60,081 nucleotides of DNA from a virus (lineage: Duplodnaviria; Caudoviricetes). The stretch is taken from IMG/VR virus record IMGVR_UViG_3300021963_000141, positions 1 to 60,081 of that record. One strand, given 5' to 3'. Below the pieces are notes generated by a model. It had not been told where the DNA came from, searched no databases, and was given only the letters and a program-made list of their open reading frames with translations. Of this stretch, positions 1 through 60,081 are shown one piece after another (positions within the stretch are counted from its first letter, which is position 1; each line of letters begins with the position of its first letter). The translations under genes and the position numbers were made by a program.

Positions 1-37
1 TGACGAGTACGCCTGGAGATAATTGAGGAGTCGCCAT
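1..37 (-). CDS. gp18: Tail sheath protein, N-terminus only (runs off window)
   Basis: Reverse strand reads MATPQLSPGVLV, the typical gp18 start (SPGV). GGAG RBS upstream, late promoter at 71-78, and syntenic after gp17. Confidence 0.8.
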   Translation of the reverse strand, partial: MATPQLSPGVLV

Positions 38-70
38 GTTTTTCTCCGTAAATCTCAGTTAACTAAAAAT

Positions 71-78
71 TATTTATT
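71..78 (-). promoter_or_regulatory. T4-type late promoter (AATAAATA) for gp18
   Basis: TATAAATA-like octamer ~35 nt upstream of the gp18 ATG. Confidence 0.65.
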
Positions 79-118
79 AAAAAGTTACTTTACGTGGAAG
101 GAAACACGACGTGAATAT

Positions 119-349
119 CTACCAATCTGGATATTCGGAATCTGGGGAATACGGAATTGTCTTCCTTGCATTGATAACTCTTTTTATTGTACATTCTTTA
201 CATTCATATGAGTATGAAGATGCAACTGGACCTCTATCCTTTCTTGTTCTATAAAACTCCCCAATCAAATTTTTCATCTCTCCACAAGTCCTACATTTTC
301 TATCTGTCAGTAATAAATGCCCTAATTTTATTTGCTTATCAATATCCAT
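119..349 (-). CDS. Small Zn-finger hypothetical protein (CxxC...CxxC)
   Basis: CRTC...ECKEC. The start is more likely MDIDKQ at 349, coupled to the gp17 stop, than 367. Confidence 0.7.
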   Translation of the reverse strand: MDIDKQIKLGHLLLTDRKCRTCGEMKNLIGEFYRTRKDRGPVASSYSYECKECTIKRVINARKTIPYSPDSEYPDW

Positions 350-1998
350 TATGACAAATATTCCCACATATAAGCACGATCTCCATATTCATCAGTAAAC
401 CATCTATCACCATCTTGGTCTACAAAACTAGTGTCATCCAATCCATCTGCTATAAATCCAAAAGGTGCCATATCTTGCTCAATCTGATTCTTTTGTTCTT
501 CATATAAACGTTTTCTAACGTCCTGGTCTGTAAGTTCTTTAAAATAATCTTGAGCAACTAACCAGGCATAAATTACAAGGCACATTGCCAAGTCATCATT
601 ACATCCTTCTTCAGCTTCAAATGAGTTATGCTTTTGAATGAAAGTTGTCAATTCACTCATAATTTCATAATCCCTGAAGAGAAGTTTGCTCTCTTCAATC
701 ATTGTCTTTAAGTTAAGGCATCCAACCTTTTTTACAGTCTTGGACATTTTTACGCCCAACTGAGTTTTCTTTCCAGAAAATCCTTGACCAACAATTTGAC
801 CTGCTCTACCTCTCATAGAGCACATAAGAAGATTTTGATACTCCAAATCATAATGTATAATTGATGCTACTTGGTCTCCTACATCATTTACCTCGCATAA
901 AATGTATGCATTATTGTAGTTTTTAGCCACATCTACAACAATGCTTGGGAAAAGCATTGGTTTAATTTCATTGTTTCGATACTTTGCAACTACTTGATGT
1001 GGAAATGTAGTAATATCTATCACAGTGAACGCGGAATAATCGTTTCCTACGCCTCTAGCAACGTCTACAGTCATCAGATAATCGTGATTATCTACAGAAT
1101 CCTCATGAACGTCTAAACCCCCACTGCTGGTCTTGGGGTGGTCATATACAAGGGATCTTAGTTTACTGGGTGCAATAAGAGTATCGACAGATCCTAAAAA
1201 TTCACACTCAAATTCTACTTTGAACTGCTGTTCGGATGTATTGGCAATTGTTTGTTTTTTCCACTCTTCATCACGTCCTGGAACTTCGCTCCAATGAACA
1301 TCGGTAAAGACATATTCATTCTTACCTTTTTCAGCATCATGCCACATTCGGTAGAAATGATTCATACCGTGTGGTGTGGAAACAATAATAACTTTAGTTT
1401 GTTTACCTGAAGTGATTGTAGGATAAACCGATGCAAAGAATGAGTCTGCAATGTGATTTGGAACGAAAGCAAATTCATCCAAGAATAAAATATTAAATGA
1501 CATACCACGAACTGCAGAAGCAGACGTTGAAGCAGCTAAGATTTTACTTCCATTCTCTAATTCAAGAGAACCTTTGTTCCAAGATATAATTCCTTGCTGC
1601 ATCCATTTTGGCAAATTCTCATAAGCAGTTTGAAGACGGTCAAGAAGTTCTCTTGCAGTCGCTGCTTTGTTCGCAAGTATGCCAATATTCACATTGTCAT
1701 TAAAGACTGCATAGTGAAGCAAAAATGACACCACAGTAGTAGACTTACCAGTCTGTCGTGGCATCTTACAGATATTAAATCTATTATTGTGAAAGTTATT
1801 AATTAACTTCTCTTGGAAGTGATATGGTTTAAACGTTTGTAGACCATGATCCAGAGTTACAATCTTTACATAATTATTTGCAAAGTAAACTGGATCATCC
1901 TTACACTTAACAAACTCAATAATTTGTTCTTGAGTAAATTCAATAGGAGTGTTTGCTTTTTTTAGAAGCGGATTGCCAAGATAAACATCATTTGACAT
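349..1998 (-). CDS. gp17: Terminase large subunit
   Basis: YLGNPLLK start, Walker A PRQTGKST, Walker B FLDEFAF, IIVSTPHGMNHFY, and RNase H-like nuclease motifs (VDVARG, NDDLAM). Confidence 0.98.
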   Translation of the reverse strand: MSNDVYLGNPLLKKANTPIEFTQEQIIEFVKCKDDPVYFANNYVKIVTLDHGLQTFKPYHFQEKLINNFHNNRFNICKMPRQTGKSTTVVSFLLHYAVFNDNVNIGILANKAATARELLDRLQTAYENLPKWMQQGIISWNKGSLELENGSKILAASTSASAVRGMSFNILFLDEFAFVPNHIADSFFASVYPTITSGKQTKVIIVSTPHGMNHFYRMWHDAEKGKNEYVFTDVHWSEVPGRDEEWKKQTIANTSEQQFKVEFECEFLGSVDTLIAPSKLRSLVYDHPKTSSGGLDVHEDSVDNHDYLMTVDVARGVGNDYSAFTVIDITTFPHQVVAKYRNNEIKPMLFPSIVVDVAKNYNNAYILCEVNDVGDQVASIIHYDLEYQNLLMCSMRGRAGQIVGQGFSGKKTQLGVKMSKTVKKVGCLNLKTMIEESKLLFRDYEIMSELTTFIQKHNSFEAEEGCNDDLAMCLVIYAWLVAQDYFKELTDQDVRKRLYEEQKNQIEQDMAPFGFIADGLDDTSFVDQDGDRWFTDEYGDRAYMWEYLS

Positions 1999-2014
1999 AA
2001 TAAAACCTTACTTA

Positions 2015-4072
2015 TTAATTACAGTTCCAACGACGAAGTGCTTTATTGATATTGCTATCGGGATCTCTTGCAGTTTTTGCTGAAGTTAGTTTGGACTTCA
2101 TTCCTTTCATACGACGACAGAAAGAAGCACGACGTTTTGCTCTTTTACCTTCTGGATTTTTTTCAGTTACTGCAGTTTGAAGTTTTGAACCTGGATTTTC
2201 TCTACGGTAAGCAGCAACAGCATCCTTACTCAATCCCGCAGTTCTATCTTTACGATTTACTGATTGCCAATCTTCATTAGTTGCTAACGGATTTTGTGGA
2301 CCTTTAAGTCCTGTTTTATCTACTCCAAATATTTTTGGTTTAGGTTTTGGTTTGGTTGCAGAATCGGGAATAGTGTCGCCAACCTTATATGCATTTGGTG
2401 GAATACCTTCACTAAGATCTTCATCAAATTCAACTTGTTCACCGTATGGTTTTACATATGCTCTACTAGGACCTGGTTTTGCTGAACTTCCTCCTTGTGG
2501 ACCACACGCTTGAATGATTGGTTCTCCGGAAGTAAATTCTGATACTGAGTGATGAACTACTTTTGAACCTGGATAAACCTTTTGAAGTTCATCATTAATC
2601 TCTTGACGAGAAGGAGTTTTAATTTGAGGGAAGAACATTCTTAAAGAATAATATTTTCCTCTCCACATTAATGTAACTGCAATTACATTTCCAGTTTGTG
2701 CTTGAAGTCTTGTTGCCTCATCTACTTGAGACTTGAATCCTTTGATTGGATCTGGTATAATTAAATCAACAACTTCAGCAAAAGTATTTCCATCAGCATC
2801 TTCGATAGTTACATCTTCTGCCTTTACGCAACGATTATACTTTTTACCAAATAGTTTTTGAGTCCCCTTCTTTTTGTATCCAGGCCAACACTTCATTTCA
2901 TCCATAATTTTATCAACAAGTTTTTGCTCTTCCATTTCTCCACTCGCAACGTAGTCTGCTGCAGTATCAATATAGTCTGCCGCTTTAGTAATTTTTGACT
3001 GAACCCAAGACTCAAGTTCTCCTTCACCTCTCCCAACCTTTGCTTGCAATCTTTTTACTGCGTTTGCAATTGTCTGAAGTTCTCCGCGAGCCATTGAATA
3101 CTCTTCATCTTTAACTGAAACCTTATCCCAAGTTTTGCCACCATAAGAACATTCGGACCTGGTTTCTCTCTTATCACATAACGGACAATATCTCTCTTCT
3201 TCTTGCATTGTCTCCTCCGATTTAGTTCCCCAGTTATCGGCACCAACCCTACGACATTTTACAAGTGCTCCAGATGCATATGCACTTGGCCATACATCAT
3301 ATCTAGACTTTACCTTATGGTAACAGGCATCTTTCTTTCCGCTACCTTTACCTGGTTTGTCCTTTACTTCTTGTAGGTCCATTTCTTCAGTTCTAACGTT
3401 TGTTGGTCTTGCTCCACCAGTTTTTTCTGGTTGATTTGGGTCTAATCTATTCTTTCTGCTTCTCGCTGCTTCCTCTTCATCTTTTGAAAGTGTTCTTTTC
3501 ATTTTTGAACTTCCACACTTTGGTGTAGAAGTTTGACCTTTTTGTCTAGCACAAGGTTTTCCTGCCCATTTACCGCCTAGTTGGACCCAACCTTTCTTTC
3601 CATCAGATGATTTTGATTTAGAGAACCAATCGTGAAGACCTTCATCTCCAGATTTAGTTTCTTCTTTTAATTTTGAAGGTAGAGAAAATAAGTCCCAATA
3701 CTTTGTTCCGTATTGACAGTCTTCTCTAGTTTCATCTTTTCTGCACTTGGGGCAGTATCTCATTTTCTCTGGATTAATCGGATAGTCCCATTCATAATTA
3801 AGAGAACCATCACTCGTAGATTCTTCTTTTACATCTTTAAATTTTTTATGTTCCTTCTTTGCAGAAGTTTCCATTTTTTTCAAACGAATGTAATAATCAG
3901 GAATCTCATCAAGATGCTGAAGAGCAATATCTCTGGCAAGAGTATGATTTTTGGTATGTTCGTGTTCAATTTTTTCACCCATTTTAAGTTGCTTTTCAAT
4001 GAAAGAAACATCAAGACGATGCTTCTTTGCAATTTCTTCAACTGTTTTAAATGGCTTTAACTGTTCGTTCAT
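2015..4072 (-). CDS. Modular 685-aa protein of short Cys/Trp/Lys-rich modules; probable head-internal protein
   Basis: Two RYCPxC..ETR..C.YG..WD modules plus EHEHT..ALQHLDE.PDYY, DACYHKVK..WPSAYAS, CWPGY and SFCRRM..RRWNC modules, separated by xxE(E) linkers. Confidence 0.8.
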   Translation of the reverse strand: MNEQLKPFKTVEEIAKKHRLDVSFIEKQLKMGEKIEHEHTKNHTLARDIALQHLDEIPDYYIRLKKMETSAKKEHKKFKDVKEESTSDGSLNYEWDYPINPEKMRYCPKCRKDETREDCQYGTKYWDLFSLPSKLKEETKSGDEGLHDWFSKSKSSDGKKGWVQLGGKWAGKPCARQKGQTSTPKCGSSKMKRTLSKDEEEAARSRKNRLDPNQPEKTGGARPTNVRTEEMDLQEVKDKPGKGSGKKDACYHKVKSRYDVWPSAYASGALVKCRRVGADNWGTKSEETMQEEERYCPLCDKRETRSECSYGGKTWDKVSVKDEEYSMARGELQTIANAVKRLQAKVGRGEGELESWVQSKITKAADYIDTAADYVASGEMEEQKLVDKIMDEMKCWPGYKKKGTQKLFGKKYNRCVKAEDVTIEDADGNTFAEVVDLIIPDPIKGFKSQVDEATRLQAQTGNVIAVTLMWRGKYYSLRMFFPQIKTPSRQEINDELQKVYPGSKVVHHSVSEFTSGEPIIQACGPQGGSSAKPGPSRAYVKPYGEQVEFDEDLSEGIPPNAYKVGDTIPDSATKPKPKPKIFGVDKTGLKGPQNPLATNEDWQSVNRKDRTAGLSKDAVAAYRRENPGSKLQTAVTEKNPEGKRAKRRASFCRRMKGMKSKLTSAKTARDPDSNINKALRRWNCN

Positions 4073-4224
4073 TCCACTGGTTTTGATTTAGTTTCTTCAC
4101 CTTTTGCTCTCTTTCTTCTCGCGGCACAATGTGCGCGTTGGGAAAATCCTTTAGGATTTGAGCAATCAATACTCTTTTTATATTTATTACTCCAGTCTTC
4201 TTGAAACTGTTTAAACGTTTTCAT
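4069..4224 (-). CDS. 51-aa basic protein with capsid-targeting-like N-terminus (not in ORF track)
   Basis: Own translation: MKTFKQFQEDWSNKYKKSIDCSNPKGFSQRAHCAARRKRAKGEETKSKPVE. It fills the gap, and its stop overlaps the next ATG. Confidence 0.8.
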   Translation of the reverse strand: MKTFKQFQEDWSNKYKKSIDCSNPKGFSQRAHCAARRKRAKGEETKSKPVE

Positions 4225-4642
4225 TTTCTGTTTGTTGCTTTAAAAGTTTTGCTAATTCTGCAGTAGATCCAACAAAAAGTGCATTATTGACTGTCGTTGG
4301 CCCTTTTGTTTTTTCTTCTTCAATATCCTTAAGTTTCTTCTGCAACTCCATTAACTTATCAGTTGCATCTGCAACGTTTTTAATTAACTGTCCAGCGACC
4401 TCATAAGCACGGGGCATCTCAGTCTCTTGTGCAAGTTCAAGGATTCCATTAATTGCCTCTTGTCCTTTTTCAATAAGAGAATATAAATTTCCTCTTGTAT
4501 AATCATAATCTTTTTTAATATCATCTACTGTAGAAGATATTTTTTCAATTTTATCTACTACAGTTTCGGACTCAACAGGTATGATATCTCCACTTACATT
4601 GAAAGTATCATTTAACTTATCAAACTTTTTTGACATTTTCAT
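4211..4642 (-). CDS. gp16: Terminase small subunit
   Basis: DYDYTRGNLY..IEKGQEAI...PRAYEVAGQLIK...NNALFVGSTAEL, and synteny between gp15 and gp17. Confidence 0.93.
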   Translation of the reverse strand: MKMSKKFDKLNDTFNVSGDIIPVESETVVDKIEKISSTVDDIKKDYDYTRGNLYSLIEKGQEAINGILELAQETEMPRAYEVAGQLIKNVADATDKLMELQKKLKDIEEEKTKGPTTVNNALFVGSTAELAKLLKQQTENENV

Positions 4643-4649
4643 ATTTCAA

Positions 4650-5651
4650 TCAAAGTACACTTCCACTGAATCCAAAATCATCACCATCTTCAACAAGTAA
4701 ATTGTCGGCAGAGGTAATTGATTTTACTTCTGCTCCAAGTAAATGTGAAGTTATGGTGGTATTATCTCTACCCCGGTCCAAGGTTAAAACATTTCCAGAT
4801 TTTGATACTACATATACTTCTTCCCCCTCAATATCTAGATATGTTCCAATAGAAATTACACTAGCATCAGAAACTGTAACTGCAGTATCTGTTGTCGATA
4901 TATTAGTTGCAAGAGTAGTAATAACTGTTCCAGTATAATTTCTAGTTGCTCTTGGTTCTGCGGAGTACACTATTTCTCTCGAAGGAGTTGGTGTAACGTC
5001 TCCAGTAATATATCCAATAGATGCCTTTTTGATAATATCTTTTGTTGCAGAAGAAACTGGGCCAAAAATATATGTTTTGACAGTAAACCTTAAAGTGTAA
5101 ATTAAAACTCTTCTTGTACTGAAATCACCCTCATAATCATCCTGCATTGTAATATTTTCAAGAATTACTGGGATATCCCTTTTTTCATTAATTGTATCAA
5201 CCAAATCAACTGTCATAGTGTATGCTGGTTGGAAATATGGAAGAATCTGCTCAACTATTTGAAGAGCATCATCATTTAATTTTGACATTATACTCAATTC
5301 AAACTGCATATTGTATGGAACTGGAAGATATGCTTTTTTTGTTTCTGCTCCGTCAGTTACTGATTTTGTAGTAAAGTATTGAGTTGTAGTTGATTTCCTT
5401 GATGCATCATAAGTTAAACCAGTAAATTCAAAAGACATTCTTGGCAATGTAATTTGAACAGGTTTGTTTAAATTTGGAGATTGATTTAATCTTGCAAGAA
5501 ACTTTTGAGTTGGTCCATATGCAAGAGGTACTTTAATGGCACTTACTATATTGTCGGAACTATCAGTATGTTTGATGGTTATTCCATTAAACAAAGAACC
5601 AAAAGCAATTACAGTTCTTCTTAAAATTTCGTGATAAAAATAGTCAAACAT
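4650..5651 (-). CDS. gp15: Tail sheath stabilizer/completion protein with C-terminal extension
   Basis: FYHEILRRTVIAFGSLFN, VPLAYGP.QKFL, LPRMSFE, PVPYN, QIVEQILPYFQP. Confidence 0.95.
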   Translation of the reverse strand: MFDYFYHEILRRTVIAFGSLFNGITIKHTDSSDNIVSAIKVPLAYGPTQKFLARLNQSPNLNKPVQITLPRMSFEFTGLTYDASRKSTTTQYFTTKSVTDGAETKKAYLPVPYNMQFELSIMSKLNDDALQIVEQILPYFQPAYTMTVDLVDTINEKRDIPVILENITMQDDYEGDFSTRRVLIYTLRFTVKTYIFGPVSSATKDIIKKASIGYITGDVTPTPSREIVYSAEPRATRNYTGTVITTLATNISTTDTAVTVSDASVISIGTYLDIEGEEVYVVSKSGNVLTLDRGRDNTTITSHLLGAEVKSITSADNLLVEDGDDFGFSGSVL

Positions 5652-5695
5652 ACTTCTAACTTATAGTACTACTGTTTAGTCAAACTAATAACAAA

Positions 5696-5703
5696 TATTT
5701 ATA
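5696..5703 (-). promoter_or_regulatory. T4 late promoter TATAAATA
   Basis: Exact consensus, intergenic, upstream of gp15. Confidence 0.75.
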
Positions 5704-5707
5704 TAAT

Positions 5708-7120
5708 TCAGGGCATCCCAAAAGGATTAGTTTCATTGAAATCTATGATGGAGTCTGCTTCTTCTTCTATTTCATCATTTGCCGCATATCCATCATTGGC
5801 AGGAAATTCTTCAACTAAACGTAGATAATGTGAGGCACTTGATGCTGTACCAACAATATTTTCTCCAAGTTTAAATTGCCCAGTAACATTTGAAACTTGG
5901 AGAACATTTGTTGTAGAGTTCCAAGATTTAACTCTTGCAGTAACTCCAGATTGCGATCCAGTTACAATTTCATTAAATACAAAATCTCCAGTTGATGTTA
6001 GTGCTGGATTCCCTATAGTTATTGTTGGATTTGCAGTATAACCAAGTCCAGAATTTGTAATATAAATCGACGTTATTGTTCCGGCAGCAGAAACAATTGC
6101 TGTTGCTGCTGCAGAAACGGTAGAAATACCAGTAAAACTAATTGATGGTGGTACTACATATCCAGAACCTGAGTTAGTAACGGTAATAATACCAACTACT
6201 CCATTTCCTATAGAAGATATCCCAGTTGCCCCATCGCCACCGCCACCTATGAATCTAATTTGAGGTGCAACTGTATACCCATATCCAGCATTAGTAACTA
6301 ATACCTCTTGAACAGACTGTGCCTTTGGATTTACGTTATTATTGCACGCAACTATACCTCCAATCATTTTTGCAATAGCAGTGGCGGTTTTTCCTCCGGA
6401 TGGGGCAGAAGAAATTCCTACAGTTGGAGTACTAGTGTATCCACCACCACGATTTGTTACAGTAATATATCTCACGCCACCATTTATAATTGTTGCTGTT
6501 GCTGTCGCAGTGACACCAACTCCAATCATAGTGAGATTTATAATATTTCCAATTGGAACAACATCAGAATCTGTAGAATCTGTTCCACCAATCAATCCAT
6601 CAATTTCATCAATATTAGTGTCTATAACTTCATCTTCATATCTGAAGAGTTCGCATCTTAGTTGGTATGTATATAATCCTTGGAGCTGATAGAATGGTTT
6701 TTCATGCTCTACATACTTGACTTCGAATAATCTATTACCTAAAGGAAAATAAATTATATCGCCCTCTTTTGGTCTTGATGAAACTTTTATGTTTGGTTGA
6801 CTTTTTATTAATGGCGAAATATAATTTTTAAATCTTTCTCTTGAAATAGTTAAAGTTATTTCATTAAGTGCCTGAATTCCAAATTTTGATAAAATAGTTG
6901 GATTATCATTATATCCTTCATAAGTATCAACATATGCTTCGATTGGATAAGCATTATTAAATTCAGACTCTATAACTTCTCTTATAACCGTTTTTTCTGT
7001 GATAAATTGTCTAGGGAGATAATGAACTTCAACACCATACATTCTTAATTGTTCATTAATAAGGTCTTGGATAAGACCTTGCTCTGCTTTAGAACCTTGA
7101 AGAAAGAATGGATTAAGCAT
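5708..7120 (-). CDS. gp14: Neck protein with Gly/Thr-rich repeat insertion
   Basis: LNPFF..EQ.LIQDLINEQLRMYG, RPKEGDIIYFP, VEHEKPFYQL, C-terminal DF.E.NPFG. Confidence 0.93.
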   Translation of the reverse strand: MLNPFFLQGSKAEQGLIQDLINEQLRMYGVEVHYLPRQFITEKTVIREVIESEFNNAYPIEAYVDTYEGYNDNPTILSKFGIQALNEITLTISRERFKNYISPLIKSQPNIKVSSRPKEGDIIYFPLGNRLFEVKYVEHEKPFYQLQGLYTYQLRCELFRYEDEVIDTNIDEIDGLIGGTDSTDSDVVPIGNIINLTMIGVGVTATATATIINGGVRYITVTNRGGGYTSTPTVGISSAPSGGKTATAIAKMIGGIVACNNNVNPKAQSVQEVLVTNAGYGYTVAPQIRFIGGGGDGATGISSIGNGVVGIITVTNSGSGYVVPPSISFTGISTVSAAATAIVSAAGTITSIYITNSGLGYTANPTITIGNPALTSTGDFVFNEIVTGSQSGVTARVKSWNSTTNVLQVSNVTGQFKLGENIVGTASSASHYLRLVEEFPANDGYAANDEIEEEADSIIDFNETNPFGMP

Positions 7121-7124
7121 ATGA

Positions 7125-7979
7125 TTAACCTATCATATCGAGAGGAGGAAGTTCGTAAGTGCTTGACATTTTTTCCATTAAAATATCCAACTCTCTTTGA
7201 GCATCATCATACATTTGTCTTCCATTCAACTCAACACCACCTGGAAGTTTTACTCCGGTGAATTTCATCATATTTTGTCCCCATTGTCTTTTGATTAATG
7301 CGGTAAGATATGGCTTTAAGAATGAATCATTCCAAACTCTTGAATAATCATTTGGATCTAAAGTAGAATAACAATCAATAACAAAATATTGACTTGTACT
7401 GACGGAACCCCAATCAATATCCAAATATAATCTATCTTGTCTTTTGTTAAATCTAATCTGCTTTTGTGTATTTAATAAAAAATCTAAATCTTCTAGATAA
7501 GTCTTGACCATTGCATAACTGAGGAGTTCAGTTGTTCCCCAATAATAGATATCATTAAGAAACAACTGATATTTAACACTAAACATATTGTGTGTAATAG
7601 TGTTTGCTCCATCAAAAGTAAAAATCTTATTGACTCCTATGATATTTGGAGGCATCTGCAAATAATTACTATTTTCGTAGTATTCAAAAGTCGTTGCAGT
7701 TCCTACAATATTTGCAGTTACTGAAGTAGTTGCAATCCCAACACTACTTGAAGCACCACTAGAAGTTCCTGCTCTTCCCCTATCAATATCTGCCTGTGTT
7801 ACTTTATACTTATAAAAAGTAGGATACACTCCATCAAAATGTCTTTCCTGAAAAAATTGAATAGCGTCATCCACTAAGTCTTCAATTTGTTCATCTGCAA
7901 CATTAATCTCTAAAACTGGAGCACCCAGTTTTCTTTTGCAGTAATCAATAAGTTCCTGTCGAGTGGATGGTTGTGCCAT
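7125..7979 (-). CDS. gp13: Neck protein
   Basis: P.TRQELIDYCKRKLGAPVLEINV, QWGQNMMKF.GVKLPGGVELNG, ELPPLDMIG. Confidence 0.95.
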   Translation of the reverse strand: MAQPSTRQELIDYCKRKLGAPVLEINVADEQIEDLVDDAIQFFQERHFDGVYPTFYKYKVTQADIDRGRAGTSSGASSSVGIATTSVTANIVGTATTFEYYENSNYLQMPPNIIGVNKIFTFDGANTITHNMFSVKYQLFLNDIYYWGTTELLSYAMVKTYLEDLDFLLNTQKQIRFNKRQDRLYLDIDWGSVSTSQYFVIDCYSTLDPNDYSRVWNDSFLKPYLTALIKRQWGQNMMKFTGVKLPGGVELNGRQMYDDAQRELDILMEKMSSTYELPPLDMIG

Positions 7980-8149
7980 TAGATTTTAAACCCTGCGACT
8001 ACTTCTTGTTGCTTAAAATATAATTTAATATAAGATTTTGCCAAGTTTTTCAAAGTTTCAATATCATCTATACTATCTATATCTCTAGAAAGTTTTTCAT
8101 ATTCAAACAATTTAGACATATTTTCTAGAGAAATTTTTTCAGGATCCAT
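7979..8149 (-). CDS. 56-aa helical protein, possibly NblA-like (not in ORF track)
   Basis: Own translation: MDPEKISLENMSKLFEYEKLSRDIDSIDDIETLKNLAKSYIKLYFKQQEVVAGFKI. It fills the gap with overlapping start and stop. The function is tentative. Confidence 0.7.
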   Translation of the reverse strand: MDPEKISLENMSKLFEYEKLSRDIDSIDDIETLKNLAKSYIKLYFKQQEVVAGFKI

Positions 8150-8372
8150 TTGCTAAACTCCTCAATAAGTTTTTAATTTCATTCAAGTCATTTTTCATTT
8201 CACTTACATCATTTTCAAGATTTTTAATTCTTTGAGATTCATTATATGCTTTTTTATAACTTTGAACATATGCATTATAACTATCAATATCAGTATTCAC
8301 AATCCCGTGAGAATATGTGTCTCTCACTAAGTGATCTTTATCTTTTACTTTGATATATTCCATATCAAACAT
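8139..8372 (-). CDS. Small conserved virion-region protein with C-terminal coiled coil
   Basis: KVKDKDHLVRD..S.GIVNTD followed by heptad repeats. Typical of the gene after the VrlC-like gene in cyanomyoviruses. Confidence 0.75.
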   Translation of the reverse strand: MFDMEYIKVKDKDHLVRDTYSHGIVNTDIDSYNAYVQSYKKAYNESQRIKNLENDVSEMKNDLNEIKNLLRSLANGS

Positions 8373-11300
8373 TAGGTTTTACTGTGGCAATAGCTCTCAA
8401 ATCAGAAATCATTGGTGGAGTTGCTTGGTTGCTTCCTGCCATTACAATTTTAATAGAGAATGCATTAAAGTTTGGAAGATCATCAATACTATATTCATAA
8501 TCTTTGAATGATCTATCTGAAGTTTCTTGAACAAAAGAATCCGCAGATCCATCATTTCTTGATGAGTTTATAACTCTCTTAATTCCAATTCCATCTATAC
8601 TATAATTCGAATATCCTGGGAATAGTTCATAATTCTGAGAGGAGTCTGGTGCATCATCTCTGAATATTCTATAAAGAACACGTATATCATTAGTACTATT
8701 TCTACTTGCAGTTAGGAGAACCTTCAAAGAGTTTGCTGGAAGTTTCAATCTGACTGGTTTTGAAATATAAATTGTATTGTGCTTATCGAAATAGAGACTT
8801 CTAACAGAATCATCATCAGCATATAAAGATGCTGTCTGAATTCCAACTGGATTGTTTACCAAGTTGGACGTTGTTATTACAGAAGTGCGGATAGTGTCAA
8901 TTACTGGTGATACTCTGGAATCCTGAGATGACATTAAGAATTCCATAGTCAATGAACGATTTCCTGGAGTTTCAGTAATTAGTCTCTCCTCATTAACATC
9001 AGAACAAATAAGTTTTGGTGAAGTGAAGTATGTTGTATCTGCGATTGGGATAGTTTCAAATCCATCATCTATGAATGATTTTTCATTTCCACCAACACTA
9101 GTTCCGGTAAAGGTTCTAATTCTTGCAGAAATATTAGTTTTTGCTGGAATTATATTAGCAATGTTAGGTGTAATTGATTCATATTGAATGTTATTTGTGA
9201 GTATTGTGCCAGAATTTCCAGTTTGGATTGTTGAATTAAAGTAAAGATCATTGCTTCTATCAGATCCAATTCCAGTTCCCTCAAAATCAGTAGAATCCAT
9301 ATCAATTTTTATATGATAACTGTCAAGATCAATAGGATGAGTTGTTGTATTTACTTCAGCAAAATTATGTACTTTATTAATTCTTCTTAAGGAAACTCCA
9401 TTGAGTTCATACTTATAAACATAAACACCGGAATCATATGCTATTGCTTGAGTTCCATCAAGTGCTCTTGTTAATGTAGTTAGAGAATTTCCAGAAACTC
9501 CAGTATATCTAATAACCTCATTACCAATAATTACATAACCTGGATTAGAAGCACTTACTGCAACACCTTCAAAAGTGTCAAAACCAACCGAAGAAACTAG
9601 ACTTATTGTATTAACCTCTGTGGAGGTAAGTGAAGAAGTTGTTGTAGAGTTAGTTTCATTAACTGAAGGTCTCATTTCACTAATTTTTACATAGTTTTCT
9701 GATGAGTGCATTCCATGATTCTGTTGATAAATCTTGAGGTGTACACCATCATAATATTGATCTGCAGAAATGCTTGAAATTGTTACTCCTGCCCCAACAT
9801 AGGTAGTGACTCCAGAAGAATTAATGTAATTAATTGTGCTTATTCCTGCAGTAAAGGAACCTTGAACTTCATCAAGAATAAATGTGTTGTTGGATGCAAT
9901 TGTAGAAACAACTACTCTTCCCCCAAAACCAACATTTTGTCCTATGTTAGGAATTAGTAGTGAATCTCCTACTTGGTATCCAGTTCCACCAGAAGTAATA
10001 CTTACTGAATTGATAGATCCATTTAAAACCCCTACAGTTGCCTTTGCACCCTGTCCATATCCAGTCTCTGTAGTCAGAGTTACATCGGAGAAAAGTGCAG
10101 TTCCAGAAGTTGGTGTATATCCAACACCAGCATTGGTTACTGTTACGCCAGTCCCAACAGTAATGCTTCCTGCAATTCCAATTAAAGTTGATGATGAAGA
10201 TCCTTGTTTAATGGTGACGCCTGGAGTAATTAAAGAACTATCGTATCCAGTAGAACCTAATCCAACTACTATTCTCTTGGAGAGAGTTTGAATTTGATTT
10301 GAACCTGTTACGGTGACTTTTTTATTTCCAAGAGAAAGTTTTGGATTAAAGAATCTTACTAAACCTTCATTCACAAAGTTAGCTCTATTAATTCTATATT
10401 TAAGGTCTTCAAGTTGAGCAGGAGACCAAACAGTTCCATTTTGGGACTTGAAGAGACTTCCTAATGTTGGTTGCCTCGATACCTTTACGCCAGAAAGAAT
10501 ATCATTCTGTCCAAGTTCTGTCACAAATACTCTATAATTTGGACTGTTAGAAACCAAAACAATTGCATACTCTGCCTGAGTCTGACTTGCTATAGGTGCT
10601 TGGCGAACTGTTTGTTGCCTTGGTCCAGATAAAAATACTGGTGATGGGAAAGTAAATTTAGTTGGAATAGTTCCATCAACGGAAAGGTTAACTTGATCTG
10701 GAGTAAGAGTAACCTCTGAGAAAGGAACGACAATATTACTAGGAACTCCTGCAACCAATGGTCTGATTTGAAGAGTAACGGGCATATTATCGGAATCTTT
10801 TGTTTCAAACCAAATATCAACAGAAGTTAAAAATACTCCAGTGTCTTCAAATACATAGAATGATTGTGCCAGTGGATCATAAGGTTGTTGTATGTTAACA
10901 CTTCCTTGAGTTGCAGTTTGTGTAATAGTAGTAGTATTTGTAGTAATATTTGTAATTGTTGTCGTATTAATTTTACTTGGAGGAATAATTGTAATATTTC
11001 TCGTAGTTAAAATATTAGTTTCTGCAATATTGACGATTCCGCTAGAAGTAAACTCAGCCTCAGCACTACTTTCATTAATTCTTGAGTTTGCAATATATTC
11101 AGTTAATTTAATATTTTCAAGTTTTTCTGTGTCAATTAAAGTAAATGTGTTTTCTCCATTAATCCATTTTGGATTTCCCACAACATTGGGATCGGGAACA
11201 TATAATGAACCCAACAATCTTCCACTATTATCAGAAAGTAAACGAATATTTGAAATTCTTGCGACAGCACCTGAAGTTTTTCCAATTAGGGTCATATTTG

Positions 11301-14300
11301 GCGCAATTTGTCCATAGAATTCAACTTCAGATGGAAGTTCCAATGATCTAGTATCTACATTCAAGAATGTAGATGATTCACTATAATCATTTGGCATTGG
11401 TTGTTGGGTATATGGATTAAATACAAAAACATCTGGTTTTGGAAGTGCATCTGGATTTGCTGGTAATACGGAACCAGTTGCTGCATCAATTATTGGAACT
11501 GGATTTGTTATTGCTGGTGGATTTGAACCATCAAATGGTCCCGTTTTGTGGTTTGGTTTGCAAACTCTAAATCTAATCTTTGCGGAGGTAAAGAGGGGAT
11601 TACTTTCGACAGTTTCTCCAATTTGGAATTTGCCGGAAATCATTTCAACTTCAAGCAATTTTGGAATAATATAATTTTTTACATCAACACCCTGGAAGAA
11701 ACTATAGAATCTAGTGCGTGGTTTTAGTCCTCTTGCATCAAATTCAATATTTCTACTTCTCAGATATCTTACTGGTTGAGTATAATGTGATAGAGATTCT
11801 GATATAGTATCTTTTTCAATTATTTGTTGAGGAGTATAAGTTGTTACGGTGTTGCTTGTAGAATTTGTAGTTGTTGTTGTTTGTCTAGTTTCAACTAGAC
11901 CACCTGGCGTGAAATCTAGGTAACCACCAGCTCCATTCATTCTTGTTAAGAATTGATTAGCAACATCTCTTGGAACATATTTTTCTAACAGTTGTCGATC
12001 AGCATCTCCTCTCCAATGAAGACCATTAATTCTTATTGTATTTCCATTGATTATTTCTATGGTTCTTCTTTCTGCACCGCGATCGCCACCAGTGCCAATT
12101 ATTGTATTCTCTTTTCGTCCTGCAGCATCCCAACCTGAGGTTCCTTTACCTAAAATACTAGTTGCAATAACGTTTCTTGCATTTCCTAACCAATCAAAAG
12201 GTTGATCCCCAACTTGTGCAATTGGTGGATTTGTAAAAACAGTTTTATTATCAGTTAAATTATTAACAATGGTTATATTTTGATCTGGAAGTGGATCTGT
12301 AGTGTTTTTAACTTCGTTAAAGCTTGTGGTAGTAATTGCTTTTTCATCGATCCAAGTATCAATAGGTGGATTTAGTTGAAGCAAACCACTCCAATATCTA
12401 ACTAAAAATGCAGTAACACTTTCAGTTTTAGTTGCTAAAAGTTGTTCATCATATGTTACTTCAGTGTAGTCCAGTGTAATGAGATCCCCAGTTTTTCTTA
12501 CTCCAGGTGATCCAAGGTCGGTTACATAACTGCTATCTTTATTTGGAGAGAATGTTTGTCCAACACCAGAAATTACCTCAGAACCTAACTCAAGATCGAG
12601 AGATGTTGTATAATGCAATGGCCTTAAAAGTTTTCTATCCTTATCAATGCAAGATTTAAAACTTATATTTTGAAGGTCGTGATAAATATGAGTCTTAAAA
12701 TCATCAACGAAGAAACCGCACTTAAATCTATCAAGACCTGTTTCCGCATCCTTAATGGTAAAGTTTTCTGTCTTTGATTCTAATGCAGTAAGTGTTGTAA
12801 ACTCTTCAACTCTTTGAATTCTATCTTCAAGTAAAGAAATATCAGACATTCGATATCTCTTATGTTGTGCCATATTTACAATCGCATTTTTTGGATTATA
12901 AAGATATGGTGGAAGAGTTATTGTAGCTACTTGAAGAGCGTTATCTTTTGCGACAGGGGGTTTTGGATAATCATTAGGTTCTCCGGAAACAACTTCAAAT
13001 GTTCCATCTTGATTTAAGAAGACTTTATCGACTCTTCCAACATAATACGAATAATTTAAAATAATATTTTCATCGGGAGCAAGAATATATTGTGAATATT
13101 GTCCGGCATTCGTAAATATGCGAGATTCGAATTCAAAAGGAGAATTTGTAGATGTTGTATATGGTGCAACTCTAGGTCTAATATCAATATAGTCAGAAAT
13201 TCTTCTATTATTGTAAATAGGAATTTCTGTTTTAAAATTGGAATTTGAATAACTATTTGCTGTAATGAATTCTCCAGTATCACTTGAATCAATCGTGTAA
13301 TTTTGGAAAACAATTTTTAACTTTCTAGATGGTTCTAGAACGTTTTTCTTTCTTATGATTCTGCCGTAGTCATAATATTGGTCTCTCTGCCCATCATCGA
13401 GAATAAAGTTTTGAGTTACATTTTTGTCACCTAAACCTTTTTGTAAAATTAATGCTTGGGTTGATGAATCTTTACCTCTTACTACTTCACCTTCAATAAA
13501 TTGATTTAGGTTGAGATAAACATATTCAATAGTATCTGTAGATACTCTAGAAACAACTAAACCAACAGCCCCAGAAGTTTGTCCGATAACGTGCTCACCA
13601 ATGACAAAATCCTGATTATTATTAGTTGGTCCAGTAAATGATGAAAGTTTTAAATTTGGTAAAGAAGGATCTGAAGTGGTAGATGATTCATAAACTGCCA
13701 AAACATTTAAAACATCAGGAACATTTAATGATATCTCATTATCCTGAACTCTTGTTCCATAAACCTGACTATAAGTTAATCCATCATTGAGAGTTGTTGT
13801 TCCAATTCCAGATGAAGTTAACTTTGAACTACTTACAACTAGTGTAGTTGCTTTATTTAACTTTTTAAGTTTTGAATTTGGTTTAAGATTTCTTACCGTT
13901 GAAATTACATCAGCCGTTCCACTAGTTTTTGTTAACCCATTAAAAGTTAATATTTTTCCTGTAGTATCAATATTATATTTGTCTCTTCTAATAGGCTCAA
14001 TTGTTCCGTCACTATATGTAATAACAAACTTGTCTTCGTCAAAAGAATCAAAATAAATGTCAGCATCTGTAATAGTAATTGTCAGACTATTAGCAGAAAA
14101 TGAAACATTTGGGAAAAATCTTCTTTGGATTACTTCATTATCTTCTAGAGAGACTGATGAAATGTTCTCTCTATCTAATCTTGTAAGTAAAGATGAATCC
14201 TGTCCATAAGAAGATGCAGAAATTTTAACAATATTAGTAACTGTACTATTACTCGTTGGTAAATTGCCAGAACAAATTCCAGAAACTGTAGTGAGTGCCG

Positions 14301-16191
14301 ATACGGTGAAGTTAGTTCCACCTGCACTTACAGAATTTACCTTATTATAAATTACATCAAATCCTACATTTGGATTTGGATATGAAATAATATCTCCAAC
14401 AACGATTTTATTAACAAAGTTTGTTCCCAGTCCAGCAGAGACTGTACTGATTCCACCAGAACCAGCAGTGATATTAAATAGAGTTCCTTGTGGTGCAATT
14501 AATGTTCTTGACTCAAGAACCAAATCTGCATTAAAAGTTGATACCCCAACTTTTGAATATACTGATTTTATATCTGAAATAGAATAGTCTCTTACTGTTT
14601 TAATCAATCTTCCATTATCAATTCCATTAATAGTAACTGCTTCGTTCTCTAAAAATTTTCCAGAAACTTGATATAATGTTAATGAAGAAGAGTTAGAAAC
14701 AGAAGTTCTTAGATAACCACTTGCGTTACTTTTCTTTCCTTGAACAAATGCTGGAAGAGATTGTGTGATTGATGTAGTTAATCCAATATTTGTAAATGTT
14801 TGGATGTCATATAGTCTTAAAAATGACTTACTAATATCATTTACATAATTTGCCTCTGGAACAAAATCATAAACTCTAGCAACACCAATTGTAGTTCCAG
14901 TTGCTACGTATGCAGTATCTCCGATTCTGGAATCCATTAAACTTACATATGATGTAGTTCCAAGACCTATTGAAGCGGAACCATATGAATTATTAACAAT
15001 AAACAGATTACCTGCATTATATGGAATTAACTGATTACTTAAAGTTTTAGTAGATCTTGGCTTTGCAACATCTAAAAGTTTTGGTGCGATACTTTCAACG
15101 TCATAACCATTCACATAAGCTTTACCAGATCCAACTTGATAGACCATCTTATCTTCAGATGGTGTTTCTCCATTAACTGTTGTTTGGTCTTCAAAGTAAA
15201 TTCCATTTGATAAAACTCTATCATTCAAACTATCTTGAACAAATAATGTAAATGGTTTTACATAATAATCACCATTAGTTTCTGCAGTTCTTCTTGCAAG
15301 TTCATCTCTAATTAAACTATATTGTGGATTTTTATTAAAGAATTGAGGATCTCCATTAAGAACTCTCAATATCTCTACAAAATTATCTGCTTCATCGCTA
15401 ATTTCTTTCTTAGTTAATTCAAGTTCAATCTTGAATCTATCGGCTCCTGGAGCTGCATAGTTTGAAAATCCTTGTGCATTGTCAAATAAAGATGGATCTT
15501 CATCTGAAGTTACAACACTTTCAATTACATTAAATCCAATCCTGTATGAAGGATTTACTCCATATTGGTCAAGAATAATTCTTTGTTCAAGAACTCTAAC
15601 AAAAGCACCTCTTATAAAATAAACACCAGATGCTACTTTTACCGAAGAACCATTTGAAGTTGCATTTGCGGAGATTGTGTTACAAACTCCTTGCCCAACT
15701 GTAATAGTAAAGTTTCCATATGAAACTTCTTTTTCTGTAATTAAAGTTTCTCCATCATTAAAAACTTTATTATTAAAGTCTGCTCCTCCGCTTTCTAGAT
15801 ATTGAATGTATAAAGTATAATTACTTCTTTCAGACTCGGAATTGTTAAGAACGTAAACTACCCTAGCAGAAACTCCACTAACTGCACCCCTTAAAGTTGT
15901 TCCTAAAAGTTGATCGAAATATAGAGAAACTGGTGAACCATTAAAAGTAGATTCAATCTCTACGGCATAAAATGGATTATCATATGAAAGTTGTCCGGGA
16001 ATTACTACAGAACCTTCTTTAAAAATATGATTTCCAAACTGCTCAACTTGATTTTGGAGAATTGACTGTAAAGTAGTTAATTCTCTTGCTTGAATAGGAT
16101 AACCTGGTTTAAATAAAACTTTGTAATAGTCTTTATTGATATCAAAATCATCAAAATATGGAGAGACGTTGAGGTTAGTTTCCTGTGGCAT
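8365..16191 (-). CDS. Large structural protein, VrlC/DUF4815-like (2608 aa)
   Basis: N-terminus TNLNVSPYFDDF..YKVLFKPG.P.QARELT.LQSILQNQ, APGADR, DPLAQSF, GSLFKSQNG.VW, C-terminus DLRAIA. Sits between gp8 and gp13. Confidence 0.88.
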   Translation of the reverse strand: MPQETNLNVSPYFDDFDINKDYYKVLFKPGYPIQARELTTLQSILQNQVEQFGNHIFKEGSVVIPGQLSYDNPFYAVEIESTFNGSPVSLYFDQLLGTTLRGAVSGVSARVVYVLNNSESERSNYTLYIQYLESGGADFNNKVFNDGETLITEKEVSYGNFTITVGQGVCNTISANATSNGSSVKVASGVYFIRGAFVRVLEQRIILDQYGVNPSYRIGFNVIESVVTSDEDPSLFDNAQGFSNYAAPGADRFKIELELTKKEISDEADNFVEILRVLNGDPQFFNKNPQYSLIRDELARRTAETNGDYYVKPFTLFVQDSLNDRVLSNGIYFEDQTTVNGETPSEDKMVYQVGSGKAYVNGYDVESIAPKLLDVAKPRSTKTLSNQLIPYNAGNLFIVNNSYGSASIGLGTTSYVSLMDSRIGDTAYVATGTTIGVARVYDFVPEANYVNDISKSFLRLYDIQTFTNIGLTTSITQSLPAFVQGKKSNASGYLRTSVSNSSSLTLYQVSGKFLENEAVTINGIDNGRLIKTVRDYSISDIKSVYSKVGVSTFNADLVLESRTLIAPQGTLFNITAGSGGISTVSAGLGTNFVNKIVVGDIISYPNPNVGFDVIYNKVNSVSAGGTNFTVSALTTVSGICSGNLPTSNSTVTNIVKISASSYGQDSSLLTRLDRENISSVSLEDNEVIQRRFFPNVSFSANSLTITITDADIYFDSFDEDKFVITYSDGTIEPIRRDKYNIDTTGKILTFNGLTKTSGTADVISTVRNLKPNSKLKKLNKATTLVVSSSKLTSSGIGTTTLNDGLTYSQVYGTRVQDNEISLNVPDVLNVLAVYESSTTSDPSLPNLKLSSFTGPTNNNQDFVIGEHVIGQTSGAVGLVVSRVSTDTIEYVYLNLNQFIEGEVVRGKDSSTQALILQKGLGDKNVTQNFILDDGQRDQYYDYGRIIRKKNVLEPSRKLKIVFQNYTIDSSDTGEFITANSYSNSNFKTEIPIYNNRRISDYIDIRPRVAPYTTSTNSPFEFESRIFTNAGQYSQYILAPDENIILNYSYYVGRVDKVFLNQDGTFEVVSGEPNDYPKPPVAKDNALQVATITLPPYLYNPKNAIVNMAQHKRYRMSDISLLEDRIQRVEEFTTLTALESKTENFTIKDAETGLDRFKCGFFVDDFKTHIYHDLQNISFKSCIDKDRKLLRPLHYTTSLDLELGSEVISGVGQTFSPNKDSSYVTDLGSPGVRKTGDLITLDYTEVTYDEQLLATKTESVTAFLVRYWSGLLQLNPPIDTWIDEKAITTTSFNEVKNTTDPLPDQNITIVNNLTDNKTVFTNPPIAQVGDQPFDWLGNARNVIATSILGKGTSGWDAAGRKENTIIGTGGDRGAERRTIEIINGNTIRINGLHWRGDADRQLLEKYVPRDVANQFLTRMNGAGGYLDFTPGGLVETRQTTTTTNSTSNTVTTYTPQQIIEKDTISESLSHYTQPVRYLRSRNIEFDARGLKPRTRFYSFFQGVDVKNYIIPKLLEVEMISGKFQIGETVESNPLFTSAKIRFRVCKPNHKTGPFDGSNPPAITNPVPIIDAATGSVLPANPDALPKPDVFVFNPYTQQPMPNDYSESSTFLNVDTRSLELPSEVEFYGQIAPNMTLIGKTSGAVARISNIRLLSDNSGRLLGSLYVPDPNVVGNPKWINGENTFTLIDTEKLENIKLTEYIANSRINESSAEAEFTSSGIVNIAETNILTTRNITIIPPSKINTTTITNITTNTTTITQTATQGSVNIQQPYDPLAQSFYVFEDTGVFLTSVDIWFETKDSDNMPVTLQIRPLVAGVPSNIVVPFSEVTLTPDQVNLSVDGTIPTKFTFPSPVFLSGPRQQTVRQAPIASQTQAEYAIVLVSNSPNYRVFVTELGQNDILSGVKVSRQPTLGSLFKSQNGTVWSPAQLEDLKYRINRANFVNEGLVRFFNPKLSLGNKKVTVTGSNQIQTLSKRIVVGLGSTGYDSSLITPGVTIKQGSSSSTLIGIAGSITVGTGVTVTNAGVGYTPTSGTALFSDVTLTTETGYGQGAKATVGVLNGSINSVSITSGGTGYQVGDSLLIPNIGQNVGFGGRVVVSTIASNNTFILDEVQGSFTAGISTINYINSSGVTTYVGAGVTISSISADQYYDGVHLKIYQQNHGMHSSENYVKISEMRPSVNETNSTTTSSLTSTEVNTISLVSSVGFDTFEGVAVSASNPGYVIIGNEVIRYTGVSGNSLTTLTRALDGTQAIAYDSGVYVYKYELNGVSLRRINKVHNFAEVNTTTHPIDLDSYHIKIDMDSTDFEGTGIGSDRSNDLYFNSTIQTGNSGTILTNNIQYESITPNIANIIPAKTNISARIRTFTGTSVGGNEKSFIDDGFETIPIADTTYFTSPKLICSDVNEERLITETPGNRSLTMEFLMSSQDSRVSPVIDTIRTSVITTSNLVNNPVGIQTASLYADDDSVRSLYFDKHNTIYISKPVRLKLPANSLKVLLTASRNSTNDIRVLYRIFRDDAPDSSQNYELFPGYSNYSIDGIGIKRVINSSRNDGSADSFVQETSDRSFKDYEYSIDDLPNFNAFSIKIVMAGSNQATPPMISDLRAIATVKPNV

Positions 16192-16197
16192 AATTCT

Positions 16198-17748
16198 TTA
16201 GAATTGCAAAATAACTTTGATATCTTCTTTTTGGTTTTGTGACCTTGTAATCGAAGGTCTATTATCGACGTAAATAATATTTCCTGAGTATTTTTTGACC
16301 TCTGGATTTGCCAAACCGCCGATAAAGGATTGACCAAGATTATATGTTCTATTATTTATCGAGGTAGAGACGCCTGTAAAAGTTGTATCAATGTATAAAT
16401 CAGTACCTGTTATAAAGGTAGTGCCACCTGTCCCAACTGAACTTGTAAATCTGTTTAATTGAATTCCATAAGTTGGGGAAGCATTTTGAGAACCATCGGT
16501 ATTAAAACCCGCAAGACTTTTATCTTGCCAATACTTTAGAACTCCTGTATTTTGATCATACGAAACAACTCTTCCGACAGCAGTTGTTCCTGTGCTTATA
16601 GTTTGAGTAAATCTGGAGTTTGCTGTAAAAGTAGCAGTGCTATATCCAGTACCAGCAAGTCTTAAAGCATAAACAGCACTTGCTTTTTCAATATCTAATA
16701 ATGAAGATGAGTTAAATGCTTGTGGATTTTCTACAATCCCAACTCTAGCAATTTTATTTCCAGTTATAAAGTCTGGATTTTCTATATCATTTTCTATTCT
16801 AGAATAAATTAAAACATTATATGCGCCCAACTCTTTGTAAATGTCTGCTCCATGTCCTCCTTTAGGTGGAATGATAACATCAAAAGTTGGCGTAGTGGTT
16901 CCTGTGGGGACATTCCCTCCAACCAAATCAATAGTTCCAAAAGTATATCCGTCTCCACCAGAGGATACTGTAATAGATTCTACCTTAGAGTCATTATTAA
17001 TTACTATCGTCGCTTTCCCCCCAGTTCCATCTCCTTTGATTGGAACATTTGTATATGTTCTATTTGCTGTTCCTAATCCAACACCACGATTCGTAATTGT
17101 AATTATTTTGAGTTGGCTGTTTGAGGTAGATGCATTTGTTCTAATTGCAGCACTCTCTGAACTAGTTTCCCAATTTTTTGGTACTGGTATAAAATTAACG
17201 GTATCAAATTTTATAATTTCACTTGGTTTAACAGTATAAAGATATTTCCATACATACCCATCACCACTATCGCCAGCAGCTCTGGGTTCTAAATCTGTAA
17301 AGATTGGTTCGTCTAAAGATGGCCTTCCGTCTGGATTTTCGGGGTCAGTTCCATTTTGTAGGCATATGTAAACTCTATAATCACTGTTTATAACATAATA
17401 ATTTGAAGAATATAAACTAGTCGAACCTGATGGCTTGGATGTTCTGGTTCTACTTATATCATGACGATACATATCATAAGTTGTTCCGGATGACCAAGTT
17501 AATTTACGAATGACTTGGGATACATCAGATGCTTTTACTTTTTTCAAAGCAACCATTGTATCCCAATAATCGTTTTCTTGATCAAAATTATCCTTAGGTG
17601 ATGGTGGGTTACTTTCCCATCCAGAGGAATAATCTGTTGCATTAGTTAAACCAACAAAAGCATAATAAGAATTTGACGAAGAAGTTGCTGCCGAAACAAA
17701 ATTCTTCGCATTCAAAATTCTTAATTGGTCAGTTATAATTGCAGACAT
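16198..17748 (-). CDS. gp8: Baseplate wedge subunit
   Basis: MSAIITDQLRILNA, W.SGTTYDMY, VYICLQNG, DGYVWKYLY, SGNIIYVDNR..ITRS.NQKEDIKVILQF. Confidence 0.92.
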   Translation of the reverse strand: MSAIITDQLRILNAKNFVSAATSSSNSYYAFVGLTNATDYSSGWESNPPSPKDNFDQENDYWDTMVALKKVKASDVSQVIRKLTWSSGTTYDMYRHDISRTRTSKPSGSTSLYSSNYYVINSDYRVYICLQNGTDPENPDGRPSLDEPIFTDLEPRAAGDSGDGYVWKYLYTVKPSEIIKFDTVNFIPVPKNWETSSESAAIRTNASTSNSQLKIITITNRGVGLGTANRTYTNVPIKGDGTGGKATIVINNDSKVESITVSSGGDGYTFGTIDLVGGNVPTGTTTPTFDVIIPPKGGHGADIYKELGAYNVLIYSRIENDIENPDFITGNKIARVGIVENPQAFNSSSLLDIEKASAVYALRLAGTGYSTATFTANSRFTQTISTGTTAVGRVVSYDQNTGVLKYWQDKSLAGFNTDGSQNASPTYGIQLNRFTSSVGTGGTTFITGTDLYIDTTFTGVSTSINNRTYNLGQSFIGGLANPEVKKYSGNIIYVDNRPSITRSQNQKEDIKVILQF

Positions 17749-17764
17749 TTTACAGTTTTTTATC

Positions 17765-17772
17765 TATTTATG
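17765..17772 (-). promoter_or_regulatory. Late promoter variant (CATAAATA) for gp8
   Basis: ATAAATA ~17 nt upstream of the gp8 ATG, overlapping the gp7 stop. Confidence 0.55.
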
Positions 17773-20700
17773 TGGTTGAATACCCAATATACTTTAATTT
17801 ATTGTATCTTTGGACTATAGGCGAAGAAGAAATTCCGGCAATATTTGCATAACTTATGAACTCTTGTGGGTTTGGACGAATAGGTGTCAAGATTCTTCCC
17901 CAACTATATTCACCATAAAAACCACTAAATCCAAGTCCAGTCAAACCATTGTAACTAGATACACTTACTGTTACTTTAGCAACATTAGTAATGCCTATTC
18001 CAGGAACTGCAGTTTGTGCTATTGAAACTGATACGACTTGATAAATGTTATCAATAAAGGTTGTGCCAACACCAACGATACCTCCAGTTGAATTTAATGA
18101 TGTCAATCCATTACCAACATTAGACTTGGATACAGTAAAGTAATATCCAGTTTGAATTCCACTAATTCCAGTTGTTGCAACACCAACCTTGACAATTTCA
18201 GAATTTCTTAAAATTGAATCTTTTGGAATAAAGAAATCAAATACAATTCCAGTAGAAGCAACACCCACAGATGTTGTCTTAATTCCAGAAATTAATCCAA
18301 AATCTCCTTCATAAGAAACTTTATCTATAGATTCATATTTTAGTGAAGGTGTTTCAATTAAAACTGCAGGAGGTTCTGCAGAAGAATAACCAGACCCAGG
18401 AACCGTAATTGCAACTCCAGTTACGACTCCTCCCGATATAGTTGCAGATGCCTTTGCTGTATTTTGTGCTGCTGTAGTTCCAAATCCAACCGGACTTGCA
18501 ATAGTTACTACTGGTGTTGTAGAATATCCAACCCCACCATCAGAAATAACGATGGAAGAAATAGTGCCAGATAGAGATACAATTGCAGTGGCCGCGGCAG
18601 AAGTTATGGAATCCTGAGATATAATTAAAATTTTGTTTTGTGGTTTTTCATTAGTTCCATCGTGAACATATTCTTTTTCACTATCAAAGAATGCTTTCAC
18701 ACTTTCAACAAATATAGAAGTAGAACCAATACCAATGTTTTGAATTATGTTTGTGGTAGGTTGAATATATGGTTCATAAATGACTCTATCTTTTCCAACA
18801 TAAGATCCATTTACAACACGATCTTCAGTTTGTCTGCACCAGGTTAATGGTCTAAGTAACTCTTCATCTTGAGTTACTCCAGGTCCTGGATATAAATTAG
18901 TATTAATTATATCTGAAGAAACAATAGTTGTTACTACTCTATCTTGCTGCGACAGATTAATACTATCATCGGTTATTAATACATCATCGCCAATCTTAAC
19001 TGTCTCTAGAACATCAACGGTTTGTGTATCTAAATCTCCAGTTCCTCTATAGAAAAGTATTCTTGAAATGTCACCTTCTTTTGGAGCTTCTGAGAATGTT
19101 ATTATACTTCCTCCATTAAATGTATAACCATCTCCAGGAACCTGAAGAACGTCATTGATGAAAATCAATAAGGTTGCTTGAACATCAATGTTGGATCCTC
19201 TTCTAGATCTAATCGTAGTCTGATTTCCATTGATTAAAATTGGGAATGACTTTCTGTTTCCATCAAATAAAGAATCCAATGGATCAATCACTTGAAGTTT
19301 TCCAACAGACCACGCCGAAAACTTGTCATATCTAACATCATCCACAGTAATTTGGAACTCAGAGAAACTAAGTGATGTGTTAGTTGGAATTCCGGCAGTC
19401 CCACCAATTGAAACTGTTAGAATTTCTCTTCTCTTATATCCATATCCAAGATTTTTTAGTTCAAATGAAATAACACTTGAACCTTGTCCAACAACAATAT
19501 CCACGACTGCACCAGTTCCAATTCCCATTGAAGATTGAGAACTATAAACTAATGGAAGATTTGAATATGATAGTGGATAATCAAAAACAACATCTGGTGG
19601 ATTTGACGTTGTATATCCAGCGCCTGGATTTGTGATATCTACGCTAACTATATTTCCATTGCTAACTAAAGCAGTTCCTATAAATTCAATATTTGGCGTT
19701 CCTTTACTTTCTGTCTTAACTCCAACATTAACAACTGTTTGGATTCCAACTCTATATCCAGAACCACTGTTTCCAATGCTAATAGATTGTATTGTGCCAG
19801 CAGAAGATACGATTGCAGTTCCACCAGCTGCAACAAGTGGTTGATATCCAAATCCTTGAGTAGAACCGACTGATAGAATAATTCCACCTCTTGGAATACT
19901 AGCAGTGTTTATGTCATATGTTGTTGATGCAGAATTTCCAATAAATGTAATAGTTGTAATTCCTGCAGTCTCCACTAAATTATAACTGTCTGTTATTCCT
20001 GGAGCATTTGGTCCTTGGAATACGTCATTGATTAAAACAATAGCATTATCAGTTGACATACCGATAACATTTGAACCAGAAGATTTGAGTGTAAATGTTT
20101 TATCTAAACCATTAAAGTTGTTCGAAATGTCATCAAATACATAATTTTTACTATATGGTTCAGTGCTTGTATTCTCTTCGCCAGATCTTAAAAATACCCT
20201 TCCCGTGAATGTTGCTCCAGTTTCAATTCCAACATAGTCAACCTCGTCCGCCCTATTTGTTGGATTTAAAATTGGAACTTTTCCATAAGGTGCCTCGTCA
20301 AAGTGAATTACATTATCTACAATGTTATAGTTTCCTATGACCTTTGTTACAAGAGAAGATGAAATATGAGTTGACAATCCAGTTCCCAACCATGGTCTTA
20401 AAACAGAAATTGCATTTGTGCTTCCAACTCCAACCGAAGTGACTCTCATAATTTCGTTATCAATCTTAAGTAAGTCACCACCAAATATAGAAGTAATTCC
20501 AGATATTGATATTTCGGATTCAAATAATCCAACATTTTTTGATAAAGTGGTTGTTACCGCAGTTGATGTTAACGGAGACTGTATCACATTATCAATACTG
20601 ATTATTGATTTTTTATTTTGATTTCTTGAAGTGAAGAAATGCGAAGTTCCTATTCCGACAGAAGTTATGTCTAAAACATTTGGAATTGATTTTAATGCAT

Positions 20701-23700
20701 CAGTTGCTGAAGATGCAACTTTTATGTTCAAGTCATTAACTTTGACAACATATAAAGTCGAGGGTAGTTTATCAGTTGTTCCTATTCCGGATATAGTTGT
20801 GGTTGCTATTCCTATTGGGGAAGAACCAGTTCCGGAATATGAATAACTTATTTCCTCTCCGGTAACAAAGAAGTGGTTTGGAATTGTAATAACATTTTCG
20901 GCAGTATTAACTATCGAAGAACTACCTCCATCAAAATATCTTTGGAAAATAGGATCATTTTGATGCTTTAAGACAAAACTCTTCTTAATGTCATTATCTG
21001 TTCCAGTGTAGATGCCATAATCATAATGCAAACCACCATTGGTTAATAATAATTCACTAGATTCATCAGATAAGTACAATGCAACTTGGAAAACCTTAAC
21101 ATCAACATCAATACCCGCTACTGGAGTAAAATATGTATTTGTATTTGAACCAGAAATTCCTGCAGTTGTTATTCCCAAAGAAGATGCTGTATTTAAGTTT
21201 CCAAATTCTAAAATATAACAATTATTAGTTGTTGTATCGGTAATAGTTAAAAATTCGGCAACCTGATATTGTAAGTTGGTTTTGTCTTCTATACTGATGA
21301 TAGAATATGAGCAGTTATTAAATGTATTGGAATAAGTCGCTATAGTATTTGCTGCTGGGGTTGAACTCGATGCAATAGAAACCGAAGATGAATTTATTGT
21401 AGCTCCTCCTATAGTTTGTGTTCCAACCCCTATTAAACTTGTATTGGCAAGCGAAACGTTAAAAGCATTGACCACATAATTAACCGTTGTAGCTTGGTTT
21501 GGTATCAAATCAATTACTACATTATTTCCAGAAATGTATGCATTATAAGTTCCTATTCCTGATGTAGACTTTGAAATTGGACTATCTGTAGTTAATTGTC
21601 CATAATCAAGCATTAAAACTTCCGAACCATTATGAATGTAGGTTATTTCGTCATATTCATAATAAGAAGAATCTGTCGCTCCAATTTGAACTAAAACTTT
21701 TGATGATCTGTAAGTCGATGCAATACCAACAATAGTTGTTGATGTAGTAGTTCCAGAAGATATTATTGTATTACTTGTATGAATTTTGACAGAAGTTCCT
21801 AAGTTAGTAGTTCCAACTCCACTTACAACATCATTAAGGGAGAATGATAAATTAGATGTATAGTAATCATCAAATTTAAATTTAATTGGATAGAAAAGAA
21901 GATTTCCTTGATTGCCGGATATATTGAAATCAAAGAATCCCAAATCTTTAGAAGAATTCATTCCATACTGATTTATGAATCCAGTAGTGTCATCATGAAC
22001 CAATGAAACTAAAGAAGCTTGAATTTCGTTAGATAATTTTCTATTCTTTATCAAGATAATATATTTTTGAGATCTAAAATCACTAAGAGTAAATGAATCA
22101 ATAACGCTAAAGATTGTTGGTCTAGGATTACTATTAAATTCATTAGAAAGATCATCGACCATCAAAACTCTATTGCCAACTGATTCAATATAATCTTGTA
22201 TTACTCTAGAATTGAAAATTATCTCATCAGATAAAATATTATTATCAATTGTCAAGTTATTTTCTTTTACAAGGTCGAAATCAAATACACAATTTAAGTC
22301 AACAAATCTAGATAGGTCAGCAATTCCAGAAAAATCTCCTTGATTTTGTTCTGTAGAAATTCCTGCACTACCTGAAGTTGATTCTATTATTAGATTACCA
22401 AACTTTTTAAATCCAGCAGTGTGATTTAGATTACTTACTGCATTATCCCAAGTGTTTAAATCTTTTTGTGACTTGAGATCATATGAGAAATATTGATAAT
22501 AATCACTATCATGAACTCTTTGAATATCATTATTTAAAAATCCAGTTTCAGTATTCCATCCTTTTCTAACTACAGAATAAGAATCTATACTATAGTTGGA
22601 ATCTAAAGTCAGAACCCTTTTGATTAATCCGGTAGATCCTGAAGTTTTTCCTCTTATAATTTCATTTTCTACAAAATCTTGAGAGGTAGATACTTTTAAG
22701 TATTGGTTAATAAAATCCCAATATTGAACACTTCCGGAAGCAGATGCAGAATAAACAGTCTCTCCTTGATAGAATGTGTTCTTTTTAAGAACTGGGTTAA
22801 AGATTGGAAACTGTGACTGTGGTATTATCTTTCCTGAGGAATAAAAACTATTAAATATTCCTGGAAAATCTCCATCGGAAATATAACCAGATATATTATA
22901 AGAAACCGTAGCACCAATTCCTCCAATATTTGCATCTAGTGAAGTAATTGTAAAGAGTGAATAGTTATAATTTGAAGAGTTGTAACCTTTTCCTGTTGTT
23001 GCTATCCCAACACTAGTTCCTTCTATTAAAACTTTCTCGCCAATAAAGAAAGGAAAATCTGCAAGACTGCTAAAACTAGAACCTAGAGTTACGGTTACAT
23101 CTTTTGTTGTTGAATTAAATACTATATTATTAATTTTAATCCCATTTGAATTGTTAACTGGAATTATTCTTGGAGTTTCATTACTTATTTCAGTACTATT
23201 TTTTAAAATAGTAACTCTAGAGTCTCCAAAATTATAGTCTAAGACAACATCTTGAATGACTTTATTAGTCAGTCCATCTATAACAACTAATTTTGGTATA
23301 GAATTATAATTTCTGCCAAAAGAACTAATTCCAATATAATCAAAAGTAGATAATGAATCTAGAATTAATATTTCAGGAAGTTTAGCAGTTGGCCTCATAC
23401 TATAGTCTGAGGGATAATTAAAACCAATGTCTTGAATTTCTGTTGATGTAATTCTTCCAATAGAATTGCTATTGGGATTTAAAATCGCTCCAGTACCATT
23501 ATCAGAAATGACAGAAGTAATTCCAGGTAATGAACTATATCCTCTTCCACCATTGAGTAAAGAGATTTTCTGAATAGGACCAGATGCTGAAGTTGATGTT
23601 GTAGAATACTCTATTCCACTAGTATATACTGAAGATTCTGGAGTATCTAAAATGTTATACTTAAATGAAGTTGAAGAAACACCAACAACACTGTAATTTC

Positions 23701-26700
23701 CATTATACCCACTTTCAATCAAATTAATTTCATTGTTAGTTGAAACATCAGTATCAACTATAATTTCTTTTTTAATCTGAGAGTTTAGACCAAGATTAAT
23801 GGGAACAAGATTATAATATAAATTTTCTGGAACATTATCATTAAGTATTAAGGTTACTTTTGCAGTAGAGTCAATTCCTATATTTCCAGTCTTGGTTAAC
23901 TCAAAAATTGTAGATTGTTCTGTTGTATTAAATTCAGTCTTAAATTCATTATCTTTATAAAGTTTAAAATCAAATGCAGAATAAGTAACACCTGCACCAA
24001 TAAAGGAAAGAGAAGAATCTGAAAGATCAAATGATGTTGTTTGATTCTTTATTAGAGATAATGGTGGATTTATGGGAGAAATAGTTCCTGGTTGAGAAGA
24101 TAAAATACTAATCACTTCAGGAACTGATTTTGTTGCTTGATAATAAGTATTGGATAATTTAATCTTATTCGAATCAATAACTACAACATAATAAATTCCT
24201 TCATTAATTAATCCAGATGCCGGTGTTGTTGCAGTATAGATAACTTTTTGTCCAGTATAATACTTATGATTATTAATTGTAATAGTGTTATTATTAGTAT
24301 CAATCGAAGAGAAAGTTCTTGGATTTATTACTAATCTTCTATTATAATCGTCATATTTTACTATAATAGAAGTTGAAACACCTGGATTTACCTTTATAGT
24401 TACGTTATCAAGTATAGATAAACCATGTGTTTCTGCAGTAGAAACTGTAACTACATTTTTATTAATTTGACCTGATAAGGTATTTGAATAATTTGTACTA
24501 AAACTATGAGTATCGCCGGTTCCAACTGAAGTAAAGTATAAAATATTACTTTGTAATGTTGATCCTAAAGAAACAAATGTTCCAGTTGAACCTAATCCAA
24601 CTTTTACTGTTGAAATTCCTATCAGATCATTAGAAATTTTTGCAGCATAAACTATGGATTTTTCACCTAACACAAAGGAAGAAGAACCATTAGTGGAAAC
24701 TGATATTCTAGTTCCTCCGTTTGAGGAATAGATTAAGGAATCTCCTGTGTTTAAGTTATGGTCTTTAATATAAATTGTTTGTGTTGGAATTGTAATCTGA
24801 GTAATTCCAGCACCTGGATTTGAGAAATAAATGGTACTTACTATTCCAACACCAGAAGTTGTCCCCAATCCAACAGATTCTGTGGGACTAAAATAAAGTT
24901 CTTTATCGTCATCAAAATTGTATGATGTTGAAATTCCAAAATTAAGTTTAAACTTCCTCGTTTTTTCCGTTAAAGTAACTCCAGCCGAATAAGTTGTTAA
25001 ACCAGATGTTCCATTTTGATTGCGGATAACTCTAATTCTGGAGGAGAGAGTGTCGATATTTAAAATTTTGACTTCTTCGCTTCCTATTTGGTAAATATCA
25101 TTTTCTTTGATGTTTGGATAATTTAAGTTACCAGAAACATTGAAGTAAGTTACTATCCCAGTATACTGATCTGAACCAACTCCAGTCGTTAATGTTAGGC
25201 TATTATTATTAACTGTTATATTACCTGATTTTTTGTAATCATAACTACCAGTAAAAGTAATTAAATCGTTATTGGAGTAGTTATGTGGTATTGAAGTAAA
25301 ACCAATAAATTCTCTATCATAGGGATAAAATTTAACATTATTAAATGATGAAGTTGCAATACTAATTTGGGTTACAGATTTGCCTTTTATCTGAGAAACT
25401 TTTGCCTTGGCACTTTGTATAGAAGAACCACTAAAGACTACTTTATCATTAATTTTGTAATTTTGTCCTCCGGTTTCAATTCCTATAGAATCAACAGATC
25501 CTGTAGAAATACTTTTAACAATAGAATTTTGAAGTTTAACTTTATTTGGATTAAAAATATAATCGTATAGTGGAAGATTATATGGTGTAGTATTTCTTCT
25601 CCAACCAGATTCATTTATATCAATATCATCTTGATTTGAAGAACTTTCAAAATTAAACCCAATTGGTTTTGATTTATAATAAGGTCCTATAATATAAGGG
25701 AATACTGGTTTTTTGTAATTAGCAAAAAGACCAGAAGATTCTACGGATCCACTATTAATTGTTGCAAAATATGCATAAACTCCATTTGGATACTCTGGCG
25801 TAACACCAAACCTACCATTATTTTCATCTAAATCGCCATTACCAAAATAAGTATAATCTTCTACAAAAAATCCTTGTGGATAAATTGAAGTTCTTGGTCT
25901 ATTAGATTGTAGTAATAATTGATATCCTGGAACTAGACATTTTACTGCTCCACCATCTTTTGAAGAATATCCATAAGGACCATAGATTGGATTTCCATCA
26001 TACGCCCATCCAATTATGGGAGAGTGTGCATTTGAAATAATTTCTTTATTATCCAGTAATTGTAAATCAGATACATATACTTTCTTACCATCCCTAAATC
26101 TTGTTGCTTGTACGGAAGATCTTAGAGGGCGAGGAGCATATGCATGAGTATATTCTAATCCATAATCACTATTCAATCCAGATGACAATATTCCATCATC
26201 TTCCTCTATTTGGGAATTTTGTAATAGTCTTTCTACACAATTTATTTTCCATGACTTTATTTGTGCTTCTAACTTCGCTCCATTTCCGGATGGTATTACA
26301 TCTATAGAAGTATTTGATGCTTGATATCCATCTCCACCATATATAACCCTAACACTAACTAAAGACCCATTGGAAAGGATAGGAGTCAGTAATGCGCCAA
26401 CACCGTCTCCATTAATTTTGAGAGTTGGCGGAGAATTATATTGACTACCAGAACTATTGACTAAAACGTCAACAATCTTACCATCCGAAACTACTGGAGT
26501 TATCTGGGCTCCTGTACCAGATTTTAACTCAAATAATGGTTGACGATTGTGATTAATAATCTCTTCAGATCCATACTGCTCCCCGCCAGACTGAATTGAT
26601 ACTGATTGTATTTGTCCTCTAAAAATAGGATTAACAGATGCGCTGAAGTCTTGACCAGAAAGTGTAGAAACTCCTATTCTTCCTTTTACAGTAACTTTAA

Positions 26701-29700
26701 TTTCTGGATAGTTAAATTTATGAATTCCACTTCCAGTAGAAGTCAAATTGATGTATTGCTTGGTATCATAGTAAAAAGATGTGGTAATTCCCAAAGTTCC
26801 AATTCCAAGTTGAGATAACTTAAATTGATTATCATCTATTTTGGTAATATAATATGAAGTGTTAGAGGACAGTCCTCCTATTGATGTTTCTGTGGCATTA
26901 TAGACAACAATCTCACCACTTTGGTATCCATGTTCAGATATTTCAATAATATCTGAAGAGGTATTGATACCACTAATACTAGTAGTTGTTAGTTTATTTT
27001 GATAATTTATTCCACTATTTTCTATGGTAATAGAACCTATTTTTTTCTTTTTTTCTTTTGACTTAAATGAGTGATTTCCTATTCCATAGGATGTTAGACT
27101 TATCGTATTAATACCTGATACTGCATCTGAAAAAGACTTATGTAGTTTTACATTGAAACCATCCTGAACAGAAACGTAGTATGAAGAATTTGTAGACAAT
27201 CCTCCTATAGATGCCTGCCCATTAGTTACATAGATTACTTCCTCAGAATCTCTGAATTTATGATAACTTGAAAATCCAATTTTATTAGTTGGATTTAATT
27301 TAACTAAATCTGCTGACCCCTGAGAATTAAATGAAGCAGAGTGGTCAAAACTAACTAAATTTACAATTGCTGATGCTCCAGTCCCATTTCCACCAACAAT
27401 GCTAATTTTTGGATCATCAAGATAATCAAATCCAGAGTCTAGAATATCAATTCTTTCCAATCCACCAATTACTGAACAATTTGCAGTGGCTCCAAATCCT
27501 ATGGGGTCCACAATTGTCAATACAGGAGGATTAATAATATCATAATCAAATCCAGGTGCTATTGGAATAATTTTTTCGATTGGTCCATAGTATACGTTGT
27601 CATTAGATTTATAATTGAGAATTTCAACACCATTTATAAAAATACCAGTTAATCCAGGATTTGTTTCATATGAATTTCCATCATTTTCTGGATTTATGAT
27701 TTTTCTAATTAACTTTTGCGATTCTAATAACTGTGTACTTAAATCTCTATAGGTAAATTCTGTTAGTTCAAATTTTGCGTCAATGACAGTTCCATTAACT
27801 GAAACAAAATTTTCAGTAAAAATATTACTTCTACTTCTCGCTAGTTTTATTTGAGTGCCACTTACCTTTTTAACAAAATAAACACCAGTCGCTATTCCCA
27901 AGTTAGTCTGGGATGTTGGTTTATAAACGACAGAATCTCCAGTATAAAGGCCATGCTGTCCAATATTTAAAGTTGTTCCACTGAAAGATCCACTAAAAAC
28001 TATTGAACGATCATTTATTTTTAAGGTTTGATTTAGATAAGATGGTAGTGATGGTGAAGAAACATATAATGCATTATCATTTTCATAATAAACATTTTGT
28101 ACGTTTGATGTATATTTGTTTACTAAAGGATAATTTTGTGATGATACTTTAGATACGTTTTTCTTAGCAGTATAAGTTATACTTGTGTCTAATAGTGGAC
28201 TTTCTGAACCCAGTTGAATACTAAAAGACTTTTCATTGATAAAAGAACCAACAAAACCAGTGTATTCTACTCCACTTGAAGACAAAAGTGTTACAGAGTT
28301 TCCAACTTTAAAGAAGTGATCGTCAGAAAGAATGACTCTATAAGATTTATCAGAACTATCTAAAAGTTCTATAGACTTTACATCATATTTTACAGGAATA
28401 TTAAAAAACCAGTTGTTTGATTTGTAATCCTTTAAGTCTATTCCAAGAGTTTTTATTTTTATGCTATCATTTTTAGAATAAAAACGAGTATTATCTGGTA
28501 AATTAAATTCGGAAAGAACACCAAGAATTCTAATTTTTGTTTGACTTGTAGTTCCAAGTCCAACATAACCATATGCATATTCATTTGTTTTTATTTCAGT
28601 AGAATCTGGAATATTTTGAATTATTCCAGTACAACCTAAAAATTGATTTAATGTTTTTGTTTGATATGTGATATTTAAAGAAGTTCCATTTTCAAGATCG
28701 ACGACGAGATTTCCATTCTCTAGAGGAAATCCTACGGTGGAATCTACTTCTAACGTTTCTGACCCAGAGGGTGTAAAAGAAAGTGTTTTTGTTTTAGGGT
28801 GAACTGTAAATTTACCATAAACACTCCCCCTTTCTACGCCAATGTCTTTAATGTAATCATAATCTAAACTTATGGTGTAATAATTTTTTGAACCCCTTAC
28901 AATTTCTTCAACTTTTGTAATTGTTCCCTGAGCAATTATTTTGTCATCATATTTTTCATAAAGAGTTTTATTAACCAAATCTTCTGGATTACCTTCAATC
29001 TTTTCTACAACTAAATCGGAAGTAATTCTATACTGAGCATCTGATGGTTGTATTAAATAATCTCTTGGTTTTATGACCTCAACATTTTGACCATAAAGTG
29101 CTCCAAATAAAATTTTAAATGAATTATCCGTACCTTTTGATGAGTAAAAGTCTATTGACTGTTTTATGAATAGACCTTCATTTAACTCCGAATATAAATC
29201 TCTCTCTTCAAAACCTGGAGTTACTTGTTTTTTAACCTTAATCAAAAATTCTTTGAGAAAAAGAATACTTAAATTAGTAACTGTTGCTCCTGTGAGATGT
29301 TCTTGTGCTTCAGTTTCAGTAAATGTTAATTCGTCTTTAATTTTATAAGAAGTTACTCCACTAAATCCACGTACACAACCTTGAAAAGTTGTGGAAGTCT
29401 TCGAAGTATAGGTAATGATTTCAGAATCAATTAAAAGTAAACCATATGATTCTGGAAATCCAGCAGTTGAACTTACATTAACTGTAGAATCAAAAAAAGT
29501 TACGTTTGATGTTAAAGATGTTGAATCAACTAAGTTAGTTAATCGATCAATCTTAATATATTGATCAATATTCTGAAGTATATCACTTACGCCACCCTGA
29601 TTTTCTAGTGAAGTATAATACTGCGATAAAAATTCTGAGGCAAGAGGAAACTCTTCTAGAACAAACTGAGGTAGTTGATTTTCAACAATTGAACTGATTT

Positions 29701-29719
29701 TGATTCTGGTTTCTGTCAT
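17768..29719 (-). CDS. gp7: Baseplate wedge initiator, gp7-like giant protein (3983 aa)
   Basis: N-terminus QLPQFV..EF..YY..FYSSKGT..SFKILF, QDSDYYQYFSY..HTAGFK motif, and position between gp6 and gp8. Contains an internal YHYH-like segment and many beta-rich repeats. Confidence 0.85.
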   Translation of the reverse strand: MTETRIKISSIVENQLPQFVLEEFPLASEFLSQYYTSLENQGGVSDILQNIDQYIKIDRLTNLVDSTSLTSNVTFFDSTVNVSSTAGFPESYGLLLIDSEIITYTSKTSTTFQGCVRGFSGVTSYKIKDELTFTETEAQEHLTGATVTNLSILFLKEFLIKVKKQVTPGFEERDLYSELNEGLFIKQSIDFYSSKGTDNSFKILFGALYGQNVEVIKPRDYLIQPSDAQYRITSDLVVEKIEGNPEDLVNKTLYEKYDDKIIAQGTITKVEEIVRGSKNYYTISLDYDYIKDIGVERGSVYGKFTVHPKTKTLSFTPSGSETLEVDSTVGFPLENGNLVVDLENGTSLNITYQTKTLNQFLGCTGIIQNIPDSTEIKTNEYAYGYVGLGTTSQTKIRILGVLSEFNLPDNTRFYSKNDSIKIKTLGIDLKDYKSNNWFFNIPVKYDVKSIELLDSSDKSYRVILSDDHFFKVGNSVTLLSSSGVEYTGFVGSFINEKSFSIQLGSESPLLDTSITYTAKKNVSKVSSQNYPLVNKYTSNVQNVYYENDNALYVSSPSLPSYLNQTLKINDRSIVFSGSFSGTTLNIGQHGLYTGDSVVYKPTSQTNLGIATGVYFVKKVSGTQIKLARSRSNIFTENFVSVNGTVIDAKFELTEFTYRDLSTQLLESQKLIRKIINPENDGNSYETNPGLTGIFINGVEILNYKSNDNVYYGPIEKIIPIAPGFDYDIINPPVLTIVDPIGFGATANCSVIGGLERIDILDSGFDYLDDPKISIVGGNGTGASAIVNLVSFDHSASFNSQGSADLVKLNPTNKIGFSSYHKFRDSEEVIYVTNGQASIGGLSTNSSYYVSVQDGFNVKLHKSFSDAVSGINTISLTSYGIGNHSFKSKEKKKKIGSITIENSGINYQNKLTTTSISGINTSSDIIEISEHGYQSGEIVVYNATETSIGGLSSNTSYYITKIDDNQFKLSQLGIGTLGITTSFYYDTKQYINLTSTGSGIHKFNYPEIKVTVKGRIGVSTLSGQDFSASVNPIFRGQIQSVSIQSGGEQYGSEEIINHNRQPLFELKSGTGAQITPVVSDGKIVDVLVNSSGSQYNSPPTLKINGDGVGALLTPILSNGSLVSVRVIYGGDGYQASNTSIDVIPSGNGAKLEAQIKSWKINCVERLLQNSQIEEDDGILSSGLNSDYGLEYTHAYAPRPLRSSVQATRFRDGKKVYVSDLQLLDNKEIISNAHSPIIGWAYDGNPIYGPYGYSSKDGGAVKCLVPGYQLLLQSNRPRTSIYPQGFFVEDYTYFGNGDLDENNGRFGVTPEYPNGVYAYFATINSGSVESSGLFANYKKPVFPYIIGPYYKSKPIGFNFESSSNQDDIDINESGWRRNTTPYNLPLYDYIFNPNKVKLQNSIVKSISTGSVDSIGIETGGQNYKINDKVVFSGSSIQSAKAKVSQIKGKSVTQISIATSSFNNVKFYPYDREFIGFTSIPHNYSNNDLITFTGSYDYKKSGNITVNNNSLTLTTGVGSDQYTGIVTYFNVSGNLNYPNIKENDIYQIGSEEVKILNIDTLSSRIRVIRNQNGTSGLTTYSAGVTLTEKTRKFKLNFGISTSYNFDDDKELYFSPTESVGLGTTSGVGIVSTIYFSNPGAGITQITIPTQTIYIKDHNLNTGDSLIYSSNGGTRISVSTNGSSSFVLGEKSIVYAAKISNDLIGISTVKVGLGSTGTFVSLGSTLQSNILYFTSVGTGDTHSFSTNYSNTLSGQINKNVVTVSTAETHGLSILDNVTIKVNPGVSTSIIVKYDDYNRRLVINPRTFSSIDTNNNTITINNHKYYTGQKVIYTATTPASGLINEGIYYVVVIDSNKIKLSNTYYQATKSVPEVISILSSQPGTISPINPPLSLIKNQTTSFDLSDSSLSFIGAGVTYSAFDFKLYKDNEFKTEFNTTEQSTIFELTKTGNIGIDSTAKVTLILNDNVPENLYYNLVPINLGLNSQIKKEIIVDTDVSTNNEINLIESGYNGNYSVVGVSSTSFKYNILDTPESSVYTSGIEYSTTSTSASGPIQKISLLNGGRGYSSLPGITSVISDNGTGAILNPNSNSIGRITSTEIQDIGFNYPSDYSMRPTAKLPEILILDSLSTFDYIGISSFGRNYNSIPKLVVIDGLTNKVIQDVVLDYNFGDSRVTILKNSTEISNETPRIIPVNNSNGIKINNIVFNSTTKDVTVTLGSSFSSLADFPFFIGEKVLIEGTSVGIATTGKGYNSSNYNYSLFTITSLDANIGGIGATVSYNISGYISDGDFPGIFNSFYSSGKIIPQSQFPIFNPVLKKNTFYQGETVYSASASGSVQYWDFINQYLKVSTSQDFVENEIIRGKTSGSTGLIKRVLTLDSNYSIDSYSVVRKGWNTETGFLNNDIQRVHDSDYYQYFSYDLKSQKDLNTWDNAVSNLNHTAGFKKFGNLIIESTSGSAGISTEQNQGDFSGIADLSRFVDLNCVFDFDLVKENNLTIDNNILSDEIIFNSRVIQDYIESVGNRVLMVDDLSNEFNSNPRPTIFSVIDSFTLSDFRSQKYIILIKNRKLSNEIQASLVSLVHDDTTGFINQYGMNSSKDLGFFDFNISGNQGNLLFYPIKFKFDDYYTSNLSFSLNDVVSGVGTTNLGTSVKIHTSNTIISSGTTTSTTIVGIASTYRSSKVLVQIGATDSSYYEYDEITYIHNGSEVLMLDYGQLTTDSPISKSTSGIGTYNAYISGNNVVIDLIPNQATTVNYVVNAFNVSLANTSLIGVGTQTIGGATINSSSVSIASSSTPAANTIATYSNTFNNCSYSIISIEDKTNLQYQVAEFLTITDTTTNNCYILEFGNLNTASSLGITTAGISGSNTNTYFTPVAGIDVDVKVFQVALYLSDESSELLLTNGGLHYDYGIYTGTDNDIKKSFVLKHQNDPIFQRYFDGGSSSIVNTAENVITIPNHFFVTGEEISYSYSGTGSSPIGIATTTISGIGTTDKLPSTLYVVKVNDLNIKVASSATDALKSIPNVLDITSVGIGTSHFFTSRNQNKKSIISIDNVIQSPLTSTAVTTTLSKNVGLFESEISISGITSIFGGDLLKIDNEIMRVTSVGVGSTNAISVLRPWLGTGLSTHISSSLVTKVIGNYNIVDNVIHFDEAPYGKVPILNPTNRADEVDYVGIETGATFTGRVFLRSGEENTSTEPYSKNYVFDDISNNFNGLDKTFTLKSSGSNVIGMSTDNAIVLINDVFQGPNAPGITDSYNLVETAGITTITFIGNSASTTYDINTASIPRGGIILSVGSTQGFGYQPLVAAGGTAIVSSAGTIQSISIGNSGSGYRVGIQTVVNVGVKTESKGTPNIEFIGTALVSNGNIVSVDITNPGAGYTTSNPPDVVFDYPLSYSNLPLVYSSQSSMGIGTGAVVDIVVGQGSSVISFELKNLGYGYKRREILTVSIGGTAGIPTNTSLSFSEFQITVDDVRYDKFSAWSVGKLQVIDPLDSLFDGNRKSFPILINGNQTTIRSRRGSNIDVQATLLIFINDVLQVPGDGYTFNGGSIITFSEAPKEGDISRILFYRGTGDLDTQTVDVLETVKIGDDVLITDDSINLSQQDRVVTTIVSSDIINTNLYPGPGVTQDEELLRPLTWCRQTEDRVVNGSYVGKDRVIYEPYIQPTTNIIQNIGIGSTSIFVESVKAFFDSEKEYVHDGTNEKPQNKILIISQDSITSAAATAIVSLSGTISSIVISDGGVGYSTTPVVTIASPVGFGTTAAQNTAKASATISGGVVTGVAITVPGSGYSSAEPPAVLIETPSLKYESIDKVSYEGDFGLISGIKTTSVGVASTGIVFDFFIPKDSILRNSEIVKVGVATTGISGIQTGYYFTVSKSNVGNGLTSLNSTGGIVGVGTTFIDNIYQVVSVSIAQTAVPGIGITNVAKVTVSVSSYNGLTGLGFSGFYGEYSWGRILTPIRPNPQEFISYANIAGISSSPIVQRYNKLKYIGYSTT

Positions 29720-29723
29720 TTTA

Positions 29724-31634
29724 TTATATTCTTACGAGGTCTCCGTTAGTGTAGCTTGATGTAACCTTATACGTTGATCCAGACACATCTGAACCAGAAG
29801 AAATTTCATCAGATAACATATTTAATACACTGTTATTAATATCTAGTTGCAAATACAAATCCTGCAATCCAATCACATCATTAGACTTTGGAACAGTAGA
29901 TATTTGAATAACTGGTTGAGAGAATGAAGTTTTTGAAGTTGCTGACATATTCACTGGATATAATCTTATCTCACCCTTTACATAATCAATTTTACCGACA
30001 TTTTTTCTCACTATTATTGGTTGATTTGCTGATTGCAATTTAAAGAAAAATATATTTCCATACAATCCATCAGAATCTGGAATATCTGACATATAAAGTA
30101 CGTCATTTATCCCAGCAATACGGAATCCAGATGACTTAATATTGTATCCATTCATACTCTTGATATGAAACTCGTTTCCATAACAAATTTCATAGTCAGC
30201 AAATTTATTTAATTCTACTCTTAAGTCACGCCTTATTACTACTTTAGTAATGTTGGATGTAACTGCGGAATCAGAATCGTCAATTATCTTTAGATATTTG
30301 CTATATTTAAATCTTGCACCATACTTATTGAGTTCTTTTGAATTTGCATAATTCTTGATATTATCCGAAATAATAGTTTTTAAGTAGTTTGGATCATTAG
30401 TTGAATTTGAATTATAATAAGCAGTTACGTCTGTTTCAAGATAAAGATACTTGAGATCGATTATTTCTGGAACTATTCCTGCAACAGAATATCTTCTCAG
30501 AGATCTTTCAATGTTATCTTTAACTTGGTTTGAAACAAACGGTCCATTAATTGGTTTAATGCTAATAAAAACTCTTCCATACTTTGGAGGTGTTAAATCT
30601 TCCCCACCAAAAACAGATATTGATTCTGCTTCTGGGTAAATTGTAGGAATGATTGTTTCATAATCAGTTGCAGTAACTGCTCTATTTTGTGAAGAATATT
30701 TTCTTGGAGCGTATTTTTTAATTGACTCAACAGATTCAATCTCTCTACCATTTTGAGATTGTGAATTTGTCGTAATTAAAGAAATGCCAGTTGTAACTAC
30801 TCTATTGTTATTATCTACAATACGACCATTAAAACTAAATGATGAAACACCATTTGCACTTTCACCATTTGTTACATTGTAGAAGACTTCAATGTAGTTT
30901 AAATTAGAAAGTTTTTTGCCAAAAACACCATCACCAAAGAATAATTCATATCTTTGGTCTTCAATTTCTTGAATAAAAAATACTCTTGACTCTGAAGTTA
31001 TATCAAAAAGATTTTTTGCTAACTTATAAGTTCTTTTTACTGTGCTTGATTGAGTATCTCTTACAAATACATTAATTGATTCTACATCAATATTTGGATT
31101 ATCTAAAATAAATCTTTGATTAGGATTATTAGAATCGACTGTAAAATTATTAACGACATATGATCCTTCATAAACATCAACGTTTTGGAAAAAAGCAATT
31201 CCATTCACTACAGGAACAGTTACATCCTGTGAAATTATGAAAGAAAAACTTTGATTACCGAAAGAAGTATTTGAGGTGCAAACAACACCACTTTTTAAGG
31301 TTAAAGTAAGTGGATTAGTCGTAAAACCAGTTGTATCTACGAAGAAAGAAATATTTGCCTTTGATGCTGAACGAGAATGTGGAACATAACCTATGTTTCT
31401 TGCTAAAGAAACAACGTTTTCTCTGAGTGTTGCACTATCTATAAAGACCTCATTGCTAATCATATTAGCATTATATGAGGAAATGTATGTATTGTATGCT
31501 AAAACATCAAGTAGTATTGAAAGATTCGAACCTTCAAAATCATAGTCAGTAAAATTCGAATTCGCTCTTAGATACTCACGAATTGAACTTTTTATTTGAT
31601 CGAAATCTAGATTAGTAAAATTGACTAGTGCCAT
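29724..31634 (-). CDS. gp6: Baseplate wedge subunit
   Basis: LDFDQIK..FTDYDFEGSNLS.LLDVLAYNTY, DSATLRENVVSLARNIGY, FGDG, QNRAVTATDY. Confidence 0.96.
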   Translation of the reverse strand: MALVNFTNLDFDQIKSSIREYLRANSNFTDYDFEGSNLSILLDVLAYNTYISSYNANMISNEVFIDSATLRENVVSLARNIGYVPHSRSASKANISFFVDTTGFTTNPLTLTLKSGVVCTSNTSFGNQSFSFIISQDVTVPVVNGIAFFQNVDVYEGSYVVNNFTVDSNNPNQRFILDNPNIDVESINVFVRDTQSSTVKRTYKLAKNLFDITSESRVFFIQEIEDQRYELFFGDGVFGKKLSNLNYIEVFYNVTNGESANGVSSFSFNGRIVDNNNRVVTTGISLITTNSQSQNGREIESVESIKKYAPRKYSSQNRAVTATDYETIIPTIYPEAESISVFGGEDLTPPKYGRVFISIKPINGPFVSNQVKDNIERSLRRYSVAGIVPEIIDLKYLYLETDVTAYYNSNSTNDPNYLKTIISDNIKNYANSKELNKYGARFKYSKYLKIIDDSDSAVTSNITKVVIRRDLRVELNKFADYEICYGNEFHIKSMNGYNIKSSGFRIAGINDVLYMSDIPDSDGLYGNIFFFKLQSANQPIIVRKNVGKIDYVKGEIRLYPVNMSATSKTSFSQPVIQISTVPKSNDVIGLQDLYLQLDINNSVLNMLSDEISSGSDVSGSTYKVTSSYTNGDLVRI

Positions 31635-32036
31635 TTATCGTGTTGGCTGGAGTGCAAATGTTAATTGTTGAGGTAAAACGTTAATACCTACAATTCTATA
31701 AGTTATAGTTACATTGAATTCATTGTTTTCATAATTTGGTGCAACATCTACTGAGATTAACTCTACCCTTGGTTCATAGTTTTCAATAGTATTTTCAATT
31801 TCATCCTTAATTACGGATGCAGATATGTCGTCAATGTTTTCAAAAAGGGAACGACTTACTTTTGAACCTAAATTTTCGTTAAAAAATCGTTCTCCTGGAT
31901 AAGTAAGCACCAAATTTCGAATAGAGCGAGCAATAGCGGTCTCATTTTTCAGAGCAATTAAGTCATAGTTGAGTGGATTGACCTGAAAGGTCATACTCAG
32001 GTCCTTAAATCCTTTACTGACCCGCTCTAACGGCAT
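31635..32036 (-). CDS. gp25: Baseplate wedge subunit gp25
   Basis: FKDLS..AIARSIRNLV.T.PGERFF...IENYEPRV. Confidence 0.95.
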   Translation of the reverse strand: MPLERVSKGFKDLSMTFQVNPLNYDLIALKNETAIARSIRNLVLTYPGERFFNENLGSKVSRSLFENIDDISASVIKDEIENTIENYEPRVELISVDVAPNYENNEFNVTITYRIVGINVLPQQLTFALQPTR

Positions 32037-32056
32037 AAAAAGTATAAAATCTGTAT

Positions 32057-32064
32057 TATTTATT
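32057..32064 (-). promoter_or_regulatory. Late promoter AATAAATA for the baseplate operon
   Basis: Octamer ~20 nt upstream of the gp25 ATG. Confidence 0.6.
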
Positions 32065-32317
32065 CGGGTTTTTTAGATTCGTAGAGTGGTTCCGTTCCAT
32101 AATCCCAGTCATCATAGTCTTCATCATTGCGAATTTTTGAGTGAATTTCATTTTGATGATAAAAATCGTGTTTTTTGGGGGTTAATTCATCATTTGCAAT
32201 CTCACGAAGCATTTTTTGCTTCTGAATTTGACTTTCCCAACCATATTCACTACTCAAATACTGAGTTCCCCACTCATTTTTCATAAAGTTTTGATCTTTA
32301 TCGACTTTTTTGGTCAT
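32060..32317 (-). CDS. Hypothetical protein
   Basis: In-strand ORF overlapping its neighbours, with an acidic aromatic C-terminus. Confidence 0.7.
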   Translation of the reverse strand: MTKKVDKDQNFMKNEWGTQYLSSEYGWESQIQKQKMLREIANDELTPKKHDFYHQNEIHSKIRNDEDYDDWDYGTEPLYESKKPE

Positions 32318-32993
32318 TGTTTGCTCCTGATTCGTTAAAATCAGAACTTTTTACGGGGTTGCTATCCCGAATTTTTGTAATTTCGTACATAAAATCATCA
32401 GAAGTCTCAATTTTACGACGATTTTCAACTGAGTATTCGGTTAAATCAATCTCATATCCTGGATTTTTTGTAATTCTATTCTTAGTCCAAGCATCATCAT
32501 ACCACAATATTTTATTGTTTGGGTATGCATAGAAATTTCCATTGTCCATCTTGAAAAAATGAGCACATTTATGCTCCGGAGTCTCACTAAAGTTAGTATT
32601 CAGTGTCGATTTAGATTCCCAAGACCAATCAAGAGTGAATAGATAAGTCCCTTCATTCTTTTCTCCCCGATAGTTAATCAATTCAGCACGTAAGTTAGCC
32701 AATCTTGAACGAACTTGAACATCAATATAAGGAGAAAAACAATCCCACCACATACACTCTTCTAATTCGGGAACTGGCGCATCAGGTTTCCAACAAAATG
32801 CATGAATAGGTCTACGAGTCCAATTGACCCCATTCTCAAGAAACGCCTCAAAGAGGGGTACGTGCTTCTCTAAGGACGCTACAGAGTGTACATCGCATAA
32901 AGTTACCTCACCATGACCTTTTTTATGATTATAAAGAAATTCATTACGAATGTAACACGTAATTGTAGGTAGATTATGATTTAGATATGCCAT
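32298..32993 (-). CDS. Conserved phage hypothetical protein (231 aa)
   Basis: YLNHNLP, WWDCFS, YLFTLDW, EHKCAH and PNNKI motifs, familiar from T4-like cyanophage hypotheticals. Confidence 0.8.
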   Translation of the reverse strand: MAYLNHNLPTITCYIRNEFLYNHKKGHGEVTLCDVHSVASLEKHVPLFEAFLENGVNWTRRPIHAFCWKPDAPVPELEECMWWDCFSPYIDVQVRSRLANLRAELINYRGEKNEGTYLFTLDWSWESKSTLNTNFSETPEHKCAHFFKMDNGNFYAYPNNKILWYDDAWTKNRITKNPGYEIDLTEYSVENRRKIETSDDFMYEITKIRDSNPVKSSDFNESGANNDQKSR

Positions 32994-33004
32994 AAGTTTA
33001 TAAT

Positions 33005-33029
33005 AAAAAAGCAGGGATTTCTCCCTGCT
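33005..33029 (-). terminator. Rho-independent terminator
   Basis: GCAGGGA/TCCCTGC stem followed by a T-run on the minus strand. Confidence 0.7.
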
Positions 33030-33038
33030 CTATCTATA

Positions 33039-33179
33039 TTATTTACCTTGACCGCGATATCTTTTCTTACGTCCATTACGAGACGTTGCACTCAATAGTG
33101 TACGAGCAGAACGTCCTTGACGTGTTTTCTTTGGTGCTCCTGGTTGAAACAGGACTTTATTACTTCCACCTTTAGCCAT
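33039..33179 (-). CDS. 46-aa highly basic conserved protein (not in ORF track)
   Basis: MAKGGSNKVLFQPGAPKKTRQGRSARTLLSATSRNGRKKRYRGQGK with a GGAGG RBS. Confidence 0.8.
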   Translation of the reverse strand: MAKGGSNKVLFQPGAPKKTRQGRSARTLLSATSRNGRKKRYRGQGK

Positions 33180-33206
33180 TTGTAATTACCTCCATTTTAA
33201 AATTCA

Positions 33207-33974
33207 TCAAATTACGCGAGTTTTTTCATGACCAACTCTGATACGAGGATCGCACCAGATATCAAATCCTGCCTCTTTTGCATCAAGACAGAATGAAACA
33301 TCTTCACCACACATATCCTGAACTGCACCAGATTCAAAGACTTGCATCTTCGGAGCAAACCAAGGATACTCAAGATTCTCGAAGACACCATTCTTAATCA
33401 AAACCCAACCAAATCCAGTGTAATCAACTGTGAAAGGCTTTCTACGCTTTTGAATTGAATCAACGGTTTCGTGATTCATAACACCACCATTCTTACGGAA
33501 ATCATCTTCCTCTAACCAGTGTGCTACTGAGGTTGTGTGACCATCTTCTGTGGCATACCAACCAGCAACAACTTCCTTCTCTTCTCCTTCTTCATTCAGA
33601 GCAAGATCACAGAGTTGCCAGAACTTTTCTGTGTTGAAGACAATATCCGAGTCAATCCAAAGTTGATAATCGTATTGTAGTTTACCATCCCAAGGAATCT
33701 GCTTTGGTCCACGAAGTACATTTGCTCCAAGAACTTTACAACGTGCAAAGTTCACCATAGAACTATAGTCTTGTGAAATCTGAATACTCATATTGTTTTG
33801 TACAAGATCAAAACAAAGTTGTACAAATGCTTTTAGAAAGATAAACGAACATCCCCTACCAGGTAGACAGAAGACAATCGACTTGCCCTTCATTCGTTCT
33901 TTAATTGCATCATAATCCCATTCTTGTTCTTTGGGTTTAGGTGCAGTTGCTTTAACAGTAAATCCTTTTGCCAT
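33207..33974 (-). CDS. Glycosyltransferase-like protein (GT-A fold)
   Basis: WIDSD (DxD), TGFGWVLIK, GEDVSFC, IRVGHEK. Confidence 0.8.
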   Translation of the reverse strand: MAKGFTVKATAPKPKEQEWDYDAIKERMKGKSIVFCLPGRGCSFIFLKAFVQLCFDLVQNNMSIQISQDYSSMVNFARCKVLGANVLRGPKQIPWDGKLQYDYQLWIDSDIVFNTEKFWQLCDLALNEEGEEKEVVAGWYATEDGHTTSVAHWLEEDDFRKNGGVMNHETVDSIQKRRKPFTVDYTGFGWVLIKNGVFENLEYPWFAPKMQVFESGAVQDMCGEDVSFCLDAKEAGFDIWCDPRIRVGHEKTRVI

Positions 33975-33998
33975 AAGTGAAATTAACCTTCAATGTCA

Positions 33999-34027
33999 AT
34001 TTTATCCGTCTATTTAGTATTTGTCAA
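33999..34027 (-). promoter_or_regulatory. Sigma70-type promoter with an embedded late promoter
   Basis: TTGACA-N17-TAAAAT, with CTAAATA inside the spacer. Confidence 0.7.
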
Positions 34028-34038
34028 TGCTAACGCAG

Positions 34039-34233
34039 TCAATGAGAGGAATTCAACAATACTTCCTTACTTACACAAAGTTCCTCATAACTTAAATCTT
34101 CCTTTGTAAGATCTAAATCAAGAAGATCAATCATTCTGTGCATCATCTCCCAAGTCTCAGTGAACTTACTCTCTGATAAATTGTGATAAACACACTGACC
34201 CTTTGCATAAATGTGATAAACCTTTTCAGTCAT
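34039..34233 (-). CDS. Hypothetical protein
   Basis: In-strand 64-aa ORF. Confidence 0.7.
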   Translation of the reverse strand: MTEKVYHIYAKGQCVYHNLSESKFTETWEMMHRMIDLLDLDLTKEDLSYEELCVSKEVLLNSSH

Positions 34234-34264
34234 AAAAATTATTCCGGAATTTTTTCAGTGCTTT

Positions 34265-34408
34265 TTATTTTGTTACCGCATTATATATCAGTACAAATAA
34301 AAATCCAACAGTGCCTCCGAATATCGTAAAGCACTGTCGTGGATATCTTATTAACCATCCTGCAAAGACAACCTTCCAGAAGTTCCAATAAGGATATTTT
34401 TTCTTCAT
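34265..34408 (-). CDS. 47-aa predicted membrane protein (not in ORF track)
   Basis: MKKKYPYWNFWKVVFAGWLIRYPRQCFTIFGGTVGFLFVLIYNAVTK. ATGA overlap with the HNH stop. Confidence 0.7.
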   Translation of the reverse strand: MKKKYPYWNFWKVVFAGWLIRYPRQCFTIFGGTVGFLFVLIYNAVTK

Positions 34409-35475
34409 TGAATAAATCGAGATGTTACAGTTTCTCTATGATGAATAATATCATCATTAATAGAATTTTTAACTAATTCAAGTACTTTCAATATCCTAGA
34501 ATCTTTTTCATTTTCAATTAATAACTCAATTTCTTTTATTTTATGTTTCTGCCATTCCAAATGACATTCTTCAGTTGAATCAAAAGATCCGAGATAACTT
34601 TTTCCAATCCTTGCATTATATCTAATATTCTTCATTTTTGTTGGATTAGATAAGTTTACTCCAAGAGGATACTTTCCTCTTTTTTTAAAACTTAAAATAT
34701 TAATTAAATTATAAGAAGTTATCACACAGTTTTCTGGACAATATTCATTACCTTTAATTAAGTAAAATATTGAATCTTTATCAATTTTTTGATTCTCTAT
34801 CCAAATCTTAAATCCTGAATACTTTTTCCATTCCTCACAAATAGTTTTATTTTTTGTTTTACACTCCTTCAATATTCTTAACCATCTTTTATAAGTCGGA
34901 GAGTGTCTCCCTTCGAATTCAACATCATTAACTCCAATACTATAAGCATAATCCTTTTTTAAAGAATTGCTTACCTTTCTTAGATATTCTTTGTCTCTTT
35001 TCCACGATGCTTTATTTTCTTCAATGGACATCCATTCCAGATTACTAACATGATTGTTTAGTTTATTTCTATCTTTATGATCAATTGAATCATAATTGTA
35101 AGGATTTGGAATAAATGCCTCTGCTACTAATCTATGAATATTTGCCTTTCTTTGACGCAGATATTTTCCATTCTCATCCCGAAGCGTGATATTAATGGAA
35201 GGATACTGATATTTTGTGTGGGCAGGATTTCCTCTCAGATGTGTATTCAGAGGTATCAATCCATACTCATTTAATTCTGTATACCTATCATATTTTCCAG
35301 GCGCTCTATATGCTTTTCCCTCATCACTAATGTAATATCCAGGATATTGGGTTTCTCTTATATTCTCCGGAATTTTTATAGGGGGGAATTTTGGAGGGTC
35401 GATTATATTATACCTGTTCTTTAGATAATATCTTCGTTTTGCCTCTTTCTGTTTTTGTGGGTCTTTATATGGCAT
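34405..35475 (-). mobile_element. Free-standing HNH homing endonuclease
   Basis: IHRLVAEAFIPNP...IDHKDRNKLNNHVSNLEW (HNH_3 pattern), plus a second HNH-like/AP2-like C-terminal half. Confidence 0.88.
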
Positions 35476-35669
35476 TTTTTCTGGGAAAAATTTTTTTTAT
35501 AAGAGCGATAGAAAGGTCGAAAAAGACATACAGTGTAGGTTAGGGTAGTGGGGCGTTTTTATATACGCAACGCCCGCTATAAACAATAACAAACAACATA
35601 AATTAACTGCTAATTCTTAACACTGTCAAATTACGATTGCAGATATAAAGAATCAATCAGTGCTGTTTA

Positions 35670-35698
35670 ATTATAATACCTAACTGTTTGACTGTCAA
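35670..35698 (-). promoter_or_regulatory. Perfect sigma70 promoter
   Basis: TTGACA-N17-TATAAT exact consensus. Confidence 0.85.
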
Positions 35699-35710
35699 TA
35701 TAAAGAACAG

Positions 35711-35743
35711 GTGCGGTCCCTGTTTAATACTCAAGGACCGCAC
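35711..35743 (-). terminator. Stem-loop after the small ORF
   Basis: GTGCGGTCC/GGACCGCAC 9-bp stem followed by a weak T-rich tail. Confidence 0.5.
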
Positions 35744-35751
35744 AGTTAGTA

Positions 35752-35892
35752 TCAGAACTCGATGCTATCTGCAGTGGGTTCGCTATAAGCAATCGACTGC
35801 TGATTGTCCTCGGTGAGTGTATCCAGAATCGAAAGAATCTCACTGCCAGTGTTACCTTGAGCAAGCAGAGAAAGCATCACGGTCTTAGACAT
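35752..35892 (-). CDS. 46-aa hypothetical protein
   Basis: Likely start MSKTVMLSLLAQGNTG at 35892. The upstream extension in the ORF track overlaps a structured leader. Confidence 0.6.
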   Translation of the reverse strand: MSKTVMLSLLAQGNTGSEILSILDTLTEDNQQSIAYSEPTADSIEF

Positions 35893-35965
35893 TTTGTGTT
35901 CTTGTGTGTTAGTTAGTGTGAAACAGTGAGTGTCTTTGTGAGGGCGCATCTCATTCCCTTAAGTA

Positions 35966-36223
35966 TCAGAAATCAAACACGTCAGAGTTAATCTCAAGGA
36001 CGTTAATCTTGGGGTCCTTGAATGATACTCCGTCAGGCGTCTTTAGGGAATTAAAAGAACACGCTTCCAGAGCATCTACGAACTCAGAGTAATCACCACA
36101 CTCACGGGCAAGACTATAGAAACCCTCATCATTTTGAATCCACAGTGCAACATTCCAGGTCTCATAATTCGTCCAACCGTTATACTCAGTGTCGGACAGA
36201 TTTGCTTGGTAAGTGACAGTCAT
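35966..36223 (-). CDS. Conserved phage hypothetical protein
   Basis: YNGWTNYETWNVALW motif, widespread in phages. Confidence 0.8.
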   Translation of the reverse strand: MTVTYQANLSDTEYNGWTNYETWNVALWIQNDEGFYSLARECGDYSEFVDALEACSFNSLKTPDGVSFKDPKINVLEINSDVFDF

Positions 36224-36254
36224 TTGGAGAAAAGTTTAGTGGGAAAAGTGTGAC

Positions 36255-36434
36255 TCAGGAGATTACAAATACACAGTCGGGGTGATGATCTTCGCACCAA
36301 TAAGTAGCAGGATAACCACTCTCAGAACAGTGATCATTCATTCGATCAACCTCATTCTGTGCTTGAGATTCAGTCAGGTGAGAGTAATGAACTCGGGTCT
36401 GATTCTGAAACTTAGAGTAGACTGCGAATGTCAT
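36255..36434 (-). CDS. 59-aa hypothetical protein (not in ORF track)
   Basis: MTFAVYSKFQNQTRVHYSHLTESQAQNEVDRMN..., in-strand and downstream of repeat copy 1. Confidence 0.55.
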   Translation of the reverse strand: MTFAVYSKFQNQTRVHYSHLTESQAQNEVDRMNDHCSESGYPATYWCEDHHPDCVFVIS

Positions 36435-36480
36435 TTGGGGAAGAAAAGTGTTGTTGAGGGGTGAACTGTTGCCCCCCCCC

Positions 36481-36518
36481 CATACTACTAAGACACTTTA
36501 GAGGTGAGTAACTTTAAT
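36481..36518 (-). repeat. 38-bp cassette/promoter motif, copy 1
   Basis: ATTAAAGTTACTCACCTCTAAAGTGTCTTAGTAGTATG, followed by a G-run. Confidence 0.95.
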
Positions 36519-36528
36519 ACCCTACTAA

Positions 36529-36702
36529 TCACCAACGGTCAGGTGTACTTAAGTCCTCAACGTAAGCATCACACTTCTCTGCAGGTTCCAACTTGAATAA
36601 CTTCTCCCAGTCAATCTGATGTGGGTCGAAGTCAGGAAACGCTTGAATGTCTAGAGTGATGCGATAACGAACCTTCTGTGCCTGGTTGTATGCTACTGAC
36701 AT
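36529..36702 (-). CDS. Hypothetical protein
   Basis: Likely start MSVAYNQ at 36702, with an AAGGAG RBS and a promoter at 36730-36758. Confidence 0.7.
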   Translation of the reverse strand: MSVAYNQAQKVRYRITLDIQAFPDFDPHQIDWEKLFKLEPAEKCDAYVEDLSTPDRW

Positions 36703-36729
36703 AAGTGCGCTCCTTGTGTTACTGAAAGT

Positions 36730-36758
36730 ATTGTAAGATGCTGGGCGGATTTTGTCAA
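36730..36758 (-). promoter_or_regulatory. Sigma70 promoter (leftward)
   Basis: TTGACA-N17-TACAAT. Confidence 0.8.
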
Positions 36759-36830
36759 TGAGTCTGGGGATATTTATGAGGGACCTGTGTATTTTTGTGC
36801 GGGATGTGTGGGGATTTTGTGACGGGGCGC

Positions 36831-36859
36831 TTGACAATTTCTTGGAGGTGTGATAGCTT
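36831..36859 (+). promoter_or_regulatory. Sigma70 promoter (rightward, into the DnaA-box cluster)
   Basis: TTGACA-N17-TAGCTT with an extended TG. Confidence 0.55.
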
Positions 36860-36904
36860 GCAGGCAAAGATCACAAGGTCCAGAAGGATTTAAATGACTA
36901 TAAG

Positions 36905-36968
36905 TTTTCCACAATTCTAACAGTTTTTCCACACATTTATTATACTTTTTCCACAACATTGTGGAAAA
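36905..36968. promoter_or_regulatory. Cluster of four DnaA boxes
   Basis: TTTTCCACA at 36905, 36925 and 36947, and inverted TGTGGAAAA at 36960. All match TTWTNCACA and the cyanobacterial box. Confidence 0.75.
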
Positions 36969-36994
36969 CTAATATCATTATTTCAACACTTAAA

Positions 36995-37002
36995 TATAAA
37001 TA
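36995..37002 (+). promoter_or_regulatory. T4 late promoter TATAAATA for the GIY-YIG gene
   Basis: Exact consensus 26 nt upstream of the ATG. Confidence 0.7.
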
Positions 37003-37028
37003 ACGCAAGTATATTTTTCATCAATTCA

Positions 37029-38042
37029 ATGGCATATATCTATTCAATTACCAACCTTGAGAATAGCAAACTCTATGTGGGAAAGACTACTCAACCCAAC
37101 CCATATGATAGATGGAAGCAACACTTACAGAACGCAAGAAGTAAGGATAATTTAGCAGAGAACAATTCAGTTCATTCTATGCCTATTGTTCGTGCCATAT
37201 GTAAATACGGAGCAGACAACTTTAAGTTTAGAGTATTGGAAGAATGTAGTGATGATGATGTTAATGAACGTGAAACCTTTTGGATAAACAAACTTGATAC
37301 TTGTGGTAAGAATGGGTATAACATTACGTTAGGTGGTGATGGTGTAAAGAAACCACGAAAGTATTGGGCAAATCATCCACATTCTAAAGCAGTGAGTTGT
37401 TATACATTAGAAGGTGAATGGGTTAGAGACTATGAGAGTGTGGGAATTGCTGCTGATAGTTGTGGAAATAAAAAGGGAAAAACTGGGATAATTGCTTGCA
37501 TTAAAGGTACGACATTTCAAGCACTTGGATATAGATGGGCGTGGAAAGGTGAAACTCCTAAAGTAATAGAGAAAAGAGTAAATGTTCGTGGTGTTGTATA
37601 TGGTATCAATCCAACATTAGGACGTAAAAAGATGTGGAAATCTATGGCAGATGCAGCAGAAGAAATACAAGGAAATCGTACAAATAATCACGCTATTCAT
37701 CACTCACTTAACAGTCCTGACAATAGCAAATTACAGGTAAAAGGTTGGTATTTCTTTAGATCAAAACCAACAGATTGGACACCAGCAACAAAAGCACATT
37801 CAATAGAACACTATAAAAAAATTGCTGCAATTAGCAATGAAAAGAGAAAGAAACCTGTCTATGGTGTGAGTATTAAAACCAATGAAATTGTGGAGTTTGG
37901 TAGTATGAGTGAGGCATCATTTTTTATTAAAGGTGAAGGTAACTATAGTGGAGTTGCTAATATCAAAAACAACATTCAACGTATAAACAATGGGCAAACT
38001 TGGTGCAATGCTTATGGTTATAGATGGTATGAAAAAGCATAA
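37029..38042 (+). mobile_element. GIY-YIG homing endonuclease with NUMOD1-like repeats (seg-like)
   Basis: YIYSITN..NSKLYVGKT, R.KQH, AI.KYG..NFKF..LE, E..WI, GYNIT.GG. Three C-terminal S..AA...GY.W repeats. Antisense to its neighbours. Confidence 0.92.
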
Positions 38043-38070
38043 AAAAGAGGGTATAATCCCTCTCTCTTTA
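38041..38070. terminator. Bidirectional terminator between convergent genes
   Basis: A6-GAGGG-loop-CCCTC-T-rich. Confidence 0.6.
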
Positions 38071-38321
38071 TTGATTCTCAGTAGCAAAAGTTTCGATTCC
38101 GTTGATTGCTCGATTGCCTAGATTTGCAATCCCATTGAATCCTACTGTTGAAAGAATGATACCAGTGATAACTCCAATCAGAAACTTAGACATTAGATAA
38201 GGTGTGCAGGTGATCCACAAGACTTATAGAAATCAACCATTCTTTTTGCCTCTTCAAGTGTACTGAATGATTGAGTTCTCCACTGTTGTTGATAAGGAGT
38301 GAAGTAGCGAATCGTGAACAT
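38068..38321 (-). CDS. Two tiny coupled ORFs (38068-38193, 41 aa, hydrophobic N-terminus; 38193-38321, 42 aa)
   Basis: MSKFLIGVITGIILSTVGF... and MFTIRYFTPYQQQWRTQSF..., with stop/start overlaps. Confidence 0.6.
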
Positions 38322-38322
38322 T

Positions 38323-38520
38323 TCAGTTATCAAGTTGGTAAACAGTTTGAGTCAGTTTGTCTAGAAGTTCAGGAGTGAAAAGTTCAACAATCGGTTTCGG
38401 TTCTTCATCATCATTGCAATCATAATACAGTTGACATTCATACTCCCAAGCAAGATCTTCATCTAGAGTCATCAGATTCTCTAGTTGTTGTTCAATAGAG
38501 CGAATGAGTTGTTGATTCAT
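38323..38520 (-). CDS. Acidic hypothetical protein
   Basis: In-strand, tightly packed ORF. Confidence 0.65.
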   Translation of the reverse strand: MNQQLIRSIEQQLENLMTLDEDLAWEYECQLYYDCNDDEEPKPIVELFTPELLDKLTQTVYQLDN

Positions 38521-38522
38521 AA

Positions 38523-38726
38523 TCAGGCAGCGATTGCAGATTCCATACGAACTGTTTTTGTATCAATCAAAGCATAGTCATAGTCACCTTCTTCAAGTTT
38601 TTGAGCATATGCTTCTGCAGCAGATTTGCAATCAAACAAACACAGGGAATCAAAGTGCTCGCCTTCATAATTCCAACCGCCAATCACAGCGTAAACTTTC
38701 ATCTGGGAGAATTGTGCAGTGGTCAT
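38523..38726 (-). CDS. Hypothetical protein; ATG supplied by repeat copy 2
   Basis: VYAVIGGWNYEGE..LFDCKSAAEAY. Confidence 0.7.
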   Translation of the reverse strand: MTTAQFSQMKVYAVIGGWNYEGEHFDSLCLFDCKSAAEAYAQKLEEGDYDYALIDTKTVRMESAIAA

Positions 38727-38761
38727 ACTACTAGGACACTTTGAAGGTGAGTAACTTTAAT
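38724..38761 (-). repeat. 38-bp motif, copy 2
   Basis: ...CACCTTCAAAGTGTCCTAGTAGTATG. The upstream stop is directly adjacent (38762). Confidence 0.95.
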
Positions 38762-39085
38762 TCAGCGAAGAATCATACCTTCAGTGAATGGAATTGGGGC
38801 ATTGTTGTCTGCATCAATGATAACCCATTCGAAGTTCTTTTGAAAGATTCTTGCACCATTTGCGTGCTCTGAAAGAATAGCATTGAGACGCGATTTGGTA
38901 GTTACAGTTTGATACCCACAGTGATAAAGTTCAATAAAAGTATCACCTACAGTTGCAATATGATTCCCGTGCAGATACACATAAGAGGCATCTCTTTCAG
39001 GAGAATAGAGAACCTCAGTGTTGTCATTCTTCCAATCCTTACAGTTAAGAATGGCGGTGTTCATTTGCTTTTCGATGATACGCAT
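38762..39085 (-). CDS. Conserved phage hypothetical protein; single-gene unit between repeats
   Basis: VYLHGNHIA...TTKSRLNAIL motif. Confidence 0.75.
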   Translation of the reverse strand: MRIIEKQMNTAILNCKDWKNDNTEVLYSPERDASYVYLHGNHIATVGDTFIELYHCGYQTVTTKSRLNAILSEHANGARIFQKNFEWVIIDADNNAPIPFTEGMILR

Positions 39086-39103
39086 TGTCAGAAGTGCAGT
39101 GGT

Positions 39104-39141
39104 GATACTACTAAGACGCTTTGGAGGTGAGTAACTTTAAT
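39104..39141 (-). repeat. 38-bp motif, copy 3
   Basis: ...CACCTCCAAAGCGTCTTAGTAGTATC. Confidence 0.95.
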
Positions 39142-39153
39142 TGTCGTAGAGTT

Positions 39154-39489
39154 TCAGTTACGCATCAGTGAAAGATACCCATCCTCAGAGAGACAATCCT
39201 CAGAGAGTTGCACATTACGAGCACAGGCAATCGCATCAGCAAAGACATCAAACTTCCCAAAGGTTTTCTGTGTTCCACACCAGCAACCTTTGTATTCGTA
39301 AATCATTGCTTCGACAGAGAATACATCCTCCATTGTGTTAGAATCTACACTGTGCTTGATGTAAACTTTTCCGTCATTTCGGGTGTACTTATCAAACATC
39401 GAGGACTTGAAAGTACGCTTGAAATCAGTTACAAACTCAGCAGTGAGATCAGTATTCTGAGCGAAGAGATTTACGAAGTGAGCAGTCAT
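39154..39489 (-). CDS. Hypothetical protein; single-gene unit between repeats
   Basis: 111-aa in-strand ORF filling the space between copies 4 and 3. Confidence 0.7.
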   Translation of the reverse strand: MTAHFVNLFAQNTDLTAEFVTDFKRTFKSSMFDKYTRNDGKVYIKHSVDSNTMEDVFSVEAMIYEYKGCWCGTQKTFGKFDVFADAIACARNVQLSEDCLSEDGYLSLMRN

Positions 39490-39504
39490 TTGAAGTTCAG
39501 TGGT

Positions 39505-39542
39505 GATACTACTAAGACACTTTGAAGGTGAGTAACTTTAAT
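39505..39542 (-). repeat. 38-bp motif, copy 4
   Basis: ...CACCTTCAAAGTGTCTTAGTAGTATC. Its TAA ends a 46-aa ORF at 39538-39678. Confidence 0.95.
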
Positions 39543-39875
39543 TCGGCGTTACATATGGTCCTTCAACTTCACAAAACTCTAGAAGAAAGTAATCAATACT
39601 AACACCAAGTTCATCTGCAAACTGTAGATTTTCTTGGTATTGCTCTTGTGAAAGAATATAGAACTCAGTCTCAATCATTGTCGATTTGTCCTCCTTTCAG
39701 TTCAACATTGTCCAGTACAGTAACAACTTGTTGTGTTGGAGTTAGATACTCAATTTGCAATACATTCGGTGCAATCTCACTTGAACCGATGATTGTAGAT
39801 GCTAACAGGATTTCAAGCATAATCAGTGGTGAAAGTAATAACGAAGAACGACAGATGTGAACAAAGAAAAACTAA

Positions 39876-40070
39876 TCATTGGACAACATCATAGGCAAGA
39901 GATTTAATACACCAACCAGTGTTGTTTGTAATTGTATCAGTCAATTCTTCCTCAGAAGGTGAAGTCCAGAGGCAAGACATTGTATCCTGAATGATTACAT
40001 CTTTCTCCTCTTGAGTGAGATCTTCATAGTCGAAATCAAACTCAATTTCAGTTACTTTGTAATAGTTCAT
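39876..40070 (-). CDS. Hypothetical protein
   Basis: VTEIEFDFD...ITNNTGWCIKSL.Y, a familiar cyanophage small-ORF pattern. Confidence 0.7.
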   Translation of the reverse strand: MNYYKVTEIEFDFDYEDLTQEEKDVIIQDTMSCLWTSPSEEELTDTITNNTGWCIKSLAYDVVQ

Positions 40071-40160
40071 TGTGTTAGTTTTTGTTCAGGTGATTGAGAA
40101 GAAGAATGTGTCCTGCACCTAAAGTATAAGCAACAAGAACAAGAATACCAGTTACCATTG

Positions 40161-40343
40161 TCAGTTACCAAAGAAAGAATTAAACTCATCTGCAATCTGA
40201 TCAATCAGTTCATCAGTTGCATCAAGGTCAAAGAGACAACAAACAAAATCTACACAATCATTCAAATCTGTGTGATTGTTGCACATAAACTCCAGAAGTG
40301 CAGGAGTGATGTCGGTTTGGAAGTCAGGAGAAGTGTTGTTCAT
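40161..40343 (-). CDS. Acidic hypothetical protein; ATG supplied by copy 5
   Basis: The ORF starts inside the repeat. Confidence 0.7.
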   Translation of the reverse strand: MNNTSPDFQTDITPALLEFMCNNHTDLNDCVDFVCCLFDLDATDELIDQIADEFNSFFGN

Positions 40344-40378
40344 ACTACTAGGACACTTTGAAGGTGAGTAACTTTAAT
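40341..40378 (-). repeat. 38-bp motif, copy 5
   Basis: Supplies both the TAA (40374) of the upstream ORF and the ATG (40343) of the downstream ORF. Confidence 0.95.
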
Positions 40379-40712
40379 TGCCCAGACAATACTTGACAAA
40401 TAGTGTGTGCTCTAGTTCGTGTGCTTCTCGCTCACGCTCTTCATCATCAAACAACCCGCGAAGAGTTTGTGTAACGTGAACCAACTCGTGTAGCAGGGTG
40501 ATAATATAATCGGACACGCTCAAATCGTTGTGAATTGAAATCAGAAACTCATCATCGTCTGATTGTTCACACCAACCAAATACACCATCATCAACTAGAT
40601 TTGTGTGAAAGACTTCAACATTCACATTCACCAAATCAGTTTGTGATGCAAACCAGTCAAAGACTTGAGATGCTATTTGTTTCTTTTGTTTCGTGCCAGA
40701 AGTGTAAAGCAT
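40374..40712 (-). CDS. Small HExxH zincin-like metallopeptidase
   Basis: TLLHELVHVTQ with downstream E.EA. Confidence 0.7.
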   Translation of the reverse strand: MLYTSGTKQKKQIASQVFDWFASQTDLVNVNVEVFHTNLVDDGVFGWCEQSDDDEFLISIHNDLSVSDYIITLLHELVHVTQTLRGLFDDEEREREAHELEHTLFVKYCLGN

Positions 40713-40726
40713 CGTCAGTCAGGGGT

Positions 40727-40764
40727 GATACTACTAGAACGCTTTAGAGGTGAGTAACTTTAAT
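40727..40764 (-). repeat. 38-bp motif, copy 6
   Basis: ...CACCTCTAAAGCGTTCTAGTAGTATC. Confidence 0.95.
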
Positions 40765-41355
40765 TCAGAACAGATTGCGACCGAATTGACCACACAGATA
40801 GAACGCCATTCCTTTATCCTTAAGCGTCACACCTGCAAAACGGAGAGGAACATATGCACCGTTGGTTTTTGATGCTTTCGTGCGAATCTGCAGCAAACGA
40901 TTAGGTCCAGTGATAGTATTCAACTCGCTTTCTTCATCAAATGCACGACGAATCTTGCTGCAAATGAACTCATAATCCTCACGCAGTTCCTGATAGTGTT
41001 CGGGATGAGTTTCCTCATTCAGTACAACAGAACCCACATAATCGTTCTCACGGGTGAAACCAACATACACAGTTTGCTTCAGTTTCTGTCCAACCTTACT
41101 CTCATCAAATGACACTGCATCTTGAATGATTTCAGATAGACAATGCTTCAACTGTGTGGCAGCAATGCTTTCACCAACTGTAAAAGTCTTAATCTCACCA
41201 TCCTCCAGATCTTTCAGGTCGGAGGAGTTAGGAACTCCGAGCACGGTTTCTAACAGTTGCCCACGAGCACCTTTGTTCTTTCCAGGTTTCTCAAATACAC
41301 TGAAATCAGTTACTTTGAGTTTACCAAAAACCTCATTTACTGTAAGTTTCGTCAT
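40765..41355 (-). CDS. MutH/Sau3AI-family endonuclease
   Basis: NKG..GQLLE..LG..NSS..D....EIKT (PD-(D/E)XK), L.EDYE.I, G...LLQIRTK, AFYL. This is the MutH/Sau3AI pattern. Confidence 0.75.
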   Translation of the reverse strand: MTKLTVNEVFGKLKVTDFSVFEKPGKNKGARGQLLETVLGVPNSSDLKDLEDGEIKTFTVGESIAATQLKHCLSEIIQDAVSFDESKVGQKLKQTVYVGFTRENDYVGSVVLNEETHPEHYQELREDYEFICSKIRRAFDEESELNTITGPNRLLQIRTKASKTNGAYVPLRFAGVTLKDKGMAFYLCGQFGRNLF

Positions 41356-41368
41356 TGGATTGAGTGCT

Positions 41369-41406
41369 GATACTACTAGGACACTTTAGAGGTGAGTAAC
41401 TTTAAT
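41369..41406 (-). repeat. 38-bp motif, copy 7
   Basis: ...CACCTCTAAAGTGTCCTAGTAGTATC. Confidence 0.95.
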
Positions 41407-41664
41407 TCAACTCTCTTGTGTTACACTTTCCACCAAATCATTCACGAACTCTTCATCATAGAATTGACTAATCTCTTCGATTAGTTCATCAGGTGCAGAG
41501 CAAGTTGCACGGAGATTCTCTTCAATCGTATCACTTGCAAATTGTACCAAACTGTCGAGGTCCATACCATCAACAATCTGCTCAATGTAGAGTGCAAGCA
41601 GTTTATCGTATTGGTCTTGAGTAAGTTCCATTTTTGTGTTTGGATTAGGAAGGGAAATCATCAA
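41407..41664 (-). CDS. Acidic hypothetical protein
   Basis: YIEQIVDGMDL..L; its stop is adjacent to the repeat. Confidence 0.7.
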   Translation of the reverse strand: MMISLPNPNTKMELTQDQYDKLLALYIEQIVDGMDLDSLVQFASDTIEENLRATCSAPDELIEEISQFYDEEFVNDLVESVTQES

Positions 41665-41835
41665 TCAGGAAACGACAGAGTAACAAGCAACGGAGGAAGG
41701 AATCCCACCTAGTTGTAAAGAACCGTTGCGGTCATCACAATACTCTTGGGCATCATCTTCAGAGTAGAAAGGTCCAATGTGCTCTGGAGAATCCAGAGCA
41801 TCAGAATCAAAACGGACGGTGAAAGTGTTGCTCAT
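41665..41835 (-). CDS. 56-aa hypothetical protein; ATG supplied by copy 8 (not in ORF track)
   Basis: MSNTFTVRFDSDALDSPEHIGPFYSEDDAQEYC... Confidence 0.65.
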   Translation of the reverse strand: MSNTFTVRFDSDALDSPEHIGPFYSEDDAQEYCDDRNGSLQLGGIPSSVACYSVVS

Positions 41836-41870
41836 ACTACTAGAACACTTTAGAGGTGAGTAACTTTAAT
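41833..41870 (-). repeat. 38-bp motif, copy 8
   Basis: ...CACCTCTAAAGTGTTCTAGTAGTATG. Confidence 0.95.
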
Positions 41871-42013
41871 TATTTGAAAGTTACGTTGACACCAACAATC
41901 TTTGCTGTAGGATTGCGTGCTTGTGCAGTCTCACGCGCATCTTTTGGAGAGTTAGCATACACTTCTTCTTTGAAGACTTTACCACCGACATACAGTTGGA
42001 CTTCGTATTTCAT
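41870..42013 (-). CDS. 47-aa conserved cyanophage small protein (not in ORF track)
   Basis: MKYEVQLYVGGKVFKEEVYANSPKDARETAQARNPTAKIVGVNVTFK. Confidence 0.75.
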   Translation of the reverse strand: MKYEVQLYVGGKVFKEEVYANSPKDARETAQARNPTAKIVGVNVTFK

Positions 42014-42204
42014 AGTGTTTGCCAGGGTTGTGCTTCTTTGATGTTAGAATTGAAAAACTTTTGAAGAATGGAACTAATCACAGGTTGCCATTCTTTATCT
42101 TTAATTAGGTCACGATTTTGTGCTTCAACAAGAAACTTAAGGATACAAGTCTCTTCATTGGCAGTGAACTTAACGCGAGTGAAAGTGTAACCGTCAGTCA
42201 TCAA
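42010..42204 (-). CDS. Hypothetical protein
   Basis: In-strand ORF with an ATGA overlap. Confidence 0.65.
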   Translation of the reverse strand: MMTDGYTFTRVKFTANEETCILKFLVEAQNRDLIKDKEWQPVISSILQKFFNSNIKEAQPWQTL

Positions 42205-42528
42205 TCGTCTCCAAAGTTGTTAGCAAGAAAGTCCTCAAGTTCATTGAGTTTGGATTCACTTAGATTCCAAACATATTCGCTGATTACTGTATCAAACAAA
42301 TCAGCATCTTCACGGCATTTCTCTTTGAGAAACCACTCAAGTTCAGTGCGGTTAATCATAATCAAACAGGGGTAACTTCAACAGAACGAATAAGATTTGT
42401 GCGATCTTGTGCTAGATAATCATCAGCGATTTTACCACAAGATGAACGAGATTGGATAATCTTTTCCTCATAAAGGTTCTCATCTTCATCAGGAACCCAA
42501 TACTCAATCAGCATACGATAGGTTTTCA

Positions 42529-42780
42529 TCAGAAGTGTGCCTCAGAGTAGTCAAGAACTTCGCTGTACTTAGCGATACCATCATAGCAACGCTTTGCCAT
42601 TTCAGAATCACCTTCAGCAACGTAACCTTTCAGAAACTCGAAGCAGTATTTGATACGCAGTTCGGGTGCAACTGCAGCGAGTTGTTGTTGCTTACGTTGC
42701 TGATAATTTGCGTTGTATGCAAACATTTCACGATCTTCGAGAGAGATGTTGTGAAACTTGCGGTCGGTAGTGTTGGTCAT
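42529..42780 (-). CDS. Hypothetical protein; ATG supplied by copy 9
   Basis: The ORF starts inside the repeat. Confidence 0.7.
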   Translation of the reverse strand: MTNTTDRKFHNISLEDREMFAYNANYQQRKQQQLAAVAPELRIKYCFEFLKGYVAEGDSEMAKRCYDGIAKYSEVLDYSEAHF

Positions 42781-42815
42781 ACTACTAGGACACTTTGAAG
42801 GTGAGTAACTTTAAT
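42778..42815 (-). repeat. 38-bp motif, copy 9
   Basis: ...CACCTTCAAAGTGTCCTAGTAGTATG. Confidence 0.95.
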
Positions 42816-42821
42816 TACTTG

Positions 42822-43076
42822 TCACCACGTTCCTCTTTGGATGTGGATTTTGCGAATCTCCTGATAAATGAACTGACGAAGTTTAGGGTCGGTAGTGTTA
42901 TCAAAAGCATAATAAAGACGATTTAGATACTCATCCTGTGTGGAACCTATGTTACCATCACCACCGATGTCATTGAGTGAAGAACCTGCTCTAGACTTTG
43001 GGCGTCCGAAGTTACCTGTTACATTGCCCGATGTTCTCAACTTCGGGCGAATCTTTGAGAGATTAGAGTAAGTCAT
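42822..43076 (-). CDS. Hypothetical protein
   Basis: SNLSKIRPKLRT.G.VTGNFG motif. Confidence 0.7.
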   Translation of the reverse strand: MTYSNLSKIRPKLRTSGNVTGNFGRPKSRAGSSLNDIGGDGNIGSTQDEYLNRLYYAFDNTTDPKLRQFIYQEIRKIHIQRGTW

Positions 43077-43248
43077 TCTTCATCCTCATCATAAGGGAAC
43101 ATTTCGTCGTATTCTTCGTCAGTTAGAGTAAGATACTGAACATCAGCATTTCTATGCTCTTCAGCATACATTAACTGATAATGTGCGAAGTTTGAGGGAC
43201 TGGTGCTAGCATATTCTAGCAGACCATCGACAAAACAAAGGTAGTTCA
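43073..43248 (-). CDS. Acidic hypothetical protein
   Basis: Likely start near MNYLCFVDG, within ORF 43073-43282. Confidence 0.6.
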
Positions 43249-43251
43249 TAA

Positions 43252-43683
43252 TCAACGAGCATACAAATACCCCCCGCTCCAATCTGCATTTTCCAGCAGA
43301 TACTCACGATCTTTAATCAATCGCAGGTCATAACGTACACCTTTCGCAGGAGATTTCCAAGTGGCAGACTTATATACTTCGCCAGTGTTCTTGTCAATGA
43401 AACAATGAACACTGCGGGAACCGCCACCATTCACAAAGATAACTTTGTGATACTTTTTACCAGTTTCTACCTGATAATCAATCGGGCAAATACCAAACTT
43501 AAGTTCATCAATACAACGCTGATGATACTCTTGAGTGTCAGCATCATTCACGAACTTTTGATGACCGCGAATAGAATACTGAATGTAGTTTTGCTTGAGT
43601 GCTTCAATCAGCAGCAGAGTGTTCTTATACACATTCTCTGCGATGGTTTGCTTTGCTTGTGCTTGCATTGTAGTGTTGCTCAT
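43252..43683 (-). CDS. Conserved phage hypothetical protein; ATG supplied by copy 10
   Basis: GKKYHKV...SVHCFIDK.TGEVYKSATWKSPAKGVRY. Confidence 0.8.
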   Translation of the reverse strand: MSNTTMQAQAKQTIAENVYKNTLLLIEALKQNYIQYSIRGHQKFVNDADTQEYHQRCIDELKFGICPIDYQVETGKKYHKVIFVNGGGSRSVHCFIDKNTGEVYKSATWKSPAKGVRYDLRLIKDREYLLENADWSGGYLYAR

Positions 43684-43718
43684 ACTACTGGGACACTTTG
43701 AAGGTGAGTAATTTTAAT
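43681..43718 (-). repeat. 38-bp motif, copy 10 (two variant bases)
   Basis: ATTAAAATTACTCACCTTCAAAGTGTCCCAGTAGTATG. Confidence 0.93.
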
Positions 43719-44629
43719 CAACCCCAATTCTTTACCAGATTGAAGTTTGCGCGGGAGAATTGGTAACGATCAATAACTTTCATCATACCAAATTGATTCG
43801 TCATCACATAACCTTCGTGGTCAGACTTTTCCCCATCAATGTAACACTGGATACTCTCATCAGTGTGAATGAAGAAGAATAAATCCATCTTGATTGAATA
43901 CACCAACTTCCACAAACGCAGCAGGTTGATGTCAACATCATAATTTTCTGCAATTTCGTGCTCGCAGACCTCCTTACCCTCACGAATGTAGGAATTGATG
44001 ACTTTTTTGATTTCTGTTGCCTTGCGCTCAGACAAAAACTCACATAGAGTGCTCATCTGTTTGGCAAACTTACTGATGTCTTCCAGATCTTCACGATAAG
44101 GACAAATATCAGCTTTAGGACTCACAAACTTTGCATAATGAGTGTCTGTGATGATAAAGTCCATCGGGTAAGCAACAGCATCCCTCAGATCTTTATCAGC
44201 AACGTAGAACGTATGGGGAGCAACAATAATCTCCTGATGGACTACCTCAGGGAACTTGTAAGTGATCGTATTGGGGCGAAAAGTATCAGAACCACCAAAA
44301 CCGATAAAATCACCTTGAAAGATATAATCTGTGCGAGGAAGATAATCAAGGCAAGCGTGAAGAATAGACGCAACTTTACCCTGATGGTTCGTATCAATTT
44401 CATCGTGAGAATGATTGATTTTGATTTTTACTTTGTTGAACACAGATTTGGTGCCCACAAAGAACTTGCCATTGGCAGGATTGCGACCCCACACAATAGC
44501 AGGAGCACCATCCATCTTCACGCTGATAGTAGAATCAGCGGAGAACCAATCAAGAACCGAAAGATCACCATTAAGGATGCTATCTTCGGGGTGCTCAAGA
44601 TGTTTGTTCTGCATTGATTGCTTGCTCAT
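43718..44629 (-). CDS. Ligase/nucleotidyltransferase-superfamily protein (DUF6267-like)
   Basis: HLEHPED, motif I-like SVKMDGAP, QGDF, HEGYV, MKVIDR..FSRANF. Confidence 0.7.
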   Translation of the reverse strand: MSKQSMQNKHLEHPEDSILNGDLSVLDWFSADSTISVKMDGAPAIVWGRNPANGKFFVGTKSVFNKVKIKINHSHDEIDTNHQGKVASILHACLDYLPRTDYIFQGDFIGFGGSDTFRPNTITYKFPEVVHQEIIVAPHTFYVADKDLRDAVAYPMDFIITDTHYAKFVSPKADICPYREDLEDISKFAKQMSTLCEFLSERKATEIKKVINSYIREGKEVCEHEIAENYDVDINLLRLWKLVYSIKMDLFFFIHTDESIQCYIDGEKSDHEGYVMTNQFGMMKVIDRYQFSRANFNLVKNWG

Positions 44630-44664
44630 ACTACTATGACACTTTGAAGGTGAGTAACTTTAAT
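44627..44664 (-). repeat. 38-bp motif, copy 11
   Basis: ...CACCTTCAAAGTGTCATAGTAGTATG. Confidence 0.95.
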
Positions 44665-44668
44665 TACT

Positions 44669-44872
44669 TCAAACTTCCATCAGTTTCTGTAAACGATTGC
44701 GAATGTCAAACAGTTCCATTTCATCCATATCTACATCATCAAGACCAACAGGAGCAAACTCTTCAAGATTTACACTACCATTTTGCATAATGGGAGCATA
44801 ATACAACTCATCACCATCTTCTTGTGAGAGAGTATAAACGCAACCGTGACCAGGAACAGTGAGAAAAATCAT
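44669..44872 (-). CDS. Hypothetical protein; single-gene unit
   Basis: Fills the space between copies 12 and 11. Confidence 0.7.
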   Translation of the reverse strand: MIFLTVPGHGCVYTLSQEDGDELYYAPIMQNGSVNLEEFAPVGLDDVDMDEMELFDIRNRLQKLMEV

Positions 44873-44885
44873 TGTTTTGAGTGCT

Positions 44886-44923
44886 TACACTACTAGGACG
44901 CTTTGGAGGTGAGTAACTTTAAT
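44886..44923 (-). repeat. 38-bp motif, copy 12
   Basis: ...CACCTCCAAAGCGTCCTAGTAGTGTA. Supplies the TAA of the methylase. Confidence 0.95.
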
Positions 44924-45476
44924 CCAGTGGTAGTTTTGCTTCTGATGTACTCTTTGGAATTACAAGTTCCTCCATAATGATTTGCTTCGGCAAAAAGTTC
45001 CAACAATAGTAACTAGAACTGAAGGTAATCTTGTCGTTTGCACGACCATCAGGACTATGAAACTTCATACGCTTATCAAACATCAACAGTTGCAAGTCTT
45101 TGTCCTTGAATAACTGCTTAGGAGCACTATCATTCAACCAAGTGTTAGTCATAATGAGAGCAAATGGTTTCTCAAATGATAATGCTCGCTCGAAGAACTT
45201 GCGTTTGTTTGTGAATGGTGGATTGGACACAATTACATCCCACTCAAAGTCAGGAACATAAGTGAGAAAGTCTTGCCCAGTTGAAATGTGGGTATGAATG
45301 ACTGTATTATGTGGAGAGATTTGCTTTACAAACTCACTCTCAGCAGTATCAAATGGACACCAAACCTTTGCATCTTTGGGGATGTATTTCAGAATGGGAG
45401 TTACACCGTATTCTGGAGTGTAACATTCGTCGTTGTTACCTCCAGAGTACATCAGTTTTCCACTATCAAGCGTCAT
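44919..45476 (-). CDS. Small N6-adenine/N4-cytosine DNA methyltransferase
   Basis: DECYTP, VWCPFD (SAM-binding), GQDF, IVSNPPF (catalytic motif IV). Confidence 0.8.
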   Translation of the reverse strand: MTLDSGKLMYSGGNNDECYTPEYGVTPILKYIPKDAKVWCPFDTAESEFVKQISPHNTVIHTHISTGQDFLTYVPDFEWDVIVSNPPFTNKRKFFERALSFEKPFALIMTNTWLNDSAPKQLFKDKDLQLLMFDKRMKFHSPDGRANDKITFSSSYYCWNFLPKQIIMEELVIPKSTSEAKLPLD

Positions 45477-45970
45477 ACAATGCGAGTCCCAAACTGTTGG
45501 ATTTCTTTCTTAGTCAGACTACCAGAAAGGCGGGGATCTTTGTGCTTACCGTGAATCTTACGCTCCCAATCTTTCTTGAGTTTGGGTAGAAGAATCATCA
45601 GCACATCGTTACCAGTAAGTTTCCACACTTCCACCACTTTGCCACTCTCATAGCGAGCAATGTAGTGGTTAGAGTATTTACCAAGTTTCTCTTCAATCAG
45701 ATAACGCTCCTGCTCTTCCCAAGTATCTTGAACACTGATACCATTATAGGTGCCATTGATAGAATTGGCAATGGTTGATTTATACTCACATTCACCATTT
45801 TCATCCACAGCATCAGCACCAGAATAAGTATCTGCTACTTTATGCCCAAGAATACCAGCAAGGTGAATCTCACGAGAGCGAGCATAAGAGAATGGATCTC
45901 CCCAACCCTGTTCTTCACAAAGTTGATACATCTGCTCAAATAGTTCTTGAAACTTTTGTTCAGGAGTCAT
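45473..45970 (-). CDS. Putative PD-(D/E)XK (restriction-like) endonuclease
   Basis: RE.HLA..LG...GADA.DENGECEYKS. Translationally coupled to the methylase. Confidence 0.6.
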   Translation of the reverse strand: MTPEQKFQELFEQMYQLCEEQGWGDPFSYARSREIHLAGILGHKVADTYSGADAVDENGECEYKSTIANSINGTYNGISVQDTWEEQERYLIEEKLGKYSNHYIARYESGKVVEVWKLTGNDVLMILLPKLKKDWERKIHGKHKDPRLSGSLTKKEIQQFGTRIV

Positions 45971-45982
45971 TTATGGAGTGCC

Positions 45983-46020
45983 TATACTACTACAACACTT
46001 TGAAGGTGAGTAACTTTAAT
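45983..46020 (-). repeat. 38-bp motif, copy 13
   Basis: ...CACCTTCAAAGTGTTGTAGTAGTATA. Supplies the TAA at 46016. Confidence 0.95.
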
Positions 46021-46201
46021 TGATAGGAAGTTTGCCTAATGACTTACCTTTCTTATGGTCTGTGATGTACTTTCGTGCTGATGCTTCTGTCCTACAGAGT
46101 TTCTCAAGTTGCTGACCATTGTGGATGATGAGATACTGATTGCCATAGGGAATCGCAGCGTAAGTATCTTTGAACATCGTAAATCCTTGCTTCATAATCA
46201 C
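46016..46201 (-). CDS. Hypothetical protein
   Basis: YAAIPYGNQYLIIHNGQQL motif; coupled to the helicase stop. Confidence 0.7.
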   Translation of the reverse strand: MIMKQGFTMFKDTYAAIPYGNQYLIIHNGQQLEKLCRTEASARKYITDHKKGKSLGKLPIN

Positions 46202-47439
46202 CTCCGCACCACACTGATTGCAGGTTCGCCCTTCTCGAAGATAGTGTCAACCACAGACTGCACAGCACGAGCAGTAGCAATACCAACCTTAGAATACACA
46301 GGAATACAAACCAGACCGAACGATTTGCTATACTGACTCAGATTGCCAGGTTCGATACGTCCATCGCGCAAACCTTTGGCATCATCGTGATGCAAACGAA
46401 TGCAACGTCCGATGGTCTGACTGATGCCAATGAAGTCCATATTGCGAAGGAACAGCACTGCTTCCAGACCGCTGACGTTGATACCTTCTGCGAGGATGGA
46501 GTGGTGAAGAACAACGAACTTCTTGTCGTTATCTTTACCCCAGGCACTCAGGGTATCAAAGAATACCTCACGGTTCACTTTCTTACCATCAATAACTGCA
46601 CCCGTCTGGGCAGTAATATACATCCACGAATAACCGCGACATTCCAACTGGAAGCAGAAATCAGTTTCAGTTACCAGCGATACGATTTGCTTGGTTGCCT
46701 TAGCACAAATCAGAATCTTGCCAACCTTGTTGTCATCAATGGTTTCCAACAGATTCTCAGAGTCACGGTCGAAGTTAGTCTGCTTTCCCTGTACCATCTG
46801 CAGTTGCTTGACAATCACTTTAGGGGGCACAATGTAACCACCCTCAACCAACTCAGGAGCAGGAACTTTGCAGATTACCTGACCATATACGTCAGTATCA
46901 TTCATACCTGCCTTACCCACAGCAACCGAATGTTTCGGAGTTGCAGTGAAGAAGTAGCAGCGACGTGCATTAGCAGCGAAGTGCTCAGTTGCGGGGAAAA
47001 AGTGACGCTGAACAGAATTATGTGCCTCATCAAAGTAGATGGTATCCACATCAATTCCTGCCACTTGAAGACGCGACAGTGAGTTGTAGGTGGTTACAAT
47101 CAGGCGATGATTGTTGGCATTAGCATCACACCAACGACGAATCTCATAAGGGCGAGTAGAAGATTCGTGATGAGTTTCGCCACTGTGAACGTGCAGAACT
47201 TCAGCGTTAGTGATAAACTCCAGAAACTCAGAAGAGAGTTGCTCAGCAAGCAAAATGCGCGGAGCAACAACAACAATCGTCTGGGGAGTTTCAGACTGCA
47301 ACTCGCGCAGACAATCATAAATCATCTTCAGAGTCTTACCACCACCAGTAGGTACAATGATTTGACCTTTGTTGTGCTTTTGCATTGCAGCAACGCCACG
47401 TTCTTGATGAGGGCGAAGTTGAATCAAATCAGAGAACAT
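46198..47439 (-). CDS. SF2 DEAH-box helicase (ResIII-like)
   Basis: LRPHQ, PTGGGKT, APRILL, FDEAHN, FTATP, LAEGINV, QTIGRCIR. Confidence 0.92.
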   Translation of the reverse strand: MFSDLIQLRPHQERGVAAMQKHNKGQIIVPTGGGKTLKMIYDCLRELQSETPQTIVVVAPRILLAEQLSSEFLEFITNAEVLHVHSGETHHESSTRPYEIRRWCDANANNHRLIVTTYNSLSRLQVAGIDVDTIYFDEAHNSVQRHFFPATEHFAANARRCYFFTATPKHSVAVGKAGMNDTDVYGQVICKVPAPELVEGGYIVPPKVIVKQLQMVQGKQTNFDRDSENLLETIDDNKVGKILICAKATKQIVSLVTETDFCFQLECRGYSWMYITAQTGAVIDGKKVNREVFFDTLSAWGKDNDKKFVVLHHSILAEGINVSGLEAVLFLRNMDFIGISQTIGRCIRLHHDDAKGLRDGRIEPGNLSQYSKSFGLVCIPVYSKVGIATARAVQSVVDTIFEKGEPAISVVRR

Positions 47440-47480
47440 TACGAATTACAGTGTTTCAGGTGGTTTGGTATCTAGAAAGC

Positions 47481-47516
47481 ATTATAGCACGCTTACAGGC
47501 GATTGTGAAGCGTGCT
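47481..47516 (-). promoter_or_regulatory. Sigma70 promoter overlapped by an inverted repeat
   Basis: TTCACA-N17-TATAAT with TG; AGCACGCTT/AAGCGTGCT arms. Confidence 0.75.
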
Positions 47517-47530
47517 GTGAGTGTTCTGCT

Positions 47531-47568
47531 TATACTACTATAACACTTTGGAGGTGAGTAACTTTAAT
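47531..47568 (-). repeat. 38-bp motif, copy 14
   Basis: ...CACCTCCAAAGTGTTATAGTAGTATA. Confidence 0.95.
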
Positions 47569-47573
47569 TCAAC

Positions 47574-48251
47574 TCAACTTTCAGATGCTTGTGCTGCTGC
47601 TTTTGCTTTTGCTCTCATCTGAACAGCAACTTTACTGTTCCATTTACCACCATCTGCTTCATATTCTTTACGCATTTGTGCAAGAATCTCAGTAGCAGAT
47701 TTCTTAGTCTTTTGTGCTGCCGCAGTCTTTTCTCTATTTCTAGCAGCATCTCTTTCTGCTCTTGTCATAGGAGCACCACTATCAGTTCTCCACTGTCTGC
47801 GTGGTGCTGCTGGTTTCTTCTCTTGTTGTGGTTTTGCTTGAGCGATTGCTTGTGATGCAGTCTTTGGTTGCTCTTTACCACCTTCTTTTGCTTTACGCTC
47901 AAGGTATGCTTTACGCTGTCTTTCTTTAGCAGTCATTGCAGCACTTCCTTGAGTTCCTGCAGTTCCTGGTTTCAATTCTGTTGCACCTTGACCTCTTCCA
48001 GGTGCAGGTGCTGAAGAACCTCTTTGCTGACCAACATCTTTGCGTGTTTTGTATGGACCAACAGGTTCAGTTCTTCCACCACCAACTGCTTTTACTCTGC
48101 GTATTTCAACAGGACTCTTTTTGCGTTCTTTGCCTATTCTACCACCAGCACCAGTTTTGATGATGGAAGCACCACCACCCCAACCAAGTTGACTAGCAGC
48201 ATCGGCATCAGATGCTTCGCAAAGAGACATAAACTGTTGAAATGTACGCAT
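47574..48251 (-). CDS. Basic low-complexity protein with capsid-targeting-like N-terminus
   Basis: MRTFQQFMSLCE; K/R/A/G-rich; CTAAATA late promoter at ~48278-48284. Confidence 0.75.
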   Translation of the reverse strand: MRTFQQFMSLCEASDADAASQLGWGGGASIIKTGAGGRIGKERKKSPVEIRRVKAVGGGRTEPVGPYKTRKDVGQQRGSSAPAPGRGQGATELKPGTAGTQGSAAMTAKERQRKAYLERKAKEGGKEQPKTASQAIAQAKPQQEKKPAAPRRQWRTDSGAPMTRAERDAARNREKTAAAQKTKKSATEILAQMRKEYEADGGKWNSKVAVQMRAKAKAAAQASES

Positions 48252-48280
48252 TGGTCTATCTAAACACTTCTTTTTAGTAT

Positions 48281-48481
48281 TTAGAACTCCTCTTCCTTTG
48301 CTTTATAGGAACCTTTGAACACACGACCTTCAGCATAGAATTGCTTCACACGCTCACGACGAGTAGCAAGAAGCAAATCATACTCTTCTTGCTGTTGCTT
48401 ACTGAAAGTGAAATCCTGTCGCCTCCAAGTCTCTTTAAGTTCGTTGATGTGATGAAGCACGTTAGGGATTTGTTCAGTCAT
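48281..48481 (-). CDS. Hypothetical protein
   Basis: In-strand ORF; W..QDF.F..QQ..Y..L...RRERV. Confidence 0.7.
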   Translation of the reverse strand: MTEQIPNVLHHINELKETWRRQDFTFSKQQQEEYDLLLATRRERVKQFYAEGRVFKGSYKAKEEEF

Positions 48482-48541
48482 TTGAGTATGATAATGGAAA
48501 AGTGTTTAGTGTGTGAGGTTGAGTGGACAGTTTGAGAACTG

Positions 48542-48679
48542 TCAGTAATCAATGTTGGAGTTGAGATAAGAATTGAAAGATTTGTCGTTCTCTTCTTCTT
48601 CAAAGAGACCTTCATTCATCTCTTCAACGAAATCAAAAGAAGAGAACTCTTCAATTTGAACATCATCAAAATGATCCAT
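48542..48679 (-). CDS. 45-aa very acidic protein (not in ORF track)
   Basis: MDHFDDVQIEEFSSFDFVEEMNEGLFEEENDKSFNSYLNSNIDY, downstream of copy 15. Confidence 0.6.
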   Translation of the reverse strand: MDHFDDVQIEEFSSFDFVEEMNEGLFEEEENDKSFNSYLNSNIDY

Positions 48680-48696
48680 TGTTAGAATCAGTTGCC

Positions 48697-48734
48697 TACA
48701 TTACTAGAACACTTTCAAGGTGAGTAACTTTAAT
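48697..48734 (-). repeat. 38-bp motif, copy 15
   Basis: ...CACCTTGAAAGTGTTCTAGTAATGTA. Confidence 0.93.
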
Positions 48735-51106
48735 TAGATAGGAAATGAGGTTCCAGGAATATCTGTAGATTTTCTAGGTTTTGATTTTGGTGCTGCTGGT
48801 TTCATAGGAGCAGGACCAGAAGGTTTCATTGTAGATCTAAGATTTCTTTGAGATTCTGCGTCAAGTGAAATCACATTATCTGGTTTGATTGGATCACCAA
48901 CTGCTTCACGACGCAATTCTTTTCTCAATTCATTCTTAAGTTGCTCTCTTTCTTGTGCTTTTTGACGCTTTTTTCTTCTTGCTTGTTGATGAGATGCAAC
49001 ACGCTCTTGCGATGCAGTTACTTGTTGTCTTTGTCTTTGCATCAATTCTCTTCTTCTTCCTTCTAAATCTTCAAAAACAACATATAACCAATCTTCACTC
49101 ATATTTTCGACAATAACACTTGCTGCTTTTGCATTATCAGCATAACCTTCAGAAATTAGATAATCTTGAATCAAATCAAAATAATCAAATGATTCTTTCA
49201 TTTTTGTGGTATATGTTCTATTATTCCAAGTGAATCCAGTTTTACCTGACTTACGAGCAGCAGCAAATGCTTTATCAAATGATTGCGCTTTTGTTAATCC
49301 TTGGTCTGGATTTGCTGGACCTTGTTTTGGTTTGTAAACACCACTCTTTAATGCACCTTTGAGTGTAGCATCTGCAGTAGGTCTTGGTGCCATAACTGAA
49401 GCAGCAACACCTGCGGGAGTAATGTTTCTCAATGCAGCAACTGCACCAGCAACTTTAGAGACTGGTTCGGCAACTTTTCTTGCTTGATTAGCAAATCTCT
49501 GAAGTTCTGGGAACTTATTCATATTAGGACCAGTTGCACGAACAGTAGCACCAGGTCTATAAGTATTTGGTTTTGTTGCTGCTGGTTTTACTGCAGGTTT
49601 TGTTGTTGCAGGTTTTGCTGCTGGTTTTGCAGAAGTTGTTGTTGGTTTTGTTGTTGGTTTCCAAGCAGGTTTTGGTGCTCTTGGTTCAAGATTTGTTGGT
49701 CTAGTTGTTCCCATTAAACCACCACCAGTTCTACTAGTTAATCTCTGAACATCTCTAAATTGCTGAGATCTTTGTGTTGTTGTTGGTGGTTTTGCTGCTG
49801 GTTTTGCTGCAGGTTTTGCCGCTGGTTTGTTAAGATCTAGTTTTAATTGTCCAGCAGGTCTATTACCAAATCCTCCAGGTGGTCTTTTTGGTGGTGTTGC
49901 TTGTGTTGTTGAGCGTGTTTGAACTGGAGTGCTAGAAGTAAAGGGAACTCTATTTGGTTTAGTGAAGTTCTGTGCTTTTCCCTTTGAAGTAATTAAACTA
50001 GGTTGTACCGCTGCTTCAATAATATCTTGTATTGTTTCTTCACTCATATTTGACATCATATAGAGTGCTTCTTCTTCAGTTGTCACATAACCTTCATCAA
50101 GAAGATAACCTTTTACAATGTCAAAAAGGTCTAGATGTGCAACTTGAGTTGTTGGTTTTGGAGTTTGCTTTTTAACCATCCCCTGCTTCAACATATCCAT
50201 ATTTTGTTTTGTTCTTTTTATATTATCGGGAATATCTGGAATGAACGAAGCAGCGCCACCTCTAATTAAACCATCAACGCTTCTAAACGGAAACTCCAAT
50301 CCACCACTTTTTGGTGGATTTATAACTTGTTGCTCATCAACAGGTTTAATTAAAGATGATGCTGGAGTTCCTGGTTTTAATCTAACCTCCCCAACTCTTC
50401 CTGCACCTTGATTAGGAACAACTCCCATCTTAGGGTCAATCTTTACTGGAGTGCTTGGTCCTTGATTCTGCTCATTTTTCAAACCAAGATATTTTTGAGA
50501 TGCTGCACTTGGTCCTTTATTAAAGGAGTTTACCTTTGGCATTGATGCACTACCAGGTTGAACTTTATTTACTCCATCAACAGTTTTTTGCTGCTTTCTA
50601 TTATACGCATCAACCGCATCTTTTGCCATACGAACTGGATTTGGAATTGGTGTGGGTCCAAGATAACCATCTCCAGGTTTTTCTTGGAGTTGCTGACCAT
50701 CTACCTCATAAGACTGTTTAAGAAGTCCACCAACAGTTTCTTTTGCTTTATCATACATTTGTCCACCTTTTTGTCTACCAAGAAGTCCACCAACAGTTCC
50801 TCCACCAGGAATACCAGTTTTTTGTCCTTGGTTTCTACCAATTACACCACCAACAGTCTGTGCGGTGCCTCTTGCTAATTTATCAAGTGAAGCAAGAGGA
50901 TTTTCACTCAGTTCTTCGCCCTCTGGTTCATAATGTGCTTTTTGCAATCCACTCTTAGGAACATAAACCTTTTCCCCTTTAGGAATCATTTGTTGCAGTT
51001 TTCTTGCTGCAGCAGTATCTGTAGGTTTCTCTAGTGGAACACCAATTTGTTGCTCATAGACATTTTGATATGCCTGGATTAGTTCTCTATATTCCTTCGA
51101 ATTCAT
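48734..51106 (-). CDS. 790-aa modular, probably virion-internal polyprotein-like protein
   Basis: L..AY..VYE N-terminus; two FD....YL..EGY......A...NMSE modules; KPAA/KPTT repeats; TATAAATA at 51127-51134. Confidence 0.78.
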   Translation of the reverse strand: MNSKEYRELIQAYQNVYEQQIGVPLEKPTDTAAARKLQQMIPKGEKVYVPKSGLQKAHYEPEGEELSENPLASLDKLARGTAQTVGGVIGRNQGQKTGIPGGGTVGGLLGRQKGGQMYDKAKETVGGLLKQSYEVDGQQLQEKPGDGYLGPTPIPNPVRMAKDAVDAYNRKQQKTVDGVNKVQPGSASMPKVNSFNKGPSAASQKYLGLKNEQNQGPSTPVKIDPKMGVVPNQGAGRVGEVRLKPGTPASSLIKPVDEQQVINPPKSGGLEFPFRSVDGLIRGGAASFIPDIPDNIKRTKQNMDMLKQGMVKKQTPKPTTQVAHLDLFDIVKGYLLDEGYVTTEEEALYMMSNMSEETIQDIIEAAVQPSLITSKGKAQNFTKPNRVPFTSSTPVQTRSTTQATPPKRPPGGFGNRPAGQLKLDLNKPAAKPAAKPAAKPPTTTQRSQQFRDVQRLTSRTGGGLMGTTRPTNLEPRAPKPAWKPTTKPTTTSAKPAAKPATTKPAVKPAATKPNTYRPGATVRATGPNMNKFPELQRFANQARKVAEPVSKVAGAVAALRNITPAGVAASVMAPRPTADATLKGALKSGVYKPKQGPANPDQGLTKAQSFDKAFAAARKSGKTGFTWNNRTYTTKMKESFDYFDLIQDYLISEGYADNAKAASVIVENMSEDWLYVVFEDLEGRRRELMQRQRQQVTASQERVASHQQARRKKRQKAQEREQLKNELRKELRREAVGDPIKPDNVISLDAESQRNLRSTMKPSGPAPMKPAAPKSKPRKSTDIPGTSFPI

Positions 51107-51126
51107 TTTTACAAACGCTTTTTAGA

Positions 51127-51134
51127 TATTTATA
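51127..51134 (-). promoter_or_regulatory. T4 late promoter TATAAATA
   Basis: Exact consensus, intergenic. Confidence 0.75.
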
Positions 51135-51136
51135 AA

Positions 51137-52312
51137 TTAGCGACTCATAATAGATTTTAGTCTAGATTGCTTTGCTGCTTGCTGTGCTCTTGCTTCTGCA
51201 CCAAGTTCCTGGTGAACGTGTTTAATTTGTGCCGTCTTTTGTGCTGCTTGGCGTCTTGCAACTTGTTGACTATAAAGATTAGGCTCCATTGTAGGAGTTT
51301 GCTCTTCAATCTTTTTAACTGACTTTGCTAACTTTTTAAGTCTTTGTTTTACTGCTTTTCCACCACTACGCTTTACAATTAACTTTTCAACTTCTTTCTT
51401 AGATGGTTTTCCTTCTGGACCTTCATATCTTTGAAGAGTATAAGTCTGAACACCAGTATCACTTCTCTTGTAAGTTCCAGCAACTGCGTGAGGAGGTGTA
51501 TCTGGTCTCTTTGCCTCACAGATTTCGTAGAACTCTCTAAATGTTAGCATTTTATTTCCATATACATTATAGTTATCTGCCAACCCAATACCAGAAATAC
51601 CATATCTTCCACCAGAACCTGGAGCATATCTACCAGTTCCTGATGGAGTTCCAACACCACCAAGAGATGAACTTCCACCTCCTCTAGAAGTTGCTGGTTT
51701 AGCAGTTGGTTTTGGTTTTGGTAGTGGTTTAGTGGGTGTTGATGCTGACCTTAACACCGCCATTGGGTCATCTCCAACAGATCTCCCAGACACAGTTTGT
51801 CTAAAAAGTTTTGGACCTTTTGGTGTAGAACCTTGACCCGATGATCCTGCTGCTGCTCTCCTTTGGTCTCTAATTGAAGGAGTTAATGGAGTATTTGTTC
51901 TACTGGTTGGTCTATTTGTGGAGGGAGTTGGTCTACTTTTAATTGGTATGGGTACTTCTGCGCGAGTCAATGGAACATTCCTGTTGGCGTCTTTTTCAAA
52001 TCCTCTACGGGTTATTTCCGAGCTAGTAATACGTCCACGTTCTTGAGAAGAAATTCTTACTGGATCTCCACTTCTAGATGGAACTCCTTTTCCACCTTCC
52101 CCTCTTCTTACACTTGATTGTTGAGGATATTGATCATTTGCTCTTTGTTTAGCATTTCTTTCTAAATTATGCAAAACAGTTAAAGAAGGTTTTCCTTGAG
52201 GAAGAACACTAAAATCTCTTGTTTTGTTTATTCTTTGTCTAACAAGATCTGCCAATCTTGCAGAAGTTGCCCCCGCTTCATCAAGATTCTGATTAAATTG
52301 TTGGGTTTTCAT
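51137..52312 (-). CDS. Basic low-complexity protein with two capsid-targeting-like motifs
   Basis: MKTQQFNQNLDE at the start, internal MLTFREFYEICE, and AATAAATA upstream (~52332). Confidence 0.75.
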   Translation of the reverse strand: MKTQQFNQNLDEAGATSARLADLVRQRINKTRDFSVLPQGKPSLTVLHNLERNAKQRANDQYPQQSSVRRGEGGKGVPSRSGDPVRISSQERGRITSSEITRRGFEKDANRNVPLTRAEVPIPIKSRPTPSTNRPTSRTNTPLTPSIRDQRRAAAGSSGQGSTPKGPKLFRQTVSGRSVGDDPMAVLRSASTPTKPLPKPKPTAKPATSRGGGSSSLGGVGTPSGTGRYAPGSGGRYGISGIGLADNYNVYGNKMLTFREFYEICEAKRPDTPPHAVAGTYKRSDTGVQTYTLQRYEGPEGKPSKKEVEKLIVKRSGGKAVKQRLKKLAKSVKKIEEQTPTMEPNLYSQQVARRQAAQKTAQIKHVHQELGAEARAQQAAKQSRLKSIMSR

Positions 52313-52394
52313 TATCTCTTGACTTTTTGATTATTTATTGTATAATTCCACTTGAGTATTACACTCACACACCACACACATTAGGAGAATATCT

Positions 52395-52598
52395 ATGACA
52401 CCTTATGAACTTCGGTTTGAAATCTTTAAGCAAGCATATAATATGCTCAACGATCAGTTTAGTGTAGAATATGATACTGCTGTTCGTTGGAATGAAGTTG
52501 AGAAAAAAGAAGTGCCGATGGATTATCCAGAGTTTCCAACACTCAATCAAGTTCTAGAACAAGCAGAAATCATCAATGATTTTGTAAGTTCCAAATAA
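52395..52598 (+). CDS. Conserved T4-like small protein
   Basis: TPYELRFEIFKQA...YPEFPT...A..INDFVS; AGGAG RBS; terminator downstream. Confidence 0.8.
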   Translation: MTPYELRFEIFKQAYNMLNDQFSVEYDTAVRWNEVEKKEVPMDYPEFPTLNQVLEQAEIINDFVSSK

Positions 52599-52602
52599 AG
52601 TT

Positions 52603-52629
52603 AAAGGAGGGTTTTATCCCTCCTTTTTT
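52603..52629. terminator. Bidirectional terminator
   Basis: AAAGGAGGG-loop-CCCTCCTTTTTT between convergent genes. Confidence 0.75.
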
Positions 52630-52630
52630 A

Positions 52631-52894
52631 TTATTCAAACTCAAAAGATCTATTTGATACTTTCATTGGTGGAGTTTGATATTCGGGAGTAGAGGATTCT
52701 ACAAATACTTCAATTTTAGTCTCATCATTCCAATGTCTAATTACACCAGCAACAATGAAAGCATTAGTAATTAGATAAGTTGCAAAGATGAATGTGCGAA
52801 TGATTGCTACTTTATCCGATTCTTTATCACATTTACTTGCTTTCTCACCCAAAGACTTTGCCCACCAACGCCATAATGTAGTTTTCTTTTTCAT
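52631..52894 (-). CDS. Predicted membrane protein
   Basis: WRWWAKSLGEK..D.VA.IRT..hydrophobic..IRHWN. Confidence 0.75.
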   Translation of the reverse strand: MKKKTTLWRWWAKSLGEKASKCDKESDKVAIIRTFIFATYLITNAFIVAGVIRHWNDETKIEVFVESSTPEYQTPPMKVSNRSFEFE

Positions 52895-53097
52895 ACTGCA
52901 GATGATTTTTTGTTTGCTTTTGCTTGTTGCATTCCAGGTCCAAAACCAGTTTTGGGGTCAATAAGAAATCTTTGTGGTGCTGGATTGTAAGAACCATCAG
53001 ATTTGCGTAATGGGGGCATTACTCTGAAAGGTTGAACAGATTGAATTACATTCCTTGCATCTGTTGCTTCACGAATAAACTGTGAGAATGTTTTCAC
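52891..53097 (-). CDS. Small protein with capsid-targeting-like N-terminus
   Basis: MKTFSQFIRE; GATAAATA at 53125-53132. Confidence 0.72.
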   Translation of the reverse strand: MKTFSQFIREATDARNVIQSVQPFRVMPPLRKSDGSYNPAPQRFLIDPKTGFGPGMQQAKANKKSSAV

Positions 53098-53351
53098 TAT
53101 TTCTCTTGAATAATTGTCTCAGAATATTTATCTTCCCTATACCCCACATACTCCAATTCTTTCCACTGCTCGCGATAACACAATACCAATGATCTTTCTT
53201 TTTTATGAATGGGACAGGCACGATAGTTTTCTTTATCTTTAGGACGAACACGAAACTCAATGGTAATGTATTCTTTTTCCTTAAAATAAACCCAACCTTC
53301 AACACCTTTAGTCCATTTTACATAATCATTGATTTGTGGTTCGTAGGTCAT
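53097..53351 (-). CDS. Hypothetical protein
   Basis: YEPQINDYVKW..EGWVYF..YITIE. Confidence 0.72.
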   Translation of the reverse strand: MTYEPQINDYVKWTKGVEGWVYFKEKEYITIEFRVRPKDKENYRACPIHKKERSLVLCYREQWKELEYVGYREDKYSETIIQEK

Positions 53352-53629
53352 ACAAAAAACGCATCTAGAGGAGATTGTTTAATAGGCATTGCGGTGTAGT
53401 TTCGCGTGTCCGTGATATTTACACGAGCACCGATGGTTTTACTATTGATGGGGGCGAAGTATTCTCTGGTCTTGGACTTGTAGAATCCCCAGATGGTTTT
53501 TGTTGCAGCACCATTATTGTAATCAAACTTGCGATGGCAATGCAACCATATAGCAATAACTCCGCGCTTAAACTCTTCGAACTCATAAGAATACCCCTTT
53601 GGTGCTTTGTGTGGAAACTCAGCAATCAT
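53348..53629 (-). CDS. Hypothetical protein
   Basis: Likely start MIAEFPHKAPKGYSY, within ORF 53348-53719. Confidence 0.65.
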   Translation of the reverse strand: MIAEFPHKAPKGYSYEFEEFKRGVIAIWLHCHRKFDYNNGAATKTIWGFYKSKTREYFAPINSKTIGARVNITDTRNYTAMPIKQSPLDAFFV

Positions 53630-53785
53630 AGAACTTGTCTCGCGACATATACTCAATTTGTTTCTGCAGTTGTGAGATTTCGTGTTCTTGTTCTGCAATT
53701 TTCTTTTGCAGTTGTTCAACTCGTTCTTGATACTGTTTCTTCAAATCAGACACCATTTGATTGGTGTGAGCAACGTGGTGAGTCA

Positions 53786-54016
53786 TCAGGTTGTAAATGA
53801 TTCGACAATTCGGGACTCTTCTTCTCCCACAAGTGCAAAACGTGGAGCAGCAACTACTCTCTCCATAATTTTACTTTCATATCGGTCATCATAGTCATCT
53901 GAGTCTCGCAAAATATCGTGACACTCAACATCATTTTCAGCAATAACATTGATTACCCCACCATATTCGGAAGAAGGAAAAGGAACCCAATAGTCAACGA
54001 TGTACAGATGCTTCAT
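53786..54016 (-). CDS. Hypothetical protein
   Basis: YIVDYWVPFPSSEYGG motif; GAGG RBS. Confidence 0.75.
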   Translation of the reverse strand: MKHLYIVDYWVPFPSSEYGGVINVIAENDVECHDILRDSDDYDDRYESKIMERVVAAPRFALVGEEESRIVESFTT

Positions 54017-54039
54017 TTGTCTTTGTAAATTACCTCTTA

Positions 54040-54068
54040 AGTTTAGTCGTTTGTGTCGCCTTCGTCAA
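54040..54068 (-). promoter_or_regulatory. Sigma70 promoter
   Basis: TTGACG-N17-TAAACT. Confidence 0.65.
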
Positions 54069-54536
54069 GTATATTTTGGTCAGCAGCAAAGATAAATGCT
54101 GCGCCGATTGTGAGTAGAGAACCCAGTCCCATTCCAAGTAGAAAAGTCATCAATAAAACTCCGCAAGATAATAGTCAACAGGGATTTCAAGTTTTGCTGC
54201 TTCGCGTTCAACTTCTTTCCAGAACTCTTCTGCTACTTTATCCATTTCTGCTTGTTTAATAAGGTCTCGGAGTCGTTTTGGAATCATTTGGATTTCTCCT
54301 TGAGTTGTGCTTCTTCGCGTGGATATATTACCTTAAGGTAATATAGCATAATTGTGGACACAAATGCAACTAAAGTAGTGTAGATTGCAAAGGCAAGTCC
54401 TATACTCATCTCATTTGTTGGATTGCTTGTTCACGATAGTATGCCTTATGAAGAGCATCGTCACGTTTGATGAGAAATGCGTTCCATCCAAGAATTGCAA
54501 TAAAAGCAAGAAAAATGTAACTGATTTGTTTGGAAG

Positions 54537-54953
54537 TCATACTGCAAGTGCTGCGGAGGGAATTTCAACGATTTCGGGAAGTTTGCTATCATCAAACTGA
54601 TTCATATTATAGCATACCCACTCACCACTGCGGAATACATAGGCATACTCTTCGCTGTTGTCAGGCAGCAGATACTCACAGAGGTCAGCATCAAGACGCG
54701 GGGGGCAATCTTCACCACGAGCAGAGTAATACTCAGGACCATAACCAAGGTCAGGGCGAACACTACCCCAGGAAGATTCAGTCCAGCAGGAACTCATATC
54801 ACCACCATCAATCAGTTCTTCAGCAAGAGAACATGCATTGTAGTGAGTGTTCAGAATACGACCCAACCATTCAGGATATCCATCCCAGTGGTGGTACACA
54901 GAGAGTACAGAACCGTTCTTCAGTTCAATACCGATTCGTGCTCGGGTTGCCAT
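54537..54953 (-). CDS. Conserved phage hypothetical protein
   Basis: M.TRARIG...SVYHHWDGYP..LG..L, GGDMS, EYAY.F. Confidence 0.8.
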   Translation of the reverse strand: MATRARIGIELKNGSVLSVYHHWDGYPEWLGRILNTHYNACSLAEELIDGGDMSSCWTESSWGSVRPDLGYGPEYYSARGEDCPPRLDADLCEYLLPDNSEEYAYVFRSGEWVCYNMNQFDDSKLPEIVEIPSAALAV

Positions 54954-54968
54954 TTCAAGTTTGTCGCT

Positions 54969-55006
54969 TACATTACTAAAACACTTTAGAGGTGAGTAAC
55001 TTTAAT
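54969..55006 (-). repeat. 38-bp motif, copy 16
   Basis: ...CACCTCTAAAGTGTTTTAGTAATGTA. Supplies the TAA of dam. Confidence 0.93.
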
Positions 55007-55820
55007 AGACCGCAATCAGTTCGCTTGCTTTCTTCCTACTGCCACCTTTTGCGGCAATAGTTCTTGTTACTTGAATAGGATAGATAGTAGCATTTTTATA
55101 GAGTTCTCTTGTGATAGGAACATCGTGATTTGATACAATCACTTTTATACCTTTTGATGCAAGAGACTCTGCAAGTTGTACTAATTGTTCTTGTTGCACG
55201 TCAGTGAATCCATCAGTTGCATAACTTGTGAAGTTTGCAGTATCTGATGCAGGAACATATGGTGGATCAAAGTAAACAACATCACCTGCTTCCAAGTCTT
55301 CATAGAGAGATGGATCTTCGAATGAAAGTGATGTAAATCTTACCAGTTGTTTGGATAAGAAATACATCCTGAAGTTCATCATTTCTTCAGATGGGCAAGA
55401 TGGTTTGTCATACTTACCAAAGGGAACATTAAATCCACCTTTGCTATTGTATCTTGACAAACCATTAAAGCAGTGACGATTCAAGTAAATGAACAATCGT
55501 GCCCTTTCTGTAGTGTCTGTTGCCTGATTAAAGTGCTCTCGCAACTCTAAATATGCTTCTTTGGTATTATTTTCGGAGATGAATAGTTCTTCACAATATT
55601 GAATGAAACTATCATCGTTTGGATCTACAAGATTTTGATAGATTGCAACCAAATCCTTATTCACATCGTTCAGAATGTATTGCTGTGCTGGTGTATTCAA
55701 TGCAACAGCAAGACTACCACCAAAGGGTTCACAATAACGCTTTGGATAACCAATGTGGGGAATAAGATGGGGCAGGACTCTTGTTTTATTACCAGCCCAT
55801 TTTAAGAAAGTTTTGTTCAT
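55002..55820 (-). CDS. dam: DNA adenine methyltransferase (Dam/D12 class)
   Basis: FLKWAGNK, EPFGGS, LNDVN, YLNRHCFNGL.RYN..G.FNVPFG, YFDPPY. Start at MNKTF (55820). Confidence 0.93.
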   Translation of the reverse strand: MNKTFLKWAGNKTRVLPHLIPHIGYPKRYCEPFGGSLAVALNTPAQQYILNDVNKDLVAIYQNLVDPNDDSFIQYCEELFISENNTKEAYLELREHFNQATDTTERARLFIYLNRHCFNGLSRYNSKGGFNVPFGKYDKPSCPSEEMMNFRMYFLSKQLVRFTSLSFEDPSLYEDLEAGDVVYFDPPYVPASDTANFTSYATDGFTDVQQEQLVQLAESLASKGIKVIVSNHDVPITRELYKNATIYPIQVTRTIAAKGGSRKKASELIAVY

Positions 55821-55826
55821 TGGATA

Positions 55827-55860
55827 AGTATAACATAAAAAAGAGGGTTGACAACCCTCT
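55827..55860 (-). terminator. Terminator hairpin overlapping a sigma70 promoter for dam
   Basis: AGAGGGTTG/CAACCCTCT plus T6; TTGTCA-N16-TATACT with extended TG. Confidence 0.65.
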
Positions 55861-55866
55861 AGAAAT

Positions 55867-56031
55867 TCAACCACCTTTTTCTCTCAAACTTCGTACAAGA
55901 TATTCGGTGAATTCTTCCATTTTTTCAGGAACTACAGCAGCAGGGCGTTGATTGATTACATTTTTAAGTGCAGTCATCTCATTAAACTCTTCATCTGTCA
56001 GATTGTTGTTTCCTTTTGAAGGAAGTGTCAT
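55867..56031 (-). CDS. 54-aa small protein (not in ORF track)
   Basis: MTLPSKGNNNLTDEEFNEMTALKNVINQRPAAVVPEKMEEFTEYLVRSLREKGG; GGAG RBS. Confidence 0.65.
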   Translation of the reverse strand: MTLPSKGNNNLTDEEFNEMTALKNVINQRPAAVVPEKMEEFTEYLVRSLREKGG

Positions 56032-56120
56032 AGGTTTACTCCCGAATACTATGATATGTTAGCATATCCTTATAAAATATCTAGGTACTTAACAATCTCT
56101 TTGGGATTGCTTTACAGTTC

Positions 56121-56351
56121 TTAATCTTCATCATTGAAGAAAGAACCAAAAGAACCTCTACTTCCTGGATTACGAGTATCCAACATATCCATAAGTTCTT
56201 CAAACTTTTTGCATTGTTCAATACTCAACAAAATTTTAGAGAGTTGTTGAACTACTGTTGCCTTCTCATTGATTGCTGCAGATTTAATTGCAGCACGAAG
56301 GTGTGACTCTGCCTCTAAAAGGTTGTCTAGTGTTTGCTTACTCAGGGTCAT
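56121..56351 (-). CDS. Hypothetical protein
   Basis: LS.Q....L.EAESHLRAA...AA.NE motif. Confidence 0.72.
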   Translation of the reverse strand: MTLSKQTLDNLLEAESHLRAAIKSAAINEKATVVQQLSKILLSIEQCKKFEELMDMLDTRNPGSRGSFGSFFNDED

Positions 56352-56988
56352 TTACTTTCCTCATTTCAAAACTACCGTCATTACGATCAATCCATTCTAC
56401 AGTATCACCTTCTTTAAGTCCAGCAACTTCAAGCAAATCATCAGGCAATTCAATATAACAATCACCAGTCAGGCCATCAACTTGAACAGGAAGTTGCCAC
56501 TTTACCACTTTATCTTTTCTTGGTGGAAATTCTTGATTAAACTTATCGTCGCTCATAGTTTGCCAACCGACATAAGACTGATTAGGGGGAAGTTCAACAG
56601 AAGAATTATAATATTCTGCTTCCCTCAAATTGTATTCTACTTCATTATCACTATTCCAAAAATCATTCCAAGCACCTTGACATTCTGGAGAAGGATCATC
56701 TTTATCACATTTTAGAATAGTATCTTCTTGACACGCAGAACTTACGCCTTCATAATATTGCTTTTCTTTTATCACTTCCTCATATGTCCAACCACCATTA
56801 CCATTCAAAAGTCCAAGAAGTTCATCTGCACGACTTACTTGGTCTTTATGATGATAATAACTTTCTTTAACCACACTTACAATCACATCATAGATTTCCT
56901 GTGGCGTTGCATCAGAAGATGAAATTGCATCGTTCATCCAATTCTCTAGGTTTTCAAGAGAATACTTTTTGTAATCAAAGTCAGTCAT
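56338..56988 (-). CDS. Hypothetical protein with a C-terminal AbrB/MazE-like domain
   Basis: Likely start MTDFDYKK; C-terminus YIELPDDLLEVAGLKEGDTVEWID..DGSF. Confidence 0.65.
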   Translation of the reverse strand: MTDFDYKKYSLENLENWMNDAISSSDATPQEIYDVIVSVVKESYYHHKDQVSRADELLGLLNGNGGWTYEEVIKEKQYYEGVSSACQEDTILKCDKDDPSPECQGAWNDFWNSDNEVEYNLREAEYYNSSVELPPNQSYVGWQTMSDDKFNQEFPPRKDKVVKWQLPVQVDGLTGDCYIELPDDLLEVAGLKEGDTVEWIDRNDGSFEMRKVNDPE

Positions 56989-59900
56989 TTCTTGGTTTAG
57001 GTTTAGAGCAATCGTGGCAATAGTAAGAGAAACCATCGCGGAAGTATTTTACCACCTGATAGTGGTCTTTGTCAAGTGGTTTCTCAACTCCGCACTTATC
57101 ACAAATCCTTGTCTTTCTTGATGGACTTTCGGATACGCTTGAGTTCTTTGAGTTCCATCTTAATATTTTTGTAAGCAGCGTCAGCATCTAATTTGCCTCC
57201 CATTTCCATTGCAATGATAACATCAACTCGTGTACCAAAGTGTGCAAGTGCTTTTTCAAAGTTGTCTAATTCATACATCTTTCTTATTCCAACTTTCAAG
57301 AGTTAGAATATCTATACGCGCATCAACTGCATCAATACAATTAGAAAGTTCATAGAAACAATTGCTGTTCTCTACACTTTCCGATTCAAGAACTTCGATA
57401 CGTTCTTGTAACTCAATTAGTTTAGAATAGACATCATCAGTAATTGATTCTTCATTTGGTGAGATAAACCATTTAATAAACTTTCTAATCATTATCAAGA
57501 AGTCCAACAGATTTTAAGTAACGTCTATATGACATAAAACGCCCCAGAGATGGTTGTCCTGGAGCATTTAATTGGTGACAGATTTCACAATAGCATAACC
57601 ACTCATACCAAGGAGTAGTTTTATCAAGAACGTGATAGGGGTATTCTACAGTAGTTCTTTCCAAAATTCTTCTCCTTTTTGTAGTGCTAATACGACAGTT
57701 GTATGTTCCCTTGCGTGTCGTTCAAGGTCTTTTTCTTGAAAACAAATGTTAGACCTTTCTACAGCACAGCGAAAGATGTTTGCCCAGAACTGTTGATTAG
57801 GATTTAGTCGCATTTTCATTCTTCAAGTCTGGATGTGGTGCGTAAAGAGGTCCGCTGTAATTCCCTGCAAAGTTTGCAAGTTCTTGAACTGCTTTTACAG
57901 TCTCTGCCGTTTCTTCCCACTCAAAAGTTGTACCTGATTTTGTCGTAAAAGTTCTTTGTGTCATATTAAAGTTTATAGTTATCTTTTGTAGAATAGGTCT
58001 TTTCAGTTGATTTGTCAAACCCACCTTCTTGTTTTGCCTGCAAATACCAACGACTTGCACGAATACACTCATCTTCAGTTAATGAAGTAATCAAACCTTT
58101 ACCGTCAGGATAATGTGACTGCCAGGTTCCCCAACTTTTTTGCTCCACATAGAAAGCATCGTCGTCATAAAACTTCTTTTCCATGATTATGTAATACAAT
58201 TTGTCGTTCAATTTCAAACTTGATTGGTAGAAGATGTGAGGTAAAAAATGCCTCATAGTTATTCTCTCTTACAAGATTTGAAATGTTTTCTATTTGTTGC
58301 AGTGCAAGAACAAGGTTAATCTTTGATGTCATCTTCTTTTACCAAACTTTCAAGATGTTCAGTAATGGCCTTGGTGAAGTCGTCTTCAGTCCAGGTGTTG
58401 AAAATACTTTCCGTAGGAGAAGTTTCATCCCAGGAGATAGTGAACGATCCGTCTTCATTTTCAGTTACTTCAATGGTCATTTTTTAGATTTTGTAGAGCG
58501 AGTAGTGTTTCGATTGGAATCCACGCTGGGTTTTCGTTTGCGAACTGCACTTGTACCTCCGTCACTTTTTGGTTTAGACTTTTGTTCCACACTTCTCTTG
58601 TATTTTTTACTGGTGTCAGGGGGTTTTCTATCACGATAATCAATCTTTGTGGTCTTACTATCCATTTTATACCTTTCCAGGTATTTTTGCAAGTGCTCCT
58701 CACACTCAAACCAACAGATTGTAGGGTTCTTCTTCTCACCAAATTCAAGTCGGTATCCAAACTTTTCATAAGGAAATAGTTCAGTCGATATCATTATATT
58801 CTCCTAAAATCTCATCAAGTCTATAAGTTTTAACCTGACCTTCCTCTACTTCTTTAGCAAGTTTTCGTATGTGTTCAAGAAAACTTTTATCTAGAGTATC
58901 ATCATAACACAGTGAACCCCAGAACCATTCATAACACTCCTCATATGGGTCATCATACCACATCAGAGCATAATCTTTGTGGTTTCCTGTCATCAAATCA
59001 CGCCAGATACGGAAGTTACCTCCAACCGTTTGAAACCAAGAAGGGATAAGGTAAGTGATGATGTATTCTGCCCAAGTCATTAGAGATAATGCGGTTTTTC
59101 TGTATCAAACTGATGAAACTTTACATCTTTCATATCAAGACACATACGAACAGTTTCGTGTTCTCTATGTTCCCTATCTGTGCCTTTGTATAATCCTCTG
59201 CGTTGATATGCACAGCACCAGACATTGTAGTAGATTTTAGACTTTTCGTTCATTGACCCAATCTCAACTTGCGTTCTGGTGAAATAGTGTGATTAAATGG
59301 GTCATCATAAGGAAAAATATATTCTTCCATCCATCCATAAGAAAGTGCCTCCCAGAAATCTTGTGGAAAGTGCTCTATAGTATCATAACTATCCCAAGCA
59401 TACCAGAAGTTATGGAAACCATCAAGGAAGAGTTCCCATTTTGTTGGATTTTCAAACCTCATTTTAATTTTGCCCATTCAGTAATGTTCTCATCATTACC
59501 TTCATAAGAATAATTCACATAAAGATTCTCACCACCAATGTTCATATGATACATTTTACCATCATTCAGGTAAATACCCAACCATACTGCACGGCCTTCT
59601 TCCATCGTTTCAAAGTGAACCATCTTCACATTCTCCAGAATAATCTCATCTGGATTCTTTACAAAGTGACTCATTCTACCACCTCATAAGCATCTTGAAC
59701 CATCTGTGCGATTTCCATTACTTCTGTCTTCATTTCAGAAGGTGCTGTCTTTGCAATCTCATCATAGAACAGAGTAAGGGCAGTCGTCAAGAGAACCAGT
59801 TGGCGTTTTGTGAAGTTCATCTCAAACTCTCTAATACATCTTTGATGAACTTGATTGAATTATAATACTCCTCACCATCTTGTCCACCCATTACAATCGC

Positions 59901-60023
59901 AGCAAGTTCTTCCAGTGCAAGTTTAATCTTTTCGTCTTTTGTGAGTTCAGCAATAGTTTTATTTGCTAATTCTCTGCGTTCAGCAATAGACAACATTTCT
60001 TCGTGGGTTGGTTCTTTATTCAT
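56981..60023 (-). other. Run of densely packed small hypothetical ORFs
   Basis: In-strand ORFs 56981-57187 (CxxC..CxxC), 57099-57299, 57271-57507, 57797-~57964, 57966-~58184, 58316-58480, 58477-58794, 58781-59080, 59250-59477, 59459-59674 and 59817-60023, mostly with stop/start overlaps. Confidence 0.65.
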
Positions 60024-60081
60024 ACGTTCTCGGATTTTCTCTTTTCCGTATTGTGTGAGTTCTTGTTTGTTCTTACGGAGT

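What the first reader, a model, noticed from the sequence alone, without database searches (positions are those of the whole stretch)
36481..55006. Sixteen co-oriented 38-bp repeats partition the early region into a gene-cassette-like array
Seen: copies start at 36481, 38724, 39104, 39505, 40341, 40727, 41369, 41833, 42778, 43681, 44627, 44886, 45983, 47531, 48697 and 54969. The minus-strand consensus is ATTAAAGTTACTCACCT-yy-AAAG-y-GT-nn-TAGTA-r-T-r-T-n, and the first 17 bp are identical in 15 of 16 copies. In all 16, the upstream gene's stop lies within 12 nt of the repeat. In five copies (4, 5, 12, 13, 16) the repeat's own TAA is the stop. Units between repeats run from ~260 bp to ~6 kb and hold one to a few whole genes, such as a nuclease, an R-M pair, a ligase-like gene or a peptidase. 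Inference: the repeat is a portable expression signal that also marks module boundaries, so genes could be gained, lost or shuffled by repeat-to-repeat recombination. This is integron-like in layout and reminiscent of PeSL elements in T4-like phages, but no integrase is visible here.
Basis: partly seen in the sequence, partly recalled or inferred. Interest (0 to 1): 0.9.

Follow-up and report, generated by a model that had tools for sequence, protein, structure and literature searches.

The report
Cyanophage early-gene repeats that shuffle cassettes
Sixteen near-identical 40-bp signals stand in front of the gene units of a marine cyanophage's variable early region, and related phages have gained, lost and swapped those units exactly at the signals, much as known from promoter repeats in T4-like coliphages.

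Summary
In detail: 16 co-oriented minus-strand copies, against 0.03 expected by chance. The window is a 29%-complete fragment of a T4-like cyanomyovirus (Kyanoviridae). The array fills the hypervariable region between a Dam methylase gene and the baseplate genes.

The element is not private to this phage. At least 118 IMG/VR stretches carry it, with up to 14 copies per contig. Recognisable variants occur in SynMITS9220M01, S-B43/RN05-S/RB11-B, P-TIM68 and S-SM2.

Each copy abuts the upstream stop codon. In about 45% of copies it also supplies the downstream ATG and first codons.

I read it as an early-gene expression signal, most likely a non-sigma-70-consensus promoter, but the transcription start is unproven. 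Relatives show precise repeat-to-repeat deletions, alternative contents in one slot, and the same cassette in different slots, each junction being one repeat. Other gene junctions are breakpoints too.

It behaves like the PeSL cassettes of T4-type phages but lacks their stem-loop terminator and sigma-70 consensus. The integron likeness is only in layout. Verdict: a real feature, and a new variant of a known kind.

The parts
54969..55006 (-). Repeat 16, first in transcription order. Its TAA is the stop of the Dam methylase gene. The next ATG lies 46 nt after the first T of TTACTCACC.
48697..48734 (-). Repeat 15. It abuts the stop of the 790-aa ORF. ATG at +48.
47531..47568 (-). Repeat 14. It is followed by a 93-nt leader that holds a canonical sigma-70-like promoter, then the helicase ATG.
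45983..46020 (-). Repeat 13. Its own TAA is the upstream stop. It heads the PvuII-like / methylase-like pair.
44886..44923 (-). Repeat 12. Its own TAA is the upstream stop. It heads a 67-aa ORF.
44627..44664 (-). Repeat 11. The ATG inside the repeat (+28) is in frame with the DUF6267 gene, and a second ATG lies at +43.
43681..43718 (-). Repeat 10, the one copy with a mismatch. ATG at +28 and at +43, in frame (DUF7717 gene).
42778..42815 (-). Repeat 9. The ATG inside the repeat is the only nearby start of the 83-aa ORF. It heads five small ORFs.
41833..41870 (-). Repeat 8. The ATG inside the repeat is the only start of the 56-aa ORF.
41369..41406 (-). Repeat 7. It heads a 196-aa ORF (phrog_15364). 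ATG at +44.
40727..40764 (-). Repeat 6. It heads a 112-aa ORF with a sub-threshold DUF6782 hit.
40341..40378 (-). Repeat 5. Its own TAA is the upstream stop. The ATG inside the repeat starts the 60-aa ORF.
39505..39542 (-). Repeat 4. Its own TAA is the upstream stop. It heads a 111-aa ORF, a unit that is missing or moved in relatives.
39104..39141 (-). Repeat 3. It heads the Kyano_Gp96 gene.
38724..38761 (-). Repeat 2. The ATG inside the repeat opens the 67-aa ORF.
36481..36518 (-). Repeat 1, last in the array. It is followed directly by a run of ten G.
44665..45982 (-). Units 12 and 13 (the 67-aa ORF plus the PvuII-like/methylase-like pair). In 14 related loci the flanks are joined here; in several the junction is exactly one repeat. 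In L065, unit 13 sits in another slot.
48734..51106 (-). 790-aa ORF of unknown function. It is absent from the relatives whose alignments join 48735 to about 51133. One breakpoint is at repeat 15; the other is at a plain gene junction.
47481..47509 (-). Canonical sigma-70-like promoter (TTCACA-17-TATAAT with TG, 11 of 12) between repeat 14 and the helicase gene.
46198..47439 (-). Helicase, annotated UvsW in one cultured relative. It is the conserved anchor gene of the region and is found in 422 cultured phage records, almost all cyanophages.
55002..55874 (-). Dam-type N6-adenine methyltransferase just upstream of the array. In L031 it forms its own repeat-flanked unit between units 14 and 11. 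It is absent from L023 and L077.
37029..38042 (+). GIY-YIG homing endonuclease on the opposite strand inside unit 2. It is absent from several relatives, and its breakpoints are not at repeats.

Best explanation
The 16 repeats are copies of a clade-wide regulatory cassette of T4-like cyanophages (Kyanoviridae). It heads the gene units of the early, hypervariable region between the Dam methylase/helicase genes and the baseplate genes.

Anatomy. Index 0 is the first T of TTACTCACC. Weak A/T conservation sits at -19 to -15. ATTAAAG sits at -7 to -1 and often provides the upstream gene's stop. TTACTCACCT is at 0-9, yy at 10-11 and AAAGTGT at 12-18. A TAnnnT hexamer (TAGTAT or TAGTGT) is at 24-29, followed by rAGCAACAC.

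Most likely mechanism (inferred). It is an early promoter that does not match the sigma-70 consensus. The TAnnnT hexamer would be its -10 element, the conserved block would correspond to the upstream footprint of RNA polymerase, and transcription would start about 6-8 nt after the hexamer. There are no terminators between copies, so transcripts from upstream copies read through.

Second role (shown by comparison, mechanism inferred). The copies are near-identical, co-oriented and 0.26-6 kb apart. They therefore serve as portable patches of homology for the phage's general recombination system. This deletes, inserts, replaces and relocates whole gene units without breaking genes or their expression signals. 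No dedicated recombinase is needed.
For: Identity of the phage:
- Kyano_Gp96, T4-type gp25, gp6, gp8, gp15 and terminase.
- Megablast hits only Synechococcus phages.
- The region is syntenic with helicase-to-baseplate regions of S-SM2 and P-TIM68.

Spread of the element:
- 461 core instances in 118 loci. They are co-oriented in 117; the one exception is a chance 9-mer.
- SynMITS9220M01 has 12 copies. S-B43, RN05-S and RB11-B have 8, 13 and 12.
- P-TIM68 has 13 hits, all on one strand, against 0 in a shuffle.
- S-SM2 has 7 copies in which a G-rich hairpin replaces the 5' half.

Promoter reading:
- The TAnnnT hexamer at 24-29 is the only -10-like element kept in all five variants.
- Its T24, A25 and T29 are at 0.97, 0.88 and 0.94.
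- The conserved span, with A/T at -19/-18 and -16/-15 inside upstream coding sequence, is about 55-60 nt upstream of the predicted start, the size of a UP-plus-core promoter (the size comparison is from general knowledge of bacterial promoters, not from a call).
- The element occurs only at heads of multi-gene units, not at every gene junction: 16 of 47 junctions.
- The commonest start outside the repeat is ATG at +42 to +50, in all three frames: 137 of 400 copies.
- Orthologous genes (DUF6267, helicase) carry each lineage's own variant.

Recombination role:
- 15 precise deletions relative to the window, of which 9 binned (about 8 distinct) are repeat-to-repeat, with alignment pieces overlapping by 23-56 nt. 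The p-value is 1e-5 against the expectation from gene junctions.
- The L055 junction switches flanks inside the repeat.
- In L065, units 13 and 11 are swapped, with overlaps of 46, 37 and 38 nt at the three junctions.
- Units 4 and 12 and the Dam gene sit in different slots in other loci. Alternative contents occupy the slot between repeats 12 and 13.
- In an independent pair of cultured phages (RN05-S and RB11-B), 4 of 7 indels touch a repeat edge.
- PeSL papers show the same behaviour in T4-type phages, and state that T4 recombination needs under 50 bp of homology (PMC2839356 and PMC4122927, text read).
Against: No transcript data. No RNA run was listed, so the start site and even promoter activity are untested.

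The element is not a sigma-70 consensus promoter. The scan flags only 1 of 16 copies, and that one uses a hexamer outside the repeat.

There is a serious tension. An ATG at +28, inside the proposed -10 hexamer, occurs in 206 of 441 copies and opens an ORF of at least 40 codons in 195 of those 206. The other two frames give 4 and 14. In 81 of 400 unique copies it is the only nearby start. In SynMITS9220M01 and S-SM2 it is the native start of the conserved DUF6267 protein. If transcription starts about 8 nt after that ATG, those genes can be translated only from read-through transcripts. First-in-array copies are less often of this type (6 of 33 against 35 of 92 later copies), but this is confounded by homology, and three counter-examples exist.

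An alternative -10 (TAAAGT at -5 to 0) would avoid the problem, but it is absent from the P-TIM68, S-B43 and S-SM2 variants.

Recombination: repeats are not the only breakpoints. 119 distinct breakpoints lie at other gene junctions and 158 inside genes. Events are not phylogenetically independent, and breakpoints were read from BLAST alignment ends. Within-genome identity of copies is barely above between-genome identity among close relatives (0.62 against 0.58).
Confidence: 0.6

Rival explanations
1. The element works mainly in the RNA, not as a promoter. It would be a conserved intercistronic leader of long early transcripts. It stops ribosomes in all three frames and presents the next start codon, allowing re-initiation or SD-independent initiation. 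It might also serve as the operator of the phage's RegA-type translational repressor or as a processing site. Its repeat-mediated recombination role would be unchanged.
For: - The ATG at +28 is a used start codon in about 45% of copies. Out-of-frame ATGs at that place are nearly absent: 11 of 206.
- Read directly from the consensus, the repeat holds stops in all three frames: TAA at -5, TAG at 21 or 24, and TGA/TAA at 29.
- The repeat's 3' end encodes a shared M-x-N-T start in 21 of 45 unrelated ORF clusters.
- No Shine-Dalgarno sequence is visible.
- RegA (PF01818) is present in 5 of 5 Kyanoviridae genomes tested.
- T4 RegA sites are unstructured, A+U-rich and overlap the AUG, with SELEX consensus aaAAUUGUUAUGUAA (PMC3014915, passages read). 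This resembles UAGUAAUGUAAG of copies 15 and 16 and the P-TIM68 variant.
- The repeats are unstructured.
Against: - Start codons lie at two distances: +28, or +42 to +50 in any frame. That is hard to reconcile with one ribosome-positioning signal.
- Conservation reaches about 50 nt upstream of the +28 ATG, into the upstream gene. That is further than I would expect a ribosome or a RegA-sized site to cover (from general knowledge, not from a call).
- Most gene junctions inside units do without the element and use overlapping stop-start codons.
- The likeness to the RegA site is a short A/U-rich match and was not tested statistically.
Confidence: 0.2
2. The element is only a promoter or expression signal. 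Breakpoints coincide with it because selection keeps only those rearrangements that leave whole, expressed gene units. The repeats would not themselves be the recombination substrate.
For: - Other gene junctions are also strongly enriched for breakpoints: 119 distinct breakpoints at 31 repeat-free junctions against 109 at 16 repeat junctions.
- Several gains have only one end, or neither end, at a repeat. Examples are the 790-aa ORF, the Dam gene, the GIY-YIG gene, and 3 of 7 RN05-S/RB11-B indels.
Against: - In precise deletions the two alignment pieces overlap by 23-56 nt, which is one repeat.
- The flank switch lies inside the repeat.
- The cassette swap in L065 has three such junctions.
- Selection on gene boundaries alone predicts junctions beside the signal, or duplicated or missing signals, not exactly one chimeric copy each time.
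- 9 of 15 precise deletions are repeat-to-repeat, against 12% expected.
Confidence: 0.12
3. The array is an integron-like system. The repeats would be sites for a site-specific recombinase encoded elsewhere in the genome, which excises and inserts cassettes.
For: The layout is co-oriented repeats separating one-to-few-gene units. Only 29% of the genome is in hand, so an absent recombinase cannot be excluded.
Against: - No recombinase family was found among the 40 window ORFs scanned against Pfam.
- The repeats have no palindromic or hairpin structure.
- The variants differ between lineages in their 5' half while the arrays behave alike.
- Crossovers can be explained by the general recombination that PeSL work showed to be sufficient (PMC2839356, passages read).
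Confidence: 0.03

Closest known systems
PeSLs (promoter-early stem-loops) of T4-type phages RB49/phi1, T4/PST and KVP40/nt-1 (Arbiol et al. 2010, PMC2839356; Comeau et al. 2014, PMC4122927)
   Same: Many near-identical, co-oriented short regulatory repeats lie in the hyperplastic early regions of a T4-like genome. They sit between gene units. Indels, replacements and displacements between relatives end in them. The 3' end reaches the start codon. No dedicated recombinase is needed.
   Different: - No stem-loop terminator. The element abuts the upstream stop codon and is unstructured.
- No near-consensus sigma-70 hexamers and no Shine-Dalgarno sequence.
- The start codon lies inside the -10-like hexamer in about 45% of copies.
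- The hosts are cyanobacteria.
- Mini-circles are untested.
Early-gene regulatory element of T4-like cyanophages (Doron et al. 2016, ISME J 10:1437)
   Same: From my recollection of the abstract only: a novel, non-host-like element controls early transcription in Syn9 and P-TIM40 and is abundant among T4-like cyanophages. The present element is in the same genomic region and the same family.
   Different: The paper is not held, so I could not compare motifs. Syn9 has 0 PWM hits for this motif. Syn9 and P-TIM40 carry other repeated elements in the syntenic region. I found no statement in print of a recombination role for such elements in cyanophages.
S-PM2 ORFanage region (Puxty et al. 2015, PMC4503421)
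   Same: A hypervariable region of small ORFs in a cyanomyovirus, discussed in the light of PeSLs.
   Different: The authors found one host-like early promoter and two stem-loops. They judged PeSL-type shuffling unlikely there because the density was far lower (passage read). Here the density is 16 copies in 18.5 kb.
Integron attC arrays
   Same: Co-oriented repeats separate gene cassettes.
   Different: No integrase was found. The sites are not structured or palindromic. Each unit carries its own expression signal instead of relying on one common promoter.
Repeated phage-specific promoters of T7-like phages
   Same: A long (over 20 bp), nearly invariant, co-oriented sequence stands in front of gene groups.
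   Different: No single-subunit RNA polymerase was found among the 40 window ORFs scanned, and from general knowledge this family is not known to encode one. The 5' half of the element differs between lineages.

Membership tests
PeSL (promoter-early stem-loop cassette) | Strong sigma-70-like early promoter (near TTGACA-N17-TATAAT) | tested here: not met
   The consensus scan flags 1 of 16 copies, and only by using a hexamer outside the repeat. The best internal hexamers are TTACTC and TAGTAT.
PeSL (promoter-early stem-loop cassette) | Stem-loop (terminator) just upstream of the promoter | tested here: not met
   The upstream stop lies within 12 nt in 16 of 16 copies. Four repeats folded with z-scores from -0.68 to +1.09. 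No terminator-like site is adjacent to a repeat. The S-SM2 variant does have a GC hairpin.
PeSL (promoter-early stem-loop cassette) | Many near-identical copies concentrated in hyperplastic regions of a T4-like genome | tested here: met
   There are 16 copies in 18.5 kb and none in the other 41.5 kb. T4-like structural genes flank the array.
PeSL (promoter-early stem-loop cassette) | Indels, replacements and displacements between related phages end in the elements | tested here: met
   and partly.
PeSL (promoter-early stem-loop cassette) | Formation of single-element mini-circles during infection | not testable with these tools
   No runs were listed for the stretch, and no culture is available.
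Integron | IntI-type tyrosine recombinase next to the array | tested here: not met
   None was found among 40 ORFs scanned against Pfam. However, the record is only 29% of a genome.
Integron | attC sites: imperfect inverted repeats that fold as hairpins | tested here: not met
   The repeats show no significant structure.
Integron | Promoterless cassettes read from one common promoter | tested here: inconclusive
   Every unit starts with the same conserved signal, which argues for a signal per unit. Transcription was not measured.
Kyanoviridae early regulatory element (Doron et al. 2016) | Lies directly upstream of mapped early transcription start sites | not testable with these tools
   No RNA holder was listed, and the paper is not held.
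Kyanoviridae early regulatory element (Doron et al. 2016) | Conserved and abundant among T4-like cyanophages | tested here: met
   Variants occur in SynMITS9220M01, S-B43, RN05-S, RB11-B, P-TIM68 and S-SM2, and in at least 118 IMG/VR stretches. The motif is absent from Syn9 and from the S-SKS1 region examined.

The most novel reading that the evidence does not exclude
The element is a self-contained 'plug' for early genes. It would be read by a factor other than the host's primary sigma, for example a virion-delivered or lineage-specific protein.

Its 3' half (AAAGyGTCC-TAnAGTAT) is shared across Kyanoviridae. Its 5' half has been replaced in concert along the whole array in each lineage: TTACTCACCT, TTAGTTACCT, or a G-rich hairpin.

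The 5' half would then define compatibility groups, within which phages can trade early-gene cassettes (restriction-modification genes, methylases, host-takeover ORFs) by repeat-to-repeat recombination during co-infection. The 3' end would carry the start codon, the first codons and perhaps a RegA operator. A newly acquired gene would thus arrive with transcription, translation start and shut-off already wired.
Probability: 0.15. Interest if true: 0.75.

Novelty: new variant of a known kind. Interest (0 to 1): 0.5.

Why it matters
T4-like cyanophages are among the most abundant viruses of the ocean. Their hypervariable early regions hold most of their unknown genes, including likely defence and counter-defence genes.

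A conserved 40-odd-bp element that both heads these gene units and serves as the crossover point gives a concrete, testable mechanism for how such genes are gained, lost and moved. It extends the PeSL model to a family where the one earlier look (S-PM2) found it unlikely.

It also offers three practical uses:
- a simple sequence tag for finding early-gene cassettes in metagenomes;
- a candidate non-canonical early promoter for cyanophage and cyanobacterial genetics;
- an explanation for unrelated small proteins sharing the same first residues.

Tried and rejected
**RNA evidence.** The look-up of sequencing runs for window:38700-48699, kind rna, listed no RNA holder. Read laying could therefore not be used.

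**Literature.** Doron et al. 2016 is not held, by DOI or by PMC id. Papers citing it gave no description of its motif. Sullivan 2010 and Gregory 2016 mention no such repeat in the passages returned by term search. Supplementary files were not opened. Promoter logos in the supplements of Sullivan 2010 (Fig. S5) or of Doron 2016 might show this motif.

**Known RNA genes.** Rfam and tRNA scans of the window found nothing.

**Syn9.** PWM, regex and k-mer searches found no copy of this motif. They found only the late-promoter-like TAAATA words and Syn9's own early-region repeat.

**Concerted evolution among close relatives.** Within-genome identity is 0.62 and between-genome identity is 0.58, so this is not informative.

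**Hairpin idea.** I considered a conserved CAC/GTG mini-stem by eye, in the window, P-TIM68 and S-SM2 variants. I dropped it because the window repeats fold no better than shuffles.

**Alternative -10 hexamers.** I considered TAAAGT at -5 to 0 and yAAAGT at 11 to 16. They would put the +28 ATG in the transcript. Neither is conserved in the other lineages, and no -35 signal lies upstream. I kept this as an open alternative rather than rejecting it.

**A shared 'AGTGTC' box.** It appears in the window motif and in the Syn9 and P-TIM40 elements, but is too short to claim homology.

**Function of cassette genes.** PHROGs and NCBIfam gave only families of unknown function or sub-threshold hits. A PDB sequence search for DUF6267 gave nothing.

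Full report
**Observation**

The 17-mer ATTAAAGTTACTCACCT occurs 16 times in the window, always on the minus strand. Fifteen copies are exact and one has a single change. Chance expectation is 0.03, and 0 of 100 shuffles reached 16.

The window is the whole public record, 60,081 b, rated 29% complete. It has no further copy. A PWM built from the 16 copies finds nothing else in the window, even at a loose threshold.

All 16 copies have an upstream ORF ending within 12 nt of the repeat start. In copies 4, 5, 12, 13 and 16 the repeat's own TAA is that stop.

Conservation extends further than 38 bp. It runs to about ...TAGTAGTAT-rAGCAACAC. There is also weak A/T conservation 15-19 nt upstream of the TTACTCACC core (8-12 nt before the 38-bp repeat begins), inside the preceding gene.

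**What the window is**

Minus-strand genes run from small ORFs and a Dam-type methylase (55002-55874), through the repeat array, to a T4-type structural module. That module holds gp25, gp6, a 3983-aa gp7-like protein, gp8, neck protein, gp15 and terminase.

One array gene belongs to the Pfam family Kyano_Gp96 (E 7.5e-39). Megablast hits only two Synechococcus phages, and one of those hits is the repeat itself. The helicase has relatives in 422 cultured phage records, almost all cyanophages, the best at 64% identity.

The region is syntenic with the helicase-to-baseplate stretch of S-SM2 and P-TIM68. This is a fragment of a T4-like cyanomyovirus without a close cultured relative. The array fills its hypervariable early-type region.

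**Spread of the element**

In those stretches I counted 461 instances of the 9-mer core. They are co-oriented in 117 of 118 loci, and the exception is a chance 9-mer. There are up to 14 copies per contig.

Cultured phages carry recognisable variants:

| Phage | Copies | Variant |
|---|---|---|
| SynMITS9220M01 | 12, co-oriented, at 36-50 kb | same core as the window |
| S-B43 / RN05-S / RB11-B | 8 / 13 / 12 | TTACTCACCTynAAAnGTC... |
| P-TIM68 | 13 | GTTAGTTACCTCTAAATTGAC-TA-TAATGTAA |
| S-SM2 | 7 | the 3' half follows a G-rich hairpin instead of TTACTCACCT |

Syn9 has none. Syn9 and P-TIM40 have other repeated elements in the same region.

The same orthologous genes (DUF6267, helicase) are preceded by each lineage's own variant. 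The arrays have therefore changed their 5' half in concert.

**Anatomy and the expression question**

Index 0 is the first T of TTACTCACC. The upstream stop abuts or overlaps the element in most of 442 cases. The median gap is -1, and the element's own TAA is used 128 times. There is therefore no room for a terminator. The repeats fold no better than shuffles, and no terminator-like site lies next to one.

The only -10-like hexamer shared by all lineage variants is TAnnnT at 24-29. With the TTACTC box 18 nt upstream, an A/T tract before it and weak A/T at -19 to -15, the conserved block has the size of a UP-plus-core promoter. Its predicted start is near +36. That size comparison rests on general knowledge of bacterial promoters, not on a call.

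The commonest start outside the repeat is ATG at +42 to +50, in any frame: 137 of 400 unique copies. This would give very short leaders without a Shine-Dalgarno sequence.

The element is not a sigma-70 consensus promoter. A canonical one sits separately between repeat 14 and the helicase gene. This fits my recollection of the abstract of Doron et al. 2016, that a novel element drives early genes and host-like promoters drive middle genes in T4-like cyanophages. I could not read that paper.

In 206 of 441 copies the element ends ...TAGTAGT-ATG. That ATG, at +28 and inside the -10-like hexamer, opens an ORF of at least 40 codons in 195 of the 206. The other two frames give 4 and 14.

In 81 of 400 unique copies it is the only nearby in-frame start. 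For the conserved DUF6267 protein it is the native start in SynMITS9220M01, S-SM2 and many relatives (M-K-N-T-H-L-E-H-P-E). The same protein starts 15 nt later in P-TIM68, and the window has both ATGs.

The 210 ORFs that start at this ATG fall into 45 unrelated clusters. Of these, 21 include members beginning M-x-N-T, which is encoded by the repeat's 3' end.

So part of the element is translated. If the promoter register above is right, these genes depend on read-through from upstream copies. That is possible, because nothing terminates transcription between copies. First-in-array copies are less often of this type: 6 of 33, against 35 of 92 later copies. That comparison is confounded by homology.

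The alternative is that the element acts mainly in the RNA, as a leader with three-frame stops and a start codon, perhaps as a RegA-type operator. RegA is present in 5 of 5 Kyanoviridae genomes tested. T4 RegA sites are described in PMC3014915. I keep this as the main rival.

Arguments against the rival:
- Starts occur at two distances.
- Conservation reaches about 50 nt upstream of the ATG.
- The element is absent from junctions inside units.

No RNA run could be found, so this remains open.

**Module boundaries and shuffling**

I aligned the 118 IMG/VR stretches to the window. Many are 70-88% identical over kilobases.

Reading breakpoints from alignment ends, 193 distinct length-changing events fall between 36.4 and 56.1 kb. 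Their 386 ends divide as follows:

| Location | Ends | Share of sequence or junctions |
|---|---|---|
| at repeats | 109 | 5% of the sequence; 16 of 47 gene junctions |
| at other gene junctions | 119 | 31 of 47 gene junctions |
| inside genes | 158 | |

Gene junctions in general are hot. Repeat junctions are moderately hotter: 48% of junction ends against 34% expected.

The sharper signal comes from the 15 precise deletions, where the two alignment pieces overlap in the relative. Nine bins (about eight distinct events) run from repeat to repeat with an overlap of 23-56 nt, which is exactly one repeat. The expectation is 12%, and p is about 1e-5, with the caveat that events are not independent.

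Examples:
- Unit 4 is missing in five loci.
- Unit 6 is missing in L057.
- In 14 loci the flanks of units 12-13 are joined; in several the junction is one repeat.

At the L055 junction the upstream flank matches the window before repeat 13 and the downstream flank matches it after repeat 11. The switch lies inside the repeat.

A protein-level map of 22 loci shows a conserved backbone order with many presence/absence differences. It also shows alternative contents in one slot and relocations:
- Unit 4 lies before unit 5 in L124 and L061.
- Unit 12 lies elsewhere in L128 and L022.
- The Dam gene forms its own repeat-flanked unit in L031.

In L065 the PvuII-like/methylase-like cassette (88.5% identical over 1.1 kb) has changed places with the DUF6267 unit. 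All three junctions overlap by 46, 37 and 38 nt.

An independent check on two cultured phages, RN05-S and RB11-B (95-99% identical), gives 7 indels, of which 4 touch a repeat edge and 3 do not.

Some gains in the window have one end or neither end at a repeat. These are the 790-aa ORF, the Dam gene in L023/L077, and the opposite-strand GIY-YIG homing endonuclease.

**Mechanism**

Shown: the repeats are module boundaries, and they are the exact junctions of deletions, swaps and relocations among natural relatives.

Inferred: the crossovers are made by the general recombination system of T4-like phages. According to the PeSL papers this needs under 50 bp of homology and can release circles carrying one repeat (PMC2839356, passages read; PMC4122927, first two of three parts of the text read).

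No recombinase family was found among the 40 ORFs scanned. Most of the genome is missing, however.

**Comparison with what is known**

The element works like a PeSL, but it fails two defining features: the stem-loop terminator and the near-consensus sigma-70 promoter. It also lacks a Shine-Dalgarno sequence. I therefore do not file it as a PeSL. I call it a PeSL-like variant in Kyanoviridae.

It shares only layout with integrons.

The one paper I found that applies the PeSL idea to a cyanophage (S-PM2; PMC4503421, passage read) judged it unlikely there, because such elements were sparse. My searches found no description of a dense array or of repeat-mediated cassette exchange in cyanophages. 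Doron et al. 2016 and supplements I could not see may already show the motif as an early promoter.

**Verdict**

The feature is real, widespread and biologically meaningful. The kind of element is already known from other T4-type phages, so I rate it a new variant of a known kind.

Confidence by part:
- About 0.8 that the repeats are recombination substrates.
- About 0.6 for the whole best explanation, including the promoter reading.

Interest is 0.5.

Noticed in passing
window 37029-38042 (+), hairpin 38041-38068: A GIY-YIG (Seg-like) homing endonuclease lies on the opposite strand inside unit 2. It is absent from at least six related loci, with breakpoints near 36837 and 38206 that are not at repeats. 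A terminator-like hairpin follows it.
   Followed up: partly
window 34405-35475 (-): A 356-aa ORF with an HNH_3 endonuclease domain lies just downstream of the array. It is a second likely mobile endonuclease.
   Followed up: no
window about 36470-36483 (-), directly after repeat 1: A run of ten G follows the ATG of the last repeat. The ORF from that ATG is short. This could be a slippage-prone tract or an assembly artefact. The S-SM2 variant of the element has a G6 tract in its 5' half.
   Followed up: no
window 47481-47509 (-): A near-consensus sigma-70 promoter (TTCACA-17-TATAAT with TG) lies between repeat 14 and the helicase ATG. S-SM2 shows the same tandem layout, element then TTGACA-17-TATACT, before its helicase.
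   Followed up: partly
window 48734-51106 (-): A 790-aa ORF has no Pfam or NCBIfam family and one weak PHROG hit. It is absent from relatives, which join 48735 to about 51133. It was inserted immediately upstream of repeat 15.
   Followed up: partly
window 43718-44629 (-) and relatives: The DUF6267 protein (T4-like gene cluster 71 in S-SM2) contains the sequence VKMDG near its start, which I recall as resembling a ligase-type KxDG motif. No solved relative was found by sequence. In Syn9 its homologue lies elsewhere in the genome, behind a canonical TGcTATAAT promoter.
   Followed up: partly
L130-L138 (Syn9) 46.3-53.1 kb; L157-L158 (P-TIM40) 50.3-54.4 kb: Syn9 and P-TIM40 carry their own repeated early-region elements. 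Syn9 has a stem-loop or CCCC tract followed by CGTGTATTCTATAAGAGTCAAAGG, about 17 nt before the ATG. P-TIM40 has TGACAGTTGnATTAGTGTCACA ... CACTACC-N14-TATAAT. The P-TIM40 box ACTACC, 14 nt before its -10, recalls ACTCACC, 15 nt before TAGTAT, in the window.
   Followed up: partly
window 52603-52626: A perfect 9-bp bidirectional terminator-like hairpin (AAAGGAGGG...CCCTCCTTT) lies inside the 6-kb unit 16. It is the only strong terminator candidate within the array.
   Followed up: no
window 41870-42013 (-): A 47-aa ORF (phrog_685) is the most conserved small gene of the array. Its homologue in Synechococcus phage S-SCSM2R is annotated 'RNA polymerase inhibitor'.
   Followed up: no
window 56338-57036 (-): A 232-aa ORF has a sub-threshold MazE/antitoxin-like C-terminus (Pfam E 7.6e-4, NCBIfam doc_partner E 1.6e-3). 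It lies upstream of the array.
   Followed up: no

Follow-up and report, generated by a model that had tools for sequence, protein, structure and literature searches.

Genomic context and copies of the repeated element

The window, i.e. the whole stretch of DNA analysed here (60,081 nt), is a 60-kb fragment of the genome of a T4-like cyanomyovirus (29% complete), as indicated by PHROGs matches to terminase, neck, baseplate and giant baseplate proteins; its TerL is 86% identical to those of SynMITS9220M01, S-SM2 and P-TIM68. Three classes of signals were found in it: ATAAATA boxes, which precede structural genes starting at 5651, 17748 and 32036, a few sigma70-like sites, and an element of about 38 nt present in 16 copies, all on the minus strand and co-oriented with the genes. 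The core of the element, AAAGTTACTCACC, has 16 minus-strand matches at up to 1 mismatch; allowing 2 raises the number to 18, compared with a mean of 1.90 and a maximum of 5 in 100 shuffles, and the matches at 17603 and 59521 found at this threshold are not members of the family. A repeat search of the region 36000–47000 returned a 53-nt family with 13 copies. Numbered by the purine that opens the terminal triplet (+1), the family spans 36483 to 54971, the range of the initial annotation (38724–44664) covering only copies 2–11:

Copy 1, 36481..36518, minus strand: spans -35 to +3; terminal ATG (+1 at 36483), then a G10 run
Copy 2, 38724..38761, minus strand: terminal ATG (+1 at 38726), the start of ORF 38523-38726
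Copy 3, 39104..39141, minus strand: terminal ATC; ATG 21 nt past +1; ORF 38762-39085, Kyano_Gp96 family
Copy 4, 39505..39542, minus strand: terminal ATC; ATG 18 nt past +1; ORF 39154-39489
Copy 5, 40341..40378, minus strand: terminal ATG (+1 at 40343), the start of ORF 40161-40343
Copy 6, 40727..40764, minus strand: terminal ATC; ATG 17 nt past +1; ORF 40374-40712
Copy 7, 41369..41406, minus strand: terminal ATC; ATG 16 nt past +1; ORF 40765-41355
Copy 8, 41833..41870, minus strand: terminal ATG (+1 at 41835), the start of ORF 41665-41835; no second in-frame ATG close by
Copy 9, 42778..42815, minus strand: terminal ATG (+1 at 42780), the start of ORF 42529-42780; leads a unit of five ORFs
Copy 10, 43681..43718, minus strand: one box mismatch; terminal ATG (+1 at 43683), the start of ORF 43252-43683 (DUF7717)
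Copy 11, 44627..44664, minus strand: terminal ATG (+1 at 44629), the start of ORF 43718-44629 (DUF6267); second in-frame ATG is codon 6
Copy 12, 44886..44923, minus strand: terminal GTA; ATG 16 nt past +1; ORF 44669-44872
Copy 13, 45983..46020, minus strand: terminal ATA; ATG 15 nt past +1; ORFs 45473-45970 and 44919-45476
Copy 14, 47531..47568, minus strand: terminal ATA; sigma70-like site 47509-47481 between the copy and the helicase gene 46198-47439
Copy 15, 48697..48734, minus strand: terminal GTA; ATG 20 nt past +1
Copy 16, 54969..55006, minus strand: terminal GTA; ATG 18 nt past +1; heads a 13-ORF unit

Every copy heads a unit of 1–13 tightly packed small ORFs and fills the 30–68-nt gap before it, while genes inside the unit overlap or abut; a scan of the window for terminator-like sites revealed none between the units or adjoining the copies. 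Comparison with four isolates revealed no homologue of the units 44669-44872, 40765-41355 and 39154-39489, and the unit 44919-45970 is common only to P-TIM68, where it is headed by P-TIM68's own variant of the element. The copies are seams for the gain, loss and swap of gene cassettes. About 550 related copies were collected from virus contigs for the comparisons described below.

Two-part conservation and the private distal box

The element consists of two parts that differ in their conservation. The proximal half (about -16 to +8; in the window AAAGYGTYN-TAGTAGT, followed from +1 by RTRAGCA) is common to S-SM2, SynMITS9220M01 and hundreds of contigs. When 306 unique copies are aligned through the distal 16-mer, the profile shows TAGT at -4 to -1, a purine at +1 in 303/306, T at +2 in 292/306 and A at +4 in 275/306; beyond this, the coding strand is poor in G. 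The proximal half comes in two subtypes, CTATAGT and TAGTAGT. The distal box (about -30 to -17; GTTACTCACCT in the window) is uniform across the copies of one genome, in line with the invariant block at -35 to -19 described earlier, which we find intact save one base in one copy. In S-SM2, on the other hand, the 12 copies share this proximal half but carry a different box, AAGGGGGGTCG.

Within 16 contigs sharing the exact proximal 16-mer, boxes differ at 2.79 of 15 nt, compared with 7.7 between contigs. In two of the 16 a single foreign box stands among the contig's own boxes, so the match between box and reader need not be strict at each copy. Behind one conserved gene of 59 aa, where 71 of 80 loci could be parsed, we found 27 distinct boxes in 11 groups, and 94 pairs of loci encoding proteins at least 90% identical have boxes that differ at 5 or more of 12 positions. 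The box is private to a genome and is replaced wholesale between near-identical relatives. Such privacy points to either a phage-specific reader or concerted evolution, and gene conversion alone could produce it.

Start codons and the predicted RNA 5' end

The terminal triplets of the 16 copies are ATG (7), ATC (4), ATA (2) and GTA (3). The ATG start codons previously noted at copies 2, 5, 8, 9, 10 and 11 are present, and copy 1 likewise ends in ATG. The leader of 12–18 nt devoid of a Shine-Dalgarno (SD) sequence, claimed to follow the other triplets, is found in 8 of 9 copies (ATG 15–21 nt past +1), the ninth being copy 14 (+1 at 47533), located 94 nt before the helicase ATG. Direct reading of the window leaders revealed no GGAG, GAGG or AGGA. 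Copies 2–4 do continue with the same ACCACTG, as stated.

Start-codon statistics were obtained for two sets of related copies with one representative per downstream-sequence cluster (127 clusters in set 1 and 112 in set 2; only 4 shared among 287 and 206 36-mers); the copies of both sets are phylogenetically related, and the clustering lessens the effect of kinship, albeit not fully. The first ATG is found at offset 0 in 36 clusters of set 1, at 1–14 in 5 and at 15–24 in 62; the corresponding numbers for set 2 are 35, 4 and 45. Positions +1 and +3 are strongly coupled (set 1: ATG 36, ATA 21, GTG 4, GTA 54, Fisher p=7e-11; set 2: 35, 21, 4 and 46, p=2e-9), which indicates that a terminal ATG is selected and a terminal GTG avoided. 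As a rule, leaderless translation requires AUG, and this pattern agrees with that requirement.

The reading frame tells a similar story. Following a terminal ATG, the next ATG 12–26 nt on is in frame in 79/82 copies, compared with a split of 45/37/31 among the three frames in the non-ATG copies; at the level of clusters, 13 are in frame and 3 out for terminal ATG vs 24/36 for non-ATG in set 1 (p=0.0045), and 10/3 vs 17/30 in set 2 (p=0.012). SD-like cores are present in only 2 of 149 leaders of related copies. Moreover, in SynMITS9220M01 the DUF6267 domain begins at residue 3 of the ORF that opens with the element's ATG, hence this ATG must be on the mRNA. Taken together, start-codon placement, frame and the ATG/GTG coupling suggest that the terminal purine, or a base just upstream, is most likely the RNA 5' end. 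The earlier proposal of a promoter for leaderless or short-leader mRNAs is thus partly supported: judged by comparison, the mRNAs would be either leaderless or provided with SD-less leaders of 15–24 nt; promoter activity itself we infer. The comparisons support the view that the element is the head of transcription/translation units.

These features bear also on the idea that the copies are seams and nothing else, kept alike by gene conversion for cassette exchange and having no role in expression. It would account for the gain and loss of cassettes exactly at the copies and for boxes that are uniform within genomes and swapped between near-identical relatives, but recombination does not call for a strict orientation with respect to genes, a purine at one fixed position, ATG/GTG coupling or set distances to the start codon, all of which are features of expression, and we regard this explanation as very improbable.

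Host promoter, RNA signal or phage promoter?

With the purine as +1, the -12 to -7 hexamer indeed lacks an A at -11. The ordinary promoters said to exist separately nearby are represented by a few good minus-strand sites (47509-47481, 36758-36730), while sigma70-like sites as a whole show no excess in the window (52, compared with 45.1, sd 5.0, in shuffles). The scan for the sigma70 consensus calls none of the element copies except for a weak 9-of-12 call (40399-40371) overlapping copy 5. A T4 late (gp55) promoter was rejected, as the element has YYAAAGYG about 10 nt before the start, where a TATAAAT-type box (PMC3037559) would be expected.

The element could nevertheless be an ordinary promoter of the host polymerase, with TAGTRT (-4 to +2) as the -10 hexamer, a start near +7 to +10, the private box lying over the -35 region and the terminal ATG translated only from upstream read-through RNA. 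TAGTRT fits the conserved TAnnnT (T in 280, A in 275 and T in 292 of 306 copies, and in all 16 window copies), positions -27 to -22 sit 17 nt upstream of it, many boxes read yTGrnn there (G at -25 in 214/239), and C+6/A+7 are conserved (A in 224/306 and 204/239 copies). The early-region units of P-TIM40 exhibit TATAAT followed by a similar A/C-rich leader. With no terminators between the units, read-through RNA could carry the terminal ATG to the ribosome, and its translation would account for both the reading frames and the ATG/GTG pattern. The start implied by a -10 hexamer lying 5–8 nt before it, near +8 to +10, however, conflicts with the start-codon statistics: in roughly 30% of clusters (36/127 and 35/112) the terminal ATG is where the first gene begins, often with no further ATG close by, and an RNA starting near +7 to +10 would be unable to express such a gene, e.g. 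the one-gene DUF6267 unit of SynMITS9220M01. The near-empty zone of offsets 1–14 is also left unexplained. No TTGACA-like -35 is found 16–18 nt upstream in the window copies, which have TACTCA or TTACTC there, and the subtypes CTATAGT and TAGTAGT put the other candidate -10 hexamers (-7 to -2 and -6 to -1) out of register. We consider the host-promoter explanation doubtful, though to be taken seriously.

Alternatively, the element could act in long polycistronic early transcripts as an RNA-level signal, either for cleavage just before the purine or as a ribosome-loading region, so that the 5' end would arise by processing and not by initiation. The contiguous units without terminators and the G-poor downstream stretch agree with this, and a processed 5' end fits the statistics as well as a primary one. 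Yet the approximately 30 conserved bases before the putative cut, including the private box, far exceed the needs of known ribonuclease sites, and a loading site is ill-suited to a start codon whose distance varies from 0 to 24 nt. Neither a hairpin (z-scores from +1.06 to -0.88 for the element folded as RNA and DNA, compared with shuffles) nor any matching Rfam family was found, and this explanation appears improbable. A hairpin promoter of the N4 virion-polymerase type was also rejected, for both DNA strands fold no better than shuffles.

Our preferred reading, to which we assign a probability of about 0.5 on the strength of the comparisons, is that each copy is a two-part phage promoter heading one unit of small, probably early, cyanomyovirus genes. 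The proximal half would fix the RNA start at the invariant purine after TAGT, or a few bases before. Where this purine is the A of ATG the message would be leaderless; otherwise it would possess an unstructured, G-poor, SD-less leader of 15–24 nt. A phage-specific factor may dock on the distal box, recruiting the host polymerase and substituting for the normal -35 and, if +1 is right, also for the normal -10. Should the genes indeed be early, this factor must be present already at injection. The same copies would double as seams for cassette exchange.

As to the reader, the genome-private box fits the dedicated sigma factor or activator suggested by the initial annotation, while the search for an extra sigma factor found only the annotated late one, gp55. 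The idea of a T7-type polymerase found no support, with PF00940 detected in none of the three complete element-bearing genomes (S-SM2, SynMITS9220M01 and P-TIM68; positive control P-SSP7 matched at 2.7e-69, and the window itself is only 29% complete); the 9/13 match of the block to the T7 promoter string is arithmetically right. An RNA guide is likewise unsupported: in SynMITS9220M01 the one reverse match has 3 mismatches, compared with 12 forward matches, and is not convincing as an antisense copy.

Relationship to known systems

Doron et al. (2016, ISME J 10:1437) reportedly described a 'novel regulatory element' of early genes in the T4-like cyanophages Syn9 and P-TIM40, with a wide occurrence in both genomes and metagenomes. 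The 38-nt element fits this class by kind and context, so its kind is already published: in both cases a non-host-like signal precedes small non-structural genes of a T4-like cyanomyovirus and stands apart from host-like promoters and T4-late-like boxes. In Syn9 and P-TIM40, matches to the pattern at up to 3 mismatches did not exceed the control, and the best nhmmer E-value was 3.5; the likeness shown is therefore one of kind, not of sequence. The early units of P-TIM40 exhibit a 24-bp palindrome and TATAAT in place of our element.

Promoters of the single-subunit RNA polymerases of the T7 group are long and near-identical to one another; the region that confers specificity is particular to each lineage, and transcription starts directly behind a TA-rich stretch. 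The 38-nt element, with its predicted start, resembles them in all these respects, but the three complete genomes lack the polymerase domain, and conservation extends over about twice the length.

Three further systems invite comparison. The PeSL (promoter-early stem-loop) cassettes of T4-type phages (Comeau et al. 2014, PMC4122927) likewise involve repeated, genome-specific motifs bearing promoters in a plastic region, where they flank cassettes that vary from one relative to another; in contrast to them, our element has no stem-loop, no terminator before its copies and no near-consensus sigma70 hexamers. In T4 middle promoters (Mot box plus -10) an activator-type box similarly replaces the -35 and a short proximal element is kept, whereas here the box is unrelated in sequence and varies between genomes; both motA/asiA and middle promoters of the T4 kind are said to be missing from T4-like cyanophages (PMC5780444), and no MotA/AsiA is reported in the group. 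Unlike in the T4 middle system, early timing would mean that no early gene could encode the reader. The intergenic repeats of halovirus HF2 also carry promoters (PMC8707807), but these are archaeal, AT-rich TATA-type motifs with no sequence relation to the element.

Implications for cyanophage biology

If the reader is only the host polymerase with a weak -35, the element is an ordinary promoter family undergoing concerted evolution. Under the preferred reading it bears on how T4-like cyanophages, to which a large part of the main primary producers of the ocean fall victim, switch on their first genes, a puzzle because the MotA/AsiA of T4 are reportedly absent. The family gives a precise predicted 5' end and predicts leaderless translation in picocyanobacteria. 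The swapped address boxes on the same core constitute a natural library for finding the reader by co-variation or pull-down, and two cultured carriers, SynMITS9220M01 and S-SM2, make such experiments feasible. In the broadest version, which we regard as rather unlikely, the early genes of this cyanophage group would start without -35/-10 recognition: a virion-borne phage protein would read a swappable address box of 12–14 bp, the RNA would begin on the start codon, and the code would be replaced wholesale between near-identical phages, serving perhaps as a private transcription code that prevents co-infecting relatives, or host defences, from exploiting one another's early genes.

The repeated element and its setting

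Pattern search of the window revealed 16 minus-strand copies of a repeated element of about 38 nt (+1 positions 36483 to 54971, where +1 is the first of its last three bases and the element spans -35 to +3), each with no more than one mismatch in a 13-nt core. Allowing two mismatches raises the number of matches to 18, compared with a mean of 1.90 for shuffled sequences; the repeat noticed in the initial annotation is real, and it is more extensive than described there. Copies in the window follow the consensus ATTAAAGTTACTCACCT-YY-AAAGYGTYN-TAGTAGT, which continues from +1 as RTR-AGCAMC. Seven copies end in ATG, four in ATC, two in ATA and three in GTA. Of the nine copies that do not end in ATG, eight have the ATG of the ORF 15–21 nt past +1 with no Shine-Dalgarno (SD) core, which agrees with the earlier claim of either a terminal ATG or a short SD-less leader. 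The ninth is located 94 nt ahead of the helicase gene, and a sigma70-like site (TTCACA-17-TATAAT) lies within that interval. Every copy occupies the gap ahead of a unit of 1–13 ORFs, within which each internal start overlaps or directly adjoins the stop before it, and a scan of the window identified no terminator-like hairpins flanking the copies. Sigma70-like consensus sites are not enriched in the window (52 versus 45.1 in shuffles, sd 5.0), while ATAAATA boxes stand ahead of three structural gene blocks; the element, the sigma70-like sites and the ATAAATA boxes therefore represent three distinct kinds of signal. A peculiarity was observed at copy 1:

36472-36483 (minus): terminal ATG of copy 1, then a run of ten G; the ATG frame stops after 23 codons
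36255-36434 (minus): 59-aa ORF in another frame

A different length of the G run would join this ATG to the ORF, and the run may reflect an error of assembly or a tract of variable length.

The window, which is the whole record (60,081 bp, 35.7% G+C, rated 29% complete), carries nearly all its genes on the minus strand. The PHROGs matches identify the virus as a T4-like myovirus by sequence similarity. Both terminase subunits, large and small, are among them, as are proteins of the neck, the sheath stabiliser and the baseplate wedge, the last with ORFs as long as 3983 aa and 2608 aa; a helicase, two DNA methyltransferases and a pair of homing endonucleases were matched as well. About 86% identity links the large terminase to its counterparts in the Synechococcus phages SynMITS9220M01, S-SM2, S-SCSM1 and Bellamy and in the Prochlorococcus phage P-TIM68, all five of which are Kyanoviridae. 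Other features of the region are:

34405-35475 (minus): HNH homing endonuclease gene
37029-38042 (plus): GIY-YIG-type homing endonuclease gene, one of few plus-strand genes
38041-38068: two-way terminator-like hairpin after the GIY-YIG gene
41870-42013 (minus): 47-aa ORF
48734-51106 (minus): 790-aa ORF
51137-52312 (minus): 391-aa ORF

The element array has the two homing endonuclease genes on either side of its low-coordinate end. The 47-aa ORF has homologues in SynMITS9220M01, S-SM2 and Syn9, and over 59 nt its DNA shares 91.5% identity with a gene of the Synechococcus phage S-SCSM2R annotated as 'RNA polymerase inhibitor', the sole megablast match of the 11-kb region. The two large ORFs lie within the small-gene region, match no Pfam family and have no homologue in SynMITS9220M01, S-SM2, P-TIM68 or Syn9; their sole PHROGs match is a faint one for the 790-aa ORF (phrog_3708, 6.8e-06).

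Position of the RNA 5' end

The placement of start codons was analyzed in two sets of copies with just four 36-mers in common: set 1 comprises 306 unique copies collected with the distal 16-mer as anchor, and set 2 comprises 239 for which the proximal 16-mer served as anchor. Start codons were counted in one representative per downstream-sequence cluster (127 clusters in set 1, 112 in set 2). The best-conserved stretch beyond the anchor in set 1 is TAGT-RTRA, with a purine at +1 in 303 of 306 copies, T at +2 in 292 of 306, and the following 15 nt poor in G. The first ATG is found at offset 0 in 36 clusters of set 1, at 1–14 in 5 and at 15–24 in 62; the corresponding counts for set 2 are 35, 4 and 45 (49 at 15–27). 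Start codons lie on the last three bases or one full short leader away, almost never between, a pattern that an RNA 5' end located at +1 or in its immediate vicinity would be expected to produce. Positions +1 and +3 are coupled in both sets (ATG 36, ATA 21, GTG 4, GTA 54, p=7e-11 in set 1; 35, 21, 4 and 46, p=2e-9 in set 2), i.e. terminal ATG is favoured and GTG avoided, which fits the requirement of leaderless translation for AUG. Among ATG copies, the next ATG 12–26 nt downstream is in frame in 79 of 82, and in non-ATG copies the frames of the next ATG are split 45/37/31 (p=0.0045 and p=0.012 by cluster for the two sets); ribosomes thus read the terminal ATG. In the SynMITS9220M01 ORF that opens with the ATG of the element, residue 3 is the first of the DUF6267 domain; in the window the domain starts at residue 8, two residues past a second in-frame ATG. 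These layouts indicate that the same gene is joined to the element either directly or via a 15-nt leader.

TAGTRT at -4 to +2 is a conserved TAnnnT; read as an ordinary -10 it would place the start at +7 to +10, where C+6/A+7 is conserved too, but the results above argue against such a start, with which about 30% of the units could not express their first gene. The terminal ATG could also be carried on read-through RNA from preceding units, given that units adjoin one another without terminators. A 5' end made by processing would give the same statistics, but the element RNA folds no better than shuffles, nor does either DNA strand (z-scores between +1.06 and -0.88), and the element matches no Rfam family. 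Taken together, the conservation, start-codon placement, +1/+3 coupling, frame and DUF6267 layouts favour +1, or a position a few bases before it, as the RNA 5' end.

Relatives of the element and turnover of the distal box

The element consists of a distal box (about -30 to -17) and a proximal half (about -16 to +8). At least 239 stretches in IMG/VR contigs contain the exact distal 16-mer; the contigs collected include long ones, for example of 222 kb, 184 kb and 175 kb. A nearly identical element is present in 12 copies in SynMITS9220M01, and S-SM2 combines this proximal half with a quite different distal box, AAGGGGGGTCG, again in 12 copies; among cultured isolates the proximal half was found only in these two, which grow on Synechococcus MIT S9220 and on WH8017, respectively, and the uncultured single-cell record AG-345-O18 shows a partial match to it. 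P-TIM68 carries about 16 copies of a diverged variant, found in P-TIM68 only. No element matches above control were obtained for Syn9, P-TIM40, S-SCSM2R, Bellamy, S-SCSM1 and S-B43; for Syn9 and P-TIM40 both pattern and nhmmer searches were negative, and k-mer counts gave late-type boxes only. The P-TIM40 early region (record positions about 50300-55200) has a repeated module of its own, unlike the element of the window: a 24-bp palindrome of the TGTGACA-N10-TGTCACA type is followed by a second box, ACACTACC, by TATAAT and by a leader rich in A and C. Among the matches listed for four 9–10-nt element strings in literature text, only unrelated contexts (primers and the like) were found.

Copies with the exact proximal 16-mer bear many distal boxes, including CTGGGGCC, CTGGGCCC, CTGAGGCT, CTGAGCCAC, TTGGATCG, TTGGATCC, GGGGGGACG, ATAGCTCACC and GTTACTCACC. 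In 16 contigs with 4–11 copies each, boxes differ at 2.79 of 15 nt within a contig versus 7.7 between contigs, with one foreign box in each of two contigs. Each genome thus imposes its own box on all its units. One gene offers a stable reference point for comparisons of the element downstream of it:

46016-46195 (minus): conserved 59-aa gene directly after the helicase gene

Its relatives occur in at least 163 IMG/VR stretches, of which 80 (73–97% identical) were kept, and the box right after its stop codon could be parsed in 71 of the 80 fetched loci, revealing 27 distinct boxes in 11 groups. For protein pairs at least 90% identical, the boxes differ at 5 or more of 12 positions in 94 pairs and are the same in 82. 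Such differences next to near-identical proteins imply that the box is replaced wholesale, far faster than the proteins diverge.

Candidate readers

A phage-specific reader, should the genes be early, would need to be delivered together with the DNA. Private boxes could instead result from gene conversion among copies, with the box sequence little constrained. No T7-like polymerase was detected in S-SM2, SynMITS9220M01 or P-TIM68 (with P-SSP7 as positive control), which leaves the proposed resemblance to the T7 promoter unsupported. The search for an extra sigma factor returned the annotated late sigma factor as the sole sigma70-region-2 match, and no convincing antisense or guide copy of the box was found in the window or SynMITS9220M01, so the idea of an RNA guide gained no support either. 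A Pfam scan of 58 window ORFs and a PHROGs scan of 73 identified no DNA-binding or polymerase domain above cut-off. Among the small-gene ORFs, only one hints at such a DNA-binding fold:

56338-57036 (minus): 232-aa ORF with a weak C-terminal AbrB/MazE-like match (E 7.6e-4, below cut-off)

The 59-aa protein, whose gene lies downstream of a sigma70-like site and which is present in SynMITS9220M01 and absent from S-SM2, was ruled out as a box-specific reader, since near-identical copies adjoin at least 8 different boxes.

Element-headed cassettes

Relative to SynMITS9220M01, the window contains additional element-headed units whose insertion point coincides exactly with a copy. Three single-gene units bounded by the element lack homologues in four isolates. 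One further unit is common only to P-TIM68 (56–82% identity):

44919-45970 (minus): element-headed unit of two ORFs

Its 165-aa ORF is weakly PvuII-endonuclease-like and its 185-aa ORF is methyltransferase-like, also with a weak match. The P-TIM68 homologue is headed by that phage's own element, with the same 15-nt leader. By these matches, the unit may be a mobile restriction-modification-like cassette.

Relation to known systems

Early genes of Syn9 and P-TIM40 are reportedly controlled by a novel element, and host-like promoters are said to drive their middle genes; elements of this sort are reportedly abundant among T4-like cyanophages. The window element fits this early-element class (Doron et al. 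2016) by context, with no detectable sequence likeness. T4-like cyanophages are described in PMC5780444 as being without T4-like middle promoters and motA/asiA. The promoter-early stem-loop (PeSL) cassettes of T4-type phages (Comeau et al. 2014, PMC4122927) resemble the window element in marking swappable cassettes; they differ from it in having a stem-loop and near-consensus hexamers, neither of which it possesses. Apart from the T7 likeness and the RNA guide, the interpretation in the initial annotation is partly supported: the element is likely to be promoter-like, unlike a standard sigma70 promoter, giving leaderless or short-leader messages, and a dedicated reader is plausible. By its context, the element is a lineage-specific variant of the published early-element class.
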